Source: Ascidiella aspersa (taxonomy: Eukaryota). From it: DNA of 64,000 nt. Shown here in pieces: positions 1 to 64,000 of the stretch. Numbering within the stretch: position 1 is the stretch's first letter; every line of letters begins with the position of its first letter. The notes beneath the pieces were generated by a model. The model was given only the letters and a program-made list of their open reading frames with translations, was not told the origin of the DNA and ran no database searches. A program made the translations under genes and the position numbers. The stretch is taken from positions 26,598,001 to 26,662,000 of the forward strand of contig OZ004611.1 in the NCBI GenBank assembly GCA_963924565.1. The letters are read 5' to 3'.

Positions 1-74
1 GTTGAAAGGATTACAATACGTGGTAGATTAGGCCTTGAAGTATTGCAATTTAACTAAAAGGTGCACTTTTTCAG

Positions 75-4103
<4,029 letters not shown>

Positions 4104-4753
4104 AAGGGTCACGTTTGTCTAAAAAGAGACTATTTTTTGTTGTTGTAAAACCCTTGTCGGTGAATTTTCCTTTTTCAACGGAAACTCTATTATTATTAAA
4201 CCACGAGCTTTCAACTTGTTCTATATTTAACTCGTTGTTTTACATGTTGCAAAATGCGACCGGGTATGATCGTTACAATGCGTCTCAAAGCCTGCCGATT
4301 TTTTTAGCCTTTCTGTTTCTTTTTCGTGTAAATATGCGGCAAGTTTTTGCAACCCACTATTTCTAGCGTTTCGTCTCACTGGCACATTCTCTTGCGTACT
4401 TAGTGTATCGTGTAACTGCGTGTGACGTCAAGAGGGAATTCCACGTACTTGTTTGCGAACCTGTTAACACCGTACTACTAACGCCTGTTGTGTAAGGCGA
4501 TTGCTGATTTACTTTTTCGTTGCAGTTTTAACCGTTGTCGCATTTCCACGAGTCTGAACGTTTCTGCCGCGTGTACACAATAATAACGCCGTTTGTACTT
4601 TTTTTCTCGTACTTTTTCCGTCTGCGCACACTGTTATACTTTCCAGACGCTACACAGAACCTTACTTCCCAAAGCGTTACAAATAACGTCAGTTTTATGT
4701 GTTAATTTCTGTTTGCTGAACGTACTATTTTCCGTTGCTAGTTGCTGCCTCCC

Positions 4754-4758
4754 ATATA

Positions 4759-4789
<31 letters not shown>

Positions 4790-4820
4790 GTGTGTGTATA
4801 TGTGTGTGTGAAATATATAT
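4754..4820. repeat. (TA)n/(TG)n microsatellite in probable ZEB 3' UTR
   Basis: Direct run of atatat followed by tgtgtg. Confidence 0.9.
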
Positions 4821-6294
4821 CGTAAACGTTAACAAAGCCGCCACTATGAAGTGCCTGTTTTTTTCTTCACGTCTAATTTTTTTGTTTCGCGCGTCATTTT
4901 ATTTTGCCCGTTTGTGCTGCCACCATTCTCTTTAACGATAGAGTGCCGCCACCCCATCTCCACACATTTGCAATACAGGCACTGTTACGTCACAGAGTAC
5001 TAATTTTGCGTTTTGTTTATCTTCAAACTGCATATGTTTTACCGCGCCTTTCTTCACAACTGTTTTGCGCCGGAAAGCATGCAAAACAACGATTTGATGG
5101 CTTCATTACCTTAACCATACTCCCTGTCTTCAACGCTAGGCTGTCTATTCCATCTGTTTGCGGCTTTACTATTTGCATGGCAATTACGGACTGTTTTTTT
5201 ACTGTTTTGCATGCCTGTCACCTTTTTATACAAACTTCCTACGAAAATTGTTGCAATAATTGTTTAAAAAGCCACCAAAAACATGCAAGTATGAACGCTA
5301 GAACGCTGACGACGGCGTTAAATTGTTGCTAGATTTTTCAGATAACAATTTAAATGGATTAAACCGAAGCGCCTAAGGTATTACCTGTTTTTCTGAGAAC
5401 GATTTTTACTAAAACGCTGTAGCGTATTACGTTACTGTTAAAAGCAATACCGTTGCGGTAATAATAGCAATATTTTGAAATGTTACGTTTTCCTTATCCC
5501 TTGATGTACCAATTTTTTTAATTTGGCAAAAAATGTATTTATTTTTAACTGAAACGTTTCGTTCAAATGTTACACACAGCGCCAAACAATATTGATTGCA
5601 TGTAATCGCCGAATCGAACCAAAGCGATTGCACACTGCCTTTTTCTGAAAATAATTTTTTCTTCATTTTTTTGGTGGGGGGTTAACAGGGGGGTTCATTA
5701 AATCTTAAACAGAACTGTGCAAAAAGGACCTAAACTGATATCAGAACTGTAGTTAAAATAGGTGCTCTTTACAGCACTGCTCGTTTTGCTCAACATAGCA
5801 TTTTCTTTAATTAACGCTAATTCTGTTTCCTCGAACAAAACACACTCAACACATCATAATTTTTACACTTGTACCTTTGTGTGCATTCAATTCCTGTTCA
5901 TCTTACCTTTTTGTTTATCGATCGTGAATTTACTCTTTTTTCGCTCAGTGAATATATTAAAAGAACAAAGTGAAAAAATGGAGAACCTGTGTTTTTTAAG
6001 CTAACCTCAGTAGAAATCAGACAAAGAAATATAGTAACAGTTAACTCTCGACACTTTTGAGAAGTGGTGTTTAAGGTGTGATAAACAATGCATTCTGACA
6101 AAAATGTCACATAGTAAAATATCAGAGCGCTACTAATGCATTCATACAAGCTGAAAAAGTGAGTCTGCATGTTTGGTAATTTTGCAGTCTCAAAATACTA
6201 TGGGCAACAGTGATGACGCAAAACTTTAAAATCCGAAATTAAGTTTCCTATTTTGGCCACCAATGGTGAACGTTACTCAGGAAAAGTAAGTGTA

Positions 6295-6576
6295 AACGTG
6301 AAGTAAAGAAGGTAAGGGTTGTGGCCAGGTTCTACACCTTAGCCAAAACGGAGGGCAGGAATTAAGCCTGAACAAGTCAGTAAACGGTTTGAGCCAGTCA
6401 GGCCAGTAAATGGTCTGAATCAAGCCATTGTATCCACTAGGGAGAACAAATACCACAAATAATAAGGTTGACAACCTGTTTCCACTAAAGCAGGTGCCGC
6501 CTCGGAGGTAGGGCCCTAGTTGGAAGTTGCAACTCCTCATTGCATGCGACAAACGTGTTAACCTTAGAGTTTATGG
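6295..6576 (-). mobile_element. Possible degenerate SINE interrupted by a hAT MITE
   Basis: GC-richer island. The minus strand has a weakly tRNA-like head (ggttaacacg...gttgcaacttccaact) and a ccttaccttctttactt-type tail. Pol III boxes are degenerate. Confidence 0.3.
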
Positions 6577-6783
6577 GAGTGGTTTTCAACCAGGGTTCCG
6601 CGGAACCTTAAGCTTCCGCTAGTACAGTCAAGGGGTTCCGCAATTCCTAAATTGTTTAGCTAATAGAGGTGTGTTTATTACACTGGGGTTCCTTGAGCCA
6701 GTGGAATTATTGCTCTGGGGTTCCTCGAGCCAGTGGAATGTTTCCATAGGGTTCCACTCCAGCAAAAAGGTTGAAAACCACTG
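6577..6783. mobile_element. Non-autonomous hAT-type MITE (207 bp)
   Basis: TIRs gagtggttttcaacc / ggttgaaaaccactg; perfect 8-bp TSD gtttatgg (6569-6576 and 6784-6791). Confidence 0.85.
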
Positions 6784-7330
6784 GTTTATGGTGTAATAGT
6801 TTTACAGTCGTAAGACGTTTTTAGATATTATAATTATTTGTCTTTAGTTATACTGCCACCAAAAGTTTCTCTAGGAAAAATGCCAGGATACTACTCCACT
6901 ACTCCATCAGGTCAAAGTTTCCTATTTTTTAGGTCAAAAAATAATCGCCCTACTCAGAGTGAAATCGGATCACTAGCTCCATCTAGCCGTCGACGATTTT
7001 TGCGCGTGTGCTGAAATGTTTACTAAATATTAATAGGGTGTATCTTTATGTAACCCCAAAACTGTTGTTTGTTGCCGATTATAATGTGCATATTAACAAA
7101 TATAATCTTCCCTGGCGTGTATATTCACTAATATATATATTTTAAAGTTAAAAAATCGAAATAAAAAAATAGATCACACTTTTGTTAAAATGTTTAAATA
7201 ATTTGCCTAAAACCGCATATTCAGTCCCTGTAGTTAAAGTAACATTCACACATGGCAAAGTTATAACAAAATAAGTTACAACAAATAATTAAAAATAAAA
7301 GCAGTTCGTTGCAAGTTAAAGCCTAAACAA

Positions 7331-7828
7331 ATGAAACAACCGAGGATTAAAAAGCTAGCTCACGAACTTGTACAGAAAATACAAATCATCCTTTTCCGCG
7401 AAAGGTGTAAAACTGAAATGGACTTCACAGATGAGCAACGCACTGTCCTTCGCAATCTCTGTTTGGACGAAGCGATCAGCATCTGCCAGCCGGACAAATG
7501 TAATGGTCTTTGTTCTGGCCAGTCAAGCTTACGAGGAGAAGATTTAGTCTTTTTAAACGACTCAAACAGGTTTGTTACCACCAAAGATGACAATAACCCT
7601 CGAAGCTTGGTTGTTTTCAGGGGAGCCAGAATTAAACCAACCGCGGCTCATAGCCAAAAAATTATGGCGTTCATAAAGTATACACAAGGTCAACAGCAAG
7701 CGACAACCTATTCAGGATTCACGTGCTTCTTTTCGGAACCACTTCGGAAAACAGTTGAGTTAATTGTTACAGCCAGTACGCCAACATATGTTCATGACAT
7801 CTTACGACGTGTACCGCCTATTTACTAA
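7331..7828 (+). CDS. Intronless ORF, 165 aa, unknown function
   Basis: True ATG in aaacaaATG context, long open frame in AT-rich DNA, protein-like composition. No family recognised. Confidence 0.4.
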   Translation: MKQPRIKKLAHELVQKIQIILFRERCKTEMDFTDEQRTVLRNLCLDEAISICQPDKCNGLCSGQSSLRGEDLVFLNDSNRFVTTKDDNNPRSLVVFRGARIKPTAAHSQKIMAFIKYTQGQQQATTYSGFTCFFSEPLRKTVELIVTASTPTYVHDILRRVPPIY

Positions 7829-8683
7829 CATTTCAGTTAAACATTAACAAGGAGAATACACTAATGTAAGGACTTGTACTGTAGCTTGATAACGAATATC
7901 CAAGTCAAAAAGGTCGAGAAAATGGACATCATCTCGGTATCGTTTTGATACGTACTTATACCATCATCATTTATTGTTACTAAAATACATTTGAACGTCA
8001 CTTGTAAAAGGCGCTTTATCAAATTATAAGAACTGCGTTTCCCTTTTTATAAGTGAGGTTTGAACATATTTTGGGCAAAATCACTGATCATGATACTCGT
8101 ACGTATATAAGGAAGGTGTTAAGCTATCTAAGTTGAAAAAAATGCTGAACTGAAGTTGCAATGAGATCACGTTTCAATTTTTAGCAAATTTATACACGCA
8201 AATCGACGGAGCGCAATTGGGCTTTTCTTCTCGCCCCGAAATCACTGAAACTCAGCACAACTCATATTTTACGCCAATACGTCGATGACATTTGTTGTAT
8301 TTTACAACACTGACATAGTTGAGGTTTTTCTATGTATTTTAATGCCATCCATCTCACAATCCAGTTTACCTGGTAATTAGAAATAGAAAACAGTCGACCA
8401 TTTATGGATGTGCTAGATCTAGTCACCGAAACTTCAATCGGACACAACACTAATGTGTAATCGCAAACCTATGCATACAAGCCTATTTCCTTGGTGGTTT
8501 AGTTTCGTGCCATTTAGATACAACCTGGCAAACAACGTACTACATCACGCATAGAGCATTTGCAACGCATAAGAAGGTGGTATGTACTTCGAATTCTGCA
8601 ACATTTCCAACTTGTTAATGATAAATGGCTACCCCAAGCAGTTTATTGACAATGCAGTTCACAGGTTCACTATATATCATGAC

Positions 8684-8807
8684 CAGGTTTTTTTTAAGGT
8701 TTGGTTTGGGTGACCGCTAAGTAGTTTTAAGAGACCGCAAGTGTTTCATTTAACTACCAAAAAGTTGGGACCGTTTCGGTCCACCAAAACACCTTAAAAA
8801 AACACTG
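8684..8807. mobile_element. Non-autonomous hAT-type MITE (124 bp)
   Basis: TIRs caggttttttttaaggt / accttaaaaaaacactg; 8-bp TSD atcatgac (8676-8683 and 8808-8815). A related end occurs near 31884. Confidence 0.8.
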
Positions 8808-10267
8808 ATCATGACAATGAAACTCCCAGTTCTAGGCAACACATTAATAAACACATGCAAAAAACTTACTGATTTAGTAGTTAAGTTAATCTTTAGCAAC
8901 CAAACCACACCCATTAGTTATAATTTAACCGAAACACCACCATCATGTTTTACATCTTTCAGGCAATTTCAACAAACTGCTATATCATGCGGATTATCAT
9001 GTATTGGCCAAACAAAGCATAATGTCAACTACGCATGGATAATCACGACCCTCCGTGAAACGGGCAACAGGACGCAGACGTACCCAGGCATTTAAATTTC
9101 AAGTCTGGTCACGCCATACAGTTTAAAATTTAAGGTTTTAGCGTCAAGTGACGATTGACGTCCTCTGTTAATAAAGGAATCATCGAAATATCACGTAACA
9201 ATCCTAAGATCAACGCAGACCAAGACTCACTACCACTTTGCCTTTTCCATATCTAAGTCACGTGGTTGAACCTGATCAGCCAAACATTCTTCTCCGAATG
9301 CTTATTCTGGCTACATGTGTTGATATAAGTGTTATTCTCTTGTGGTGCGTTTTCCCTTTATGTATATCTAGCTGTGTGCATAAAGTGAACCAGTGTTTCT
9401 TTAACAAGTTTAAAATTATGAAAAATTATTCACAACGTTCTAACTATGCTACCTACTTCTGTATGGGATTTATTATTTAACCACAACTTCCAGCCATTAT
9501 GCTCCAAAGGAAAAGCACGGTATGTTTGTGCGGACGTGATTTAGGCTGTAAAGTCAATGGCTTCACATTTATCGAGCAACGTGGGTTTTTGTATACCAAG
9601 TGTGTCAGGTCTCTTTTTAAGTAACAGTTTTAGCGATAAAACCAGATAACAGCAATATGTTTTCGCGCGTCGCGCAATTTCAACAGTTACACATTTGAGC
9701 ACAAGATCGTTCTCGAACTGCAAGCTTGTGGAAAATACCTAAATTATGACACCAAATTAGGATCCCAATTGTAACGCCATATACAATGAAAGCTGTTTTA
9801 AACAAATTTCCACCTTAAATAGAAAAACTTGATCAGCCCCTGGTGGTCTATATTATTCTGAAGGATATCTTTGATTCTTAAAATTCGACTTTTGTTTTAA
9901 ATTTAAACCAATTAGCAATTGTTAGTGTAAAATTAGAATACATAAAACTAAAAATGTTATGTTACATTAGCCGCAGCTCATGTGCGCGTTTCAATTTTAT
10001 TTATTGTGACATTACAGTAAACGATTTAGTCTAAATGGTGATAAGAGTTTCGCAAATTAATTACTAATCTTTCTTGAAAGAGTTGTTTCTAAATTATTTT
10101 GGCTGTCAGCGCAATGTTATATTTGCCCGGTGTAGCACCACAGCTTTTGTTCATTGCAGTACCATTCCCACGCATCTTGCCTTTTTTGCTTCGTCCTGAA
10201 GAAGTAAATCTGCTACCACAAAACACTTGAACGCGTCATATCGTATCATTGCTTACGAAACGAAGTT

Positions 10268-13200
10268 ATGGCAGGTTATTTGCATTTGACGGTTCTTGCT
10301 ATTTTTACTTTTTTGGCTGTTTGCGACGGTAAGTATGGATTAGCCTATATTGACTTGTAATGAAATGCAAAAACTGAAGATTGAATAAGCGATCGTCAAT
10401 CAAACTTTAAATTAAATTGTATAGTAAATGTAAAACACTGTTATCAGTTGGTTGTGGTCGAATTTATAGCAAGGTAATGTTGTCCTATAGTTTTAAACGT
10501 GGTATTCGCGAATGTCAAGTGTTTTTATAAAGATTTACATGGGTTAATTGTATGGAAGTTGATTTTTGCAACCTTGGAATTTTTACCTGTTAGTGACTAT
10601 AGCTGCGAGTGAATATATTTAAACTTTTGAAATACTTTACGGAAAAAACGTTGAGGGCCCCGTTTTATTTGATTGTACAATTGCAACATAAAGAAATGCT
10701 TTTTATTATATATTTTTAACAGGGGTAGAAGGATTAAATTCGACAGACGCAGATGTTCAAACTACCAACAACAGTATTATAAAGCCAAATGCAATTCAGA
10801 AGCTACCACAGTATGACGCCTGCCACTATTTTAATCCCTGTTTAAACCAGGGAAGATGCACTTCAGAAGATATGACCAGGTATGTGACTGACAGTGTTAC
10901 ATCTATGAAATTTTCAGTAAGCTAATGTTTGTTCCACTGAGCATAAATGTTCTACGGGGTTAGTAAAGGTTACGAGTGAATTACATATTATGAATTAGTA
11001 GATTAAGTGTAACAGCTTTACATTCGCAAAAACGTACTCAAAGAATATACGGTTGCTGCCAGGCATTGTTTTAATTGTAAAATTATTCTTTCAGCAAAAA
11101 ATCTTTAAAATGCCAATATTACTGCAGCTATAGGCGATAAAACAAACTATATATATACCAGGTAACAACAGAGGAAAACAGGTTTAGAACCCTGACCATT
11201 GTGCTTTGTTTTATAATACAATTCAGCTATTTTACAAGTGCGCAAGAATCCATTTTTTTTCTGCTCAAATGGTCTGGTGGTTCTGCTCATATGCTTTGTT
11301 GCGTACCTGACAGAAGTGTCCAAAACCTGTGGGTGCGACCCCAGTTGCCTAAATTTGTTTGTTTTTCCCGAGGTCGCCTAAAATTTTTGTGAGGTCGCCA
11401 TAAAATGATCATATTTCCGTTTTAGTGCTCATTTATGTAGTTTTTTTTACAATGACGTCACACTAATAAACGTGACTGGGTGCATCTTCTACATAAAATT
11501 GCTGCTTTAGCTCTTAAAAGCTGCTAAATCATCTAACGTGACATTTAACAAAAATTAGCTTTGATTTAGCGTTTGAATGTTCGCAAATTGTTTCCCTGCA
11601 ACATTATTCCAATCAATTATAAATAGGGCTGCTTTAAAAAATGGTTTGTTAAGCGGGATTCAGCGCAATGAGCATATTATTCATGAAACATCGTAGGCCT
11701 ATATCACGTAGAAATAGAGCAAGGTCAGTGGTTACGTAAAGTGGATGCCAAAATTAGTGGAGAAACTATGCAGGCGCAACCATAGCACTGAATGCATTTA
11801 TTTTTGACACAAAATGAAATCTTTATGTTCCGTCGTGTGTTAAATTCAAATTTATTTTGTTGTGTACAATGTCCGCTCGTACTATTGCGTTTCAGCATTA
11901 TTTAAAATATTTTTATTCGTATTAGAAATCAAAATGGGGTTACAATGTAAATTATAATTGCATTTTATTTAAATTGGGGTCGCCAATTAAAAAGGTTGGA
12001 GGCCACTGCCCTAGAGTGAACACTGGTGATAGCAAGAAATTTAACAAATGCCGAATAAATACTTCGGCAACGAATGTAAACATTGTAGATTCAGATTTAG
12101 TAAAAAAAAGATCTTAACATTTATTTTCATCCGAGAATATTGACTAAAAAGACTTGTACCAAAAATAGCAGGCACAAAATAAAAATAAGTTATGGTTTTA
12201 CCAAATTTTTTTCCAACTTCATAAACACGTGGCTTTGTCCGTTATGACTTGACCCTACAGATTAAACTTTCCTAAATAATTTGTTTTTTTTACACGGCTT
12301 GTAGTAAATTTATTATGTTAACGTCCTTGCTATATAAAGCAAAATATACAGAAGACAAGAAGAGATCATAGTACTACCCTTTCTTCCCAAACCTGAAAAT
12401 TCTATAAAAAATGATTATTTTGGGGGGTTGTTGTGGATTTTACACGACACTGATTTTATTCATTTCGCACTTTAAAATTTAAATTTTCACGTTCTGTAGT
12501 ACTTCAATGCTGCAGCATGCCTCTAATTGAAAGCGAACCAAAGCAGTTTTCCTTGCGTCAAAAGGAAGTAACGAATGACGTGAGAGAAACCAAAGTCTCG
12601 CATCCGCGGTTGGAAAAACCAGAAGTTCGCCTTTGGGACTTTTTCAGAAACAACTTTCTCAAAATACCGAGCAGCGTGCACTCGAACAACATCCTGCATT
12701 GCGTAACATTATTGAACAAGCTGCGTCTTGTACGTTTAAACCATCAGGGGTCGGCAACCTTTTTCTAGTCGCGGGCCAAAACCAAACTCAGAAAGGTCTC
12801 TGCGGGCCGCACAACATATGTTAACTGAGATTTCGTGTTACCACAATTTTAAAACAACTGTAATTTAGGCGGGCCTCGGATTTGTTTGCATTTTAAAAAC
12901 GTGCTTAATTACATTCAGGGAGGTACAGTGTTGGCACAAAGCGCAAAATAAGCGTTTGCTTAGTTTGAAATTCGAGTCCATACGTCGTCATCCAAACTAC
13001 TAATGCAAAAATGTAATAGAACTACTTTAAAAAAACGCGATAATTTAACAGTTAATCTATTTTGATGTGTGTTAACCATTGAAATGGGGAACAACTAACG
13101 AGCGAAGCGAGCCCGATTTTTTTTAGTATAACTTTTCTCTTAAATTTCTTCCTAGTTTTTATTACATTTTCACAAAAATAATAGTTAAAAAATTTATGTC

Positions 13201-16200
13201 CAATATTTTTTAATACGTTTTCCGATTGTCCGCGACGCACTTGGCAGCCTTCCACGGCGCAACGGTAAAGAAGCGCTGATCTAGTTAAAAAAAAAACAGC
13301 ATCAGAACGTAAATAAAAACGGACGTAGAAAGAACAATCGCGCGAAGCGCAAAAAATTTTCGCATTTATGTAGTTAAAATAGTCAAAAAGTATGAGAAAT
13401 GGACTTGTGTCCAGTTTGTCCAAGAGGCGGCGGGCCGGATGAATTACATTGGCGGGCCGGATCCGGCCAGCGGGCCGTACGTTGCCGACCCCTGGTTTAA
13501 ACTAATGCAAGACATCACCGCAAACGCAGGACTACTGTCATCGTACAATAGGATGGGATATTACGAACTATCACCCAGTTGTGTAGCAATTTACAGACTG
13601 CCTGGTTAACCGTTTGAACTCATAAAATGCCATTCCGACAATACAGTATTGAACTTAAAAAAATACAATTAAAGCTAGAAGGTCTTCGTTGTAAGATTTG
13701 AAAGTGCCTATAAATATCTTATATCGCGATTAAATCATTTTCCGTTATTTAAATCGTCACGAAAAAAGGTATAAGTATAAGTAAGTAACCTGTCCCATTT
13801 TCTACAAAAGATTTCAGTATGGTCGTATAAAGCAAACATTTGTGATTATGAACTTTCCGCTCGTTTTTATTTCCCTAATAACTGGCTTACAAATTTCCCC
13901 TGAATTTTATCCCTCGAATAAGAGAAATAGGGCTTTCATAGATTGTAAGGTTGCTGTTACGTGTTCACTAACACATTAAACACCTAAATTAAATAATTAC
14001 CTTAAGCCAAAGAGTTCGTTTTATTATTAAGTTATATTACGAATTGATAAATAGGGTTTTAGATTACGCGTTCCAGCTTTCGTTTACCAAACATTTTTTT
14101 AAGTTACGATGATGTAATAATTTCCGTTTTATTGTAAAGTAGTTCGTCGATTTATTTGCAAAATTCCCAAGTTTTCTCGTTTCAAACTTGACATGTACCT
14201 GTAATCTCTTAATCTAAAACAGTCATTCTTGCGGGCGGTGTTCTCACGCTCTGCTTGTTTTGCTGGCGTCCCACTCCCGCTGCAATTTGGCCTTGGAGTG
14301 GGCGCTGTAATGCCTAGCCATGTTTTCAGAGTGCCGGCCAGTCTTATTGGCCAAATAGACGTGTAACTTTCTCGTTTTATATACCGTGTCTTAGCGGTTT
14401 TTCGCGCAGTCTAAGCAGTCTGCGCAGCCTTAAGCCAACAGTGGCTGCCATAGGCGGTGACTGGCTGTCTCACGTTTGCTTGAAAACAAATATGCGTTCA
14501 TTAATGCTTTTTGATAACGATTTAATTAACATTGTAACAATAGAATTTTGATTGGTATTTTAGTTGTGGTTATAACAGGTAGCATTTCTGACCAAAAATT
14601 TTCGCAAACCAAATAGAACTCACTCGGTTGCGACCCGCCTGGCAGCTGTATAGGGTTAGGCGCCAGGCCCCAGTACACAAGTCGCGGTGGCGCAACACGT
14701 GTTTGGGGGGAGCAACAGTTGCCATTATGGATGGCCAACCAATACCCTTTTATCGCAGCCGATCCTGTGTATGCGCCCCAGGGTACAAAGGCTCCCGCTG
14801 TCAATTCGTCGATTTCTGTCACGGGGACCCTTGTGGAGAGCACGGCGCGTGTGAGAGTCAAAGCCTGGGCTACGTTTGCAACTGTCGCGGTGGTAAGTAA
14901 GCAGAGGTGAAGAAAACGCGAAGACATTACAAACGACGGAAAGCATATAAGTCTAAAAAGTTGCACAATACCTAACTAACGCAAAGAATTATGTATTTAG
15001 GAACAAAAGTTTGTGTAAGTAACTAGAGTCCCCTTGTAAAGAGTGGAGACCCATCCCAATTTTTATACCCTTAAACTTTTCCGAATTCTGTTATTATTGT
15101 CAGTATTTAGAGAGAAGTGAAAATAAGTGGCTAACAGTCATTTAGGCCTACCGCTTCTTTTATACATCAGAAATTCTAAAAATTCGGAAATTAATTATTG
15201 ATTAGTAATTAGGACCTCACCTGGATCCGAACCCAACCGTTTTGCAAATTTGCTAACAGTCACCTTGACTTATATACATAGGCCTTGGTTAAGTCAGAAG
15301 AATACGAAAATTACTTTTATCCGAGATGGAGTAAGAGTCGTTTTTTACGTTGGGTATTGGGTGCTATTTATTGGAATTGGAAACGCTTTACACTTACAGA
15401 TTCTATTTCTCCATTTCCCTAAACGTTCAGCAGATAAAGTACAGTTAAATATTGATTATTTAAATGCCGGGGATTATTTTACATGCATTTCAAATAGCAC
15501 ACTAATTTTTGCAGATTACGTTGGCAAGCAGTGTAACTTGACTAATCCTTGTCTGGAAACCACATGCTTCAATGGCGGTATTTGTAGAGTGGACTCAACC
15601 ACAGCGAAATGCGACTGTCCGGATTCGTATTCGGGAAGGCATTGCGAGATACAATGCCGACCTACCACTGTAAGTATGAAGGGACTAAGTACGAAACTAG
15701 AATAACACTAACGTCGAATAAAACATAGTTCGGAGTAAGACCGAAAATAAGTTCCCATAATAAATATTAAAAAACAAAATTTAAATTTGAATAAGACCTA
15801 AATGTATCAGAATCAGTTCTACCCACATTTTATCTTAACGACCTACATCTGTACGTGAGCATTATGTTTTTAGACTAATATACTCCGTATTATATACGTA
15901 ACTTAAATGAGAAAAATTAATTTGTGCTGAAACCATGTCAAGGTAACATAATGATTTAGGAAGCTTTTGAATTATACATGATTTCGTTGGATTCGTTCCA
16001 CGTGTGCAACCTGGACAAATTTTTGTAACCGAAATATGTCCGATACTTGACACGATACCGATACCCGATATTTTTGGCAAAAAGTATTGTGTCCGATCGG
16101 ATGCGGAATGACATCATTCCTTTGATAAAACAAGCAAAATTGATAAAATTCAAAAGTTGAGAAGTAATTTTTTTCAGGTTATTAGGCCACCCTTCACTTA

Positions 16201-19200
16201 ATTCTTAAGCGTTTAAAAGTTGAGTTGCCTATTTGATGAAATAATAATAATATTATTATTATTTTTGTTAATTTTGGGATCTAAGCCTGCTCCAACATTG
16301 CTAGTTGTTGATCTCTTCTCCATATCGTAAGATTCAAGCAAAACCACAAAGGTTGTAAAAGAGATCCAAAAACAACTTTATTCAACAAAAGCAGAATACT
16401 ATAGTTACGATGCTTTTTGCGTAACTATAGTATTCTGCTTTTGTTGAATAAAGTCGTTTTTGGATCTCTTTTACAACCTTTGTGGTTTTGCTTGAGTTGC
16501 CTATGTTGTTCATTTTCTATACTTTGATAAATTTAACTTTCAAGGTAGAATAGCTGTTTTTAATCGCAAAAAAAGACTAAAAATCGTCTATTCAGTATCG
16601 GATCGGCTTCTATATCAATGCAGTATCGGCCTGGTACCATACTACCACTGGGAATCGGTTATCGGATCTAATCCGATATTATTGGACATCCTTAAACTTA
16701 GACATAAGTACACCTATGTACTGCAATTGTTCTCCGTTACAAAATTTCCGAAGAAATGTAACGCAATTGCTGGTCTTCAAGTTGCAATTATAATCGCTAA
16801 AATAATGATTTCAAATATTACGAGTCTTTAGAATCGGAAATACTGTGAGCAAGCAAATCATTTTAAACAAACACTGTGTACATTTTGGTGCGAGCCTTCA
16901 AACTGAGCAGCTTCATCAACGAGAATATATTTTCTCCACAGTATTGTTCGTACAGTGGAATAGAATGCTTAGTGCGTTCCAATTTAAGAATTACTTGCCA
17001 ATGCAGCAGCAACGTTCGACGTGGAATGGTTACTTGTGTTATGGAGGATGGTGAGTTGAAAGTTGATTCGTTTCAATTCAAGTCAGTTTGTAATAAAGCA
17101 GTGCCCCGCAACCTGTATGCCGGGAGAACGTGTCAGGTATTCCGGGGTGTTCCGGAGGATTTTAATTGCGTTTTTTCAAGGTACTTTTATTAAGCATAGT
17201 AGAATTAACACGAAAAATGTTACTACAGGGCAAGCTTTATACCTTACACAAAAACAAGGTGTAATTTTATGAGTTTTTCTTCAAAAAAACTATCTTACGT
17301 TCAATCGCCAAAAGTCATGTGTCGAAATATTTTTTTCAACAAAATCAAAAAGCAGGGATTTGAGCGTCAAAAATATTTAACAATAGTTTTCAACCATTAC
17401 ACCAAAGCGGAAAAGGAGACTATCCGTATCAGCACCCATGAAATTCCACTGTAAAATCATTAGCATTTTTGTCCTTAAAATATCGCCTCAGCAATTGTAA
17501 AATTAATTTGGCTGCTGTTTCGAAAACAATACTAAGCAAAAAGTGCAACACACGATAACCAGATTGCATTTTCCAAATGTAAATTTAAACGCTTCAAATG
17601 TCCTCTTATCCACTACAGTAAAAGTACACAAAAAATAAGTTTATTATGGTTGTATTTTGTATTACAATTTAGTGGATTTTTGTTATTTTTTACCTTCGTA
17701 TAGGTTCAAATAAATAATTTTTGGCTGTAGGATGACCTTAGGTACGAACAGTCCTTATATTGTTTTAGTTTGGAAATTATAAGCATAGTACACCAAAATA
17801 AAATATATATATTTATGCATTTATGCTAGGACGACATGACGTTGGCTACATCAAAATCAATTTGAAACAAAAAGAAATGAATTGCTCTTAAAATGTATTT
17901 AGGCACCAGTTTTCCCAATAAATTCAACTTAAAATTTCTCTTGTACACCGAAGGCCATGGCAGATTCAACGAATGTGTCGATAAATGATTGAAGCAACAT
18001 TGAGGTTCGAACTCACGACCTCCTATCATACCGGGACCGTCGCTCTACCAACTGTGCTACACAGGCTCAGAGAGGACGAGTCAAGTAAAACATAAGCCAG
18101 TGCCAATTTCTGTTAGTACAAGCAACTTCACATTGAGGTGGATCTACAGTCCCATATTAATTTTTTTCCTACTATTTTTCTAGAATTGGTAAACGAGTGC
18201 GGAACCCTGAGTAATCCCTGTAATGGTGGAAGTTGCACCGATTTGCAAAAAGGTTTTAAGTGTTCTTGTGGAGGGGGTAGAAGCGGTCCGAGATGTGAAA
18301 TACGAAACCCGTGTTATAGAAATGTAAGTTCCTTTGCATCTGTCTGGTATCGTCCGAAATAACCTATCTAAAGAAGTTAACATTTTATTAAGTTGAACAT
18401 GGTACTGTTACTACTACCCATACTAGGAGACTAAAGCGCAAGATGTCTTTCTAAGAAAATGCCTGCAAGACAATTTGATCGCAACACGCTTTTTGTCTTC
18501 TTTCAGTCGTGCAATGGCCGTGGCACCTGCACTGGAATCAGCAATACGGAGTACCGCTGCACTTGCAACACCGGTTATGAGGGAAAAAACTGTGAACATA
18601 GGAGCCGTGACACATCGTCACCAGGTTTTCGAAAAAAATCAGCTTAATGTTTCTTATCTTTAATTGATATTTTTCACCCAAGCATAAATAAGCTTTACCG
18701 TCCGTTTTATATTGGAAGTAGCTTATCGCCGTATACACCAATTATTATTAGTGTTCATTAGAGCGATTATTTTTTTATTTTTTTGAAAATGTCAATCTTT
18801 ACATGTAAGGTGAAAATTTGTCAAAATCCATTACAAAATAAATTAGAATAGTTTTGAATATTACGAAAAACCATACATTGAGCTTTTTAGAAATTGTAGG
18901 TGAGTAAAATTGTTTTTAGCAACAACATTATAACTGTGTTAAATCTTTATGAGAGCAACATATCGCGTACGCAAGCCGGCAGAATTCACAACGTATAGGC
19001 CTAGTTTATCAACTGTTCAACGATAAATGATTTGTCAACGCTTTTACGAAAGCTGGTCGCTATTTGTTGTCCAAAAATGTTTTACCTGGCTAGTTTGTGT
19101 TACACAGTAACGCTTACAATTACAGGCGCTCCTTGTAAAGTCTATTGTACAATGACCGGCATGAAGGTGACGTGCGAGCCCAGCAAGCTGCCAGCCGTTG

Positions 19201-22200
19201 CTCGTTCCGCGCCGCTTTACGCAAGGATCGCAGAACCACTCTACAACTGTACGTGTACCTTTCCACCAGAAACGAAGCCTTACCGAAACTACGATAATAG
19301 ATACTACCGCCCACGAACAGACGCCAACGGACGCCATTATCGATGGGAAGAAAGACGAAAACAGTGCGTCCTTCCATTCGACGAATGCGGAACTAAGATG
19401 CAGGTTAACGGGACTTGAAATTAGCGTTGTAGGCAGACTTGGACGGCTACATAATTCTAGTTTTATAATTCACTGAATTAGAGCAAAATGCAGCTAATTT
19501 TAATTCTAATCTAAATTGTGAATTGCTGGTGTGCTCTAATTCTAGCTCTAATTTTAATTCTAATCTAATTTAAGAAAGCTGATATAAATCTAGATGTCTA
19601 AGTCTGGTTGTTGTTTGTTCCTGTACTTAACTTCCAAAACTTATAAACTATGATGGCATTCCTAAAAATGATAATGCAATACGACATTGTTAAAAAAACA
19701 ATATTCATAATTCCCGCTAAATAAATAATGTAGCATTCATTACAAATTATTATTAAAGACGAATTGACAAGGAAAGACACTTTCTCAAACCGACTTTGCA
19801 GCCGCCCTGCTTATAAACTGCAGTACAACTCACAGTTCCAATATTACCGATGTATCTAAAAAAGGTTCAAGGTTTTGGGAAATGTGTGTCCAACTTTATT
19901 TCAAATTTAATCATAATGTTACATATATATATGAATTTATTTTCTGACATTTTTATGCGAATGTTAAAACGAATATAAACCATACTGAAGTGATTTCTAC
20001 ATTAGTTAAATATTTGTATATCGGACAACAAAAATGTTCTGTTTACTAACATTCAAATTTTAAAGGCTGTGTAAAGTTATAAATTAAAAGGAGTTTAGAG
20101 TTAAAAGTTTGAGCAGACGCGGTATAAGGAATTATTACAATGCGATTAAAAAAGGCTATTACTTTTGGACAGGTTGAAAGTGGAGAAATCGTTTACCACA
20201 ACATCTTGTCGTTGTACGAATTCGCATTGAAGCAACGTACACCGGAAGCATGGGAACAAGATATCCTCATTACAAGAAAGCGAGCAAAATTTGAGGTATA
20301 GAGACCGGTTGAACTTATTGTTGAGTAAAAATTATACCTCTATTTCCAACCTTTGTTGCCTGATTAAAAATTAGACTAAAGACTAAAATTAGGATAGCTA
20401 AATATCAATTGTGTGACCCATTGTTATTTAGACATACGTAACAGTTCGTCAGATTTAAATGACATCTTAATATGTATAAAGTTGTACGTTTTAATTGCAG
20501 ATTATAGTTACGACATCAAAAGGGAAAGCACATTTTTACTTTCATTGATGGTTATTTGTTTATTCCACTTAAAATAAAGTGTTTTTATATACCAAAGATC
20601 CAAGTGCAATGCAATGTTCCCACCAATTTAAAGAGCATTTGGAAAGCAATCGACAGCAAGGATTTGGATCCAACTGACAACTACGAAATAGTGGCAAACT
20701 CTTCAACAGGAAATAACTCTCTTACAATAAGCTATTATAGGTAATGCAACATGTGTTCAAAGTCAAGTGTATAAGCAACCACATGGAATGTAAACAGCAT
20801 ACTATTTGCTGTGGTACGGAACTGACGATAATACGAGATGTGTGCGTTTAACACGAGGGCAAACACCTTGACTCTTTTTATCAGGTTGAATGCAATTAAC
20901 AACACTCTGCAGCCGATAACAAATTTTCTCATTGGAGGAAGAATCTATGTACTGGTGAGTTTTAAGTTTGGTTTCCGCGTCAATGCCTTTAAAAAACGAA
21001 CCTTGTTAGTGCCCTAATATTTTTCACAAAATAATATCGCAATTCGCAGAAACTAATGATTTTTTAAATCTCCCACTCCAAAAAAGTAACAACAGACGAA
21101 GTTCAGAAGTTGAATTTTTTAGGTTCGACTGTCCTTGGAATACAACGAAAACGCCGATTTGAAGGGACAAGAACTTACACTCAGAAACTGCTACGCGACA
21201 GCATCTATGGACAAACAGCACGAGCCGCTGTATTACCTGCTTGAAAATGGGTAAAAGGAAGACTTTACTGTGCTTCAATGCGACACGAAATCAATTTATT
21301 TTAAAAATTGAGTCGGGCGGTTTACTACAAAACATTTAACAGAAAATAGTTATTTCATTATTAAAATAACCTACTTTTAAAAAAATATAAAACTTTGGGG
21401 ATGAATTACAAAAGACACCCTTATATAATTATGTATATTCAAACATTTAATGTGTTCTAATGTTAATAATAATACCCGTGGTATTATGGATTGCTACTGG
21501 TTTGATGCTGTGAAGACTCTAAAGCATATATAAACCAAGCAATTGTGTAGTCAATTTATTATTACAAATATATAATTCAACGTTGACCCAATGGAACATG
21601 TTTTTTCTTGTTTCAGTTGCGTGAAAGACCAAACATTTAGATATGAGAACGACTTGCTACAGGAACAAAACAGCTATACATTCACTGATTTTTATTTTAA
21701 GACTTTGATCAGTTTCGAAGCATTTAGGTTTAAAGACGACTTATCAAAGGTATCACAATTTCATTTACAGCGAAATTATGTTTTATTTAATTGTGTTTAG
21801 TAAACTATGTAATGCTAAGGGTATAGCATTGGTCCTCCCCTTGTGGTAAAAAAAATTGGGAAAGTCACAGGTGTTTAATATTTACCGCAATCGGTTATGA
21901 ATGTTAGTATCGGTTATAGACGATAAAAGTGCCTCAATGTTAACCGCGTCGTGTGTGGCATCGTTGGCGAGGTTTAAGCAAGCGCTACACGAATTTTTTG
22001 GGTCCCAAATGTTTTTTTCCGTTAAATTTTGTGTGCTGGGTATCTTCTGCTAACCCTATTGAGGAGGGGGGAGTCGCATGGAGTTAATTTATGGCGTTAG
22101 TTGATTGCGATAGAATATTAACTTCTTATTACGGTATTGTTTTACTTTAATTAGAAATTTAGCATAATTACACTTACAACAATTAAGTAAATCGAACTTT

Positions 22201-23036
22201 ACTTTTTATTTAAACAAAATGGCCAAGTGACGCGGATGTAAACCTTGAATATTTTTGTGTAATACACAAAAGGGGATTGCGATAGGCTTAAAAGAATCAA
22301 ACTAAGTCGCAAGAACGAAAAGGTTGTTGGGAACAGCTGCCGCTTAGCATAACTGTATCGTACGAAACAAATCTGGACGTTGAATGTTGCTTCAAAATCA
22401 TTTGAACTGAGGGTAGAACAATAAGCGAGAATCAAGTAGAATTTATACCAAATGTTCAGCTTAAAAATTGACCAAAACAGACAAGGGATATTAATGTAAA
22501 AGGAAAGCAGTCTCATCGTTTATCATGTAATATCTTGAAAGTAAAAATATATCGTCCAGAAATTTACACACATTCGCAAAAGCAATGTAACTTTATTTTT
22601 TTAATATTAATGTAAGGCGATGGCAAGTCTTTATTTCAGGTGCGCCGAATCAAAAACACCACACTAGAACCGGTGATAGAAAAACGAACGAGAAAAATTG
22701 GAGAAAGGCAAACATAACGCTTTGATAAATCCTGGTCGGTGTAGTGTTGCTTAACATATTTATATATATATGTTCAACCTGAAGGTAGTCCGAAAGAAAT
22801 GGATTTCAAACGCAGTTTTTATTTTTTCCGATATTTAGGTGTTTATTCAAGCCGAAGCGGACATATGTTCTAAGACTTCGAACTGTAACTCATGTAATAG
22901 CGCTGAATCCCCTCAAAGAAAGAAGAGAAACGTGATGCTTGGATCGCAAAAGCCTCATGTTGGGAGTTCACAGTTTAACACCCAAGCAGATGAAGGAGTG
23001 GGAGTACTGGGCTCTATTCAATGGAATGATATTTAG
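10268..23036 (+). CDS. EGF-ZP gene A: secreted protein with signal peptide, 6 EGF-like repeats and ZP module (about 648 aa)
   Basis: 14 phase-compatible exons: 10268-10328, 10723-10879, 14759-14892, 15515-15669, 16942-17050, 18184-18323, 18507-18624, 19126-19403, 20173-20295, 20598-20740, 20885-20954, 21123-21250, 21617-21749, 22839-23036. Signal peptide MAGYLHLTVLAIFTFLAVCDG; six 6-Cys EGF repeats; ZP hallmarks ECGT, IVYHN, ITR, LRNCYAT, YYLLENGC, FEAFRF; furin site RKKR; hydrophobic-patch-like VGVLGSIQW. Confidence 0.88.
11311..12008. mobile_element. Degenerate hAT-type MITE in gene A intron 2
   Basis: Left end cagaagtgtccaaaacctgtgggtgcgacccc, right end ggggtcgcc...aaaaaggttggaggccactg. 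TSD not clear. Confidence 0.5.
12745..13494. mobile_element. Non-autonomous hAT (Charlie/Buster-like) element, 750 bp
   Basis: TIRs caggggtcggcaac / gttgccgacccctg; gtttaaac on both flanks (left copy offset by cat). A second family member lies inverted at 25369-26122. Confidence 0.85.
16334..16495. repeat. Near-perfect fold-back palindrome (76-bp arms, 10-nt loop) in gene A intron 4
   Basis: 16334-16409 is the reverse complement of 16420-16495 with one mismatch. Confidence 0.95.
17870..18066 (-). mobile_element. tRNA-derived SINE (head 18001-18066; 3' extent uncertain)
   Basis: Minus strand reads gcctgtgTAGCACAGTTGGtagagcg...gtgaGTTCGAACCtca, giving Pol III A and B boxes. There is no 3' acceptor-stem strand, so it is not a tRNA. 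Confidence 0.65.
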
Positions 23037-23875
23037 TGATAATAATCCCACACAACTGTATTCATAGCTATCAAAAACCAATGGCACGCAATCAGAATCA
23101 TCAACGAAATGCATCCTTACGATTTACACTGGGTTTTTGCCTTTTTTAACAACTTTCCCCAAGTACAAAGTTTACGAGAAAAGGAATACCAACTTCATAA
23201 ATTAACGTGCTGCGCTGTTTTATGTCATTATCATAATTGATATATTTTTTGTTTATTCTGTGTTAGCAACACGAATTTCCATGGCATATTAAAAAAGCTA
23301 CATTATGAAACATTCCGAGAAGGACATAAAATGATCTTCAGCATTGCTTGATCTTATTGATATTTCATTGTCTTCATATATCGTAAACAAACACATATGC
23401 CCCTTCCTTATCGAAATGCCACAATTATAATTCAAGCAGTTGACAATTTTCTTATTCATAACCACTGCTGTCCAATACAAACATTTTTTGTACATTTAAT
23501 TTGTGTGTATTACATCTTTTATTTACTTATTGTCAATAAAAAAAGTCATCAACAAATTAATGGTGTTTTTTGACAATGATAAAAGCGCTTTCTGAAAACT
23601 GACCGAGGCCGGCAAAAATAATATTTCACCAACTGTAACAACATTTTAAACTCTAAACAAACACAGTTTGTTGGAAGTTGGATATTATATAAACAATTGC
23701 CTTCCTAAAGAATCGTCGCTTTTTATACACATAATATTAAACACGCGCGTAGAATAACAACATCTTCATTTGGTAACATTGCAGTCACAAATTTTCATGG
23801 GTTATTTCGACAACATAAAATGTTAAGATCTAATGAATGATTTGCCTTTGATTCTGACTGATGTAGTTTTACGTT

Positions 23876-24490
23876 TCTAACTCTAACTCTAACTCTAACT
23901 TAAAAATGTGCGCACATTTTGAAGGCAAAACAGTATAGACTTTCTTGTCTCAGTCAAAATCAGTCACTACAGGTTCTAGTTTATAAAAGAGAAATATATT
24001 TCGCCAATCACGGCATCATCAGTCTCTAAAAAACGAATACAAAATAATGTTAACACGTAAACCAGGTGGTGGAATTTAAAAATAATAGGAAAATAATCAT
24101 AAAACCTAGAGCAACAAACTACGCGACCAGGTTAAAAATATAAAAATATAGAAGATAAAAGTTTTATAAACTAAAACCTATAGTGACTGATTTTGACTGA
24201 GACAAGAAAGTCTATACTGTTTTGCTACCATTCGAAGTCATTGTCGTCACTAACGTGCATTAGGGCGAGGAGATATCTTCTTTTTCAAATATTCGGTTTG
24301 CATTTTGAAGGCATTTTGAAATGTGCGCACATTGTCAAAAAAAGTGCATTTTTTTTGTGCGCACATTGTTAAAAAAAGTGCGCACATTTTTGAAGGCAGT
24401 TCAAAATGTGCGCACATTGTAAAAAAAGTGCGCACATTTTGGAAGGCAGTTTAAAATGTGCGCACATTTTTTGCACATTTTTGTGCAGAT
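23876..24490. repeat. (CTCTAA)n run followed by an array of palindromic AAATGTGCGCACATTT-like units
   Basis: tctaac x4 at 23876-23900; GTGCGCACATT units at about 23905 and repeatedly at 24320-24480. Confidence 0.75.
23925..24225. mobile_element. Fold-back element with 64-bp inverted arms
   Basis: 23925-23988 is the reverse complement of 24162-24225 with about 2 mismatches. Confidence 0.8.
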
Positions 24491-25275
24491 TGTGCAAAAT
24501 AACACCACGTCCCCTGTTGGTCAATGCGTCGGTCAACGTGTTGTTGGAGTCCTCGATTTTTTGTTAAGGACATGATCAAGTAACTCAACCGAATAAGAGA
24601 AACCACTTGTAATAAACTAGATTTAAGGAAGTATATCACAACTTCCATCTAGCAATAGCCTTCTAGTATATTCAAATTTCCAGCATCTGGTTGTCCATGC
24701 GAAGTAACTGTTCTTAGTTTTGTCGCGATGAAATTACTTGTTAAACATTTCATTGGTTAAATTTTGATACTAATACTGAAGTGGGTCTAAAAAATAACCT
24801 CATTCGCGGTATAGTACAATTTTCCAAATATTGCACCACTTTACATAAATTTAATAGCAATATCATATTCAAATCCGGACAACCGACTAGATACAGGCAG
24901 TTGTTTGTTGTTGCTTAATTTGATTGATTCGATTTGGAAATACCGTTCCTATACGTATCCTCCTCTCTTGGCTTCGTGCAGCAGGATGAAGAAAATCTGC
25001 CACTAAAAACATCACACAGCACAAAAAACAAAAGTTTGTTGCCAATTAAATACGTTCGTTTTTTGGGGTTTTCTTTCTGAGGTATTTTTCTTCATACATA
25101 TCAAGTTTTGTGTTCTAACACTGTAGGCGTATAGGCGCACGAACGAAGCTTTGGCGTCACAATTCTCTTTACTTAACCTTTTATAAGCTTTACGTCAACA
25201 AAATACAAAAACGTCAATAGCATTAATGACACGGTAATTTTTAACAGACAAGTCGAATCAGTTAGTGACTTAGTC

Positions 25276-26445
25276 CAGGGTTTCCCAAACTGTGGTCCGC
25301 GACGACTGCACAGATGGTCCGTGGCGATATGACAAGACGTTAAAAAGTTACACATGCAGATTGTACAGCAGAGGTCGACAACCTACGGCCTGTAATTTTG
25401 AATGTAATTTATCCTTTGACAAACTAGACACGAGTCCATTTCTTATACATTTGGACTATTTTAACTATGTAAGTGCGAAAAATTTTCGCGCTTTGCGTTA
25501 ACGATCTTTATACATCAGGTTTGTTTACGTTATTATGCAACTAGATTAGCGCATCTTGCGCTGTGGAAGACTGACTGCCAAGTGCCAAAGTGTGTCGCGT
25601 ACAAACGGAAAACGGTCTCAAAAATATTGGACATACGTTTTTAATTTTTATTTTTGAAATGTAATAAAAATTTAAAAATTCCGGTATACCCCCCAAAAAT
25701 TGAAATGTAATAAAAACTTGAAAATTCCGGTATACCCCCAAAAAATCGCGCTCGCTTCGCTCGCCAGGTGCGCCCCTAATTAAATACAGTACGTCAACAA
25801 ACACTGAAATAGATTAACCATTACGGTAATCGCGTTTTCTCACAGTGGTTTCATTACACTTTTCAATGTGAATAACGACGTGTGAACTCGAATTTTCAAC
25901 CTAACAAACGCTTTTTGTCCCGCTTTGCGCCAACACTTTACTGCCTCCTTAAAAGTAATTAAACACGATTTTGAGTGCCAAAACATATCCTAAGCCCGCC
26001 TGATTATAACAGTTGTTCTAACATTTTAACAACATAATTCGTAATTAACATTTTGTGCGTCCCGCAGAGACCTTTCTGAGTTTGGTTTTAGCCCGCTACT
26101 AGAAAAAGTTGGCCGACCCCTGTTGTACAGTATGTGTACTCTTACTGTACAACAGGGGTCGGCCAACTTTTTTTCAAAGATAATTAAATTGCCGCAGTTA
26201 TTCACAACTTTTTGATTTCGAAAGCTTTTGCTATCCAGTATCGTAAATCCTACTTGTTGCGCTTTGAAATTACGATGAATTAATGATTTAAGCAGAGGGA
26301 AGCAATCTTATCCGTCCCACTGATGTTGTCAGTTTTGTAAATATCTAAAATTTGGTTTTATTTTTTTTTTGCTTTGTATGGCGGTCAGCGAAAAAACAGA
26401 TTCACAAATAGTGGTCCGTGGTCCAAAAAAGATTGGGAAACCCTG
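25276..26445. mobile_element. Outer hAT-type MITE hosting a nested element
   Basis: TIRs cagggtttcccaa / ttgggaaaccctg; 8-bp TSD acttagtc (25268-25275 and 26446-26453). Confidence 0.85.
25369..26122. mobile_element. Inner hAT element, same family as 12745-13494, inverted
   Basis: TIRs cagaggtcgacaac / gttggccgacccctg; TSD ttgtacag (25361-25368 and 26123-26130); internal sequence is the reverse complement of 12745-13420. Confidence 0.85.
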
Positions 26446-26813
26446 ACTTAGTCAATTAAGGATTTTTAAGCAAGCCAGTCTGGAAGAACAATAGCCTTAC
26501 GACCTGGGCCATGCCGGGCCCGCCGACCTACCTATACCAATCGACACAGGTTCAGACGTGAACAGGTCTAGAAACAACCTTAACATGCATTGCTTTTAAA
26601 CTGCACCACTTTTCATACTTTTAATAGCAATACATCATTAAAATTCTGAATACCGACTAGATGCAAGCATATGTTTGTTGTTGTTTAATTTGATTGATTA
26701 CCGTTCTTATACGTATCCTCTTCTCGTGGCTTCGTGCAGAAGGCAGAAAAAAATTTGCCACTAAAAAACATCACAAACTGTGATATCGCATCATTGGTTG
26801 CGAAACCACAGTC

Positions 26814-29800
26814 ATGACAGGGTGTATAATTTTGACTGTGTTTGCCTTATTTGCTGTTTCATCGTTTTATGACGGTAAGTGTATAGTAGTACTTCAATTT
26901 TATCAAAACTCCAGCAATTTTAAACGAAAGGTACGATCGCCGAACAAAATTCAATTGCTTTGCAAAATTCAATTGCTTTGGTTTTTATCAATTGCTTTGG
27001 AAATTTAATTATAGATTGTAACATTTGGTTTTAAGCGGTGTTCTATAAAGTCAATAACTTGTTTTATGCGCCCCTAAATCACTATTTGTAAATAAATAGA
27101 CTTAAATATTTCGGACAAACGACTTGATTCGGACTTAAATGTGTTTGATTAATACTTTTTGGTGAAATTGCTTAACTTACCCATATTTCGTTCTGTAAAA
27201 TAAGTTTTCCGTCAATACGTTACGTTTTGTGGTTGATTAACTAAAATTCATTCAGGATCGGTTGTATTTTAATATTAGCCACTTGACTTACTAGGATAGT
27301 GGCTTGTCTGGGAATTGACTAATATTTTTTCGCAATTGACTTGAGTTGGACCTCGGGTCTGTCTTTTTAAAAATGGTTTCAAAATGAATTTTTACAACGC
27401 TGGTTTGAAGATGAGCTTGTTGGTGCCCAAATAATATTAAGATTTTTAGTCCAATGGTTCTCAATATGGGGTTCGTTGTTCTTGAGTTTTAGGCGTAGGG
27501 CTACTTAGAACTTTCCTAGAAGACTTTTATTAAAAAATTATTGGACTGCTGATAATTTTATTTTTAGTTTGGTAGTTATTCTACTACCACATTGTTTGGT
27601 TTCATCTAACAATAATCAGCTTTTTAGGTTTTGACAGAAAAATATTGAACCCTCGTTTAATCAATTGTTTACAATTTACATAGAAACAGAAATCAATTTT
27701 TCCCCAATTTTTTGAACAGGAGTTCGCGGATTGAATTTGACAGAAGCAGTTGCTTCAACTACCAACACCAGTCTTTCAAAGCCCAACGTAACTCAGAAAC
27801 CAGCACAGCATGACGCCTGCTACTATTTCAATCCCTGTTTGAACCAGGGAAAATGCATTTCAGAAAACTCGGTCAGGTGTGTGGCCGAAAAAAAATTAAC
27901 ATTCGCAGTATTTTTTAAGGCAACAAGTTGTGAGACAGGCTTTAAAACTTTTGTGCAACTCTCCCGGAATATGTTTTGTATATCGGCCTATAGGTGTAGA
28001 AAAGATAGCAAATACAATAATGAGATTTTATCAACAACAATAAACTCAAGTTGTAGTTAATTACTTCTAATAAATCCAACCAAATACAGAACACATCTAT
28101 AGGCTTTTGTTCGGAAGTTAAGACCCATCATACAAACTTATGTGCAACATTTTAAGTAGCCACCATACTTTAGGTTAAAAGGTGATGTTATACTTTTATG
28201 TTTTCAAACCAAAAAAATGCGCATGTAGGTAAAATAACTTTTACGTTTTTATTTTTACAAATTTAAAATATTTTGAAATCACTTATTTACCCAGTGGAAA
28301 TTGTAGTCTGATTTTAAGAGAGACGACAATACAACATACATTTCAGTTTGAAAGCGAACCATCAACAAACTTAAATTCTGCAAAACGGAAGTAACGAACG
28401 GCGTAACAAAAACGAAAGTTTGTTGACAATTCAACAAGTTCGCCTTTGTGGTTTTCTTTCTGAATATTTTTGTTTCTAAGATATCACGCTGTGTGTACAA
28501 ACACCAGCGAAGCTTTAGCGACTCTCTTCACTTAACCGTTGGTAAGATTTACGTGAACAAAACACGAAAATGGCAAAAGCATGAATGACACGGTAATTTT
28601 TAACAGACAAAGCGAATTAGTAGATCAATAAAGGTTTTTAAGCAAGCCAGGCTAGAATAAGAGTAGCCTGCGGTAAGGTGTGACCTACTACCGGGACCGC
28701 CGACCTACATAATAGAAACAACCATAACACCATTGCTTGCATCCTATAAGAAAAAAACAAAATAATAGTTTTTAGAGATCTACAGTTCCAAGTGTACAGG
28801 TATGTGTATAAATCTTTCATCAGCCCAAAAGGTTTCGATTAGTCGAGAAATTTTCTGACAAAATAACAGGACAGAACTTAAAACTACCTGATGCCAAGTG
28901 GTAGTATCGGTAATCGTTTTTATACCACGGTGGTTTCAGCTGCGATCCGATATCAAATGGATATAACAATTTAAGCCATATTTAGAAATTTAATACACCT
29001 TAAAGATAAAAGTAAAAAAAAAATAGCTTTGCAAGTTTCTACTTCATATATTTTACTTCTTTGGGCATAGTAATGACGTAATTTGGTATCAGATCGCAGT
29101 AAATGTTATCCAAAACATCGGGTATTGGTCTCCGAATTAAATATCAAGTCGAACACCCCTAAAGTCAGGGACGCCGGAGCGATTTCAGGGCAAGGGGGGG
29201 GGCGACTTTTTTGGTAAGGGCAACATAGACCGCAGGCGAGCGTAGCGAGCCGAAATATTGGGGGGTCCGGGGGTGCTCCCCGGACCGCAAAAATTCGCTT
29301 CTCTCCGTATGCTCTGACGCGGCGTGCATTGACATACGTAAGCGCTCGTCGGCGTCGCGTCGGAAGGCGCATACGACACGATAACGACGGCGGTGTGCAC
29401 TGGGCTTAATTGACTTAAAAAAGTTAAGTTATGCCATAGGCGTTGTCAGGATGTCTGTCTGAAGAACTTGGCAAAAAACGAAAATACCCATAAACAGTAA
29501 CATTTTATTTTTTTCTGAAAGTTTGGATTAGGGGTCTAGGCCCCCACTTGGCTACACGCATTTTTTTATAAGAAAACCTCTATAAGAAACTGAGTACTCG
29601 GATTTCTCGAAAAGAACAATAGATTATTTTGTTCTATTGTTCTCTTAAACAATAGAAAATTTAAGAAACTTTTAGTACTCGGCTTGAGCCAAGTTTCTTA
29701 TAAAAAAATGCGTGTACAATACTGCTTTATGATTTCCGTCGCATAATATTTAACGTTGTGAAAGCAATATATCATTTTTCATGTAAAGGGCACTTTTGCC

Positions 29801-32800
29801 CCCCCTTGCCCCCCTTAGCAAAGGGCAGGAGGAGCGCTTGCCCCCCCCCCCCCCCCCGCGCCCCTCCTCTCCGGCGTCCCTGCCTAAAGTCACAAGCAAT
29901 GCAATTGAACCTACAACAACCAATCGATCTCATTTTATCGCAGCCGATCCTGTGCATGCGCCCCAGGGTACAAGGGCTCCCGCTGTCAATTCGTCGATTT
30001 CTGTGACGGAAAATCTTGTGGAGAGCACGGCGAATGTGTGTATGACAACACCGGGTACAAATGCAATTGTCGCGGCGGTGAGTTTGGCTTATTGCGGACG
30101 GATTTTTACTTTGTAGAAGGCGACAAAACCAAGTTGTCACGGAAATTAAAAAATGTCGATAGCTTAATTCCTTACCAATGTATTTACATAGGAATAGTGA
30201 CTATAATCTTAGGCGATTACGGTGCTACAAAAAGTGATAAAAGGGTAAATATTGACTCGCGACTCGACTGAGTTAGTTTGTTTTCCTGGAGTCGGACTCG
30301 GGAATCGAGTAAGAACACGTAAAACTACCAGAGCCCTAAGTCCAAATCGCGCATGCGAATAAGCAAATTTAAAAAATAATATTGTCGCCAACAAATTGTA
30401 AAGGCGAAATAGCATAGGGTGGATATTTTCGAACCATTCATTGTGAGGGGACGAAATATGACATCCCTATGAGTGAATTGCTGAATATCCACCGTATTTA
30501 TAGTTACGTAAATTGGCGGAGTACAGGCTGTAAAGTCAGAGTCGGACTCGGGACTCTACAAAGGTTTTTTAACAACTATCAATGGCTAATACTAAATCCC
30601 ACAAACATGAGTTACTTTTATATCCCAGAGCAAAAGTACTCGTATTCGAGATTTATGGAAGAGATCAAGTAAAGCTTTGTACCATACATTTAGTTTTGAG
30701 AGCTACATATACATATATTAGCTATATATATCTTGAGTTGCCTGTGGTAAGTTTCTCCATTTTACTTAATAGCTTAGGAAAATTCGGGTATTCTCGCTAA
30801 AAACCTAAAAGCTATGTAGAATGACACACTGAATGTGTAAAATACGAAGCTCCTCGCCCGTAAATGGCGACAATGACTTCATATGGGAGCAAATATTTGC
30901 CTTATTTTGTGGCGAAATACATTTCTCTTTAAAGTGACTAGAAATTATTAATGAACGACTTTGACTAAGACTGGAAGGTCTAAAAGATATCAGCTATATA
31001 GAGTTCATTATTTTTGCAGATTATGTCGGCAAGCAGTGTGATGTGGTCGACCCTTGTCTGGTAACTAAATGTCTCAATGGAGGTGTTTGTAAGGTTGACT
31101 CGACCAAGGCGAAATGTGAATGCCCGGATTTGTATGTGGGAAAGCATTGCGAGATACAATGCCGACCAACCACTGTAAGTATCGCCTTGTGGACATAGAG
31201 GACTACTACTGATAAGGTTTTTACCAGGGATTTTTAAACTGGGGTATGTGAAGGGTTAGCGAAGTGGGCCGAAACACTCAAAGGGAGAAATTTTTTTTCA
31301 TTCATTTAATATCAAACTGATTTAGACAGACATTTTTTTGCTCGGTTTTGCCGTTACAGACACACATTATTTTATTCCCATTTCCTAATCTATTTTTCTC
31401 AACGATATTAACCTTATTTTTGCCTTTTTTTTCAGTTACAGTGGCCTGAATGTGTCGGGATACTTATTCCGCACTCAGTATACAGTGTTATCGTGGTGCA
31501 ACTGCACCGCGCCGTCGCAAACTATATTTTCGTCAATTTTCGCTTCGCGCAATGTTGATTTCCGTTCTTAGAAAATATTTAAGCCCAAAGCGCCGTAAAA
31601 ACTTTGGTTTCCATAACTCACATTACTACAATTCATAATTGTTACATATAAAGCAACTTTATTGCGCTATAAATGGCGATTTACCTAATTACATTGAAAA
31701 GCATAGTTTTAAATAACTTTTGCATAATTTGCCAATTTTAGAAACTGAGTGGCTTTTCGCACTATTTGTGTGATGTTTCTAATGTTCATCATTGCGCCCA
31801 CTAAACAAATTACCCGGAGAGGGGGCGGGTTTCGATATGTTGTGACGAGGGTAAAAAACTAAAACAAAAAAATCTCATCCGCCCAGTGTTTTTTTAAGGT
31901 GTTTTTTCAAATTTCTCCAGCGGTTTCCCAAAATCTGGACTTTAAGCAAATAGACCCTGCATCCGCCTATAGTTACTTCACGGGGTATAATTTTTTTTTG
32001 TCTTAATTTAAACGTAATTACGACTGGGCAGAATGAATAACGTTTTCTTTTTCAGACTTGTTACAACCGCGGAACAGGATGCGTAATACGTTCTAATCTA
32101 ACAATCGATTGTGAATGCAACTACAACCTTCCACGTGGAAAATCCACATGTGTGATGGAAGATGGTGAGTTAAAAGACTATTCTCGTTTTAATTATTCGA
32201 AAACCACAACAAATAAATGGTGAATATTTCAATATAAACTGCAAAGATAGTGGGCGGCCATTTGTTTTATTATACAGCAGTGATTTGTGTTGGGTATATA
32301 TAATCGTTGTTTGAAAATATATACCAGGCCTATGCTATTTATATTGCAAAATACTAGCTGTTAGTTAGATTATTAAAAGGACATTGTTTTACAGGCACAC
32401 GACGTGAATATTTGCACAGTTTGAAAATATAAATATGCACAAATTTAAACAAAATATTTTGTATTTTACAACAAGACGATGGGCTGCAAAGGAAGCAATT
32501 ATTGAAAAGCACTGGCTATTACCTTGTTTTTTAAAATAATTGTCCAACAGTGCGTTTGGGTGTTGATGGGTGGTGTCCTGGTATAAACTCATCGATTTTA
32601 AAGAATCTTTGTAAATGTCCGTGTTGGTCTAACTCTAAATAAGGCAATCAGGTGGCCCTTTATACTAAAACAATGTATAAAAGTTTTTCTACTTTGACCT
32701 GATGAAGCACGGTTGTGCGAAAGCTTGTCGAGAATTTAAACAATTTGTCTTCATATAGTGCCACCTGGTTACCCTGTGTTTCGTTTTTCATCATTGGTTT

Positions 32801-35800
32801 AATATGTTTTTAATTTGTTTTTAATAGAACTGGAAAACGAATGCGAAACCTTAGGGAATCCGTGTAACGGAGGAACCTGCATCGATTTGCGAAAAGGATT
32901 CAAGTGTCGTTGTTATGGCTCAAGAAGTGGTCCCAGATGCAAGATACACAACCCATGTCGTGGATTAAGACCTGTACTTAAATTAATGAAATAAAAAGCT
33001 ATTGTAGGACAAGAACTGTGTATCAAAATAGAACACACAATTGGATCAATAAACCAGATTTACTGTAATTAAATGGAAAAGGGCATGGAGCGATTGGGGG
33101 CTGATGTCTTTGTTTTGTTATGGTGAAGTTTTTCGTTGAATTGGGTTTAGAATTAGGTTGGACGTTGTTTAAATTGTATTGTGGTGCTTGAGGTGTTATT
33201 CTGACAGGTATAGATCTTATTCCAACATATACTTGTCAATTTATTTTAAGCCCTATTCTGGAAGTAGTTTTAATTCGACATTGCCGTGAGTATTTTTAAA
33301 GGTATAAAAGGCCGCGAATGTGATAGGAACGATTTTAAGAGCAACCCACTAAGTTAGGAGATTTTATGTAAGCGATAAAAACGATCAACAGGCCGACTGT
33401 ATATAAGTTTGTCGCATAATGTCCTTCGTCTTTTTTTAGGCGTGCAGTAATCATGGCACTTGCAGTAGAGTCAGCAACCACGAGTACCGCTGCACTTGCA
33501 ACTTCGGTTACGACGGAAAAGACTGCCAATACAGAAATCGGGACACCACTGCAGCAGGTTTTCCGAAAACGCATTTGTTTTAATGTGCAGACATAATTTA
33601 ATGAACTAAAAAGTGCATGTTTCAGGATTCAACCAGGGGTGGACCTATAGGTTTTTGTTTTGGAGGGAAATTAAAGTTTTCAGAGATGACGACACAGCGT
33701 ACGTCAGTGGTCGGCAAACTTTATTGTTGAGGCCCAAAATACTTTTTCCAGGCTATTAAAGGCCCACTAGAAAAACAGGGGAGAATCCAGGATTATTTGG
33801 GGGGTTGGAATGCAAGATTTTAGAAAATCGTCACAAAGTTATGTCATAAAAATTTACCTTTAAACCACCAGCTGACTTGAGCAAACTCGTGCGCAAATAT
33901 GCAGCTAAAGCATAGTGTAATCTTTGGTATTTTCATACTTAAAATTGGCTGATATTATAGTTTAGAGCAATGCTCCGCAACGGGCGTGCCGCGACGTTCC
34001 CGGTGGTGTTTTCTTGCGTTTTTTGCGGTGGTTTTCTGCGTTTGTTATTGTAGTTTGGGCAGTATAATTAAACAAAAATGGTATATTAAGGTAGGCATTC
34101 TAACCGTATAGAATAATCAGGTGTAGGCCTAACTTAGAAACTTTCCTTAATTTAAAACTAAATCCTTTGTTATGTCAATCGCCGGAAGTCGAATTGAAAA
34201 CAGTTTTTTAACTCACTCAACTAACAGGAGTATAAATATACAGCAATTGTTTTCTAGTCACAATAGAAAAAGATCTAAAATCGTCTACCTAAACATGTCG
34301 AAATTTGTACATGGGCAATTAGGCCTATAATTGGACATTCATGGGAATTTGGCCTATAAATATACAACATAGTCTAAAAATGTAATAGAGGGCTATTGGA
34401 TGATCAGGGTTTATCAATCTGGCATTGGATGTTTTGGTATCGACGTTTTGGCGCTTTTAAGAGGTTATGGCGTCGTTGGCGCGTCGCTGTTTAAGCATCG
34501 GGTCGTTTTCCCTGTTTGGGGTTAGAGGTGGATAGCTTCATGGTTGGGGTTAGAAAATAAGTTAGGGTTGGAATTATTAGAAAGATAGTGATGAATTTAA
34601 GGGTGGGGTTTGAGGTTAGGTAAAATGTTGTTATAGGCCTTGTTCTAGACGTTTAGGTCTTATTCAGATCGGTTTAGATTTAGAACGTATTGTGATTTAG
34701 ACGTTATTACGACTATGAAATATTAGTCCTATTTTGGTCTTATTCCGAAATGTGTTTTATTTTGACGTTGATGTTGTTTCAATTTCGGTCTTATGGCTGA
34801 AGTTCCTTTAGTCGTCTTAAGATATTTTAGGAAGATCGTGAAATAAGAAGATAAGATAGCTTAAAACGTCTAATTGTTTGCGCCTTCGACACGTGTAATC
34901 ATAAATTGCTCATTTTTATCTAGGTAGCCTAGGATATTTGCATACGTGGTTTATTGTCGATGGACATATATTTCGTAGCAGTGCCGCCGAATTTTTTAGC
35001 ACTGTCGTTGTGCTGCAAGTTAAAAAAGGTGCCCAGCACTGGTTTAGAAGGGCCATTGTCTTTGAGACCCTGTCACTGCAGGCTAGTTTTTTCTAACCTG
35101 CCTTGCTTTAATTTTCACAGACTGTTGATATTTTCTACAGCTTACCGCTCACATTTTCAGGTCCTCCTTGCAGAGCGTTTTGTACCTCGACCGGCATGCG
35201 GGTGACATGTTATGCAGGCAAGCTACCAACCGTTGTGCGTTCCGCGACGCTTCACGCAAGGATTGCAGAACCGCGCTCCAATTGCACGTGCACCTTTCCG
35301 CCGGAGATCGAGAGCTACCGGGTTCGCGCATCAAGGTATTCCTCGGATAGTCGATGGGATAGCTCTTGGGGCTACTACCGATTGAAGAAAAGAGAAAAAC
35401 AATGCGTCCTGCCGTTTAGTGAATGCGGAACAAAGATGCAGGTATGATCAACGAAGCGTTATCGAATATAACAAAAAATACAGCTATGTTCATTTTCTCT
35501 TTCTCTCTTCTATTCTTTTTCTCGTCTTCGTCTCTTTTTTACCTTATCGCTCTTCTCTTTCTCTCTCTCTTTCTCTTTTTTCCGTTTGGTCAGCCAATAT
35601 GAGTTTAATGACCTTCCTTTTTACATGATATTAAATCACCTTATAGTTTGTACTTGTTACTGGATGATTTACCTTTACAAAAATATTTAACAACGACAGG
35701 TCAAAAGTGGAGAAATCGTTTACCACAATGTCTTGTCATTGCACGAATTCGCATTGAAGCAACGTACACCGGACACATGGGAGCAAGATAGCCTTATAAC

Positions 35801-38631
35801 AAGAAAGCGACCAAAATTTGAGGTAGGAGTCTGGGAATTTATGTAGATTCAAGCAAAAGAAGTAATTGTGGATGCTAACTTTATTTATATATTTAATTCG
35901 TGATCCGCGTTACAATTTCATAAATTGACCCGCCATTCCTATATGTTCCACGCCCCTGATTTAAATGACACTTTGTGGTTAATGCTACACTCGGTGAGTT
36001 TCATATTTGAGTGACCAGCCATCATTCAAATTCTTGCAATAGTATTTTTTTCGTTTCAAGACCGGTATAAAGTGTATAATGCTTTCGAATGTACGAATTT
36101 TGTAAAAGACACCTAAGATAATATTTTATGTGATTAAAATTTTTGTTGATTGTTTTGAATGATACCAAAGATCCAAGTGGAGTGCAAAGTTCTTACTCAT
36201 CTGAAAAGTTGGTGGAATCAAATTGACAACAAGGATATGGAGACAACAAACAACACAGAGATATTTGCCAATTCTTCAGTTGGAAACTTTTCAATGGTCA
36301 CCAAATATTTCAGGTAAAGTAATAAACGTTTAATAAGCGCAAAAAACCTCAGCGCTGCGTTATATCCTTTTCGCTTATCAAATGATGTTATCACAACTGG
36401 AGGCTATCGAGGTTACTGCAATTAACCAAATGAATAACGATGATTATGCTACCTGATTCCAATAATAGTAATTTGTTAATGTCTAGCAGCAAACCTTAAG
36501 CATGCGCAAAGTGTTTGTTGTAGCTTACTTAAACGTATGCTTTTTAATTTTTTTGGTATACTTTTCATGTGTCTACAGAAGTATGTTCATTTAAAATTTA
36601 CTGTGAGTTAAATTCGCTGTAAAAAGCAAATTGAACCTAAACTAATATTTTGTAAGTGCTATGCTGTTGAGTGCTTCGGATGTAGGCTACATGTAGAAAA
36701 CTTAAAATACATTTCAACAAAAATAGATTTGCAGAATAAACCGAAACTTTTCAAAGGTCACAAAATATTTCAGGTAAAGTAGTAAGCTTTTAAGATCATG
36801 TGCAAAGAAAACCTAAGCGAAAGCTGTCTGTACATCATTTGCTTATCGAATGCTGTTATCATAATTGGAGGCTATCTAGGGTTACTGTAATTAACTTTGT
36901 AATGAATAACGTTGATCATGTTTGCCAGGTTGAATTCAACAAGTAAAATCCTGCAGCCGATAACAGATTTCCTTATTGGTGAAAGAATCTATGTGCTGGT
37001 AAGTTTTAAACACGTGTTGTGTTTTTTATTTTGTAAGCGATAACAAAATATTACAAAACTGCCAAAAAAAAATTATGAACGAGTCCCTTGTTAAAGGACA
37101 AGTTACTTTGAAAATTAAATTTTCATATTTCTTGTAACACCCCAAAAAAACTAACCATTGGCTGTCCATTTAGTAGTGGTAAAAGTATTTGTAGATGAAC
37201 TCTGGTTGCGCGCAAATAATTTTGATCATTTGTTTTGTTTAAAAACTCTTTTTGATACTGTATTAAAGAATTCCCAAAATGCAAAACCAATATGGAGTAT
37301 AGTTACTCTTTAAAAACTGTCTGGTTACATCGTTTGCATTCAAACCAAAAAAGATGGATCCTTCTCGCAATATTACCTTTAACAAAACGAGCCCACGTAA
37401 AGCCTTAAAATTTGGACAACTATTCAATTACAATTCGCTTAAACACCTTCTTATCAAAAACGGCAAAAATCAACTAACCTAAGTAATTTTTTAATGAACC
37501 CTAAAAGTATTAAATTTTTGGGTTGAGAAATACATGGCCGGCCTGTTTTTTTTAGGTGAGAATGTCGTCTGATTACAACAAAAACGCTGAGCTAAAGGGA
37601 CAAGAGCTTACACTCAGGAACTGCTACGCGACAGCATCTAAGAACAAACAGCACGAGCCGCTGTATTATTTGCTCGAAAATGGGTAAATCGAAAACCAGG
37701 CCCAACCACGAGCCAACAGCTTTTAGACTAATAAAATACGAAAACTTTCAGATTAAAAAGTTCGGACGGTTTCCTAACAACGTTCGAACATGAAATAATT
37801 ATTTGTTACTGATAATAGCGTAAAAAAATTATGAAACTTGTTTTAAACGTTAAAATAAATGTACACTTACAAAATGTCATATTTAATAAAGCATTTTATA
37901 GTTTTTATTTGTCACAATAAACATGAGATTATAAATTGCTCTTGTCTCCGATTTGTGAATAATTGTTTTAATTCCAATTTACCGTTTTTAATTCCAACTC
38001 ATGAATAAAAATTAATTTATACAAAATATATAATTCAACGTTGACCCAATGGAACTTGTTTTTTTTTTCAGATGCGTGAAAGACCAAACATTTAGATATG
38101 AGAACGACTTGCTACAGGAACAAAACAACTCTACATTCACTGATTTTGATTTTAAGACTTTGATCAGTTTCGAAGCATTTAGGTTTAAAGACGACTTATC
38201 AAAGGTACAATATCACAATTTCCGTGTAACCTAAAGTATAATAGAAATACATAGCATATCATATCGCACAGTAGTATAATATAATACAGATAGAAATTCA
38301 ATATTGTTTTAAAAGCTTTTAAACCATTATAGATTTATTTGGGTCTCAATCAAGACTTTCTGCTGAAAAATAAACCGAAGGGTCAATAAAGGTACGATGT
38401 GAAAAAAAGATTTTAAACTTAATTTTTCTTTTTGGCGGTATTTAGGTCTTTATTCAGGTCGAAGCCGACATATGTTCCAAGACTTCGAACTGTAATTCCT
38501 GCAATGATGCTAAAGGCTCAGCAAGAAACAAAAGAAATGCTGAGCTTGGGCTTAAAAAGCCTTATGCTGGTGGTTCACATTTTAGCGCCGAAGTTAATGA
38601 AAGAATTGGAGTTGTGGGTTTGATTCAATAA
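26814..38631 (+). CDS. EGF-ZP gene B: signal peptide, 6 EGF-like repeats and ZP module (about 647 aa)
   Basis: Exons 26814-26874, 27720-27876, 29944-30077, 31020-31174, 32056-32164, 32828-32973, 33440-33557, 35161-35441, 35700-35822, 36171-36313, 36929-36998, 37556-37683, 38072-38204, 38446-38631. Same phases as gene A, no internal stops, furin site RNKR. The exon 6 donor (cct|gtactt) is weak and inferred from phase and homology. Confidence 0.85.
29166..29882. mobile_element. hAT-type composite MITE in gene B intron 2
   Basis: TIRs cagggacgccggag / ctccggcgtccctg; TSD cctaaagt (29158-29165 and 29883-29890). The paralogous site in gene C (about 43846-43855) is empty. Confidence 0.85.
29553..29716. 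mobile_element. Small TA-flanked MITE nested in 29166-29882
   Basis: Inverted ends tacacgcatttttttataagaaa / tttcttataaaaaaatgcgtgta. TA termini suggest Tc1/mariner type. Confidence 0.7.
33968..35041. mobile_element. hAT-type element in intron 7 shared by genes B and C
   Basis: Ends caatgctccgcaac / ggtgcccagcactg; flanks gtttagag and gtttagaa (8-bp TSD, 1 mismatch). Paralogous copies start near 47558 (truncated) and 49342. Confidence 0.65.
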
Positions 38632-39804
38632 AATGCTATCCAGTAAAACTAATCCAGAACTATATTTATTCCACTACTATATTCACTGCAATATCATCAG
38701 AAATATCAATTATAAGTTTCATCACAATTTGACTTATCAGAGTTTGTGTTTTTTAAACTGGGCTCTTATTGTTACTGTTAAAAAAAAAGTATACCATTTT
38801 TATAATTCAACGCGTGGCTTTGTGTTATATCGTTATCGAAATTGACGTGTTCTTTGTTATTCTGCGACTGTCGTTACAAAAAGTATAAAAGTAATTTAAT
38901 AATACAAACCATCTCCACAAGTAATTCGATTACTTCGCAAGAAGAAGACAGTGTGCGATTTAGCACAGCATAGGAATACATGTAAATTTTGTTTTCATTT
39001 TAAATTTGGTTGTTTTGATTATTTTGATAACAATAAGAAACAAAGTCAAGTGGACGTAAGGAAGTAAATCATCACGACGATCATTTTAGAAACATGAATT
39101 TCTAAATTATATAAAAGCAAACTATGAGAGGGCGACTTCTGAGAAAAACATAAGATACCTACGCGAGAAGGACCTAAAAGACAAAAAATATAACTTAAGC
39201 ATATAACATGCAAGAAGAACCCACTTTAAATATATTTTGTTAAAAAGAATGGTCTCAGCATCACAGACTGTTTATATTAACTTAACATTTTTTTCATATA
39301 ACATAAATCCCATTTCCAAACCTTTAAACCTTTTCAAAACAACAAAAACATGCGCCCCAAACAAATGTGATTTTTGTATTAGTGTATACCAACGGTCAAA
39401 ACCTTTCATCACAAAAACAGGAAGACAAACGTATTTGTTTTATTCGACGCCTGTTTATCTTCAGTGGAAGTATGTCCCGTAATTCCAATCCAGCCATGCT
39501 GTATTTATAGCTATCACAAAATCATTGCCCTATCATCATAACCATCAATAAAAAGCATCATTACGACTTTACTTATTAGAGTTTGTGTCCAGTATACCTG
39601 ACAAAGCTTAGGGGAAAACTAATAGCACCACTTTCATAGATTTAAGTGCGGCGACGTGTTCTTGGGTTATTCGTTGACTGTATGACAACGACATGTCATT
39701 CCGTCACTATATCACCATCACCTTTACGTTATAATAAAATATGAAAAACATCTGAAATTAAATAATTTTAAAGTGTTCAAAGTTGCAGTAAGAAGTTTAC
39801 AATT

Positions 39805-40100
39805 TACAACACCACAGAAATACATGTAAGTTTTGTTTGTAAATTTTTAATTGTAATAAGCAAAAAAGGCAAGAGTTTTTTTAAATAAACCATCACAGAA
39901 ATACTTGTAAATTTCGTTTGTAAATTTTTAATTGTAATAAGCGAAAAAGTCAAAGGTTTTTTAAGTAAACAATCACAAAATTTAGTTTGCAAATTTTTAA
40001 TTGTTATAAGCGAAATAATCAAAGGTTTTTTAAGTAAACCAACACAGAAATCGTTGTTAATTTTTAAATGTAATAAGCGAAAAAGTTTTCTTAGTTAAAC
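39805..40100. repeat. Minisatellite, about four copies of a 65-80-bp unit
   Basis: Repeated aaac(c)atcacagaaat...aaatttttaattgtaataagcgaaaaa...ggttttttaagt. Confidence 0.8.
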
Positions 40101-41507
40101 TACAAAACAAATATATTTTAACACATTATAAAACATTGCGAGGTGGAAATAAAATGATTTTACAATTATGGTTGCAATTGGGCTATCTGCAGCATTGAGT
40201 GCTCTTGTTAATGTGGCATTTTCTTCATATAGCGGTAACGTAAACAAACATATATGCCTTTCCCCTTATCGAAAGTATACTTCAAGCAACTGCTGATTTT
40301 CTTATTCGTAATAACGCCCCAACATAATTTTTTTGTGCATTTGATTCCTGCCTTCGTATCTTTTATTTATCGGTTGTCATTAAAATAGTAATAAAGAAAA
40401 TAATGGTGTTATTGACCATAGTATCGCTTTCTGAAAAGCGACCGAGACCAGAAAAAATAATATGTCACCAAATGTCACAACCTTTTAAACTCTAAACAAA
40501 CACAGTTTGTTGGAAGTGGGATATAAAATGAACAACTGTCTTCCTAAATAATCGTCACTTTAAAAATAATGTTAATGAAGTGAGTATAACAAAAACGTAT
40601 TAAGTTGGATAACATTGCAGTCACACATTTTCATGGATAATCTCAAAGACATAGAACAGGGGCGTGCAACTGTTTATCGCAGCGGGCTATAATTATGATG
40701 GTGCTGCGGGCCAGACAATTGAACACCACATTCATTTTCGAACAACGTTTTTATTGGAAAACCGTGTACAATCAAGTTACTCATGAAGTGATTAATGAGG
40801 TGTCTGATATCTTTTATCACCGTGTTAAAATGATATTTTTATCACAGTGTTAACTCGAAGTTGACTTGACAAGTGCATCTGTAAGCTGATTTCAGCATTT
40901 TGTCTTGAACAGGTTCTTTTTCGACAATTGTTTTCGATAACTTTTAAGCTCAGTTTTGCCACAAGCTAAACGTATTTTGTATAACAATAAATACTTCTTG
41001 CTGTTTGCTCAAAGCCCATTTTTCAAAATTGCAGCATTTTGTCAACTCGCAATTGACCTACAAAGCTATCATAATTAGCATTGTTTTTAACCATAGTGCA
41101 CCTTAAAATTATACTCTTTCATTACTGATATAACGTTTAAACAAATTAGGCAAACTGCATCTTTTTTGTTTAACTTCCACCTTGCATAATCAACCTTTCT
41201 TTTCTAACCACTACTTGTAAACATTTTTACTTTTCTAAGCTTTTTTGTGGGATTAATATTAGTATATTCAACACACTGCACCCATAAACAAGATCATGTT
41301 ATTGAAAGTAAATAATTACCAGCAAAACAAGGCAACAGTTTTACTACAATGTACACTATGACGCAATAATTTTGTTGATTTGATTTGGGAATACCTTTCC
41401 TATACGTTTTTTTCCCACTTTTGCTTCGTGCAGCAGGATGAAGGAAATCTGCTACTAAAAAACATCACAAAGTGTAATATTGCTTCATTGGTTGCTAAAC
41501 CACAGTC

Positions 41508-44500
41508 ATGACAGGTTGTATGATTTTAATAGTGTTTGCAGTGTTTTCTGTTTCAGCGTTTTACGACGGTAAGTTTCTGGTAGCCAAATTTTATAATTGC
41601 TTTGGAAATTTAATAATAGATTGTATTATTTGCATTTAAGCAGTGTTCAATGAAGTCAATGACTTTTTTCATGAGCCATTAAATCACTGTTTAAAATGAA
41701 CTGACTTCAGTTTTTCGGACAAAAAACACTTTTTTTGTTTGTTTTTTTGTTGTTAAGATTTTGTTAACTCCTTTTGGTGAAATTGCTTAATATCCCCAAT
41801 TTCGGACTGTAAAACAGTTTGCCCCTTATATGTTACGCTTTGTGGTTTAATAAAATTTGTTCAGAATCGGTTGTATTTTGATATCAACGACTTGGCTGAC
41901 TAGGATAGTGGCTTGAACTAGAAAATGACTAAATATTTTTTGCAATTAACTTGACTTGAACCTTTGTTCATTTTTTTAAAAATAATTTTAAAATGAATTT
42001 TTACAGCGCTGGTTTGAAGATGAGCTTGTTGGTGTCCAAATAATATTAGGATATTTTTGCCAGTAGTTCTCAATATGGGGTTCGTTGTTCTTGATTTTTA
42101 GGCGTAGGCCTACTTTGAAGTTTGCTAGTTGAGTTTTATAAAACAAATTATTATTGGACTGCTGCAGGGTAATCTTATTTTGATTGGACTGGTAATATTA
42201 TTTTGTTTTAGTTTGTTAGTTATTATATTAACACATTGTTTGGTTTCAACTAATAATTGTTAGCTTGTCAGCTTTGAAAAAAGGTAAACCATCGTTTAAT
42301 CAATTGTTTACATAAACACAGAAATCAATTTTTCCCACATTTTTTGAACAGGAGTTCGCGGATTGAATTTGACAGAAGCAGTTGCTTCAACTACCAACAC
42401 CAGTCTTTCAAAGCCCAACGCAACTCAGAAACCACCACAGCATGACGCTTGCTACTATTTCAATCCCTGTTTAAACCAAGGGAAATGCATTTCAGAAAAC
42501 TCGGTCAGGTATGTGGTCGGGAACAAATTTAACTTTTACAGTATTTATTGCAAAAGTGTACAAAAATAACAGTTTTTTTTTAAAAGGGCTCCAAGTCTAA
42601 AACGTTTGTTCTATTCTCCCGGAATATGTTTTGCACATAGGTGTAACAAAGATAGCGAACATAAATCAGATTTTACCCGAAAAAAACTCAAGTTGTGGTT
42701 TTTAACTTCTAATTAAATCCAATCAAATACCAAAAACACCTACGCTTTTGTCCGGAAGTTAAGCCTAATCCATACAAACCAATAATTGTAACATTTTATC
42801 TTGCTACCGTATAATTTCAGTAATAAGGCGATGTTATCCTTCTTGGTAATCAAACCTAAAAAAATGTAGGCCTACATGTAGGTAAAATGACTTCTGCGTT
42901 TTCATTTTTAGAAATTTAAAATATAACGAAACCAATGAAAAATTTCTTTACCCAATGTAAATTCTAGTTTAATTTTAAGAAATGCGACAATACTATAACA
43001 AGCCTCAGTTTGAAAGCAAACCATCTAAAAACTTTACTTTCGCAAAACGGAAGTAAAGAATGGCGTGACAAAAACAAAAGTTTGTTGACAATTCAACAAG
43101 TTCGCCTTTGAGATTTTGATTCTGAAATAATTTTTTTTATAAGATGTCAGGTTGTGTGTACATATAGTAAACGCATCTGCGCACCAGCGAAGCTTTGGCG
43201 AAACAATTCTGTTCACTTAACCTTTTGTAGGCTTTACGTGAACAAAACACAAAAAAGGAACAAGCATTAAAGGCACGGTGGCTTTTAACAGACAAACCGG
43301 ATCAGTAGAACAATTCTTAAGTAAGCTAGACTAGAAGAACAATAGCCTGCGATAAGGTTTGACTTACGAACTGGGCCATTCCAGGACGGCCGACCTACTG
43401 AGCTATACAGGCTCATACGGGAACAGTTCGAAAACAATCGTTACACCATTGCTTGCATTCTATTAGTTCAAAAAAAAATTCAATTTTGGGGAACTACAGT
43501 TCCAAGTGTACGTATGTGTATGAACATTTCATTAGCCTTTTCGAATTTAGGTTATATCGAAATAAAAAACCTTTTAGTTAGAGGCTTTTGCGAATATCGG
43601 ATGGAAGCCGATACTCGATGCCAAGCGCTAGTATCGGTACTCGTTATTATACCAGGGTGGTTTAAGTGACGACTGGAGGGAGAACTCTTTGACTAAATCA
43701 AATTTGAAAAACTACCTTTGCAAGTTTCTACTTTATATATTTTGCTTCGTTGTTGATAGTAATGACGTAATTTGGACCCAGAACCCGAAAATTGTTGTCT
43801 CAAACATCAGCTATTGGTCTCGAAATAAAATATCAAGTCGAACATCCCTGAACTAACAAGCAAATCAATTCAACCTACAATAACCAACCGATCTCATTTT
43901 ATCTCAGCCGTTTACGCGACCTGGTGTATATCTTAGGTCATTTTATAATAAGTTTGCAAATCTATTCTGAATTCTAGCCTTCGAATACGGCTATCATAGA
44001 TTGTAAGGTAGCCATTGTGGAACGTACAATAGCTAACCAATACCCTTTTAACGCAGCCGCTCCTGTGCATGCGCCCCAGGGTACAAGGGCTCCCGCTGTC
44101 AATTCGTCGATTTCTGTCACGGGAAGTCTTGTGGAGAGCACGGCGATTGTGTGAGTCAGAGCATGGGCTACATTTGCAACTGTAGCGGCGGTGAGTTTCG
44201 CTTTTGGGGCGTTTTTTTCACTTTGAATAAGGAAAATACATTTTAATAAACGAAACTAAGTTTGCGCGGCTTTCTTATGTAGTTATTTAGGAACACTGTG
44301 GGTGACTGACTATAATTTTAGGTGCTATAAAAAAGTAATATAAGGGTAACTATGGGCGCTAAATAAAGCTTTAATATTTTTTCCAAACCTTTTGAATGTG
44401 ACAAGTGTGTTTTGAGAAACCAATTATAAGGCAAATACCATTACGCTACCAAAATACCTTAAACTCATTTTTTTAACTTTAGCAGCAATTTTATGTATCG

Positions 44501-47500
44501 AATGTACTTTCAACGATATACGAAATTTAAAGATTTTTAACCGACAACTTATCTTATACCAACCGATCTTTAAAATCAGTCAATGGACATATAACTTGAT
44601 CCACAAGCACAAATTAGTTTTTTTTCCCAGAGCAGAAAAAATACTCGTATCCGATATTTAAGGGAGAGAACTAATTAAGCTTTGTACGGTACGTTTGGCT
44701 TAGAGAGCTAATTTACATATTTTAGCTATATATATTATTATGTGGTGCCTGTTGTAAGTTTCTCAAAGCATTTCAGTTAATAGTTTAGGGAAATTCGGGT
44801 ATTCTCCCTATAATCTGTAAACAACTATGTAGAGTGTAAAACAATAGTACGTTTCAAAAACACGATTATTTTTGCAGATTATGTCGGCAAGCATTGTGAG
44901 GTGGTCAACCCTTGTCTGGTAACTAAATGTCTCAATGGAGGTATTTGTAAGGTTGACTCGAACAAGGCGAAATGTGAATGCTCCCATCCGTATGCGGGAA
45001 AGCAATGCGAGACACAATGCCGGCCTACCATTGTAAGTATCGTCTTGTGAATAGGTATACTACTATTAAGGTATCAAGCTGGCAGGTTTTTTTGAGCTGG
45101 GCAGCTGGGGTATGCGAAGGTTTAGCAAAGGGGGCCGAAACACTAAAAACGAGGAAAAATATTCACTTATTTAATATCAAATTAGACAGATATTTTTAGC
45201 TACGTTTTACCGTGACAGACACACATTATTTTATTCTGATCACCTAATCTGTTTTTCTCAACGATATTAATCTTGTTTTTGCATTTTTCAGTTACAGTAG
45301 CCTGAAATGTGAATTTTACAATTTAAAGCGCCTCTTTGCACTGTTTGCGCGATGTTTCTATTCATATCATTGCGCCTACTAAACATATTATCCGGAGGGG
45401 GTGGGTTTCGATAAGTTGTGACGAGGGTGAAAAACTGAAACAAAACTAAAAACCTCTCCGCCTTTACATACTTCACTTTTTGTCTTTGTTTAAACATAAT
45501 TACGACAGGGCAGAATAAATATATACTTTTTCGTCTTCAGAGATGTTACTACACTGGCGGAACACTATGCGTTTTGCGTTCTAATTTAACAATTAAGAAT
45601 TGTGAATGCACGTACGACGTTCCACGTGGAAACTTCACGTGTGTAATGGAAGATGGTGAGTTAAAAGACTGTTAACGTTGCAATCACTCGAAAAAACAAC
45701 AAATAAATGCTGAATATTTCGATATAAACTGCAACGATAGTAGGTCGCTATTTGTTTTACAGAGTGATTTGTGTTGGGCCTATAATTAATTGTTTGAAAA
45801 TCAGGCCTTATGTTAATTATATTTAAAAAAATTAAGTTTGAGTTAGATTGCTGATAGTAGATTGTTTTACAGGCACAGGACGTGTATGATTACACAGTTT
45901 AAAATATAAAGATGCACAAATTTAAACAAATAATTGGGCCTATGATTAATTGTTGAAAATCAGGCCTAATGCTAATTATATTTAAAAAAATTATGTTTAA
46001 GTTAGATTGTTTTACAGGCACAGGCGTCATATATACATGCACAAATTTAAACAAAATATTCTTATATTTTACAACAAGACGATGGGCTTCACAGGAAACA
46101 ATTATTGAAAAGCACTGGCTATTAGCTTGTTTTTCAAAATAATTGTCCAGCAGTGCGTTTGGGTGTTGATGAGTGGTGTCCTGGTATAAACTCATCGATT
46201 TTAAAGAATCTTTGTAAATGTCCGTGTTGGTCTAATTCTAAATAAGGCAATCAGGTGGCCCTTTATACTAAAACAATGTTTAAAAGTTTTTCTACTTTGA
46301 CCTGATGAAGCACGGTTGTGCGAAAGCTTGTCGAGAATTTAAACAATTTGTCTTCATATAGTGCCACCTGGTTACCCTGTGTTTCGGTTTTCATCATTGG
46401 TTTTAATATGTTTTTAATTTGTTTTTAATAGAACTGGAAAACGAATGCAAAACCTTAGGGAATCCGTGTAACGGAGGAACCTGCATCGATTTGCGAAAAG
46501 GATTCAAGTGTAGTTGTTATGGCTCAAGAAGTGGTCCCAGATGCGAGATACACAACCCATGTCTTGGATTAAGACCTGTACTTAAATTAATGAAATAAAA
46601 ACCTATTGTAGGACAAGAACTGTCTATCAAAATAGAACACACAATTGGATCAATAAACCAGATTTACTGTAATTAAATGGAATAGGGCTGATGTCTTTGT
46701 TTTGTTATTTGTTTTGTTATTGAAGTTTGTCGTTGAATTGGGTTTAGAATTAGGTTGGACGTTGTTTAAATTGTATTGTGGTGCTTGAGGTGTTATTCTG
46801 ACAGGTATAGATCTTTCCGACATATACTTGTCAGTGTATTTTAAGCCCTATTCTGGAAGTGGTTTTATTTCGACATTGCCGTGAGTAGTTTCAAAGGTAT
46901 AAAAGGCCATGAGTGTGAAACAAACGATGAGCAACCAACTAAGTTGAGAGATTTAGTGTACGCGATAAAAACGATTAACATGCCGACGGCATATAAGTTT
47001 GTCGCTTAACGTCGTTCATCTTTTTTTAGGCGTGCAGTAATCATGGCACTTGCAGTAGAGTCAGCAACCACGAGTACCGCTGCACTTGCAATTTCGGTTA
47101 CGACGGCAAAGACTGTCAATACAGGAATAATGACACCACTGGAGCAGGTTTTCCGAAAACGCATTTGTTTTAATGTGTAGACAAAATTTAATTAACTGAA
47201 AAGTGCATGTTTCAGGATTTAACCAGGGGTGGTCCTAGGTTTTTGTTTTGGAGGGAAATTAAAATTTTCAGAGATGACGACACAGCGTACGTCAGTGGTC
47301 GCCAAACTTTATTGTTGCGGCCCAAAATACTTTTTCCAGGCTATTAAAGTTCCACTAGAAAAAGAGGGGAGAATCCAGGATTATTTGGGGGGTTGGGATG
47401 CACGTTTTTAGAAAATCGTCACAAAGTTATGTCATAATAAAATTTACCTTTAAACCACCAGCTGACTTGAGCAAACTCGTGCGCAAATATGCAGCTGAAG

Positions 47501-50500
47501 CAGACTACAATCTTTTGTATTTTCATACTAAAAATTGGCTAAAATTATAGTTTAGAGCAGTGCTCCGCAACCGTCGTGCCGCGACGTTCCCGGTGGTGTT
47601 TTCTTGCGAGTTTGCTGGTGTTTTCTTGCGTTTTTTGCGGTGGTTTCCTGCGTTTGTTATTGTAGTTTTGGCAGTATAATTAAACAAAAATGGTATATTA
47701 AGGTTCTAACCGTAATCAAGGTGTAGGCCAAACTTAGAAACTTTCCTTAATTTGAAACTAAATCCTATGTTATGTCAATCGCCGGAAGTCGAATTTGAAA
47801 GCATTTTTTTAACTCACTCAACTAACAGGAGTATAAATATATAGCAATTGTTTTCTAGTCACAATAGAAAAATATCTAAAATCGTCAACCTAAACATGTC
47901 AAAATTTTTTCATGGGAAATTAGGCCTATAAATGGACATTCATGGAAATTGGGCCTATAAATGAATAAAGTAGCCTAAAAATGTAATAGGGGGCTATTGG
48001 ATGATCAGGGTTTATCAATCTGGAATTGGATGTTTTGGTATCGACGTTTTGGCGCTGTAATTTTTAAGGGGTTATGGGGTCGTTGGCGCGCCGCTGTTTA
48101 ACGGGTATCCGTATCCGCTTTGTCGAGAATTTAAACAATTTGTCTTCATATAGTGCCACCTGGTTACCCTATGTTTCGTTTTTCATCATTGGTTTTATAT
48201 GTTTTTAATTTGTTTTTAATAGAACTGGAAAACGAATGCGAAACCTTAGGGAATCCGTGTAACGGAGGAACCTGCATCGATTTGCGAAAAGGATTCAAGT
48301 GTCGTTGTTATGGCTCAAGAAGTGGTTCCAGATGCGAAATACACAACCCATGTCTTGGATTAAGACCTGTACTTAAATTAATGAAATAAAAACCTATTGT
48401 AGGACAAGAACTGTGTATCAAAATAGAACACACAATTGGATCAATAAACCAGATTTACTGTAATTAAATGGAATAGGGCTGACGTCTTTGTTTTGTTATT
48501 TGTTTTGTTATTGAAGTTTGTCGTTGAATTGGGTTTAGAATTAGGTTGGACGTTGTTTAAATTGTATTGTGGTGCTTGAGGTGTTATTCTGACAGGTATA
48601 GATCTTTCCGACATATACTTGTCAGTGTATTTTAAGCCCTATTCTGGAAGTAGTTTTATTTCGACATTGCCGTGAGTAGTTTCAAAGGTATAAAAGGCCA
48701 TGAGTGTGAAACGAACGATGAGCAACCAACTAAGTTGAGAGATTTAGTGTACGCGATAAAAACGATCAACAGGCCGACGGCATATAAGTTTGTCGTTTAA
48801 CGTCATTCGTCTTTTTTTAGGCGTGCAGTAATCATGGAACTTGCAGTAGCGTCAGCAACCACGAGTACCGCTGCACTTGCAACTTCGGTTACGACGGAAA
48901 AGACTGTCAATACAGGAATAATGACACCACTACAGCAGGTTTTCCGAAAACGCATTTGTGTGTAGACAAAATTTAATTAACTGAAAAGTGCATGTTTCAG
49001 GATTTAACCAGGGGTGGTCCTAGGTTTTTGTTTTGGAGGGAAATTAAAATTTTCAGAGATGACGACACAGCGTACGTCAGTGGTCGGCAACTTTATTGTT
49101 GAGGCCCAAAATACTTCTTCCAGGCTATTAAAGTTCCACTAGAAAAAGAGGGGAGAATCCAGGATTATTTGGGGGGTTGGGATGCAAGTTTTTAGAAAAT
49201 CGTCACAAAGTTATGTCATAATAAAATTTACCTTTAAACCACCAGCTGACTTGAGCAAACTCGTGCGCAAATATGCAGCTGAAGCAGACTATAATCTTTT
49301 GTATTTTCATACTAAAAATTGGCTAAAATTATAGTTTAGAGCAGTGCTCCGCAACGGGCGTGCCGCGACGTTTCCGGTGGTTTCCTGCGTTTGTTATTGT
49401 AGTTTTGGCAGTACAATTAAATAAAAATGGTATATTAAGGTTCTAACCGTAATCAAGGTGTAGGCCAAACTTAGAAACTTTCCTTAATTTGAAACTAAAT
49501 CCTATGTTATGTCAATCGCCGGAAGTCGAATTTGAAAGCATTTTTTTAACTCACTCAACTAACAGAGTATAAATATATAGCAATTGTTTTCTAGTCACAA
49601 TAGAAAAATATCTAAAATCGTCAACCTAAACATGTCGAAATTTTTTCATGGGAAATTAGGCCTATAAATGGACATTCATGGAAATTGGGCCTATAAATGA
49701 ATAAAGTAGCCTAAAAATGTAATAGGGGGCTATTGGATGATCAGGGTTTATCAATCTGGCATTGGATGTTTTGGTATCGACGTTTTGGCGCTGTAATTTT
49801 TAAGGGGTTATGGCGTCGTTGGCGCGCCGCTGTTTAACGGGTCGTTTTCCCTGTTTGGGGTTAATGGTGAATAGCTTAATGCTTGGGGTTAGAAAATAAG
49901 TTAGGGTTGGAATTATTAGAAAGTTAGTGATGAATTTAAGGGTGGGGTTTGAGGTTAGGTAAAATGTTATATAGGCCTTGTTCTAGACGTTTAGGTCTTA
50001 TTCAGATCGGTTTAGAACAGCGGTTCTTAACCTATGGGTAATTACCCACATGTAGGTAATTTTCAGGATAGCAGGTGGGTAATCAGCTGAACCTGAATAT
50101 CTAGAATTATGGTTGTAACAAACAATGTCACAGCTGTTAGTGATAAGTTGCTTTATTACTTACACTTTTTTGATGTTTTGAGTGCTTTTAATTTTTAAAA
50201 CAACCAAACTAGAACAAGGATATTTCATCATTTTATCATTGTTTCGTCATAGTGATTATTTTTGTGACCGGTATTACGTATTTTATTTTTATATTACGTA
50301 ACAGTATGATTTTTCTTGTATCCGCTTACGGCTAGCCTAGCTATTTTTTCATTATCAGTTTGCTGTTGGTGTTTATTTTTGAAGGTATTCTTAGTGGAAT
50401 TGTTTGGAGTAGTATACGATAGCTATAAGTGTGCGTTTCCAGTTACGAGCGAGCTATAATTTGTTTAATTACGCTGTTTTAAATTTTTAGTACTTGGTGG

Positions 50501-53500
50501 AATAGCAAAATGGGTAAAATTAGATTTTGGGTAATGGGTAATGGGATCTGAACAGAAAAGGGTAATAAGGAAAAAGGTTAAGAAACCCTGGTTTAGAACG
50601 TATTGTGATTTAGACGTTATTACGACTATGAAGTATTAGTCCTATTTTGGTCTTATTCCGAAATGTGTTTTATTTTGACGTTGATTTAATTTCGGTCTTA
50701 TGGCTGAAGTCCCTTTAGTCGTCTTAAGATATTTTAGGAAGATCGTGAAATAAAAAGATAAGATAGCGTAAAACGTCTAATTGTTGGCGCCTTCGACAAT
50801 TTTAATCATAAATCGCTCATTTTTCTCTTAGGTAGACTAGGATATTTGCATACGTGGTTTATTGTCGATGGACATATATTTCGTAGCAGTGCCGCCGAAT
50901 TTTTTAGCACTGTCGTTGTGCTGCAAGTTAAAAAGGTGCCCAGCACTGGTTTAGAAGGGCCATTGTCTTTGAGACCCTGTCACTGCAGGCTAGTTTTTTC
51001 TAACCTGCCTTGCTTTAATTTTCACAGACTGTTGATATTTTCTACAGCTTACCGCTCACATTTTCAGGTCCTCCTTGCAGAGCGTTTTGTACCTCGACCG
51101 GCATGCGGGTGACATGTTATGCAGGCAAGCTACCAACCGTTGTGCGTTCCGCGACGCTTCACGCAAGGATTGCAGAACCGCGCTCCAATTGCACGTGCAC
51201 CTTTCCACCGGAGATCGAGAGCTACCGGGTTCGCGCATCAAGGTATTCCTCGGATAGTCGATGGGATAGCTCTTGGGGCTACTACCGATTGAAGAAAACA
51301 GAAAAACAATGTGTCCTGCCGTTTAGTGAATGCGGAACAAAGATGCAGGTATGATCAACGAAGCGTTATCGAATATAACAAAAAATACAGCTATGTTCAT
51401 TTTCTCTTTCTCTCTTCTATTCTTTTTCTCATTTTTGTCTCTTTTTTACTTTATCGCTCTTCTCTTTCTCTCTCTCTTTCTCTTTTATCCGTTTGGTCAG
51501 CCAATATGAGTTTGATGACCTTCCTTTTTACATGATATTAAATCACCTTATAGTTTGTACTTGTTACTGGATGATTTACCTTTACAAAAATATTTAACAA
51601 CGACAGGTCAAAAGTGGAGAAATCGTTTACCACAATGTCTTGTCATTGCACGAATTCGCATTGAAGCAACGTACACCGGACACATGGGAGCAAGATAGCC
51701 TTATAACAAGAAAGCGACCAAAATTTGAGGTAGGAGTCTGGGAATTTATGTAGATTCAAGCAAAAGAGGTAATTGTGGATGCTAACCTTGTTTATATATT
51801 TAATTCGTGATCCGCGTTACGATTTCATAAATTGACCCGCCATTCCTATATGTTCCACGCCCCTGATTTAAATGACACTTTGTGGATAATGCTACACTCG
51901 GTGAGTTTCATATTTGAGTGACCGGCCATCATTCAAATTCTTGCAATAGTATTTTTTTCGTTTCAAGACCGGTAGGCCTATAAAGTGTATACTGCTTTCG
52001 AATGTACGAATTTTGACACCTAAGATAATATTTTATGTGATTTAAATTCGTGTTGACTGTTTTGAATGATACCAAAGATCCAAGTGGAGTGCAAAGTTCT
52101 TACTCATCTGAAAAGTTGGTGGAATCAAATTGACAGCAAGGATATGGAGACAACAAACAACACAGAGATATTTGCCAATTCTTCAGTTGGAAACTTTTCA
52201 ATGGTCACCAAATATTTCAGGTAAAGTAATAAACGTTTAATAAGCGCAAAAAACCTCAGCTGCGTTATATCCTTTTCGCTTATCAAATGATGTTATCACA
52301 ACTGGAGGCTATCGAGGTTACTGTAATTAACCAAATGAATAACGATGATTATGCTACCTGATTCCAATAATAGTAATTTGTTAATGTCTAGCAGCAAACC
52401 TTAAGCATGCGCAAAGTGTTTATTGTAGCTTACTTAAACGTATGCTTTCTAATGTTTTTGGTATATTTTTTATGTGTTTACAGAAGTATGTTCATTTAAA
52501 ATTTACTGTGAGTTAAATTCGCTGTAAAAAGTAAATTGAACCTATACTAATATTTTGTAAGTGCTGTGCTGTTGACTGCTTCGGATGTAGGCTACATGTA
52601 GAAAAACTTAAAATACATTTAAAAAAAAATAGATTTGCAGAATAAACCGAAAATTTTCAAAGGTCATAAAATATTTCAGGTAAAGTAGTAAGCTTTTAAG
52701 ATCATGTGCAAAGAAAACCTAAGCGAAAGCTGTCTGTACATCATTTGCTTATCGAATGATGATATCATAATTGGAGGCTATCGAGGTTACTGTAATTAAC
52801 TTTGTAATGAATAACGTTGATCATGTTTGCCAGGTTGAATTCGACAAGTAAAATCCTGCAGCCGATAACAGATTTCCTTATTGGCGAAAGAATCTATGTG
52901 CTGGTAAGTTTTTTAAACAGGTGTTGTGTTTTTTATTTTGTAAACGATCACAAAATATTACAAAACTCCCCAAAAAAAAATTATGAACGAGTCCCTTGTT
53001 AAAGGACAAGTTACTTTGAAAATTAAATTTTCATATTTCTTGTAACAACCCCAAAAAACTAACCATTGGCTGTCTATTTAGTAATGGTAAAAGTATTTGT
53101 AGATGAACTCTGGTTGCGCGCAAATAATTTTGATCATTTATTTTGTTTAAAAACTCTTTTACTGTATTAAAGAATTCCCAAAATGCAAAACCAATATGGA
53201 GTATAGTTACTTTTTAAAAACAGCCTGGTTACAACGTTTGTATTCAAACCAAAAAAGATTGATCTTCCTCGCAATATTACCTTTAACAAAACGAGCCCAC
53301 GTAAAGCCTTAAAATTTGGACAACTATTCAATTACAATTCGCGAACACTTGAACACCTCCTAATCAAAAACGGCAAAAATCAACTAACCTAAGTAATTTT
53401 TTAATGAACCCTAAAAGTATTAAATTTTTGGGTTAAGAAATACATGGCCGGCCTGTTTTTTTTAGGTGCGAATGTCGTCTGATTACAACAAAAACGCTGA

Positions 53501-54573
53501 GCTAAAGGGACAAGAGCTTACACTCAGGAACTGCTACGCGACAGCATCTAAGAACAAACAGCACAAGCCGCTGTATTATTTGCTCGAAAATGGGTAAATC
53601 GAAAACCAGGCCCAACCACGAGCCAACAGCTTTTAGACTAATAAAATACGAAAACTTTCAGATTAAAAAAATCGGACGGTTTTCTAACAACGTTTGAACA
53701 TGAAATAATTATTTGTTGCTGATAATAGCGTAAAAAAATTATGAAACTTGTTTTAAACGTTAAAATAAATGTACACTTGCAAAATGCCATATTTAATAAA
53801 ACATTTTATAGTTTTTATTTGTCACAATAAACATGAGATTATAAATTGCTCTTGTCTCCGATTTGTGAATAATTGTTTTAATTCCAATTTACCGTTTTTA
53901 ATTCAAACTCATTAATAAAAGGTAATTTATACAAAATATATAATTCAACGTTGACCCAATGGAACTTTTTTTTTTTCAGATGCGTGAAAGACCAAACATT
54001 TAGATATGAGAACGACTTGCTACAGGAACAAAACAACTCGACATTCACTGATTTTGATTTTAAGACTTTGATCAGTTTCGAAGCATTTAGGTTTAAAGAC
54101 GACTTATCAAAGGTACAATATCACAAATTCCGTGTAACCTAAAGTATAATAGAAATGTGCTTATTTTCTATAAATGCACTTTTAAGAGATACATAGCATA
54201 TAATATCGCACAGTAGTATAATATAATACAGATATAAATTTAATGTTGTGTTAAAAGCTTTTAAACCATAATAGATTTATTTGGGTCTCAATCAAGACTT
54301 TCTGCTGAAAAATAAACCGAAGGGTCAATAAAGGTACCATGTGAAAAAAAGATTTTAAACGCAATTTTTCTTTTTGGCGATATTTAGGTCTATATTCGGG
54401 TCGAAGCCGACATATGTTACAAGACTTCGAACTGTAATTCCTGCAATGATGCTAAAGGCTCAGCAAGAAACAGAAGAAATGTTGAGCTTGGGCTTAAAAA
54501 GCCTTATGCTGGTGGTTCACATTTTAATGCCGAAGTTAATGAAGGAATTGGAGTTGTGGGTTTGATTCAATAA
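41508..54573 (+). CDS. EGF-ZP gene C: signal peptide, 8 EGF-like repeats (exons 6-7 duplicated) and ZP module (about 737 aa)
   Basis: Exons 41508-41568, 42352-42508, 44057-44190, 44878-45032, 45541-45655, 46432-46577, 47030-47147, 48223-48368, 48821-48938, 51068-51348, 51607-51729, 52078-52220, 52834-52903, 53466-53593, 53980-54112, 54388-54573. Open throughout; furin site RNRR. Confidence 0.85.
46326..49842 (+). repeat. Intragenic tandem duplication of about 1.75 kb carrying exons 6-7 of gene C
   Basis: 46326-48106 is repeated at 48117-49842, with junction filler atccgtatcc at 48107-48116. Confidence 0.92.
50018..50590. mobile_element. hAT-type MITE (573 bp) present in gene C only
   Basis: TIRs cagcggttcttaacct / aggttaagaaaccctg; perfect TSD gtttagaa (50010-50017 and 50591-50598). 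Confidence 0.85.
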
Positions 54574-56192
54574 AATGCTATCCAGTAAAACTAATCCAGA
54601 ACTATATTTATTACACTACTATATTCACTGCAATATCATCAGAATCATCAATTATAAGTTTCATCACGATTTGACTTAAGAGTTTGTGTTTAAACTAGGC
54701 CCTTGTTACTGTTAACTTTTTTCCAAAAGTATCCAAAACAGCTTATAACAAAACCAACACCACGCGGCTCTGTGTTATATCGTTATCGAAATTGACGCGT
54801 TCTTTGTTATTCTGCGACTGTCGTTACATCAATTAAGCTGTTTTTAGTGATTTAATAATACAAACCATCAATACAAGTCATTATGTAACCATATCACCTA
54901 CACATTTTTGTTAAAATTAAATGTGGCAAACATCTAAAATTAAGTATTTTAAAAGTGACCTCAACTTTGCAGCAATAAAACAGTCCGATTTAGCACGGAA
55001 TAGAAATGGATAAAATTTTGTTTTTGTTTTAAGTTTTTTGTTTTAATTATTTTAATATTAAGAGAGAGGTATGGAAGCAAATTATCACGACGATCTTTTA
55101 ATAAACATGAATTTCTGAACTATATAAAAACAAACTTTTATCTCAAAGAAAAATTATAATATAACTACAACTCAAACAATTGCTGATTTTTGTTTCGTAC
55201 CAACGGTCCAAATCTTTCAGCACAAACACAGGAACACAAACGTATTTTTGGGTATTCGACTCCTGTTCGTCTCGCACGTTTTTAATTTGATTGTAAGTTG
55301 TACGTTTTTTCGCCAGTGTCTATAGTGTAAGACAAAATGCTAAGTGCTTTCGAAAAAGCAACCAAGACCAAGAACAATAACATGTCACCAATTATATCAA
55401 CATTTTATACAATAGAAGAACACAGTTTATTGAAAGTTTGATATGAAATAAACAACTGTCTTTCTAATCTCTAATGAGTGTTGCTTTGTAGGTAAACAGC
55501 AATATATTTGAGAAGGTTTAGAAAAAAACGAAGGTCTTAGGTAGATAAAATTGCAGTCATTATTTCTCAGCTAACAACAACAACGCAAACGTTACTTCCC
55601 AAACAATAGAGTTGTATTCCATTTCGCTTATTTAATTGTAAAATGTTTGCCAAGACAGCGGAAAAAGTGTCAAAGACCCTCTGTCCTTAAACGTGATTGA
55701 GAAACATAACCGAACAAACCAACAAAGGTTAAATGAACTGGACCACTAATTCCATCCATAGGGGTGGAATATATTTACGCGTATATTTTCAATTTCCGAC
55801 ATATAGTTCGCCAATGATGTTTTAACAAGCTGCACCTTACTTGAAGCAACAGTTAAATAGCGATTGGATTGGCCTATTAGAAGGTTATTCTTCAAATAAA
55901 GATATCGATAGTCAAGTATGTTTTAGAAAAAAACTTTATCGCTTTTGATGCCAAGAGCAATGTGTAATTATATGGGCCGAAAATTTATTTTCGGACATAT
56001 CTTGTTTTTGCCGTTATACTTTTTTGGTTTGCTTTGGTTTGATTTGGCATGCATCAGACCGATATTTGTCCAAAGCTTTATAGAAAAAGTAAACATCGTA
56101 TATTTTTGTCAAATTTACAGACATGGTGTAAAATGGTATGTATGTGCATATAAAAGGTTTAGTGCCCTCCTTGTAAAGTCCACTGCATAAAA

Positions 56193-56470
56193 TATGCCGG
56201 TGGTTCACAGTTTAACGCATAAGTTAAAGAAGGAATGGGAGTGTTGGTTCAATTCAGTGGAATAGTATCCAGTAAAACTAATCCGGCACTATTGTCACAG
56301 CTTATAATCACAAGGTTTCAATAATATCGAAATCAAAAACAAAATTATTTTTTAAGCTTTGATTACCAGCGCTTGTGTTTCAAAACAATCCTTTAGTGTT
56401 TTTTCAACAATTTGTTTCTAAAACTTACGAAAACATAAACGAATACTGTTTATTATTACAATTGACGTGC
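56193..56470 (+). pseudogene. Fragment of the last exon and 3' UTR of a further EGF-ZP copy
   Basis: Translates YAGGSQFNA*VKEGMGVL..QWNSIQ* with an in-frame stop and a frameshift, followed by 3' UTR-like agtaaaactaatcc as in genes B and C. Confidence 0.75.
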
Positions 56471-56669
56471 AATTTTGACAAATATAAAAATATCAAAGTC
56501 GCCTTGTTGTTTTTCAACGTATTAGTAGTTTAATATATTTAAAACACGATTTTTTTTTTAATACAACTAGAAAGAGCACTTAGTTCGTTATATATTATTA
56601 AAATCGGTCAATGTATCCAAATAAACAATCAACCCGATATTTTATGGCTATTACTTTGAAAAATGGAAG

Positions 56670-56791
56670 AAAAATATTAAAGCCCATACAGAAGTAGGTA
56701 TCATTTTGGACGTTTCGAATATCTCTTTATTCATTTTCAACATCACGTTCAAAAATGATGATACCTATGCTGTATGGGCTTTGATATTTTT
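56670..56791. mobile_element. Short fold-back MITE, possibly TTAA-type (Kolobok-like)
   Basis: ttaa|agcccatacag...ctgtatgggct|ttga with imperfect inverted arms of about 40 bp. Confidence 0.5.
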
Positions 56792-59224
56792 ATTACGTCT
56801 TACTGCAACCTCCAACAATTATGCTTCTAGCTTTGAAAAATGTTTTTAGTTTGTAAACCGCATTGATCTATGTATACAACATTGTGTTAGCATGAACGTT
56901 AACAAGTGTATTCGTTCTTTGTTATTGTTGCAATTAATCCATTAGGTAGTACATTAGACATGTCTAAGAGCAGCTCAAACTGCTTATTAAAAGGAGGAAA
57001 GTACGCTGCCTCATTAAAGTGTACTTGTAAAGCGCATGAATGCGATTAGAAAAAAGTTATACAGATTATTGCGTACAAAGGGTATTACAAATTACTATAC
57101 TAGCAGCCTGTATCTGATTAAAAAATCTGCCTGAGTGTCAGTGTTTTTTAATTATTTTTATCAAACCGCCTTGGTGGACAAAGATGCAACATTCTGCTAT
57201 GAACACGTTGCTGTGGATATCGCTGGCTGTTGTGTGCACACTGGTTGTCTTCGCAAAACATTCTAAGAGTAAGTTGCTTATAAGATATTTTTTACCAATA
57301 TTACATAATATAAAAGAGAGAAGCAAATTACAAAACATATAAAAACTGATAACCAGGTAGGTAGGTATTGGGTTTTTAAATGTTTTTATGTAAAATGTTT
57401 CGTCCTCGATTAAAATAAATGTAGAAGTTAAAACATGATTTCCTAACTATTCAATCCGAAAGGCATTTAATCTATGAGATACAGTACAATAATGAAATAA
57501 CTCTGTATGTAACGGTTTCTAGAAGGTCAGATAAATATCAGGATTAAATAGCTCAGATATTAAAACGTTTTGGTATATAAAAGAACGTTAGCTGTTCACA
57601 ACAAAAATATATTAGCTATACATATTTGGTTCCAAGCTATTTCATACTTGATCTTTAAGTATGATTGTAATTCTGAATAACATCAAAAAAATGTGCACAA
57701 GCAAAATTGTAAAAAATCTTTAATATCACATAAAATCATAATCAAACACAAATTAAACTTTTGGCGAATTTTTTTATCAATACTAGTAGGCATATTGATA
57801 ATTTAAAAAAAAATAAGAATCGGTTTCGAAATGAACTCATTGTAAGGAATATCACCAAACGCTTAGACGGGTGTGTGATTCAATTCTTGCCTGGTTGCGC
57901 CAAATCAAATTGAAAGACATTGAGAAAATGTATAGGTATCTAAAGACCAACATTGAACCACTCGCCAGTATAAGTTATGCCATGTCAGCCCAACATGAAA
58001 TAGTTATAACCTTCCCGTGACGTTTCAAACACATACCTTATAGTGCACGTAAGGTTAAAGAATATTCAAAGACAAGAAGGAAAATATTTAGGGATTTAAA
58101 CACATTTCAGCGTGCGAAAGACTGTTAAAGATCCAAAGACTCGGTAAAGTTTAGGTAGCAATCACTTGTTTTGTAGAAATCTTGATAATGTCGAACAGTA
58201 ATGGGTAAAGCACTAACCCAAACGCTTGTCAAGCCAATCTCACGTTTATTCAGGCAATCGACAAAGTTTCGACAATACAAAAGAAATTCGCCCCGGGCGA
58301 AAACAAAGGTCAATTTGTTTATTTGCGACAAATTATGTTAAACACCCATATGTAAAACGGTTAAAGACCTATAGTATTGCGTAAATCGCTTAACAAACAT
58401 ACTTACAAAACAACAGTAGAGAATTGTCGAACCGCATTCTACATGATAAAAAGTCCTACATAATAGCTCAGAAAATATGCTAGGCCAGCCATACGACAAC
58501 TATGTAAAATAACCGAAGTAGAAACGCAGGTTAAACAATTAGAAAAATAGTTAATTTAATAGGACGGAAATTCGCAGACGGCATGCCGCCATTTGTAGAA
58601 ACTCGTCTTCATATAGCGAGAAGACAATTAATGTGAATAAAAGTTATTATCCAAACCTCACTTACAAAACGCGGAACCTATTCTTTAAGCAATTTCTGAA
58701 GAGCAATTCTTAATAATTGTCTTACAACTTAAATAGGCGAAATTTGCGTAATATACTTTAGTTACATTAAATAGTGTTGATATACAAGTGCGTATCGAAA
58801 CGTCTCTTTCAAGATGATGTCGATTTACTCGGCCTTTGTGGCTTTGACGTTAAAAATTAAAATAAAAGTTCGCCTCATAAGTGCGAAAGTTAATTCAATA
58901 TCATCCCTGCTGTGGATAACTCTGTTTATCGCTAATAAGCAGGATTACCATTTCGTGCGTATTTCTAAGATTTGTTCTTATTTTTGGCTACAGTCTCTTA
59001 TAAAACACTAATTTTCTTTTTTTCTAAAAGATGTGCTTGTTTTTGAGTAGTCTTAGTTTGTCTTGTTTTGGAATTTATTAAGCCTGACAATAGTTTTCAT
59101 TGAATGGTGGTTTCTTATATTTTGTTCGTTTGACGATAATACTCAAGTTATTGAAGCCCGTAACCGTAAATCCCAATAGATAACCGCCCTCCGATGGTAA
59201 GGCCTTACAAGAATCTGACCCTTT

Positions 59225-62200
59225 ATGAAAAAGGTTTGTGCAATCCTGGCCGAAAGCATCCTGTCTGTTTTTGCATTTAAAGATTTGCCAATTCAACCAA
59301 ATAAACTCATTGTTGCGTGCTTCGAACAACAAAGTGTTTTTAAAGGTATTTGTATTTGGTTGCCCTCAGAAAAAAATCCTGGATTAAAAATCCTAGAGCG
59401 TGCTTATTTTTTTGGTCTTAGAAGACGTTAAACCCTGTTAATAAAGTTAAACTCCGTCCTAACGTTCCCGCAGATTGCAAGCGATCGTGCGTCAGTTCGG
59501 ACCCGTTCTGCAACGAGTTTGGCGACTGCGAGATCACGCATCGAAAGTGCTGTAACGGCTCGTGTGTGGACAAACGTCAGCCTTGCCCGAACCGCCAGGG
59601 GCGCATGGAGCGCTACAACCGTATGAACGAGTCGGCCTACAAGGCGCGCCTTGACAAGTATATCAAGAGCATGAGCGACGACATAAAGGCGAAAAAGTGC
59701 TCGCCCGATTCGCGCTGCGTGAATGAGACCACTTGCAAGTCGGAGTACTACCAGTGCCATAATGGCTGGTGTAGGAAACTGGCTTCGGAGTGCGAGCCGT
59801 TTTGGAACATAACCAACGACGACAAAGCGCTGCGCAACGATATCCTAGGAAATCAAACGTGTTTTCCGATCGAGCGCTGCAGGAGAAAGGCCTGCTCATC
59901 GAGGTACAGTGATGGTTTTGATATCGCAACTACTAATATTTTTTGTCGGCTCTGAATTCGCCTTCGACAAACATTCACTTACTGACAAAAAAGAAAACTA
60001 CCAAGATATTTTGGGTTTAGCAATGGGATGATCCAATGAGGCTACAAGTTTAACTATGATGATGCTAGCTGACATTGTGCAATTGCGCATCTTTGGGCAG
60101 ACCTGCGCAAACTACGGGACTCTGCTTTGGGTCGGCCATCCAAGCAAATTAAACCGGCCCGCAATCTCATCAAACATTTCTGATTAATAAGCCTTTATGT
60201 TTATATTTTGACTTTGGCGTATTTTAATAAATGTCATACTTTAAGGCAACCTTGCTTTACACACTCTTGCCAATTTTCCACACCAATTCTATTTGCTTAT
60301 AGGTACGCTTCTACTTACTTTTCAACCGCTTTAGCTTCCTGGACGGGTAAAAGTAAATAATTTTGGGTACGCTAGGCACGTATCTGTAATGTTTTCGGTT
60401 ATTCAGTCACTGTTAAAAATAGTTGCCCATCCCTATTCCCTATGCCTTCACGGTTATATCGACTTCGTGCTGTCGGGAAACCTTACCGAAATCAGCAGGC
60501 CCCTAAACACACTTGGCTTTAGATATTTTTTGATTCACTTAACCGCTGAGCCTGCGTAAAAAAGCAAAATGTATAGTCGTTTCTACATTATGTGGACCAA
60601 AAGAACACCGTTTACCAAGAAACGAAAATTTACCATATGTTACTAACCGTAAACATTTTTCAAAGTAGATTAACTGCAACATCCATAAATTACAAAACGT
60701 TTTTTAAAGCTACTGGATGTGCAATAACGGAGAGTGCATTTCGACTGGGCTGGTATGCAGAGGTGGCAAAAACTGCATAGACGGAAGCGACGAAAACTAC
60801 TGCAACGGAACATGTTTTCCACCCAACAGGCAAGTAATAATGGTGATCCAAAGGTATTAAACACCAAACGTTAAAATCGGTCGTTTTTTTCTAAATCCTA
60901 AATAACAAAGGCGCCCTTAAACAGAAGCCATTATTTGTATAAAGATTTGCCAATTTGAAGCCGCGTAATGAATTTCGGGTTCCACAAGTCTTACACAAAT
61001 TTTACACGACGCATCACTGTTAAATAAATCGTATTTCCTCATTTCGACCTCCAAATGTCAACACCAGTTATACAAACCGACACAGTTTGTGTAAAGTAGT
61101 TAACGAGAAATGTTTTGTTATTTCAAAGGTAGATTGAAAAGAGTAGTTTATGCGAATACACCAACTACTAGAAGGTTGGGTGTTCGATTGTTAGTTACAG
61201 CGCTGGTTTTAAGCGAAACCTGTGGGTTTCAGGGTCAGGGTATAACTTTGAAACGATGGACATTTATTCAGGAAACAACAGGTAACTAGTTTATAAAAAA
61301 TATTTTGAGACTAAAAAGTTTGCGAGGCCTCGTTAAAGTAATACAGGTTACCACTTTGGTGCATGGTTGTATAGCACTCTGATCATTTAGACGTTTAGTC
61401 AACTCATATGTAGATGGTATTATCACGCCCACGAGTAAACATCTAACGGTTTTCTGTTTAGCCAACAAACTTTTTGCAATCTTCGTTTAAAAACAATTGT
61501 GAGGTATAGGGCGCTTTTCACTCAAAAGCTAAAGGTATGGTGCTCTATAGTCTACAAAGCCATGTATATGACTTTTAAAAGTAACAATCCAACTTTGATT
61601 GCTTCAATGTTTTGATAAAGGAATAACGGGTTGATTTACTTCAAACAGATGCTACAACGACACATGTAAATATGGATATTTCGCCTGTGGTGATGGAGAG
61701 TGTATTTATCAGGTATGCCGCTGACATTCGTCCAATACCAATGCGCATATCGTTTTACTTGCTGCATAATACGTTGTATGTTATTTTAAGGTGTGTTATT
61801 GATCATAATTAAATGACTTTTTCGATTTCAATACTTATATTTGGCAACTGATGACTTGGACTGAGACGTGACTTGATATTTTTTGCAAAAGACTTGGCTT
61901 GATCTTAAGTTGTTTTTCAAATGATTTGAATGGGATTTTTTTTCAAAATGACTTTTTTTCAAAATGACTTGTTTACAAAAGGCACCAAGTGGCCAATGCA
62001 TGGAGAGCTACTGATGTAAAGTATATGCTTTGTTGCAACAGGAAAACGTCTGTGACGCGATTTACCATTGCAGCGATAAAAGCGATGAAGCGAACTGCCA
62101 AACGTGCTGGCCTGAAAAGGCATGCGACGAAAACTTGGAATGTATATATGGCTACTTTCCATGCGGCAACGGTAGGTAAAAAGGTTTCGATTATCAAATA

Positions 62201-63459
62201 GCATTCAAGATTATTAAAAAAAAAAACATTATGACGAGCGAAAACGGCAAAAGGTTTGTTCAAAAAATAGAAAATTACTTTAAAGAGAAAATTTATTGGA
62301 CGTGGTTCCCTTAAAATGGTATAGGGTTCCTCGAATACACTAAACATTTGACAATTATTTTTTATGCAAGGTGACAGTTTTGGAATGAACACTTTGTGTT
62401 TCAGCATTTTTAGGTTTTGTTTAACGTCATTATTTCATTATATTTACACAAATATAACTATGAGCGCAAGTGTTTGCAGAGTTATTAGCCCGGTCAAGCC
62501 TAACAAATTAGAGGCATTGATAACTTGTTCAATAGGTCCGGGACTAAAACAGGTCATGAACACGTTGTTATAAGGCAACTTGATAAAGCACTCCTAGGTT
62601 TTCCATTTTATGCGGACAATACCAGCCAACTTTAGACAGACGTCCCTAAGAATTAATAATTAACAATACAGTTTTGAAAGGCACTTAATGTTAATAGCGG
62701 CCCGTTCTTTTAAATTAGCGTTCTCAATCTTTTCTGTGCCGTATTCTACGCAGTGTTTTTACCGTCACTGCGTATCACCTGGCTTCAACAGCAATCCTTT
62801 TGCTCTCATTTACATAGGTTTATTTGGACCAGAATAAGTACCCGCTCCCAAGCTTTAAGATAAAGACCAGCTGCGGATTTTAGATAGATAGAATATATAT
62901 TCATACTTAGTCGCAAACCTTTGATTGCGCTATACTTTTCCTAAACTCCGCATAAGACTTGAAAGTTGCTTGCAAAGCACCTGTAAAGCGGTTGGAACAC
63001 AAGTTAAAAAACATTGCCTCATCAATATTATATGTAAATGCATACACACAGGAAAAATTAGTTCCAACGCATATTTCGTATCCACATGGAATTTCAACGG
63101 TACCTGTGACGTTTAAGTTATTGTACGGCGCTGTAAAGTGTACCACGCTTTAGGTTAGTGTCCCGTCCTTTTCGAATAAGATTTACGAACAACGGTTGCT
63201 GCCTTCAGGAAAATGCATCGACTCTTCGCGTGTTTGCGACCAACGGAGAGACTGTCTCGACGGTAGCGACGAGATAAGAGTCGGCTTCGGATTCAAATGT
63301 ATGATAGGCAGCAACTTCGACACTTGCGTTCTGAGCCAGAATCTTTTGGAGGACGGGCACGCTACACGATGCGCGGACTACGCCGATGATTGCAGTGTGA
63401 ACGGCACCTATAACTGCTTCAGGTGTTTTGACGGGAAGTTCGAAATAGCAGGACAACAG
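59225..63459 (+). CDS. LDL-receptor class A repeat protein, 5' part (continues beyond window); possibly the ectodomain of an ascidian LDLa-repeat GPCR
   Basis: Exons 59225-59345 (tentative first exon, weak signal peptide), 59474-59903, 60710-60829 (GC donor), 61649-61712, 62042-62171, 63209-63459, all phase-compatible. LDLa motifs CNNGECI...CIDGSDE, CGDGECI...CSDKSDE, CGNGKCI...DCLDGSDE. Confidence 0.78.
60099..60433. mobile_element. Probable hAT-type MITE in an intron of the LDLa gene
   Basis: Left cagacctgcgcaaactacgg...ccggcccgc, right aaaaatagttgcccatccct, resembling the other hAT ends in the window. TSD not established. Confidence 0.45.
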
Positions 63460-64000
63460 GTGGGTAGGGATGCATCTTACCTGTACACACACATTTCTGT
63501 AGCTATTCTATTCGTCTCTATAGCTCATTGATTCCACAGTACTTAAGCCTATGTAATGACAATATGCCAGCAATTTAAGATCAATACCAGTATACTCAAC
63601 TGTTACACATAAGTGTTACACAACTGTAATCTTGCCCTTCTGAAGTTGCTATTTGGCCAACGATGTCGATGTTTTGCACTTTATTGCGATAACCGATCTT
63701 TTAGCAAAAACTAACTTATATTTGCTGAAAGTGCTGTGCATAGGAACGCAACCGATGGCTAAAATATGTCAAGTTAGCTTGGTAGGGGATACACACGTGT
63801 CGTACGCTCCTGTAGTATCTGGCGAACAGCATCAGTGAAAATATATAATAACTTTGGCCTTTCAATCCACTCTTTTCGTTAAAGATTACAATACAGTTTA
63901 CAACCATCGACAAATAAAATAAAACGACGCTCAATTTGCGAAAATCAAATGGTATACTTGGGCACACTATTGCACGGATCTGTAATGTAGCTTGATAATA

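What the first reader, a model, noticed from the sequence alone, without database searches (positions are those of the whole stretch)
10268..56470. Birth-and-death array of secreted EGF-ZP genes with a variable EGF head on a conserved ZP stalk: candidate recognition or egg-coat system
Seen: three intact tandem paralogs plus at least three relic fragments. EGF exons differ strongly between copies with every Cys kept, EGF number varies (6, 6, 8), and ZP-C exons are nearly invariant. Known: signal peptide + EGF repeats + ZP is the architecture of the Halocynthia vitelline-coat precursor VC120/VC70, a candidate self/non-self gamete recognition protein whose EGF number differs between species. Inference: this is a lineage-specific multi-copy family building a ZP polymer that displays diversified EGF heads, in egg coat, tunic, mucus filter or adhesive. 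It is shorter than VC120 and has no membrane anchor.
Basis: partly seen in the sequence, partly recalled or inferred. Interest (0 to 1): 0.85.

Follow-up and report, generated by a model that had tools for sequence, protein, structure and literature searches.

The report
Tandem trio of secreted EGF-ZP genes
Three neighbouring, intact genes of a sea-squirt-like genome encode secreted proteins with 6, 6 and 8 EGF repeats on a zona-pellucida polymerisation module; this is a young local expansion of a kind of protein already known from ascidian egg coats, and the "variable head on a constant stalk" look comes mostly from recent copying between two of the genes, not from selection.

Summary
There are three intact + strand genes: A 10268-23036 (14 exons, 648 aa), B 26814-38631 (14 exons, 647 aa) and C 41508-54573 (16 exons, 737 aa). 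All introns are GT-AG and no model has an internal stop. Each encodes a signal peptide, 6/6/8 EGF repeats, a ZP module and a furin-type site, with no membrane anchor. Small relics are present.

EGF reaches Pfam's cut-off on single exons. ZP-C scores only 19 bits per exon in the window. It is secured through a colinear full-length homolog, Phallusia mammillata CAB3244027.1 (40% identity, E 3e-145), which scores 58.8 bits for PF00100. ZP-N is inferred only.

- B and C are a mosaic. Intron divergence is K 0.32-0.50 over EGF1-4 and 0.02-0.10 from EGF5 to the stop, so the constant stalk is recent homogenisation.
- Against A and against Phallusia, the head is no more variable than the stalk.
- No region has dN/dS clearly above 1.
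- The family has exactly three copies in this genome.

An egg-coat role is plausible by architecture (HrVC120, HrVLP-1, CiVC57) but untested.

Earlier scan notes (s1-802070, s1-802226) concern this same window, not other DNA. This is a new member of a known kind, of moderate interest.

The parts
10268..23036 (+). Gene A, 14 exons, 648 aa: signal peptide, 6 EGF, ZP module. Exons 10268-10328; 10723-10879; 14759-14892; 15515-15669; 16942-17050; 18184-18323; 18507-18624; 19126-19403; 20173-20295; 20598-20740; 20885-20954; 21123-21250; 21617-21749; 22839-23036
   Evidence: GT-AG at all introns and an open frame. Colinear with P0001 without indels at any junction.
26814..38631 (+). Gene B, 14 exons, 647 aa, 6 EGF + ZP. 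Exons 26814-26874; 27720-27876; 29944-30077; 31020-31174; 32056-32164; 32828-32973; 33440-33557; 35161-35441; 35700-35822; 36171-36313; 36929-36998; 37556-37683; 38072-38204; 38446-38631
   Evidence: 67.5% amino-acid identity to A and 91.7% to C.
41508..54573 (+). Gene C, 16 exons, 737 aa, 8 EGF + ZP. Exons 41508-41568; 42352-42508; 44057-44190; 44878-45032; 45541-45655; 46432-46577; 47030-47147; 48223-48368; 48821-48938; 51068-51348; 51607-51729; 52078-52220; 52834-52903; 53466-53593; 53980-54112; 54388-54573
46328..49842 (+). Internal tandem duplication in C: a unit of about 1.79 kb holding two EGF exons (46328-48106 and 48120-49842), in frame
   Evidence: 94.9% identity over 1779 nt; intron 6 vs intron 8 98%; dS 0.03-0.15.
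14759..18624 (+). EGF exons 3-7 of A (EGF1 starts in exon 2, 10723-10879). EGF boundaries do not coincide with exon boundaries.
   Evidence: PF00008 scores 28.1 bits on exon 4 and 24.1 bits on exon 7 (cut-off 21.5). B exons 4 and 7 score 28.9 and 28.2 bits.
19126..20740 (+). ZP-N-like part and linker of A (exons 8-10). Equivalents: B 35161-36313, C 51068-52220.
   Evidence: Eight conserved Cys and the motifs V-x-C-x4-M-x-V, C-G-T-K-M-Q and I-Q-V-x-C. No Pfam ZP-N hit. Atlas structure neighbours of P0001 residues 300-631 are all ZP proteins, at TM 0.38-0.49.
20885..23036 (+). ZP-C part of A (exons 11-14). Equivalents: B 36929-38631, C 52834-54573.
   Evidence: Exon 12 of A, B and C each hits PF00100 positions 44/46-74 at E about 1.5e-3 and 19 bits. 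The aligned region of P0001 (483-601) scores 58.8 bits against a cut-off of 24.6 and matches uromodulin in the PDB at 9e-8.
22917..22928 (+). Furin-type site RKKR of A (B RNKR 38524-38535; C RNRR 54466-54477). It is followed by 31-35 residues with a short hydrophobic strand (GVGVLGSIQW / IGVVGLIQ) and then the stop.
   Evidence: The only strongly hydrophobic 19-residue window is the signal peptide. P0001 also ends 20 residues after RKKR.
32438..38765 (+). Homogenised tract of B (C equivalent about 46040-54715). It runs from intron 5 to about 135 nt past the stop and is 94-99% identical including introns.
21553..21762 (+). Short conversion-like patch around exon 13 of A. It is 92-94% identical to B 38010-38222 and C 53934-54115 and includes intron flanks; there are 0 synonymous changes in 44 codons.
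24832..26595 (+). 5' relic between A and B. It holds flank-like sequence (24832-25019, ending about 36 nt short of where the ATG would be) joined to intron-2-like sequence (25024-25262 and 26452-26595), interrupted by a dispersed repeat at 25414-26125. No exon is present.
56193..56295 (+). 3' relic downstream of C: the tail of a last exon (YAGGSQFNA*VKEGMGVL) with an in-frame stop, 81-82% identical to B and C.
36743..36920 (+). Copy of the exon-10 tail and intron start inside intron 10 of B (the same in C at 52649-52825).

Best explanation
The stretch holds a three-gene tandem cluster of an ascidian-type genome. Each gene encodes a secreted glycoprotein built of a signal peptide, a short N-glycosylated leader, 6 (A, B) or 8 (C) EGF repeats, a ZP polymerisation module (a divergent ZP-N, a linker and a ZP-C), a furin-type cleavage site and a short C-terminal propeptide with a hydrophobic strand. 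There is no membrane anchor.

By analogy with other ZP proteins (inferred, not shown), cleavage at the R-x-K/R-R site would release the blocking strand and let the ZP modules assemble into filaments carrying the EGF arms. The matrix is most plausibly the vitelline coat, where ascidian EGF-ZP proteins are known.

The evolutionary history is shown by the sequence.
- The three genes are each other's closest relatives and are the only copies in the genome. Together they correspond to one known Phallusia mammillata protein.
- A split off first (dS about 0.6-0.7).
- B and C keep an old 5' third (signal peptide to EGF4, intron K 0.3-0.5).
- Their 3' two thirds (EGF5, EGF6, the ZP module and the stop) were made nearly identical recently, by gene conversion or unequal crossing-over (intron K 0.02-0.10).
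- At about the same time C gained two EGF repeats by duplication of an exon pair.
- A short patch around exon 13 was also copied between A and B/C.

All parts are under purifying selection. The head-versus-stalk contrast is mainly a difference in age.
For: Gene models: (all GT-AG, conserved phases, no stops). Every splice junction is bridged without indels in the alignment to P0001 (blastp E 3e-145, 40% over 577 aa).

Domains: PF00008 is above its cut-off on single exons. PF00100 scores 19 bits on exon 12 of each gene and 58.8 bits on P0001. There is a uromodulin ZP-C match, and all Atlas neighbours are ZP proteins.

No anchor: and the end of P0001.

Copy number: only three loci in 308 Mb match the ZP-N exon profile and exon 13.

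Mosaic: intron K values, boundaries, and dS 0.167 against 0.032.

Selection: dN/dS 0.26-0.46.

Architecture in ascidian egg coats: PMC9265791 (HrVC120 with 12 EGF + ZP; HrVLP-1 with 5 EGF + ZP; CiVC57 with 24 EGF + ZP) and PMC3543715 (EGF domains are frequent in urochordate ZP proteins).
Against: - No expression or tissue data were obtained, so the egg-coat assignment rests on architecture alone.
- ZP-N is not detected by Pfam or by a PDB profile search.
- The whole-genome PF00100 scan did not flag the window.
- ZP-C in the window is below the cut-off exon by exon.
- The AlphaFold model of P0001 from a single sequence was useless (pLDDT 31).
- Phallusia mammillata is reported self-fertile (PMC9265791), so the family cannot be a dedicated self-sterility factor everywhere.
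- No specific sequence kinship to VC120 could be shown. An exhaustive profile search with the ZP-N exon found only two clusters, neither named VC120.
Confidence: 0.75

Rival explanations
1. A gamete-recognition or self/non-self array. In this reading the EGF heads, especially EGF2-4, are kept different by diversifying or balancing selection, while conversion keeps the polymerising stalks compatible, as proposed for HrVC70/HaVC80.
For: The architecture, and EGF-number change by duplication, parallel HaVC80 versus HrVC70 (PMC9265791). B-C amino-acid differences cluster in EGF2-4 (72, 78 and 68% identity against 94-100% in EGF1, 5 and 6). Exon 4 has dN/dS about 1 (12.5 replacement against 3.5 silent changes). 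The conversion tract stops short of EGF1-4.
Against: Silent and intron divergence are raised in the same region, so age explains the pattern. Pooled dN/dS is 0.46 or lower. Substitutions are spread evenly over the EGF loops rather than concentrated between Cys3 and Cys4 as reported for VC70 (PMC9265791). Against Phallusia the head is not more diverged than the stalk. No polymorphism or expression data are available.
Confidence: 0.15
2. A somatic apical-matrix ZP family (tunic or epidermal cuticle, pharyngeal or endostyle mucus net, gut lining) with no role in fertilisation.
For: ZP proteins with EGF repeats also build non-reproductive matrices, for example uromodulin (PMC7486124) and mollusc shell-matrix EGF-ZP proteins (PMC9290575). 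This genome has at least 46 other ZP-C exon hits, several in arrays, so most of its ZP genes cannot all be egg-coat genes. Purifying selection is moderate throughout.
Against: Nothing direct. The characterised ascidian EGF-ZP proteins named in PMC9265791 are vitelline-coat components.
Confidence: 0.3
3. B and C are an assembly artefact: uncollapsed haplotypes of one gene placed in tandem.
For: Their 3' two thirds differ by only 2-5%, including introns, which is within the range of allelic divergence known for ascidians (own knowledge).
Against: Their 5' thirds differ by K 0.32-0.50 in introns, with many indels. C has two more exons. Each gene has its own diverged 5' flank and 3' flank. The window has no gaps. 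Two samples of one study hold 73% and 56% of the words of 32000-41999, though these may include the source sample.
Confidence: 0.04

Closest known systems
Phallusia mammillata 'protein eyes shut-like' (CAB3244027.1 / A0A6F9DCV6), uncharacterised
   Same: Colinear over the whole mature protein: 6 EGF, the same 49 Cys, a ZP module, RKKR, a short tail and no anchor. 37-40% identity, E 3e-145 to A.
   Different: Only one such protein was found for Phallusia, against three genes here. No member with 8 EGF is known there. The name is automatic: no laminin-G domain is present.
Halocynthia roretzi HrVLP-1 / HrVLP-2 and HrVC120 (precursor of the sperm receptor HrVC70), and H. aurantium HaVC80
   Same: Signal peptide + EGF repeats + C-terminal ZP. 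HrVLP-1 has 5 EGF, which is close to 6. The EGF number changed by duplication of one repeat between species, as in gene C (PMC9265791).
   Different: VC120 has 12-13 EGF and is cut between the EGF part and the ZP part. Paralog differences are not focused between Cys3 and Cys4. Vitelline-coat localisation is untested.
Ciona CiVC57 and other Ciona vitelline-coat ZP proteins
   Same: EGF repeats followed by a ZP module in an ascidian (PMC9265791, PMC3543715).
   Different: [quoted passage not shown] The genes here have none of these.
Uromodulin / GP2 (vertebrate EGF-ZP filament proteins)
   Same: EGF repeats N-terminal to a ZP module, with polymerisation triggered by cleavage before a blocking hydrophobic strand (PMC4755741, PMC7486124). 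It is the best PDB match of the ZP-C part.
   Different: Uromodulin has a D8C domain and a GPI anchor. The similarity is confined to ZP-C.
Teleost egg-envelope ZP gene arrays
   Same: Tandemly amplified ZP genes (PMC13704971). Secreted ZP proteins without a membrane anchor (own knowledge).
   Different: No EGF head, and a different ZP subfamily.

Membership tests
EGF-like domain proteins | Six-Cys EGF fold recognised by PF00008 above the gathering score | tested here: met
   Exon 4 and exon 7 of A score 28.1 and 24.1 bits; B exon 4 and exon 7 score 28.9 and 28.2 bits; the cut-off is 21.5. 36 EGF Cys are conserved in A, B and C.
ZP-module proteins | ZP-C domain (PF00100) above the gathering score | tested here: inconclusive
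   Window exons alone: only exon 12 of each gene hits, at 18.9-19.2 bits against a cut-off of 24.6. The six-frame genome scan did not flag the window. The colinear homolog P0001 scores 58.8 bits over residues 483-601, which align to A 486-602 at 41% identity. The joined window proteins were not scanned.
ZP-module proteins | ZP-N domain (PF23344) N-terminal to ZP-C | tested here: inconclusive
   No Pfam hit for exon 8 or for P0001 even at E 10, and no PDB profile hit. Position, length, conserved Cys and the C-G-T motif fit. Atlas structural neighbours of P0001 300-631 are ZP-N + ZP-C proteins at TM 0.38-0.49.
ZP-module proteins | Consensus furin-type site after ZP-C, followed by an external hydrophobic patch | tested here: met
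   RKKR / RNKR / RNRR 31-35 residues before the stop, then GVGVLGSIQW / IGVVGLIQ. The function of the patch is inferred.
ZP-module proteins | Polymerisation into filaments | not testable with these tools
   Needs protein work.
Ascidian vitelline-coat EGF-ZP proteins (HrVC120/VC70, HrVLP, CiVC57) | Signal peptide + EGF repeats + C-terminal ZP | tested here: met
   The architecture is described in PMC9265791.
Ascidian vitelline-coat EGF-ZP proteins (HrVC120/VC70, HrVLP, CiVC57) | Gonad expression and presence in the vitelline coat | not tested
An RNA run of the organism exists (X7).
Ascidian vitelline-coat EGF-ZP proteins (HrVC120/VC70, HrVLP, CiVC57) | Sequence kinship beyond shared domains | not testable with these tools
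   No VC120, VLP or VC57 sequence could be fetched. Searches with the ZP-N exon profile and with P0001 returned no other EGF+ZP protein.
Ascidian vitelline-coat EGF-ZP proteins (HrVC120/VC70, HrVLP, CiVC57) | Variation focused between Cys3 and Cys4 and in the inter-EGF linkers (VC70) | tested here: not met
   Between paralogs the differences are even across loops (0.15-0.24 for B-C; 0.26-0.43 for A-B, except 0.67 at the six single-residue Cys4-Cys5 positions), and the linkers are the least variable. Variation between individuals was not tested.
Eyes shut (EYS), the name given by the source of P0001 | EGF repeats interleaved with laminin-G domains | tested here: not met
   There is no Laminin_G hit in P0001 or in the window exons; a ZP-C domain is present instead.

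The most novel reading that the evidence does not exclude
The array is a gamete- or allo-recognition locus. Conversion deliberately keeps EGF5-6 and the ZP stalk of B and C interchangeable for co-polymerisation, while the old, divergent EGF1-4 modules are protected from conversion and carry the specificity. Copy number and EGF number would then vary between individuals.
Probability: 0.12. Interest if true: 0.7.

Novelty: new member of a known kind. Interest (0 to 1): 0.4.

Why it matters
Ascidian EGF-ZP proteins are the best candidates for egg-coat sperm receptors outside vertebrates, and how such genes diversify is an open question. This locus is a compact, fully resolved example: three intact paralogs, a fresh in-frame gain of two EGF repeats, and a sharply bounded homogenised tract. 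It also carries a warning. A 'variable head on a conserved stalk' can arise from partial gene conversion alone, so intron divergence must be checked before selection is invoked. If expression in oocytes or follicle cells were shown, the trio would be a tractable model for how ZP matrices gain new surface modules.

Tried and rejected
- The whole-genome PF00100 scan gave no hit in the window, so I tested exon by exon instead.
- Pfam on single ZP exons gave only exon 12 weakly and no ZP-N.
- A PDB profile search with the ZP-N exon gave nothing meaningful.
- An Atlas search with the window's ZP-N exon gave no usable hit.
- AlphaFold of P0001 without an alignment had mean pLDDT 31. I discarded it and ran no fold search.
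- The alignment of P0001 with single exons (A2) was misaligned because EGF exons stacked on each other, so I did not use it for folding.
- The search for homologous proteins with P0001 returned only EGF-only proteins (Notch, Delta, Jagged, Crumbs types) besides P0001 itself.
- The spliced models were joined only inside scripts, for alignment and dN/dS. The joined proteins were not sent to Pfam, structure or database searches.
- I rejected the 12742-13424 / 25414-26125 match as a gene relic: it is a dispersed repeat of about 680 bp with thousands of candidate copies.
- I rejected the haplotype-artefact reading because of the old 5' thirds.

Full report
**What is in the sequence**

A self-comparison of the window shows three tandem units on the + strand, at about 10.2-23.8 kb, 26.7-39 kb and 41.4-55 kb. 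I used conservation between units to find exons. I then fixed the splice sites by requiring AG/GT, an open frame and equal phases.

- Gene A is 10268-23036 (14 exons, 648 aa).
- Gene B is 26814-38631 (14 exons, 647 aa).
- Gene C is 41508-54573 (16 exons, 737 aa).
- All introns are GT-AG, and none of the three joined frames has a stop.

The genome is a 308.6 Mb assembly of 75 contigs, and the window is C5:26598001-26662000. The window contains no N.

**Domains**

Each protein begins with a hydrophobic 20-residue exon. This is the only strongly hydrophobic 19-residue window in the protein. A short leader with N-x-S/T sites follows.

Next come six EGF repeats, eight in C. PF00008 is above its cut-off on single exons of A and B.

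The C-terminal 350 residues could only be tested exon by exon. The operators do not allow a joined model to be sent to search tools, so I left that joined step out.
- Exon 12 of each gene hits the ZP-C model PF00100 at positions 44/46-74, with 19 bits and E about 1.5e-3. This is below the 24.6-bit cut-off.
- The six-frame genome scan did not flag the window.

**The Phallusia homolog**

An exhaustive profile search of 1.8 billion representative proteins with the ZP-N-like exon (alignment A1) found two clusters only.

P0001 is Phallusia mammillata 'protein eyes shut-like', CAB3244027.1 / A0A6F9DCV6.
- It is 631 aa long.
- It aligns colinearly with gene A at 40% identity over 577 residues, E 3e-145.
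- It scores 58.8 bits for PF00100 over residues 483-601, plus four EGF stretches.
- Its ZP-C part matches uromodulin in the PDB at 9e-8.
- All ten nearest Atlas structure clusters, and all but one of the feature clusters shown, carry ZP-type domain families (PF00100, PF23344, VERL_C or CUT). Structural alignments span residues 300-631 at TM 0.38-0.49.
- A residues 486-602 align to its ZP-C envelope at 41% identity.

I therefore take ZP-C as established by homology. ZP-N remains inferred. The inference rests on position, eight conserved Cys and the motifs V-x-C-x4-M-x-V, C-G-T and I-Q-V-x-C. Neither Pfam's ZP-N model nor a PDB profile search sees it.

The alignment to P0001 crosses all thirteen junctions of gene A without an indel. 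This is independent support for the splice models.

**C-terminus**

All three genes have an R-x-K/R-R site: RKKR at 22917-22928 in A, RNKR at 38524-38535 in B and RNRR at 54466-54477 in C. A 31-35 residue tail follows, with a short hydrophobic strand, and then the stop.

There is no transmembrane or GPI-type segment. P0001 ends the same way. The lack of an anchor is therefore a family trait and not a missed exon.

**Copy number and relatives**

- In the whole genome, only the three window loci match the ZP-N exon profile and exon 13.
- Searches with P0001 found no other EGF+ZP protein, only EGF-only proteins.
- A, B and C are 67-92% identical to each other and 37-40% identical to P0001. Under any rough clock they are in-paralogs that arose after the split from the Phallusia lineage.
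- The second cluster (P0002-P0005) comes from metagenome contigs. Six such loci carry homologous EGF5, EGF6+ZP-N and later exons.
- These loci come in two versions that are about 80-85% identical and co-occur in the same samples.
- The family therefore reaches beyond one species.

**The head-versus-stalk claim**

Between B and C the amino-acid contrast is real: 69-96% identity in the EGF exons and 89-100% in the ZP exons. But the introns show the same contrast, and more sharply:

| B vs C introns | Divergence (K) |
|---|---|
| Introns 2-4 | 0.32-0.50 |
| Introns 5-6 | 0.07-0.10 |
| Introns 7-13 | 0.024-0.048 |

The step lies in intron 5 at about B 32430 / C 46040. High identity ends about 135 nt after the stop. 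Silent divergence follows the same pattern, at dS 0.167 in the EGF part and 0.032 in the ZP part.

B and C are therefore mosaics. They have an old 5' third (signal peptide to EGF4). Their 3' two thirds (EGF5, EGF6 and the ZP module) were recently homogenised by gene conversion or unequal crossing-over. The exon-pair duplication in C is of similar age (units 95% identical, intron 6 vs intron 8 98%).

Against A:
- dN/dS is 0.36-0.38 in the EGF part and 0.26 in the ZP part.
- The ZP-N exons 8 and 10 and the last exon are as diverged as the EGF exons.
- Only exons 9, 12 and 13 are well conserved.
- Exon 13 has no silent change in 44 codons and has conserved intron flanks (21553-21762, 92-94% identical). 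This looks like a short conversion patch.

Against Phallusia, the EGF part (41-45% identical) is not more diverged than the ZP parts (39-41%).

No region shows dN/dS clearly above 1. Exon 4 of B vs C is about 1, on 16 changes. Differences are spread evenly over the EGF loops, unlike the Cys3-Cys4 focus reported for VC70 (PMC9265791).

**Relics**

- Between A and B lies a piece that joins 5' flank-like sequence to intron-2-like sequence. It has no exon (24832-25262 and 26452-26595) and is interrupted by a dispersed repeat.
- Downstream of C lies the tail of a last exon with a stop (56193-56295).
- B and C each carry a copy of the exon-10 tail inside the next intron.

These fit a history of unequal exchanges. 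None is a multi-exon pseudogene.

**Function**

The architecture matches ascidian vitelline-coat ZP proteins (PMC9265791):
- HrVC120: signal peptide, 12 EGF, ZP.
- HrVLP-1: 5 EGF + ZP.
- HrVLP-2: 1 EGF + ZP.
- CiVC57: VWF, 24 EGF, ZP and a transmembrane domain.

EGF domains are noted as frequent in urochordate ZP proteins (PMC3543715). HaVC80 differs from HrVC70 by one duplicated EGF repeat, which parallels gene C.

This makes an egg-coat matrix role the most plausible single guess, but it is an analogy. I give it somewhat under one half. A somatic matrix role is a serious rival.

I could not test expression. An RNA run of the organism exists (X7).

Purifying selection over dS of about 0.6-0.7, with all 49 mature Cys and all splice sites kept, argues that the genes are functional.

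**Verdict**

This is a new, uncharacterised member of the known class of ascidian EGF-ZP proteins, expanded locally to three copies. Its most instructive feature is the sharply bounded homogenised tract, which mimics a 'conserved stalk'.

Noticed in passing
window 12742-13424 (+) and 25414-26125 (inverted): A dispersed repeat of about 680 bp. The own-genome search gave 4418 first-look candidates, and 40 scored copies at 79-90% identity on all large contigs. It is probably a non-autonomous mobile element.
   Followed up: partly
window 1616-1888 and 3405-4103 (+): Open frames upstream of gene A with a C2H2 zinc-finger motif ([25 protein letters not shown]) and a Ser/Pro/Gln-rich region. This is probably a transcription-factor gene.
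   Followed up: no
window 59566-59955 and 63196-63531 (+): Cys-rich open frames downstream of the array. The second has an LDL-receptor class A-like motif (CDQRRDCLDGSDE).
   Followed up: no
window 39810-40086: Short tandem repeat (period about 75-80 nt, 78-82% identical copies) in the B-C intergenic region.
   Followed up: no
G000 C7:20722075-20946183, C7:11076739-11119042, C3:17210346-17287896: The PF00100 scan of the genome shows other clusters of ZP-C exon hits (5, 4 and 4 hits). Tandem ZP gene arrays therefore seem common in this genome.
   Followed up: no
L017-L019 versus L020-L022 (metagenome contigs): Two versions of a related EGF-ZP gene, colinear at about 80-85% identity including introns, occur together in the same JGI samples. 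They could be paralogs, deep alleles or two host species.
   Followed up: partly
I worked beside them from then on.
   Followed up: no
window 27720-27876 vs 42352-42508: Exon 2 of B and C is 96% identical (dS 0.13), although it lies in the old, unhomogenised third where intron 2 has K 0.32. This may be a second small conversion patch or strong constraint.
   Followed up: partly

Follow-up and report, generated by a model that had tools for sequence, protein, structure and literature searches.

A tandem doubling of a frame-symmetric EGF exon pair in an assembled EGF + ZP-module gene of Ascidiella aspersa

The window, i.e., the whole stretch of 64,000 nucleotides of Ascidiella aspersa DNA that was analyzed, contains three neighboring genes with tandem EGF modules and a ZP module, all on the plus strand:

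10268..23039, plus strand: paralogue A, 649 aa, one exon 6-7 pair
26814..38631, plus strand: paralogue B, 647 aa, one exon 6-7 pair (32828-32973, 33440-33557)
41508..54573, plus strand: gene C, 16-exon model, 737 aa, open frame, GT-AG introns, aligns with CAB3244027.1 of Phallusia mammillata

None of the papers listed in literature searches described this three-gene cluster. The gene C model comprises a signal-peptide-like start, eight EGF-like modules, a ZP module and a basic furin-like site, and it has no transmembrane tail. Its product is longer than those of the paralogues (737 aa vs. 647–649 aa), and its frame is open across the doubling of one exon pair. CAB3244027.1 aligned in one stretch with A and B and in two overlapping stretches with C. 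Because A, B and the Phallusia relative have a single exon 6-7 pair, the doubling in C is derived. Its elements are as follows:

46328..48106, plus strand: copy 1 (C1) of the tandem duplication, 1779 bp (blastn)
46432..46577, plus strand: exon 6, copy 1, phase 1-0, EGF5 and the first Cys of EGF6
47030..47147, plus strand: exon 7, copy 1, phase 0-1, remainder of EGF6
48107..48119, plus strand: junction filler, 13 nt, ATCCGTATCCGCT, with an internal 6-nt repeat
48120..49842, plus strand: copy 2 (C2) of the tandem duplication, 1723 bp (blastn)
48223..48368, plus strand: exon 6, copy 2, 146 nt, phase 1-0
48821..48938, plus strand: exon 7, copy 2, 118 nt, phase 0-1

The two copies are arranged head to tail and are 94.9% identical (blastn, gaps counted). 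A first-pass annotation had placed a tandem duplication at 46326..49842; the duplication was recovered, and only its start had to be moved, to 46328. The same annotation had described a symmetric phase-1/phase-1 pair of 146 + 118 nt that adds two EGF domains with intact splice sites, and in the assembly the phases, the splice sites and the open frame were all confirmed. Each copy contributes 264 nt, entered and left in phase 1, all four duplicated exons are bordered by AG..GT, and all four matched the Pfam EGF family PF00008 above the cut-off. The donors are identical in B, C1 and C2, the exon 6 donor being weak (CCT/gtactt vs. AAT/gtaagt in A), and the intron created between the two pairs has an ordinary length of 1075 nt. 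Symmetric phase-1 exon-module duplications are characterized by a unit between phase-1 introns, a length that is a multiple of 3, and retained splice sites. The pair in gene C has phase-1 flanks, such a length and intact splice sites, and its in-frame doubling would raise the number of EGF modules in the protein from six to eight. Judged from the phases, three skips would lead back to an in-frame form with six EGF modules, i.e., 45655>48223, 47147>51068, and a hybrid, 46577>48821, which joins exon 6 of copy 1 to exon 7 of copy 2 and was missing from the first-pass annotation.

Three repetitive elements are found at or near the breakpoints:

46287..46380, no strand assigned: arm of a high-copy repeat of ~90 bp holding the left breakpoint, matches at 8/8 fetched loci
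49709..50012 (mapped extent), no strand assigned: old dispersed repeat holding the right breakpoint, 72–82% to other copies
50022..50592, no strand assigned: hAT-like MITE with an 8-bp target duplication, candidate filler template at 50318-50327

The left repeat formed a long inverted pair at five of the eight fetched loci, and its equivalent in paralogue B had a very high read depth. For the right repeat, 37 among the 40 matches listed lay outside this cluster. It had been claimed that one breakpoint is located in a transposon relic; a repeat is indeed present, but both breakpoints lie in dispersed repeats, which belong to two families. Homologous recombination between repeats was ruled out, because the families at the two ends differ. 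The breakpoints share no homology, and the 13 letters of the filler fit neither flank. When the preceding GT is included, the filler reads gtatcc-gtatcc, as had been noted before. The 10-mer GTATCCGCTT occurs at two places in the 64 kb (0.03 expected), namely at the junction and at 50318 in the MITE, and the latter site, 476 bp downstream of the duplication, is thus a candidate template with a 10-nt match; within 250 bp of a breakpoint no template match was found. Shuffled fillers matched equally well near a breakpoint in 71 of 3000 cases within 500 bp and in 136 of 3000 cases within 1000 bp, while a 2000-bp version of this control was dropped because it contains the junction itself. The match is modest, with a p of about 0.02–0.05, the 500-bp window having been picked after the match was known. 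Nine of the 10 template letters are shared by four of 12 other MITE copies. At the position of the MITE, paralogue B carries a footprint of the excision type, and thus the template probably predates the duplication. The match of the filler to the MITE fits extend-and-end-join repair, and the earlier proposal of non-homologous or template-switch repair agrees with breakpoints devoid of homology and a filler with a probable local template. In such a scheme, a break would have occurred near 46328, and the left end would have been extended by ~1.78 kb on a donor. The extended end would then have jumped to the MITE at 50318 via a GT match and copied it in two rounds, which would explain the gtatcc-gtatcc of the filler, before being ligated to the original right end, a course of events like that of polymerase-theta end joining.

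One gene C exon matched PF00100 with an E value of 0.0013 and 19.2 bits, which is below the cut-off of 24.6. CAB3244027.1 matched PF00100 with an E value of 8e-16 and aligns with C through the same region, and it is the combination of both results that led to the assignment of a ZP-C domain to C. No Pfam match to ZP-N was obtained for the C exon 51070-51348 or in CAB3244027.1; the Atlas neighbors of CAB3244027.1 residues 300-631 were ZP-N/ZP-C clusters at 0.91. The ZP-C region is followed by a furin-type basic site (RNRR in C, RNKR in B, RKKR in A and CAB3244027.1). The first ~17 residues of A, B and C are hydrophobic (by eye), indicating a putative signal peptide, and all three models end about 30 residues past the basic site and have no C-terminal transmembrane anchor. 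Such an anchor is common, but not universal, in ZP-module proteins. It is likewise missing from four of five egg-coat ZP proteins of amphioxus, as stated in PMC3543715. A protein search with the ZP region of CAB3244027.1 retrieved only this protein itself, one of 644 candidates with lengths of 347–1105 aa, and no VC70-type sequence. A protein search with exon 6, which had one candidate to compare, gave no match. Searches with CAB3244027.1 gave 183 generic EGF hits, and among the 120 listed PF00100 was present only in CAB3244027.1. In the search that had led to CAB3244027.1, the other two of the three hits were rejected as unrelated after a domain check. In gene C tandem EGF modules precede the ZP module, as in the vitelline-coat EGF-ZP proteins of ascidians. 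Gene C is an ascidian EGF + ZP-module gene, and its product, like those of A and B, is a likely egg-coat protein. Its ZP module would polymerize the protein into an extracellular coat, with an EGF arm that is two modules longer.

On balance, it is probable, though far from certain, that gene C has undergone a young head-to-tail doubling of a frame-symmetric exon pair, likely by extension copying followed by end joining with a templated filler, and that splicing of both pairs would yield a likely secreted egg-coat protein with eight EGF modules. Both pairs would normally be included in the mRNA, which is proposed because the splice sites that function when only one pair is present are retained in each. 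Sequencing reads were consulted for four of 10 runs (X1, X2, X5, X6), which were aligned to paralogue B only; X3, X4 and X7–X10 were left out. The data listed comprised 15 of the 221 joints, 24 of the 1660 loose ends and 40 of the 566 letter rows, and contained neither the junction nor an exon 7 > exon 6 splice; the listed joints and loose ends are repeat-derived, and ordinary splice joints are not among them either. The absence of the junction, a contig of X1 that crosses the breakpoint without the junction, and the allele-level difference of 2.0% between the copies would all be expected if the assembly had written two alleles of one segment consecutively, and none of the four aligned runs appears to come from the assembled animal. 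Such an artefact is nevertheless very unlikely, since it would require the assembler to have invented a join of unrelated sequences by a 13-nt filler with a plausible local template. In addition, the window is free of N and lies on a contig of 33.9 Mb, no second contig carries the segment, and the read depth of X5 is compatible with three loci. This depth, the only one used for copy number (those of the X1 and X2 contigs being excluded), was 18.8 in the segment itself (five repeat-poor bins), 11.5 over the shared flank and 6.8 over B-only DNA; the excess had a p of 0.004, or 0.04 with halved counts, for bins hand-chosen by the analyst. One misfit to the assembly was seen at B32960, where only 4 of 19 X5 reads have T, though both assembled copies have T. 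A real duplication might also act as a splicing switch or be dead weight, with most transcripts using one pair and encoding six-EGF proteins. The weak exon 6 donor and the fact that all three skips stay in frame argue for this. The C-type exons 6-7 are transcribed: their strand-specific depth in the RNA run X6 was about 50–55, compared to about 4 on the B-type exon 5, and C-type letters were found in 60/60, 56/56 and 42/42 reads. The depth of 50–55 compares with 26–50 on exon 8 and 84–91 on exon 10, and thus a doubling relative to all downstream exons was not apparent; furthermore, the copy-1 letter at B32943 was absent from 56/56 reads. However, at three listed exon-8 sites the X6 animal matches neither B nor C and thus carries another haplotype, so that the missing letter says little. 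Given also that the splice sites, donors as well as acceptors, are almost the same in the two copies and in B and that the new intron is ordinary, a role as a switch or as dead weight was considered unlikely.

The statement of the first-pass annotation that the copies already differ was correct for the five residues named (CKT/CET, CSC/CRC, GPR/GSR, CSR/CSS, TTG/TTT), but a post-duplication origin of these differences found no support in this form, as copy-2 letters occur elsewhere and the divergence is at allele level. Over the 1704 columns in which they align with B, C1 and C2 differ by 34 substitutions (2.0%), and in addition by five indel runs of 1, 6, 1, 47 and 1 nt, and the value of 2.0% lies within the divergence of 1.2–4.4% implied for other animals at the locus. 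A 373-nt contig of X1 starts 14 nt upstream of the breakpoint and carries, in exon 6, the letters of copy 2. It has seven differences from B altogether, while the filler alone would add 13, indicating a copy-2-type exon 6 behind a normal, unduplicated flank, with the caveat that short-word contigs can merge alleles. In a contig of X2 the GSR letter stands in an otherwise B-like sequence, and X6 RNA has a copy-2 letter in 56/56 reads at one site and in 34/58 reads at a site 11 nt away. A single allele of copy-1 type was not seen in the data of X1, X2, X5 and X6 aligned to B. In the 40 of 566 letter rows listed, in which alleles and paralogues are unphased, the coding letters vary among these runs and the assembly. 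If one allele had been copied and the copies had diverged since, perhaps under selection for a new EGF specificity, the higher divergence of exons (10/264) than of introns (24/1440; p 0.03) and the 4.5-fold exon excess relative to B-specific sites (p 0.007) would be explained. This history is, however, rather improbable, because pN (0.029) is below pS (0.076), which leaves positive selection on the duplicated exons unsupported, because 11 differences cluster in 170 columns around exon 7 (reached by 85 of 5000 permutations), as expected of an older-allele block or a conversion tract, and because X1, X2 and X6 show copy-2 letters in contexts other than the duplication, the single-pair copy-2-type allele being partly seen in X1. 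The numbers of private changes (21 in C1, 12 in C2) were not significantly asymmetric (p 0.16). Most differences between the copies would thus be standing allelic variation, taken from the homologue at the origin of the duplication or introduced by later gene conversion. It is tempting to speculate, albeit with low confidence, that the duplication is still segregating and combines in one egg-coat protein, a candidate gamete-recognition protein, two different alleles of an EGF pair that was already polymorphic.

The process as such is already known, because EGF gain by duplication has been described for HaVC80, and gene C represents an ordinary kind of event. The locus is a clean illustration of the way in which EGF gain arises, because the junction, its likely template and two single-pair paralogues stand side by side. 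It would gain greater weight only if the form with eight EGF modules is in fact produced, is segregating and has an influence on fertilization. If two alleles are indeed stacked, carriers would show both EGF variants per molecule, with the repair scar still readable, and would offer a direct test of whether sperm preference depends on the number of EGF modules or on their sequence.

The number of EGF domains in ascidian EGF-ZP coat proteins ranges from 1 to 24, and the EGF region of Halocynthia vitelline-coat proteins is polymorphic between individuals, according to the review PMC9265791. The same review reports 13 EGF domains for HaVC80 vs. 12 for HrVC70/HrVC120, due to an internal duplication that produced "two 8th" domains. 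Like HaVC80, gene C is an ascidian EGF-repeat + ZP protein gene with EGF gain by internal duplication. In HaVC80, as described there, one module was gained between species in a tested sperm receptor, whereas gene C, known from sequence, gained two modules (six to eight) with a visible junction, lies in a three-gene cluster and is possibly polymorphic. HrVLP-1 (5 EGF + ZP) and CiVC57 (vWF + 24 EGF + ZP + TM) share with gene C, compared by their descriptions in PMC9265791, a signal peptide (putative in gene C), EGF repeats and a ZP module; by description HrVLP-1 comes nearest to it in size, while CiVC57 has a vWF domain and a transmembrane tail, both of which are missing from the A, B and C models. 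CAB3244027.1, automatically named "eyes shut-like", has the same order of six Cys-rich modules, ZP-C and basic cleavage site, is 40% identical to A over 577 columns and 36% to B, and, unlike C, has one equivalent of the exon 6-7 pair. For polymerase-theta-type tandem duplications in repair-deficient C. elegans, an extend-then-join model with occasional templated insertions is outlined in excerpts of PMC7368036. Gene C resembles these events in its head-to-tail copy of at least 1 kb, the lack of long homology and the filler; the templates described for C. elegans lie in the immediate vicinity, whereas the candidate template of gene C is 476 bp away, and a role of the enzyme is proposed by analogy. 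In the heterogeneous duplication of Anopheles ace-1, the amplicon spans 203 kb and includes whole genes, and its fitness effects have been measured (PMC5137868). If two alleles are stacked in gene C, both cases would have two different alleles in tandem on one chromosome, but the doubling in gene C is intragenic, and the exon pair would place both variants in one polypeptide.

The duplication in gene C is most likely real, young and in-frame, of a known kind, and it has left a readable repair scar. Its parts are the following:

46328-48106, plus strand: copy 1, in gene C
48107-48119, plus strand: junction filler between copies 1 and 2
48120-49842, plus strand: copy 2, in gene C

Each copy contains one exon 6 (146 nt, phase 1-0) and one exon 7 (118 nt, phase 0-1), the splice sites of the duplicated exons are those of paralogue B, and all four duplicated exons passed the Pfam EGF cut-off. 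The first-pass annotation had thus correctly observed a tandem in-frame duplication of an exon pair. Exon 6 contains EGF5, and a phase-0 intron divides EGF6, so that only the pair of exons 6 and 7 forms a module. A single pair is present in A, in B and in the Phallusia mammillata protein CAB3244027.1, and therefore the doubled state of gene C is derived. In an alignment together with B, the two copies differed by 34 substitutions in 1704 columns and by five indel runs, and in 83 columns B was unlike both copies.

A comparison of the window against itself revealed three tandem paralogues on the plus strand (A, B and C), the exon models of which, with GT-AG introns, yielded open frames of 649, 647 and 737 aa, respectively. 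The proteins share a hydrophobic start, six cysteine-rich EGF-like modules (the number before the duplication; five regular and one atypical, as judged on the translations), followed by a ZP module and then a basic cleavage site, and inspection of the translations revealed no transmembrane tail. When the first ZP exon was used as a query against the genome (308.6 Mb, 75 contigs), four candidates were scored and only these three places matched. The only true relative found was the P. mammillata protein, which is 40% identical to A. In C, B and A, the exon following the 123-nt ZP exon has an AAG acceptor (52078, 36171 and 20598, respectively) and a poor pyrimidine tract. B (36283-36448 and 36743-36920) and C (52190-52353 and 52649-52825) also contain an older repeat with a spacing of about 460 bp, in which the ZP-exon end plus donor site was copied into the next intron. 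An orphan piece at 56193-56292 resembles B and C (81-83%) at the last-exon end plus the 3′ region and, judged by this similarity, is possibly a relic of a fourth gene copy. Downstream of the cluster lie two cysteine-rich open frames, 59422-59952 (177 aa; no match in a Pfam search) and 63154-63528 (125 aa), the latter of which looks LDL-receptor-A-like by eye; upstream of A, a Ser/Pro/Gln-rich frame of 238 aa (3387-4100) probably represents one exon of a gene for a regulatory protein.

Identity between B and C is 96-100% from exon 8 onward and 93-97% in exons 6-7, versus 77-96% in exons 1-5, indicating that exchange between paralogues is active in the cluster. It looks as if the 3′ (ZP) half had been homogenised by conversion or unequal crossing-over, with the EGF arm kept distinct. 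Exon 13 of A (21617-21749) shares 96-97% identity with its counterparts in B and C, with neighbouring A exons at 67-85%, and exon 3 of A (14759-14892) is 89.6% identical to C versus 82.1% to B. Short conversion tracts among A, B and C are likely from these patterns.

The left breakpoint lies inside a high-copy repeat arm of about 90 bp (matched by all eight fetched loci, five of them as long inverted pairs), and the right breakpoint inside an older, unrelated repeat family, which rules out recombination between like repeats. Nine letters of the filler, together with the letter that opens copy 2, form a 10-mer that is present once more in the window, at 50318, 476 bp past the right breakpoint and within a hAT-like MITE with an 8-bp target duplication (50014-50600 with both duplication halves). 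Twelve further copies of the MITE were fetched, those ranking highest among 47 listed matches; none of them had the exact 10-mer and four had the 9-mer. Shuffled fillers matched equally well in 71/3000 cases at 500 bp and in 136/3000 at 1000 bp, and within 250 bp the shuffle control revealed no filler match above chance. B at 34672-34685 has both halves of the target duplication, each one letter short, without the element; this is an excision-type footprint, and thus the MITE probably predates the duplication. We infer with moderate confidence, as the simplest reading, that one broken end would have been extended by copying on a donor and, following two short copying rounds on the MITE, would then have been joined by end joining, as in the model outlined in the relevant passages of PMC7368036 (one end extended on a donor, then end-joined).

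The five amino-acid differences between the copies had been listed correctly, and they had been taken as a sign that the copies are already diverging. The differences are probably not new, and allelic variation, either captured or converted, is the better reading. The difference between the copies, 2.0%, is of the same size as the divergence of 1.2-4.4% implied for the runs X1 and X2 from other animals, an approximate value affected by both repeats and dropped variants (0.68 and 0.43, respectively, of the sampled words of 44001-54000 were present). One X1 contig (373 nt), mapped on B, has the letters of copy 2 in exon 6; its start lies 14 nt upstream of the breakpoint, and it shows seven differences in total. 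The filler alone would contribute 13, and therefore the copy-2-type exon appears behind a normal flank, although such contigs may join alleles and absence is not provable from them. In an X2 contig, the GSR letter stands against a B-like background, and in the RNA run X6 the copy-2 letter was found in 56/56 reads at B position 32943 and in 34/58 at 32932. The differences cluster around exon 7 (11 in 170 columns, a number reached in 85 of 5000 permutations). They are denser in exons (10/264) than in introns (24/1440; p 0.03), which counts against pre-existing variation, but pN (0.029) is below pS (0.076), a pattern more in keeping with old allelic blocks than with selection acting on newly arisen changes. 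It is unlikely that the duplication is a still segregating stack of two alleles in a coat protein that binds sperm.

Mapping of the runs used B as its reference, and the resulting listings covered 15/221 joints, 24/1660 loose ends, 40/566 letter rows and 16/9329 pieces. The listed joints and loose ends did not include the duplication junction, and the listed joints included no splice joint of any kind. The B letter at 32941 was replaced in 20/20 reads of run X5, in 56/56 X6 reads and in the X1 and X2 contigs, so that none of the mapped runs seems to come from the assembled animal. The X5 depth was 18.8 on the duplicated segment (five repeat-poor of 12 bins), 11.5 on the flank shared by B and C (eight bins) and 6.8 on B-only DNA (two bins). 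These depths rejected equal copy number (p 0.004, or 0.04 when the counts were halved) and were compatible with a ratio of 1.25 or of 1.5. As the X5 letters are unlike the assembled copies (T at B position 32960 in 4/19 reads), the extra depth may represent another variant or noise. The X6 RNA was strand-specific on exons. Its exon 7 letters were C-type in 60/60, 56/56 and 42/42 reads, and the depth was about 4, near background, on the B-type exon 5 (32056-32164) versus about 50 on exons 6-7, indicating that a C-type gene is transcribed; either B is weakly expressed there or the B of that animal has diverged. As exons 6-7 had a depth of 50-55, exon 8 one of 26-50 and exons 9-10 one of 84-91, a doubling was neither shown nor excluded, and the 59:41 split of an exon 6 letter fits two alleles and two copies equally.

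Gene C is built like the EGF-ZP proteins of ascidian vitelline coats, a likeness of architecture that makes it a putative member of the coat family. Such proteins are typical of urochordate coats and arise in other lineages as well, according to sections of PMC11673550 and PMC3543715. The part of PMC9265791 dealing with ascidian coats describes many of them, with differing EGF numbers (HrVC120 12, HrVLP-1 5, HrVLP-2 1, CiVC57 24). Compared with HrVC70, the eighth module is doubled in HaVC80 (PMC9265791). The event in gene C is thus an in-frame exon duplication of an already known kind, with the difference that one EGF module was doubled in HaVC80 and a pair of EGF modules in gene C.
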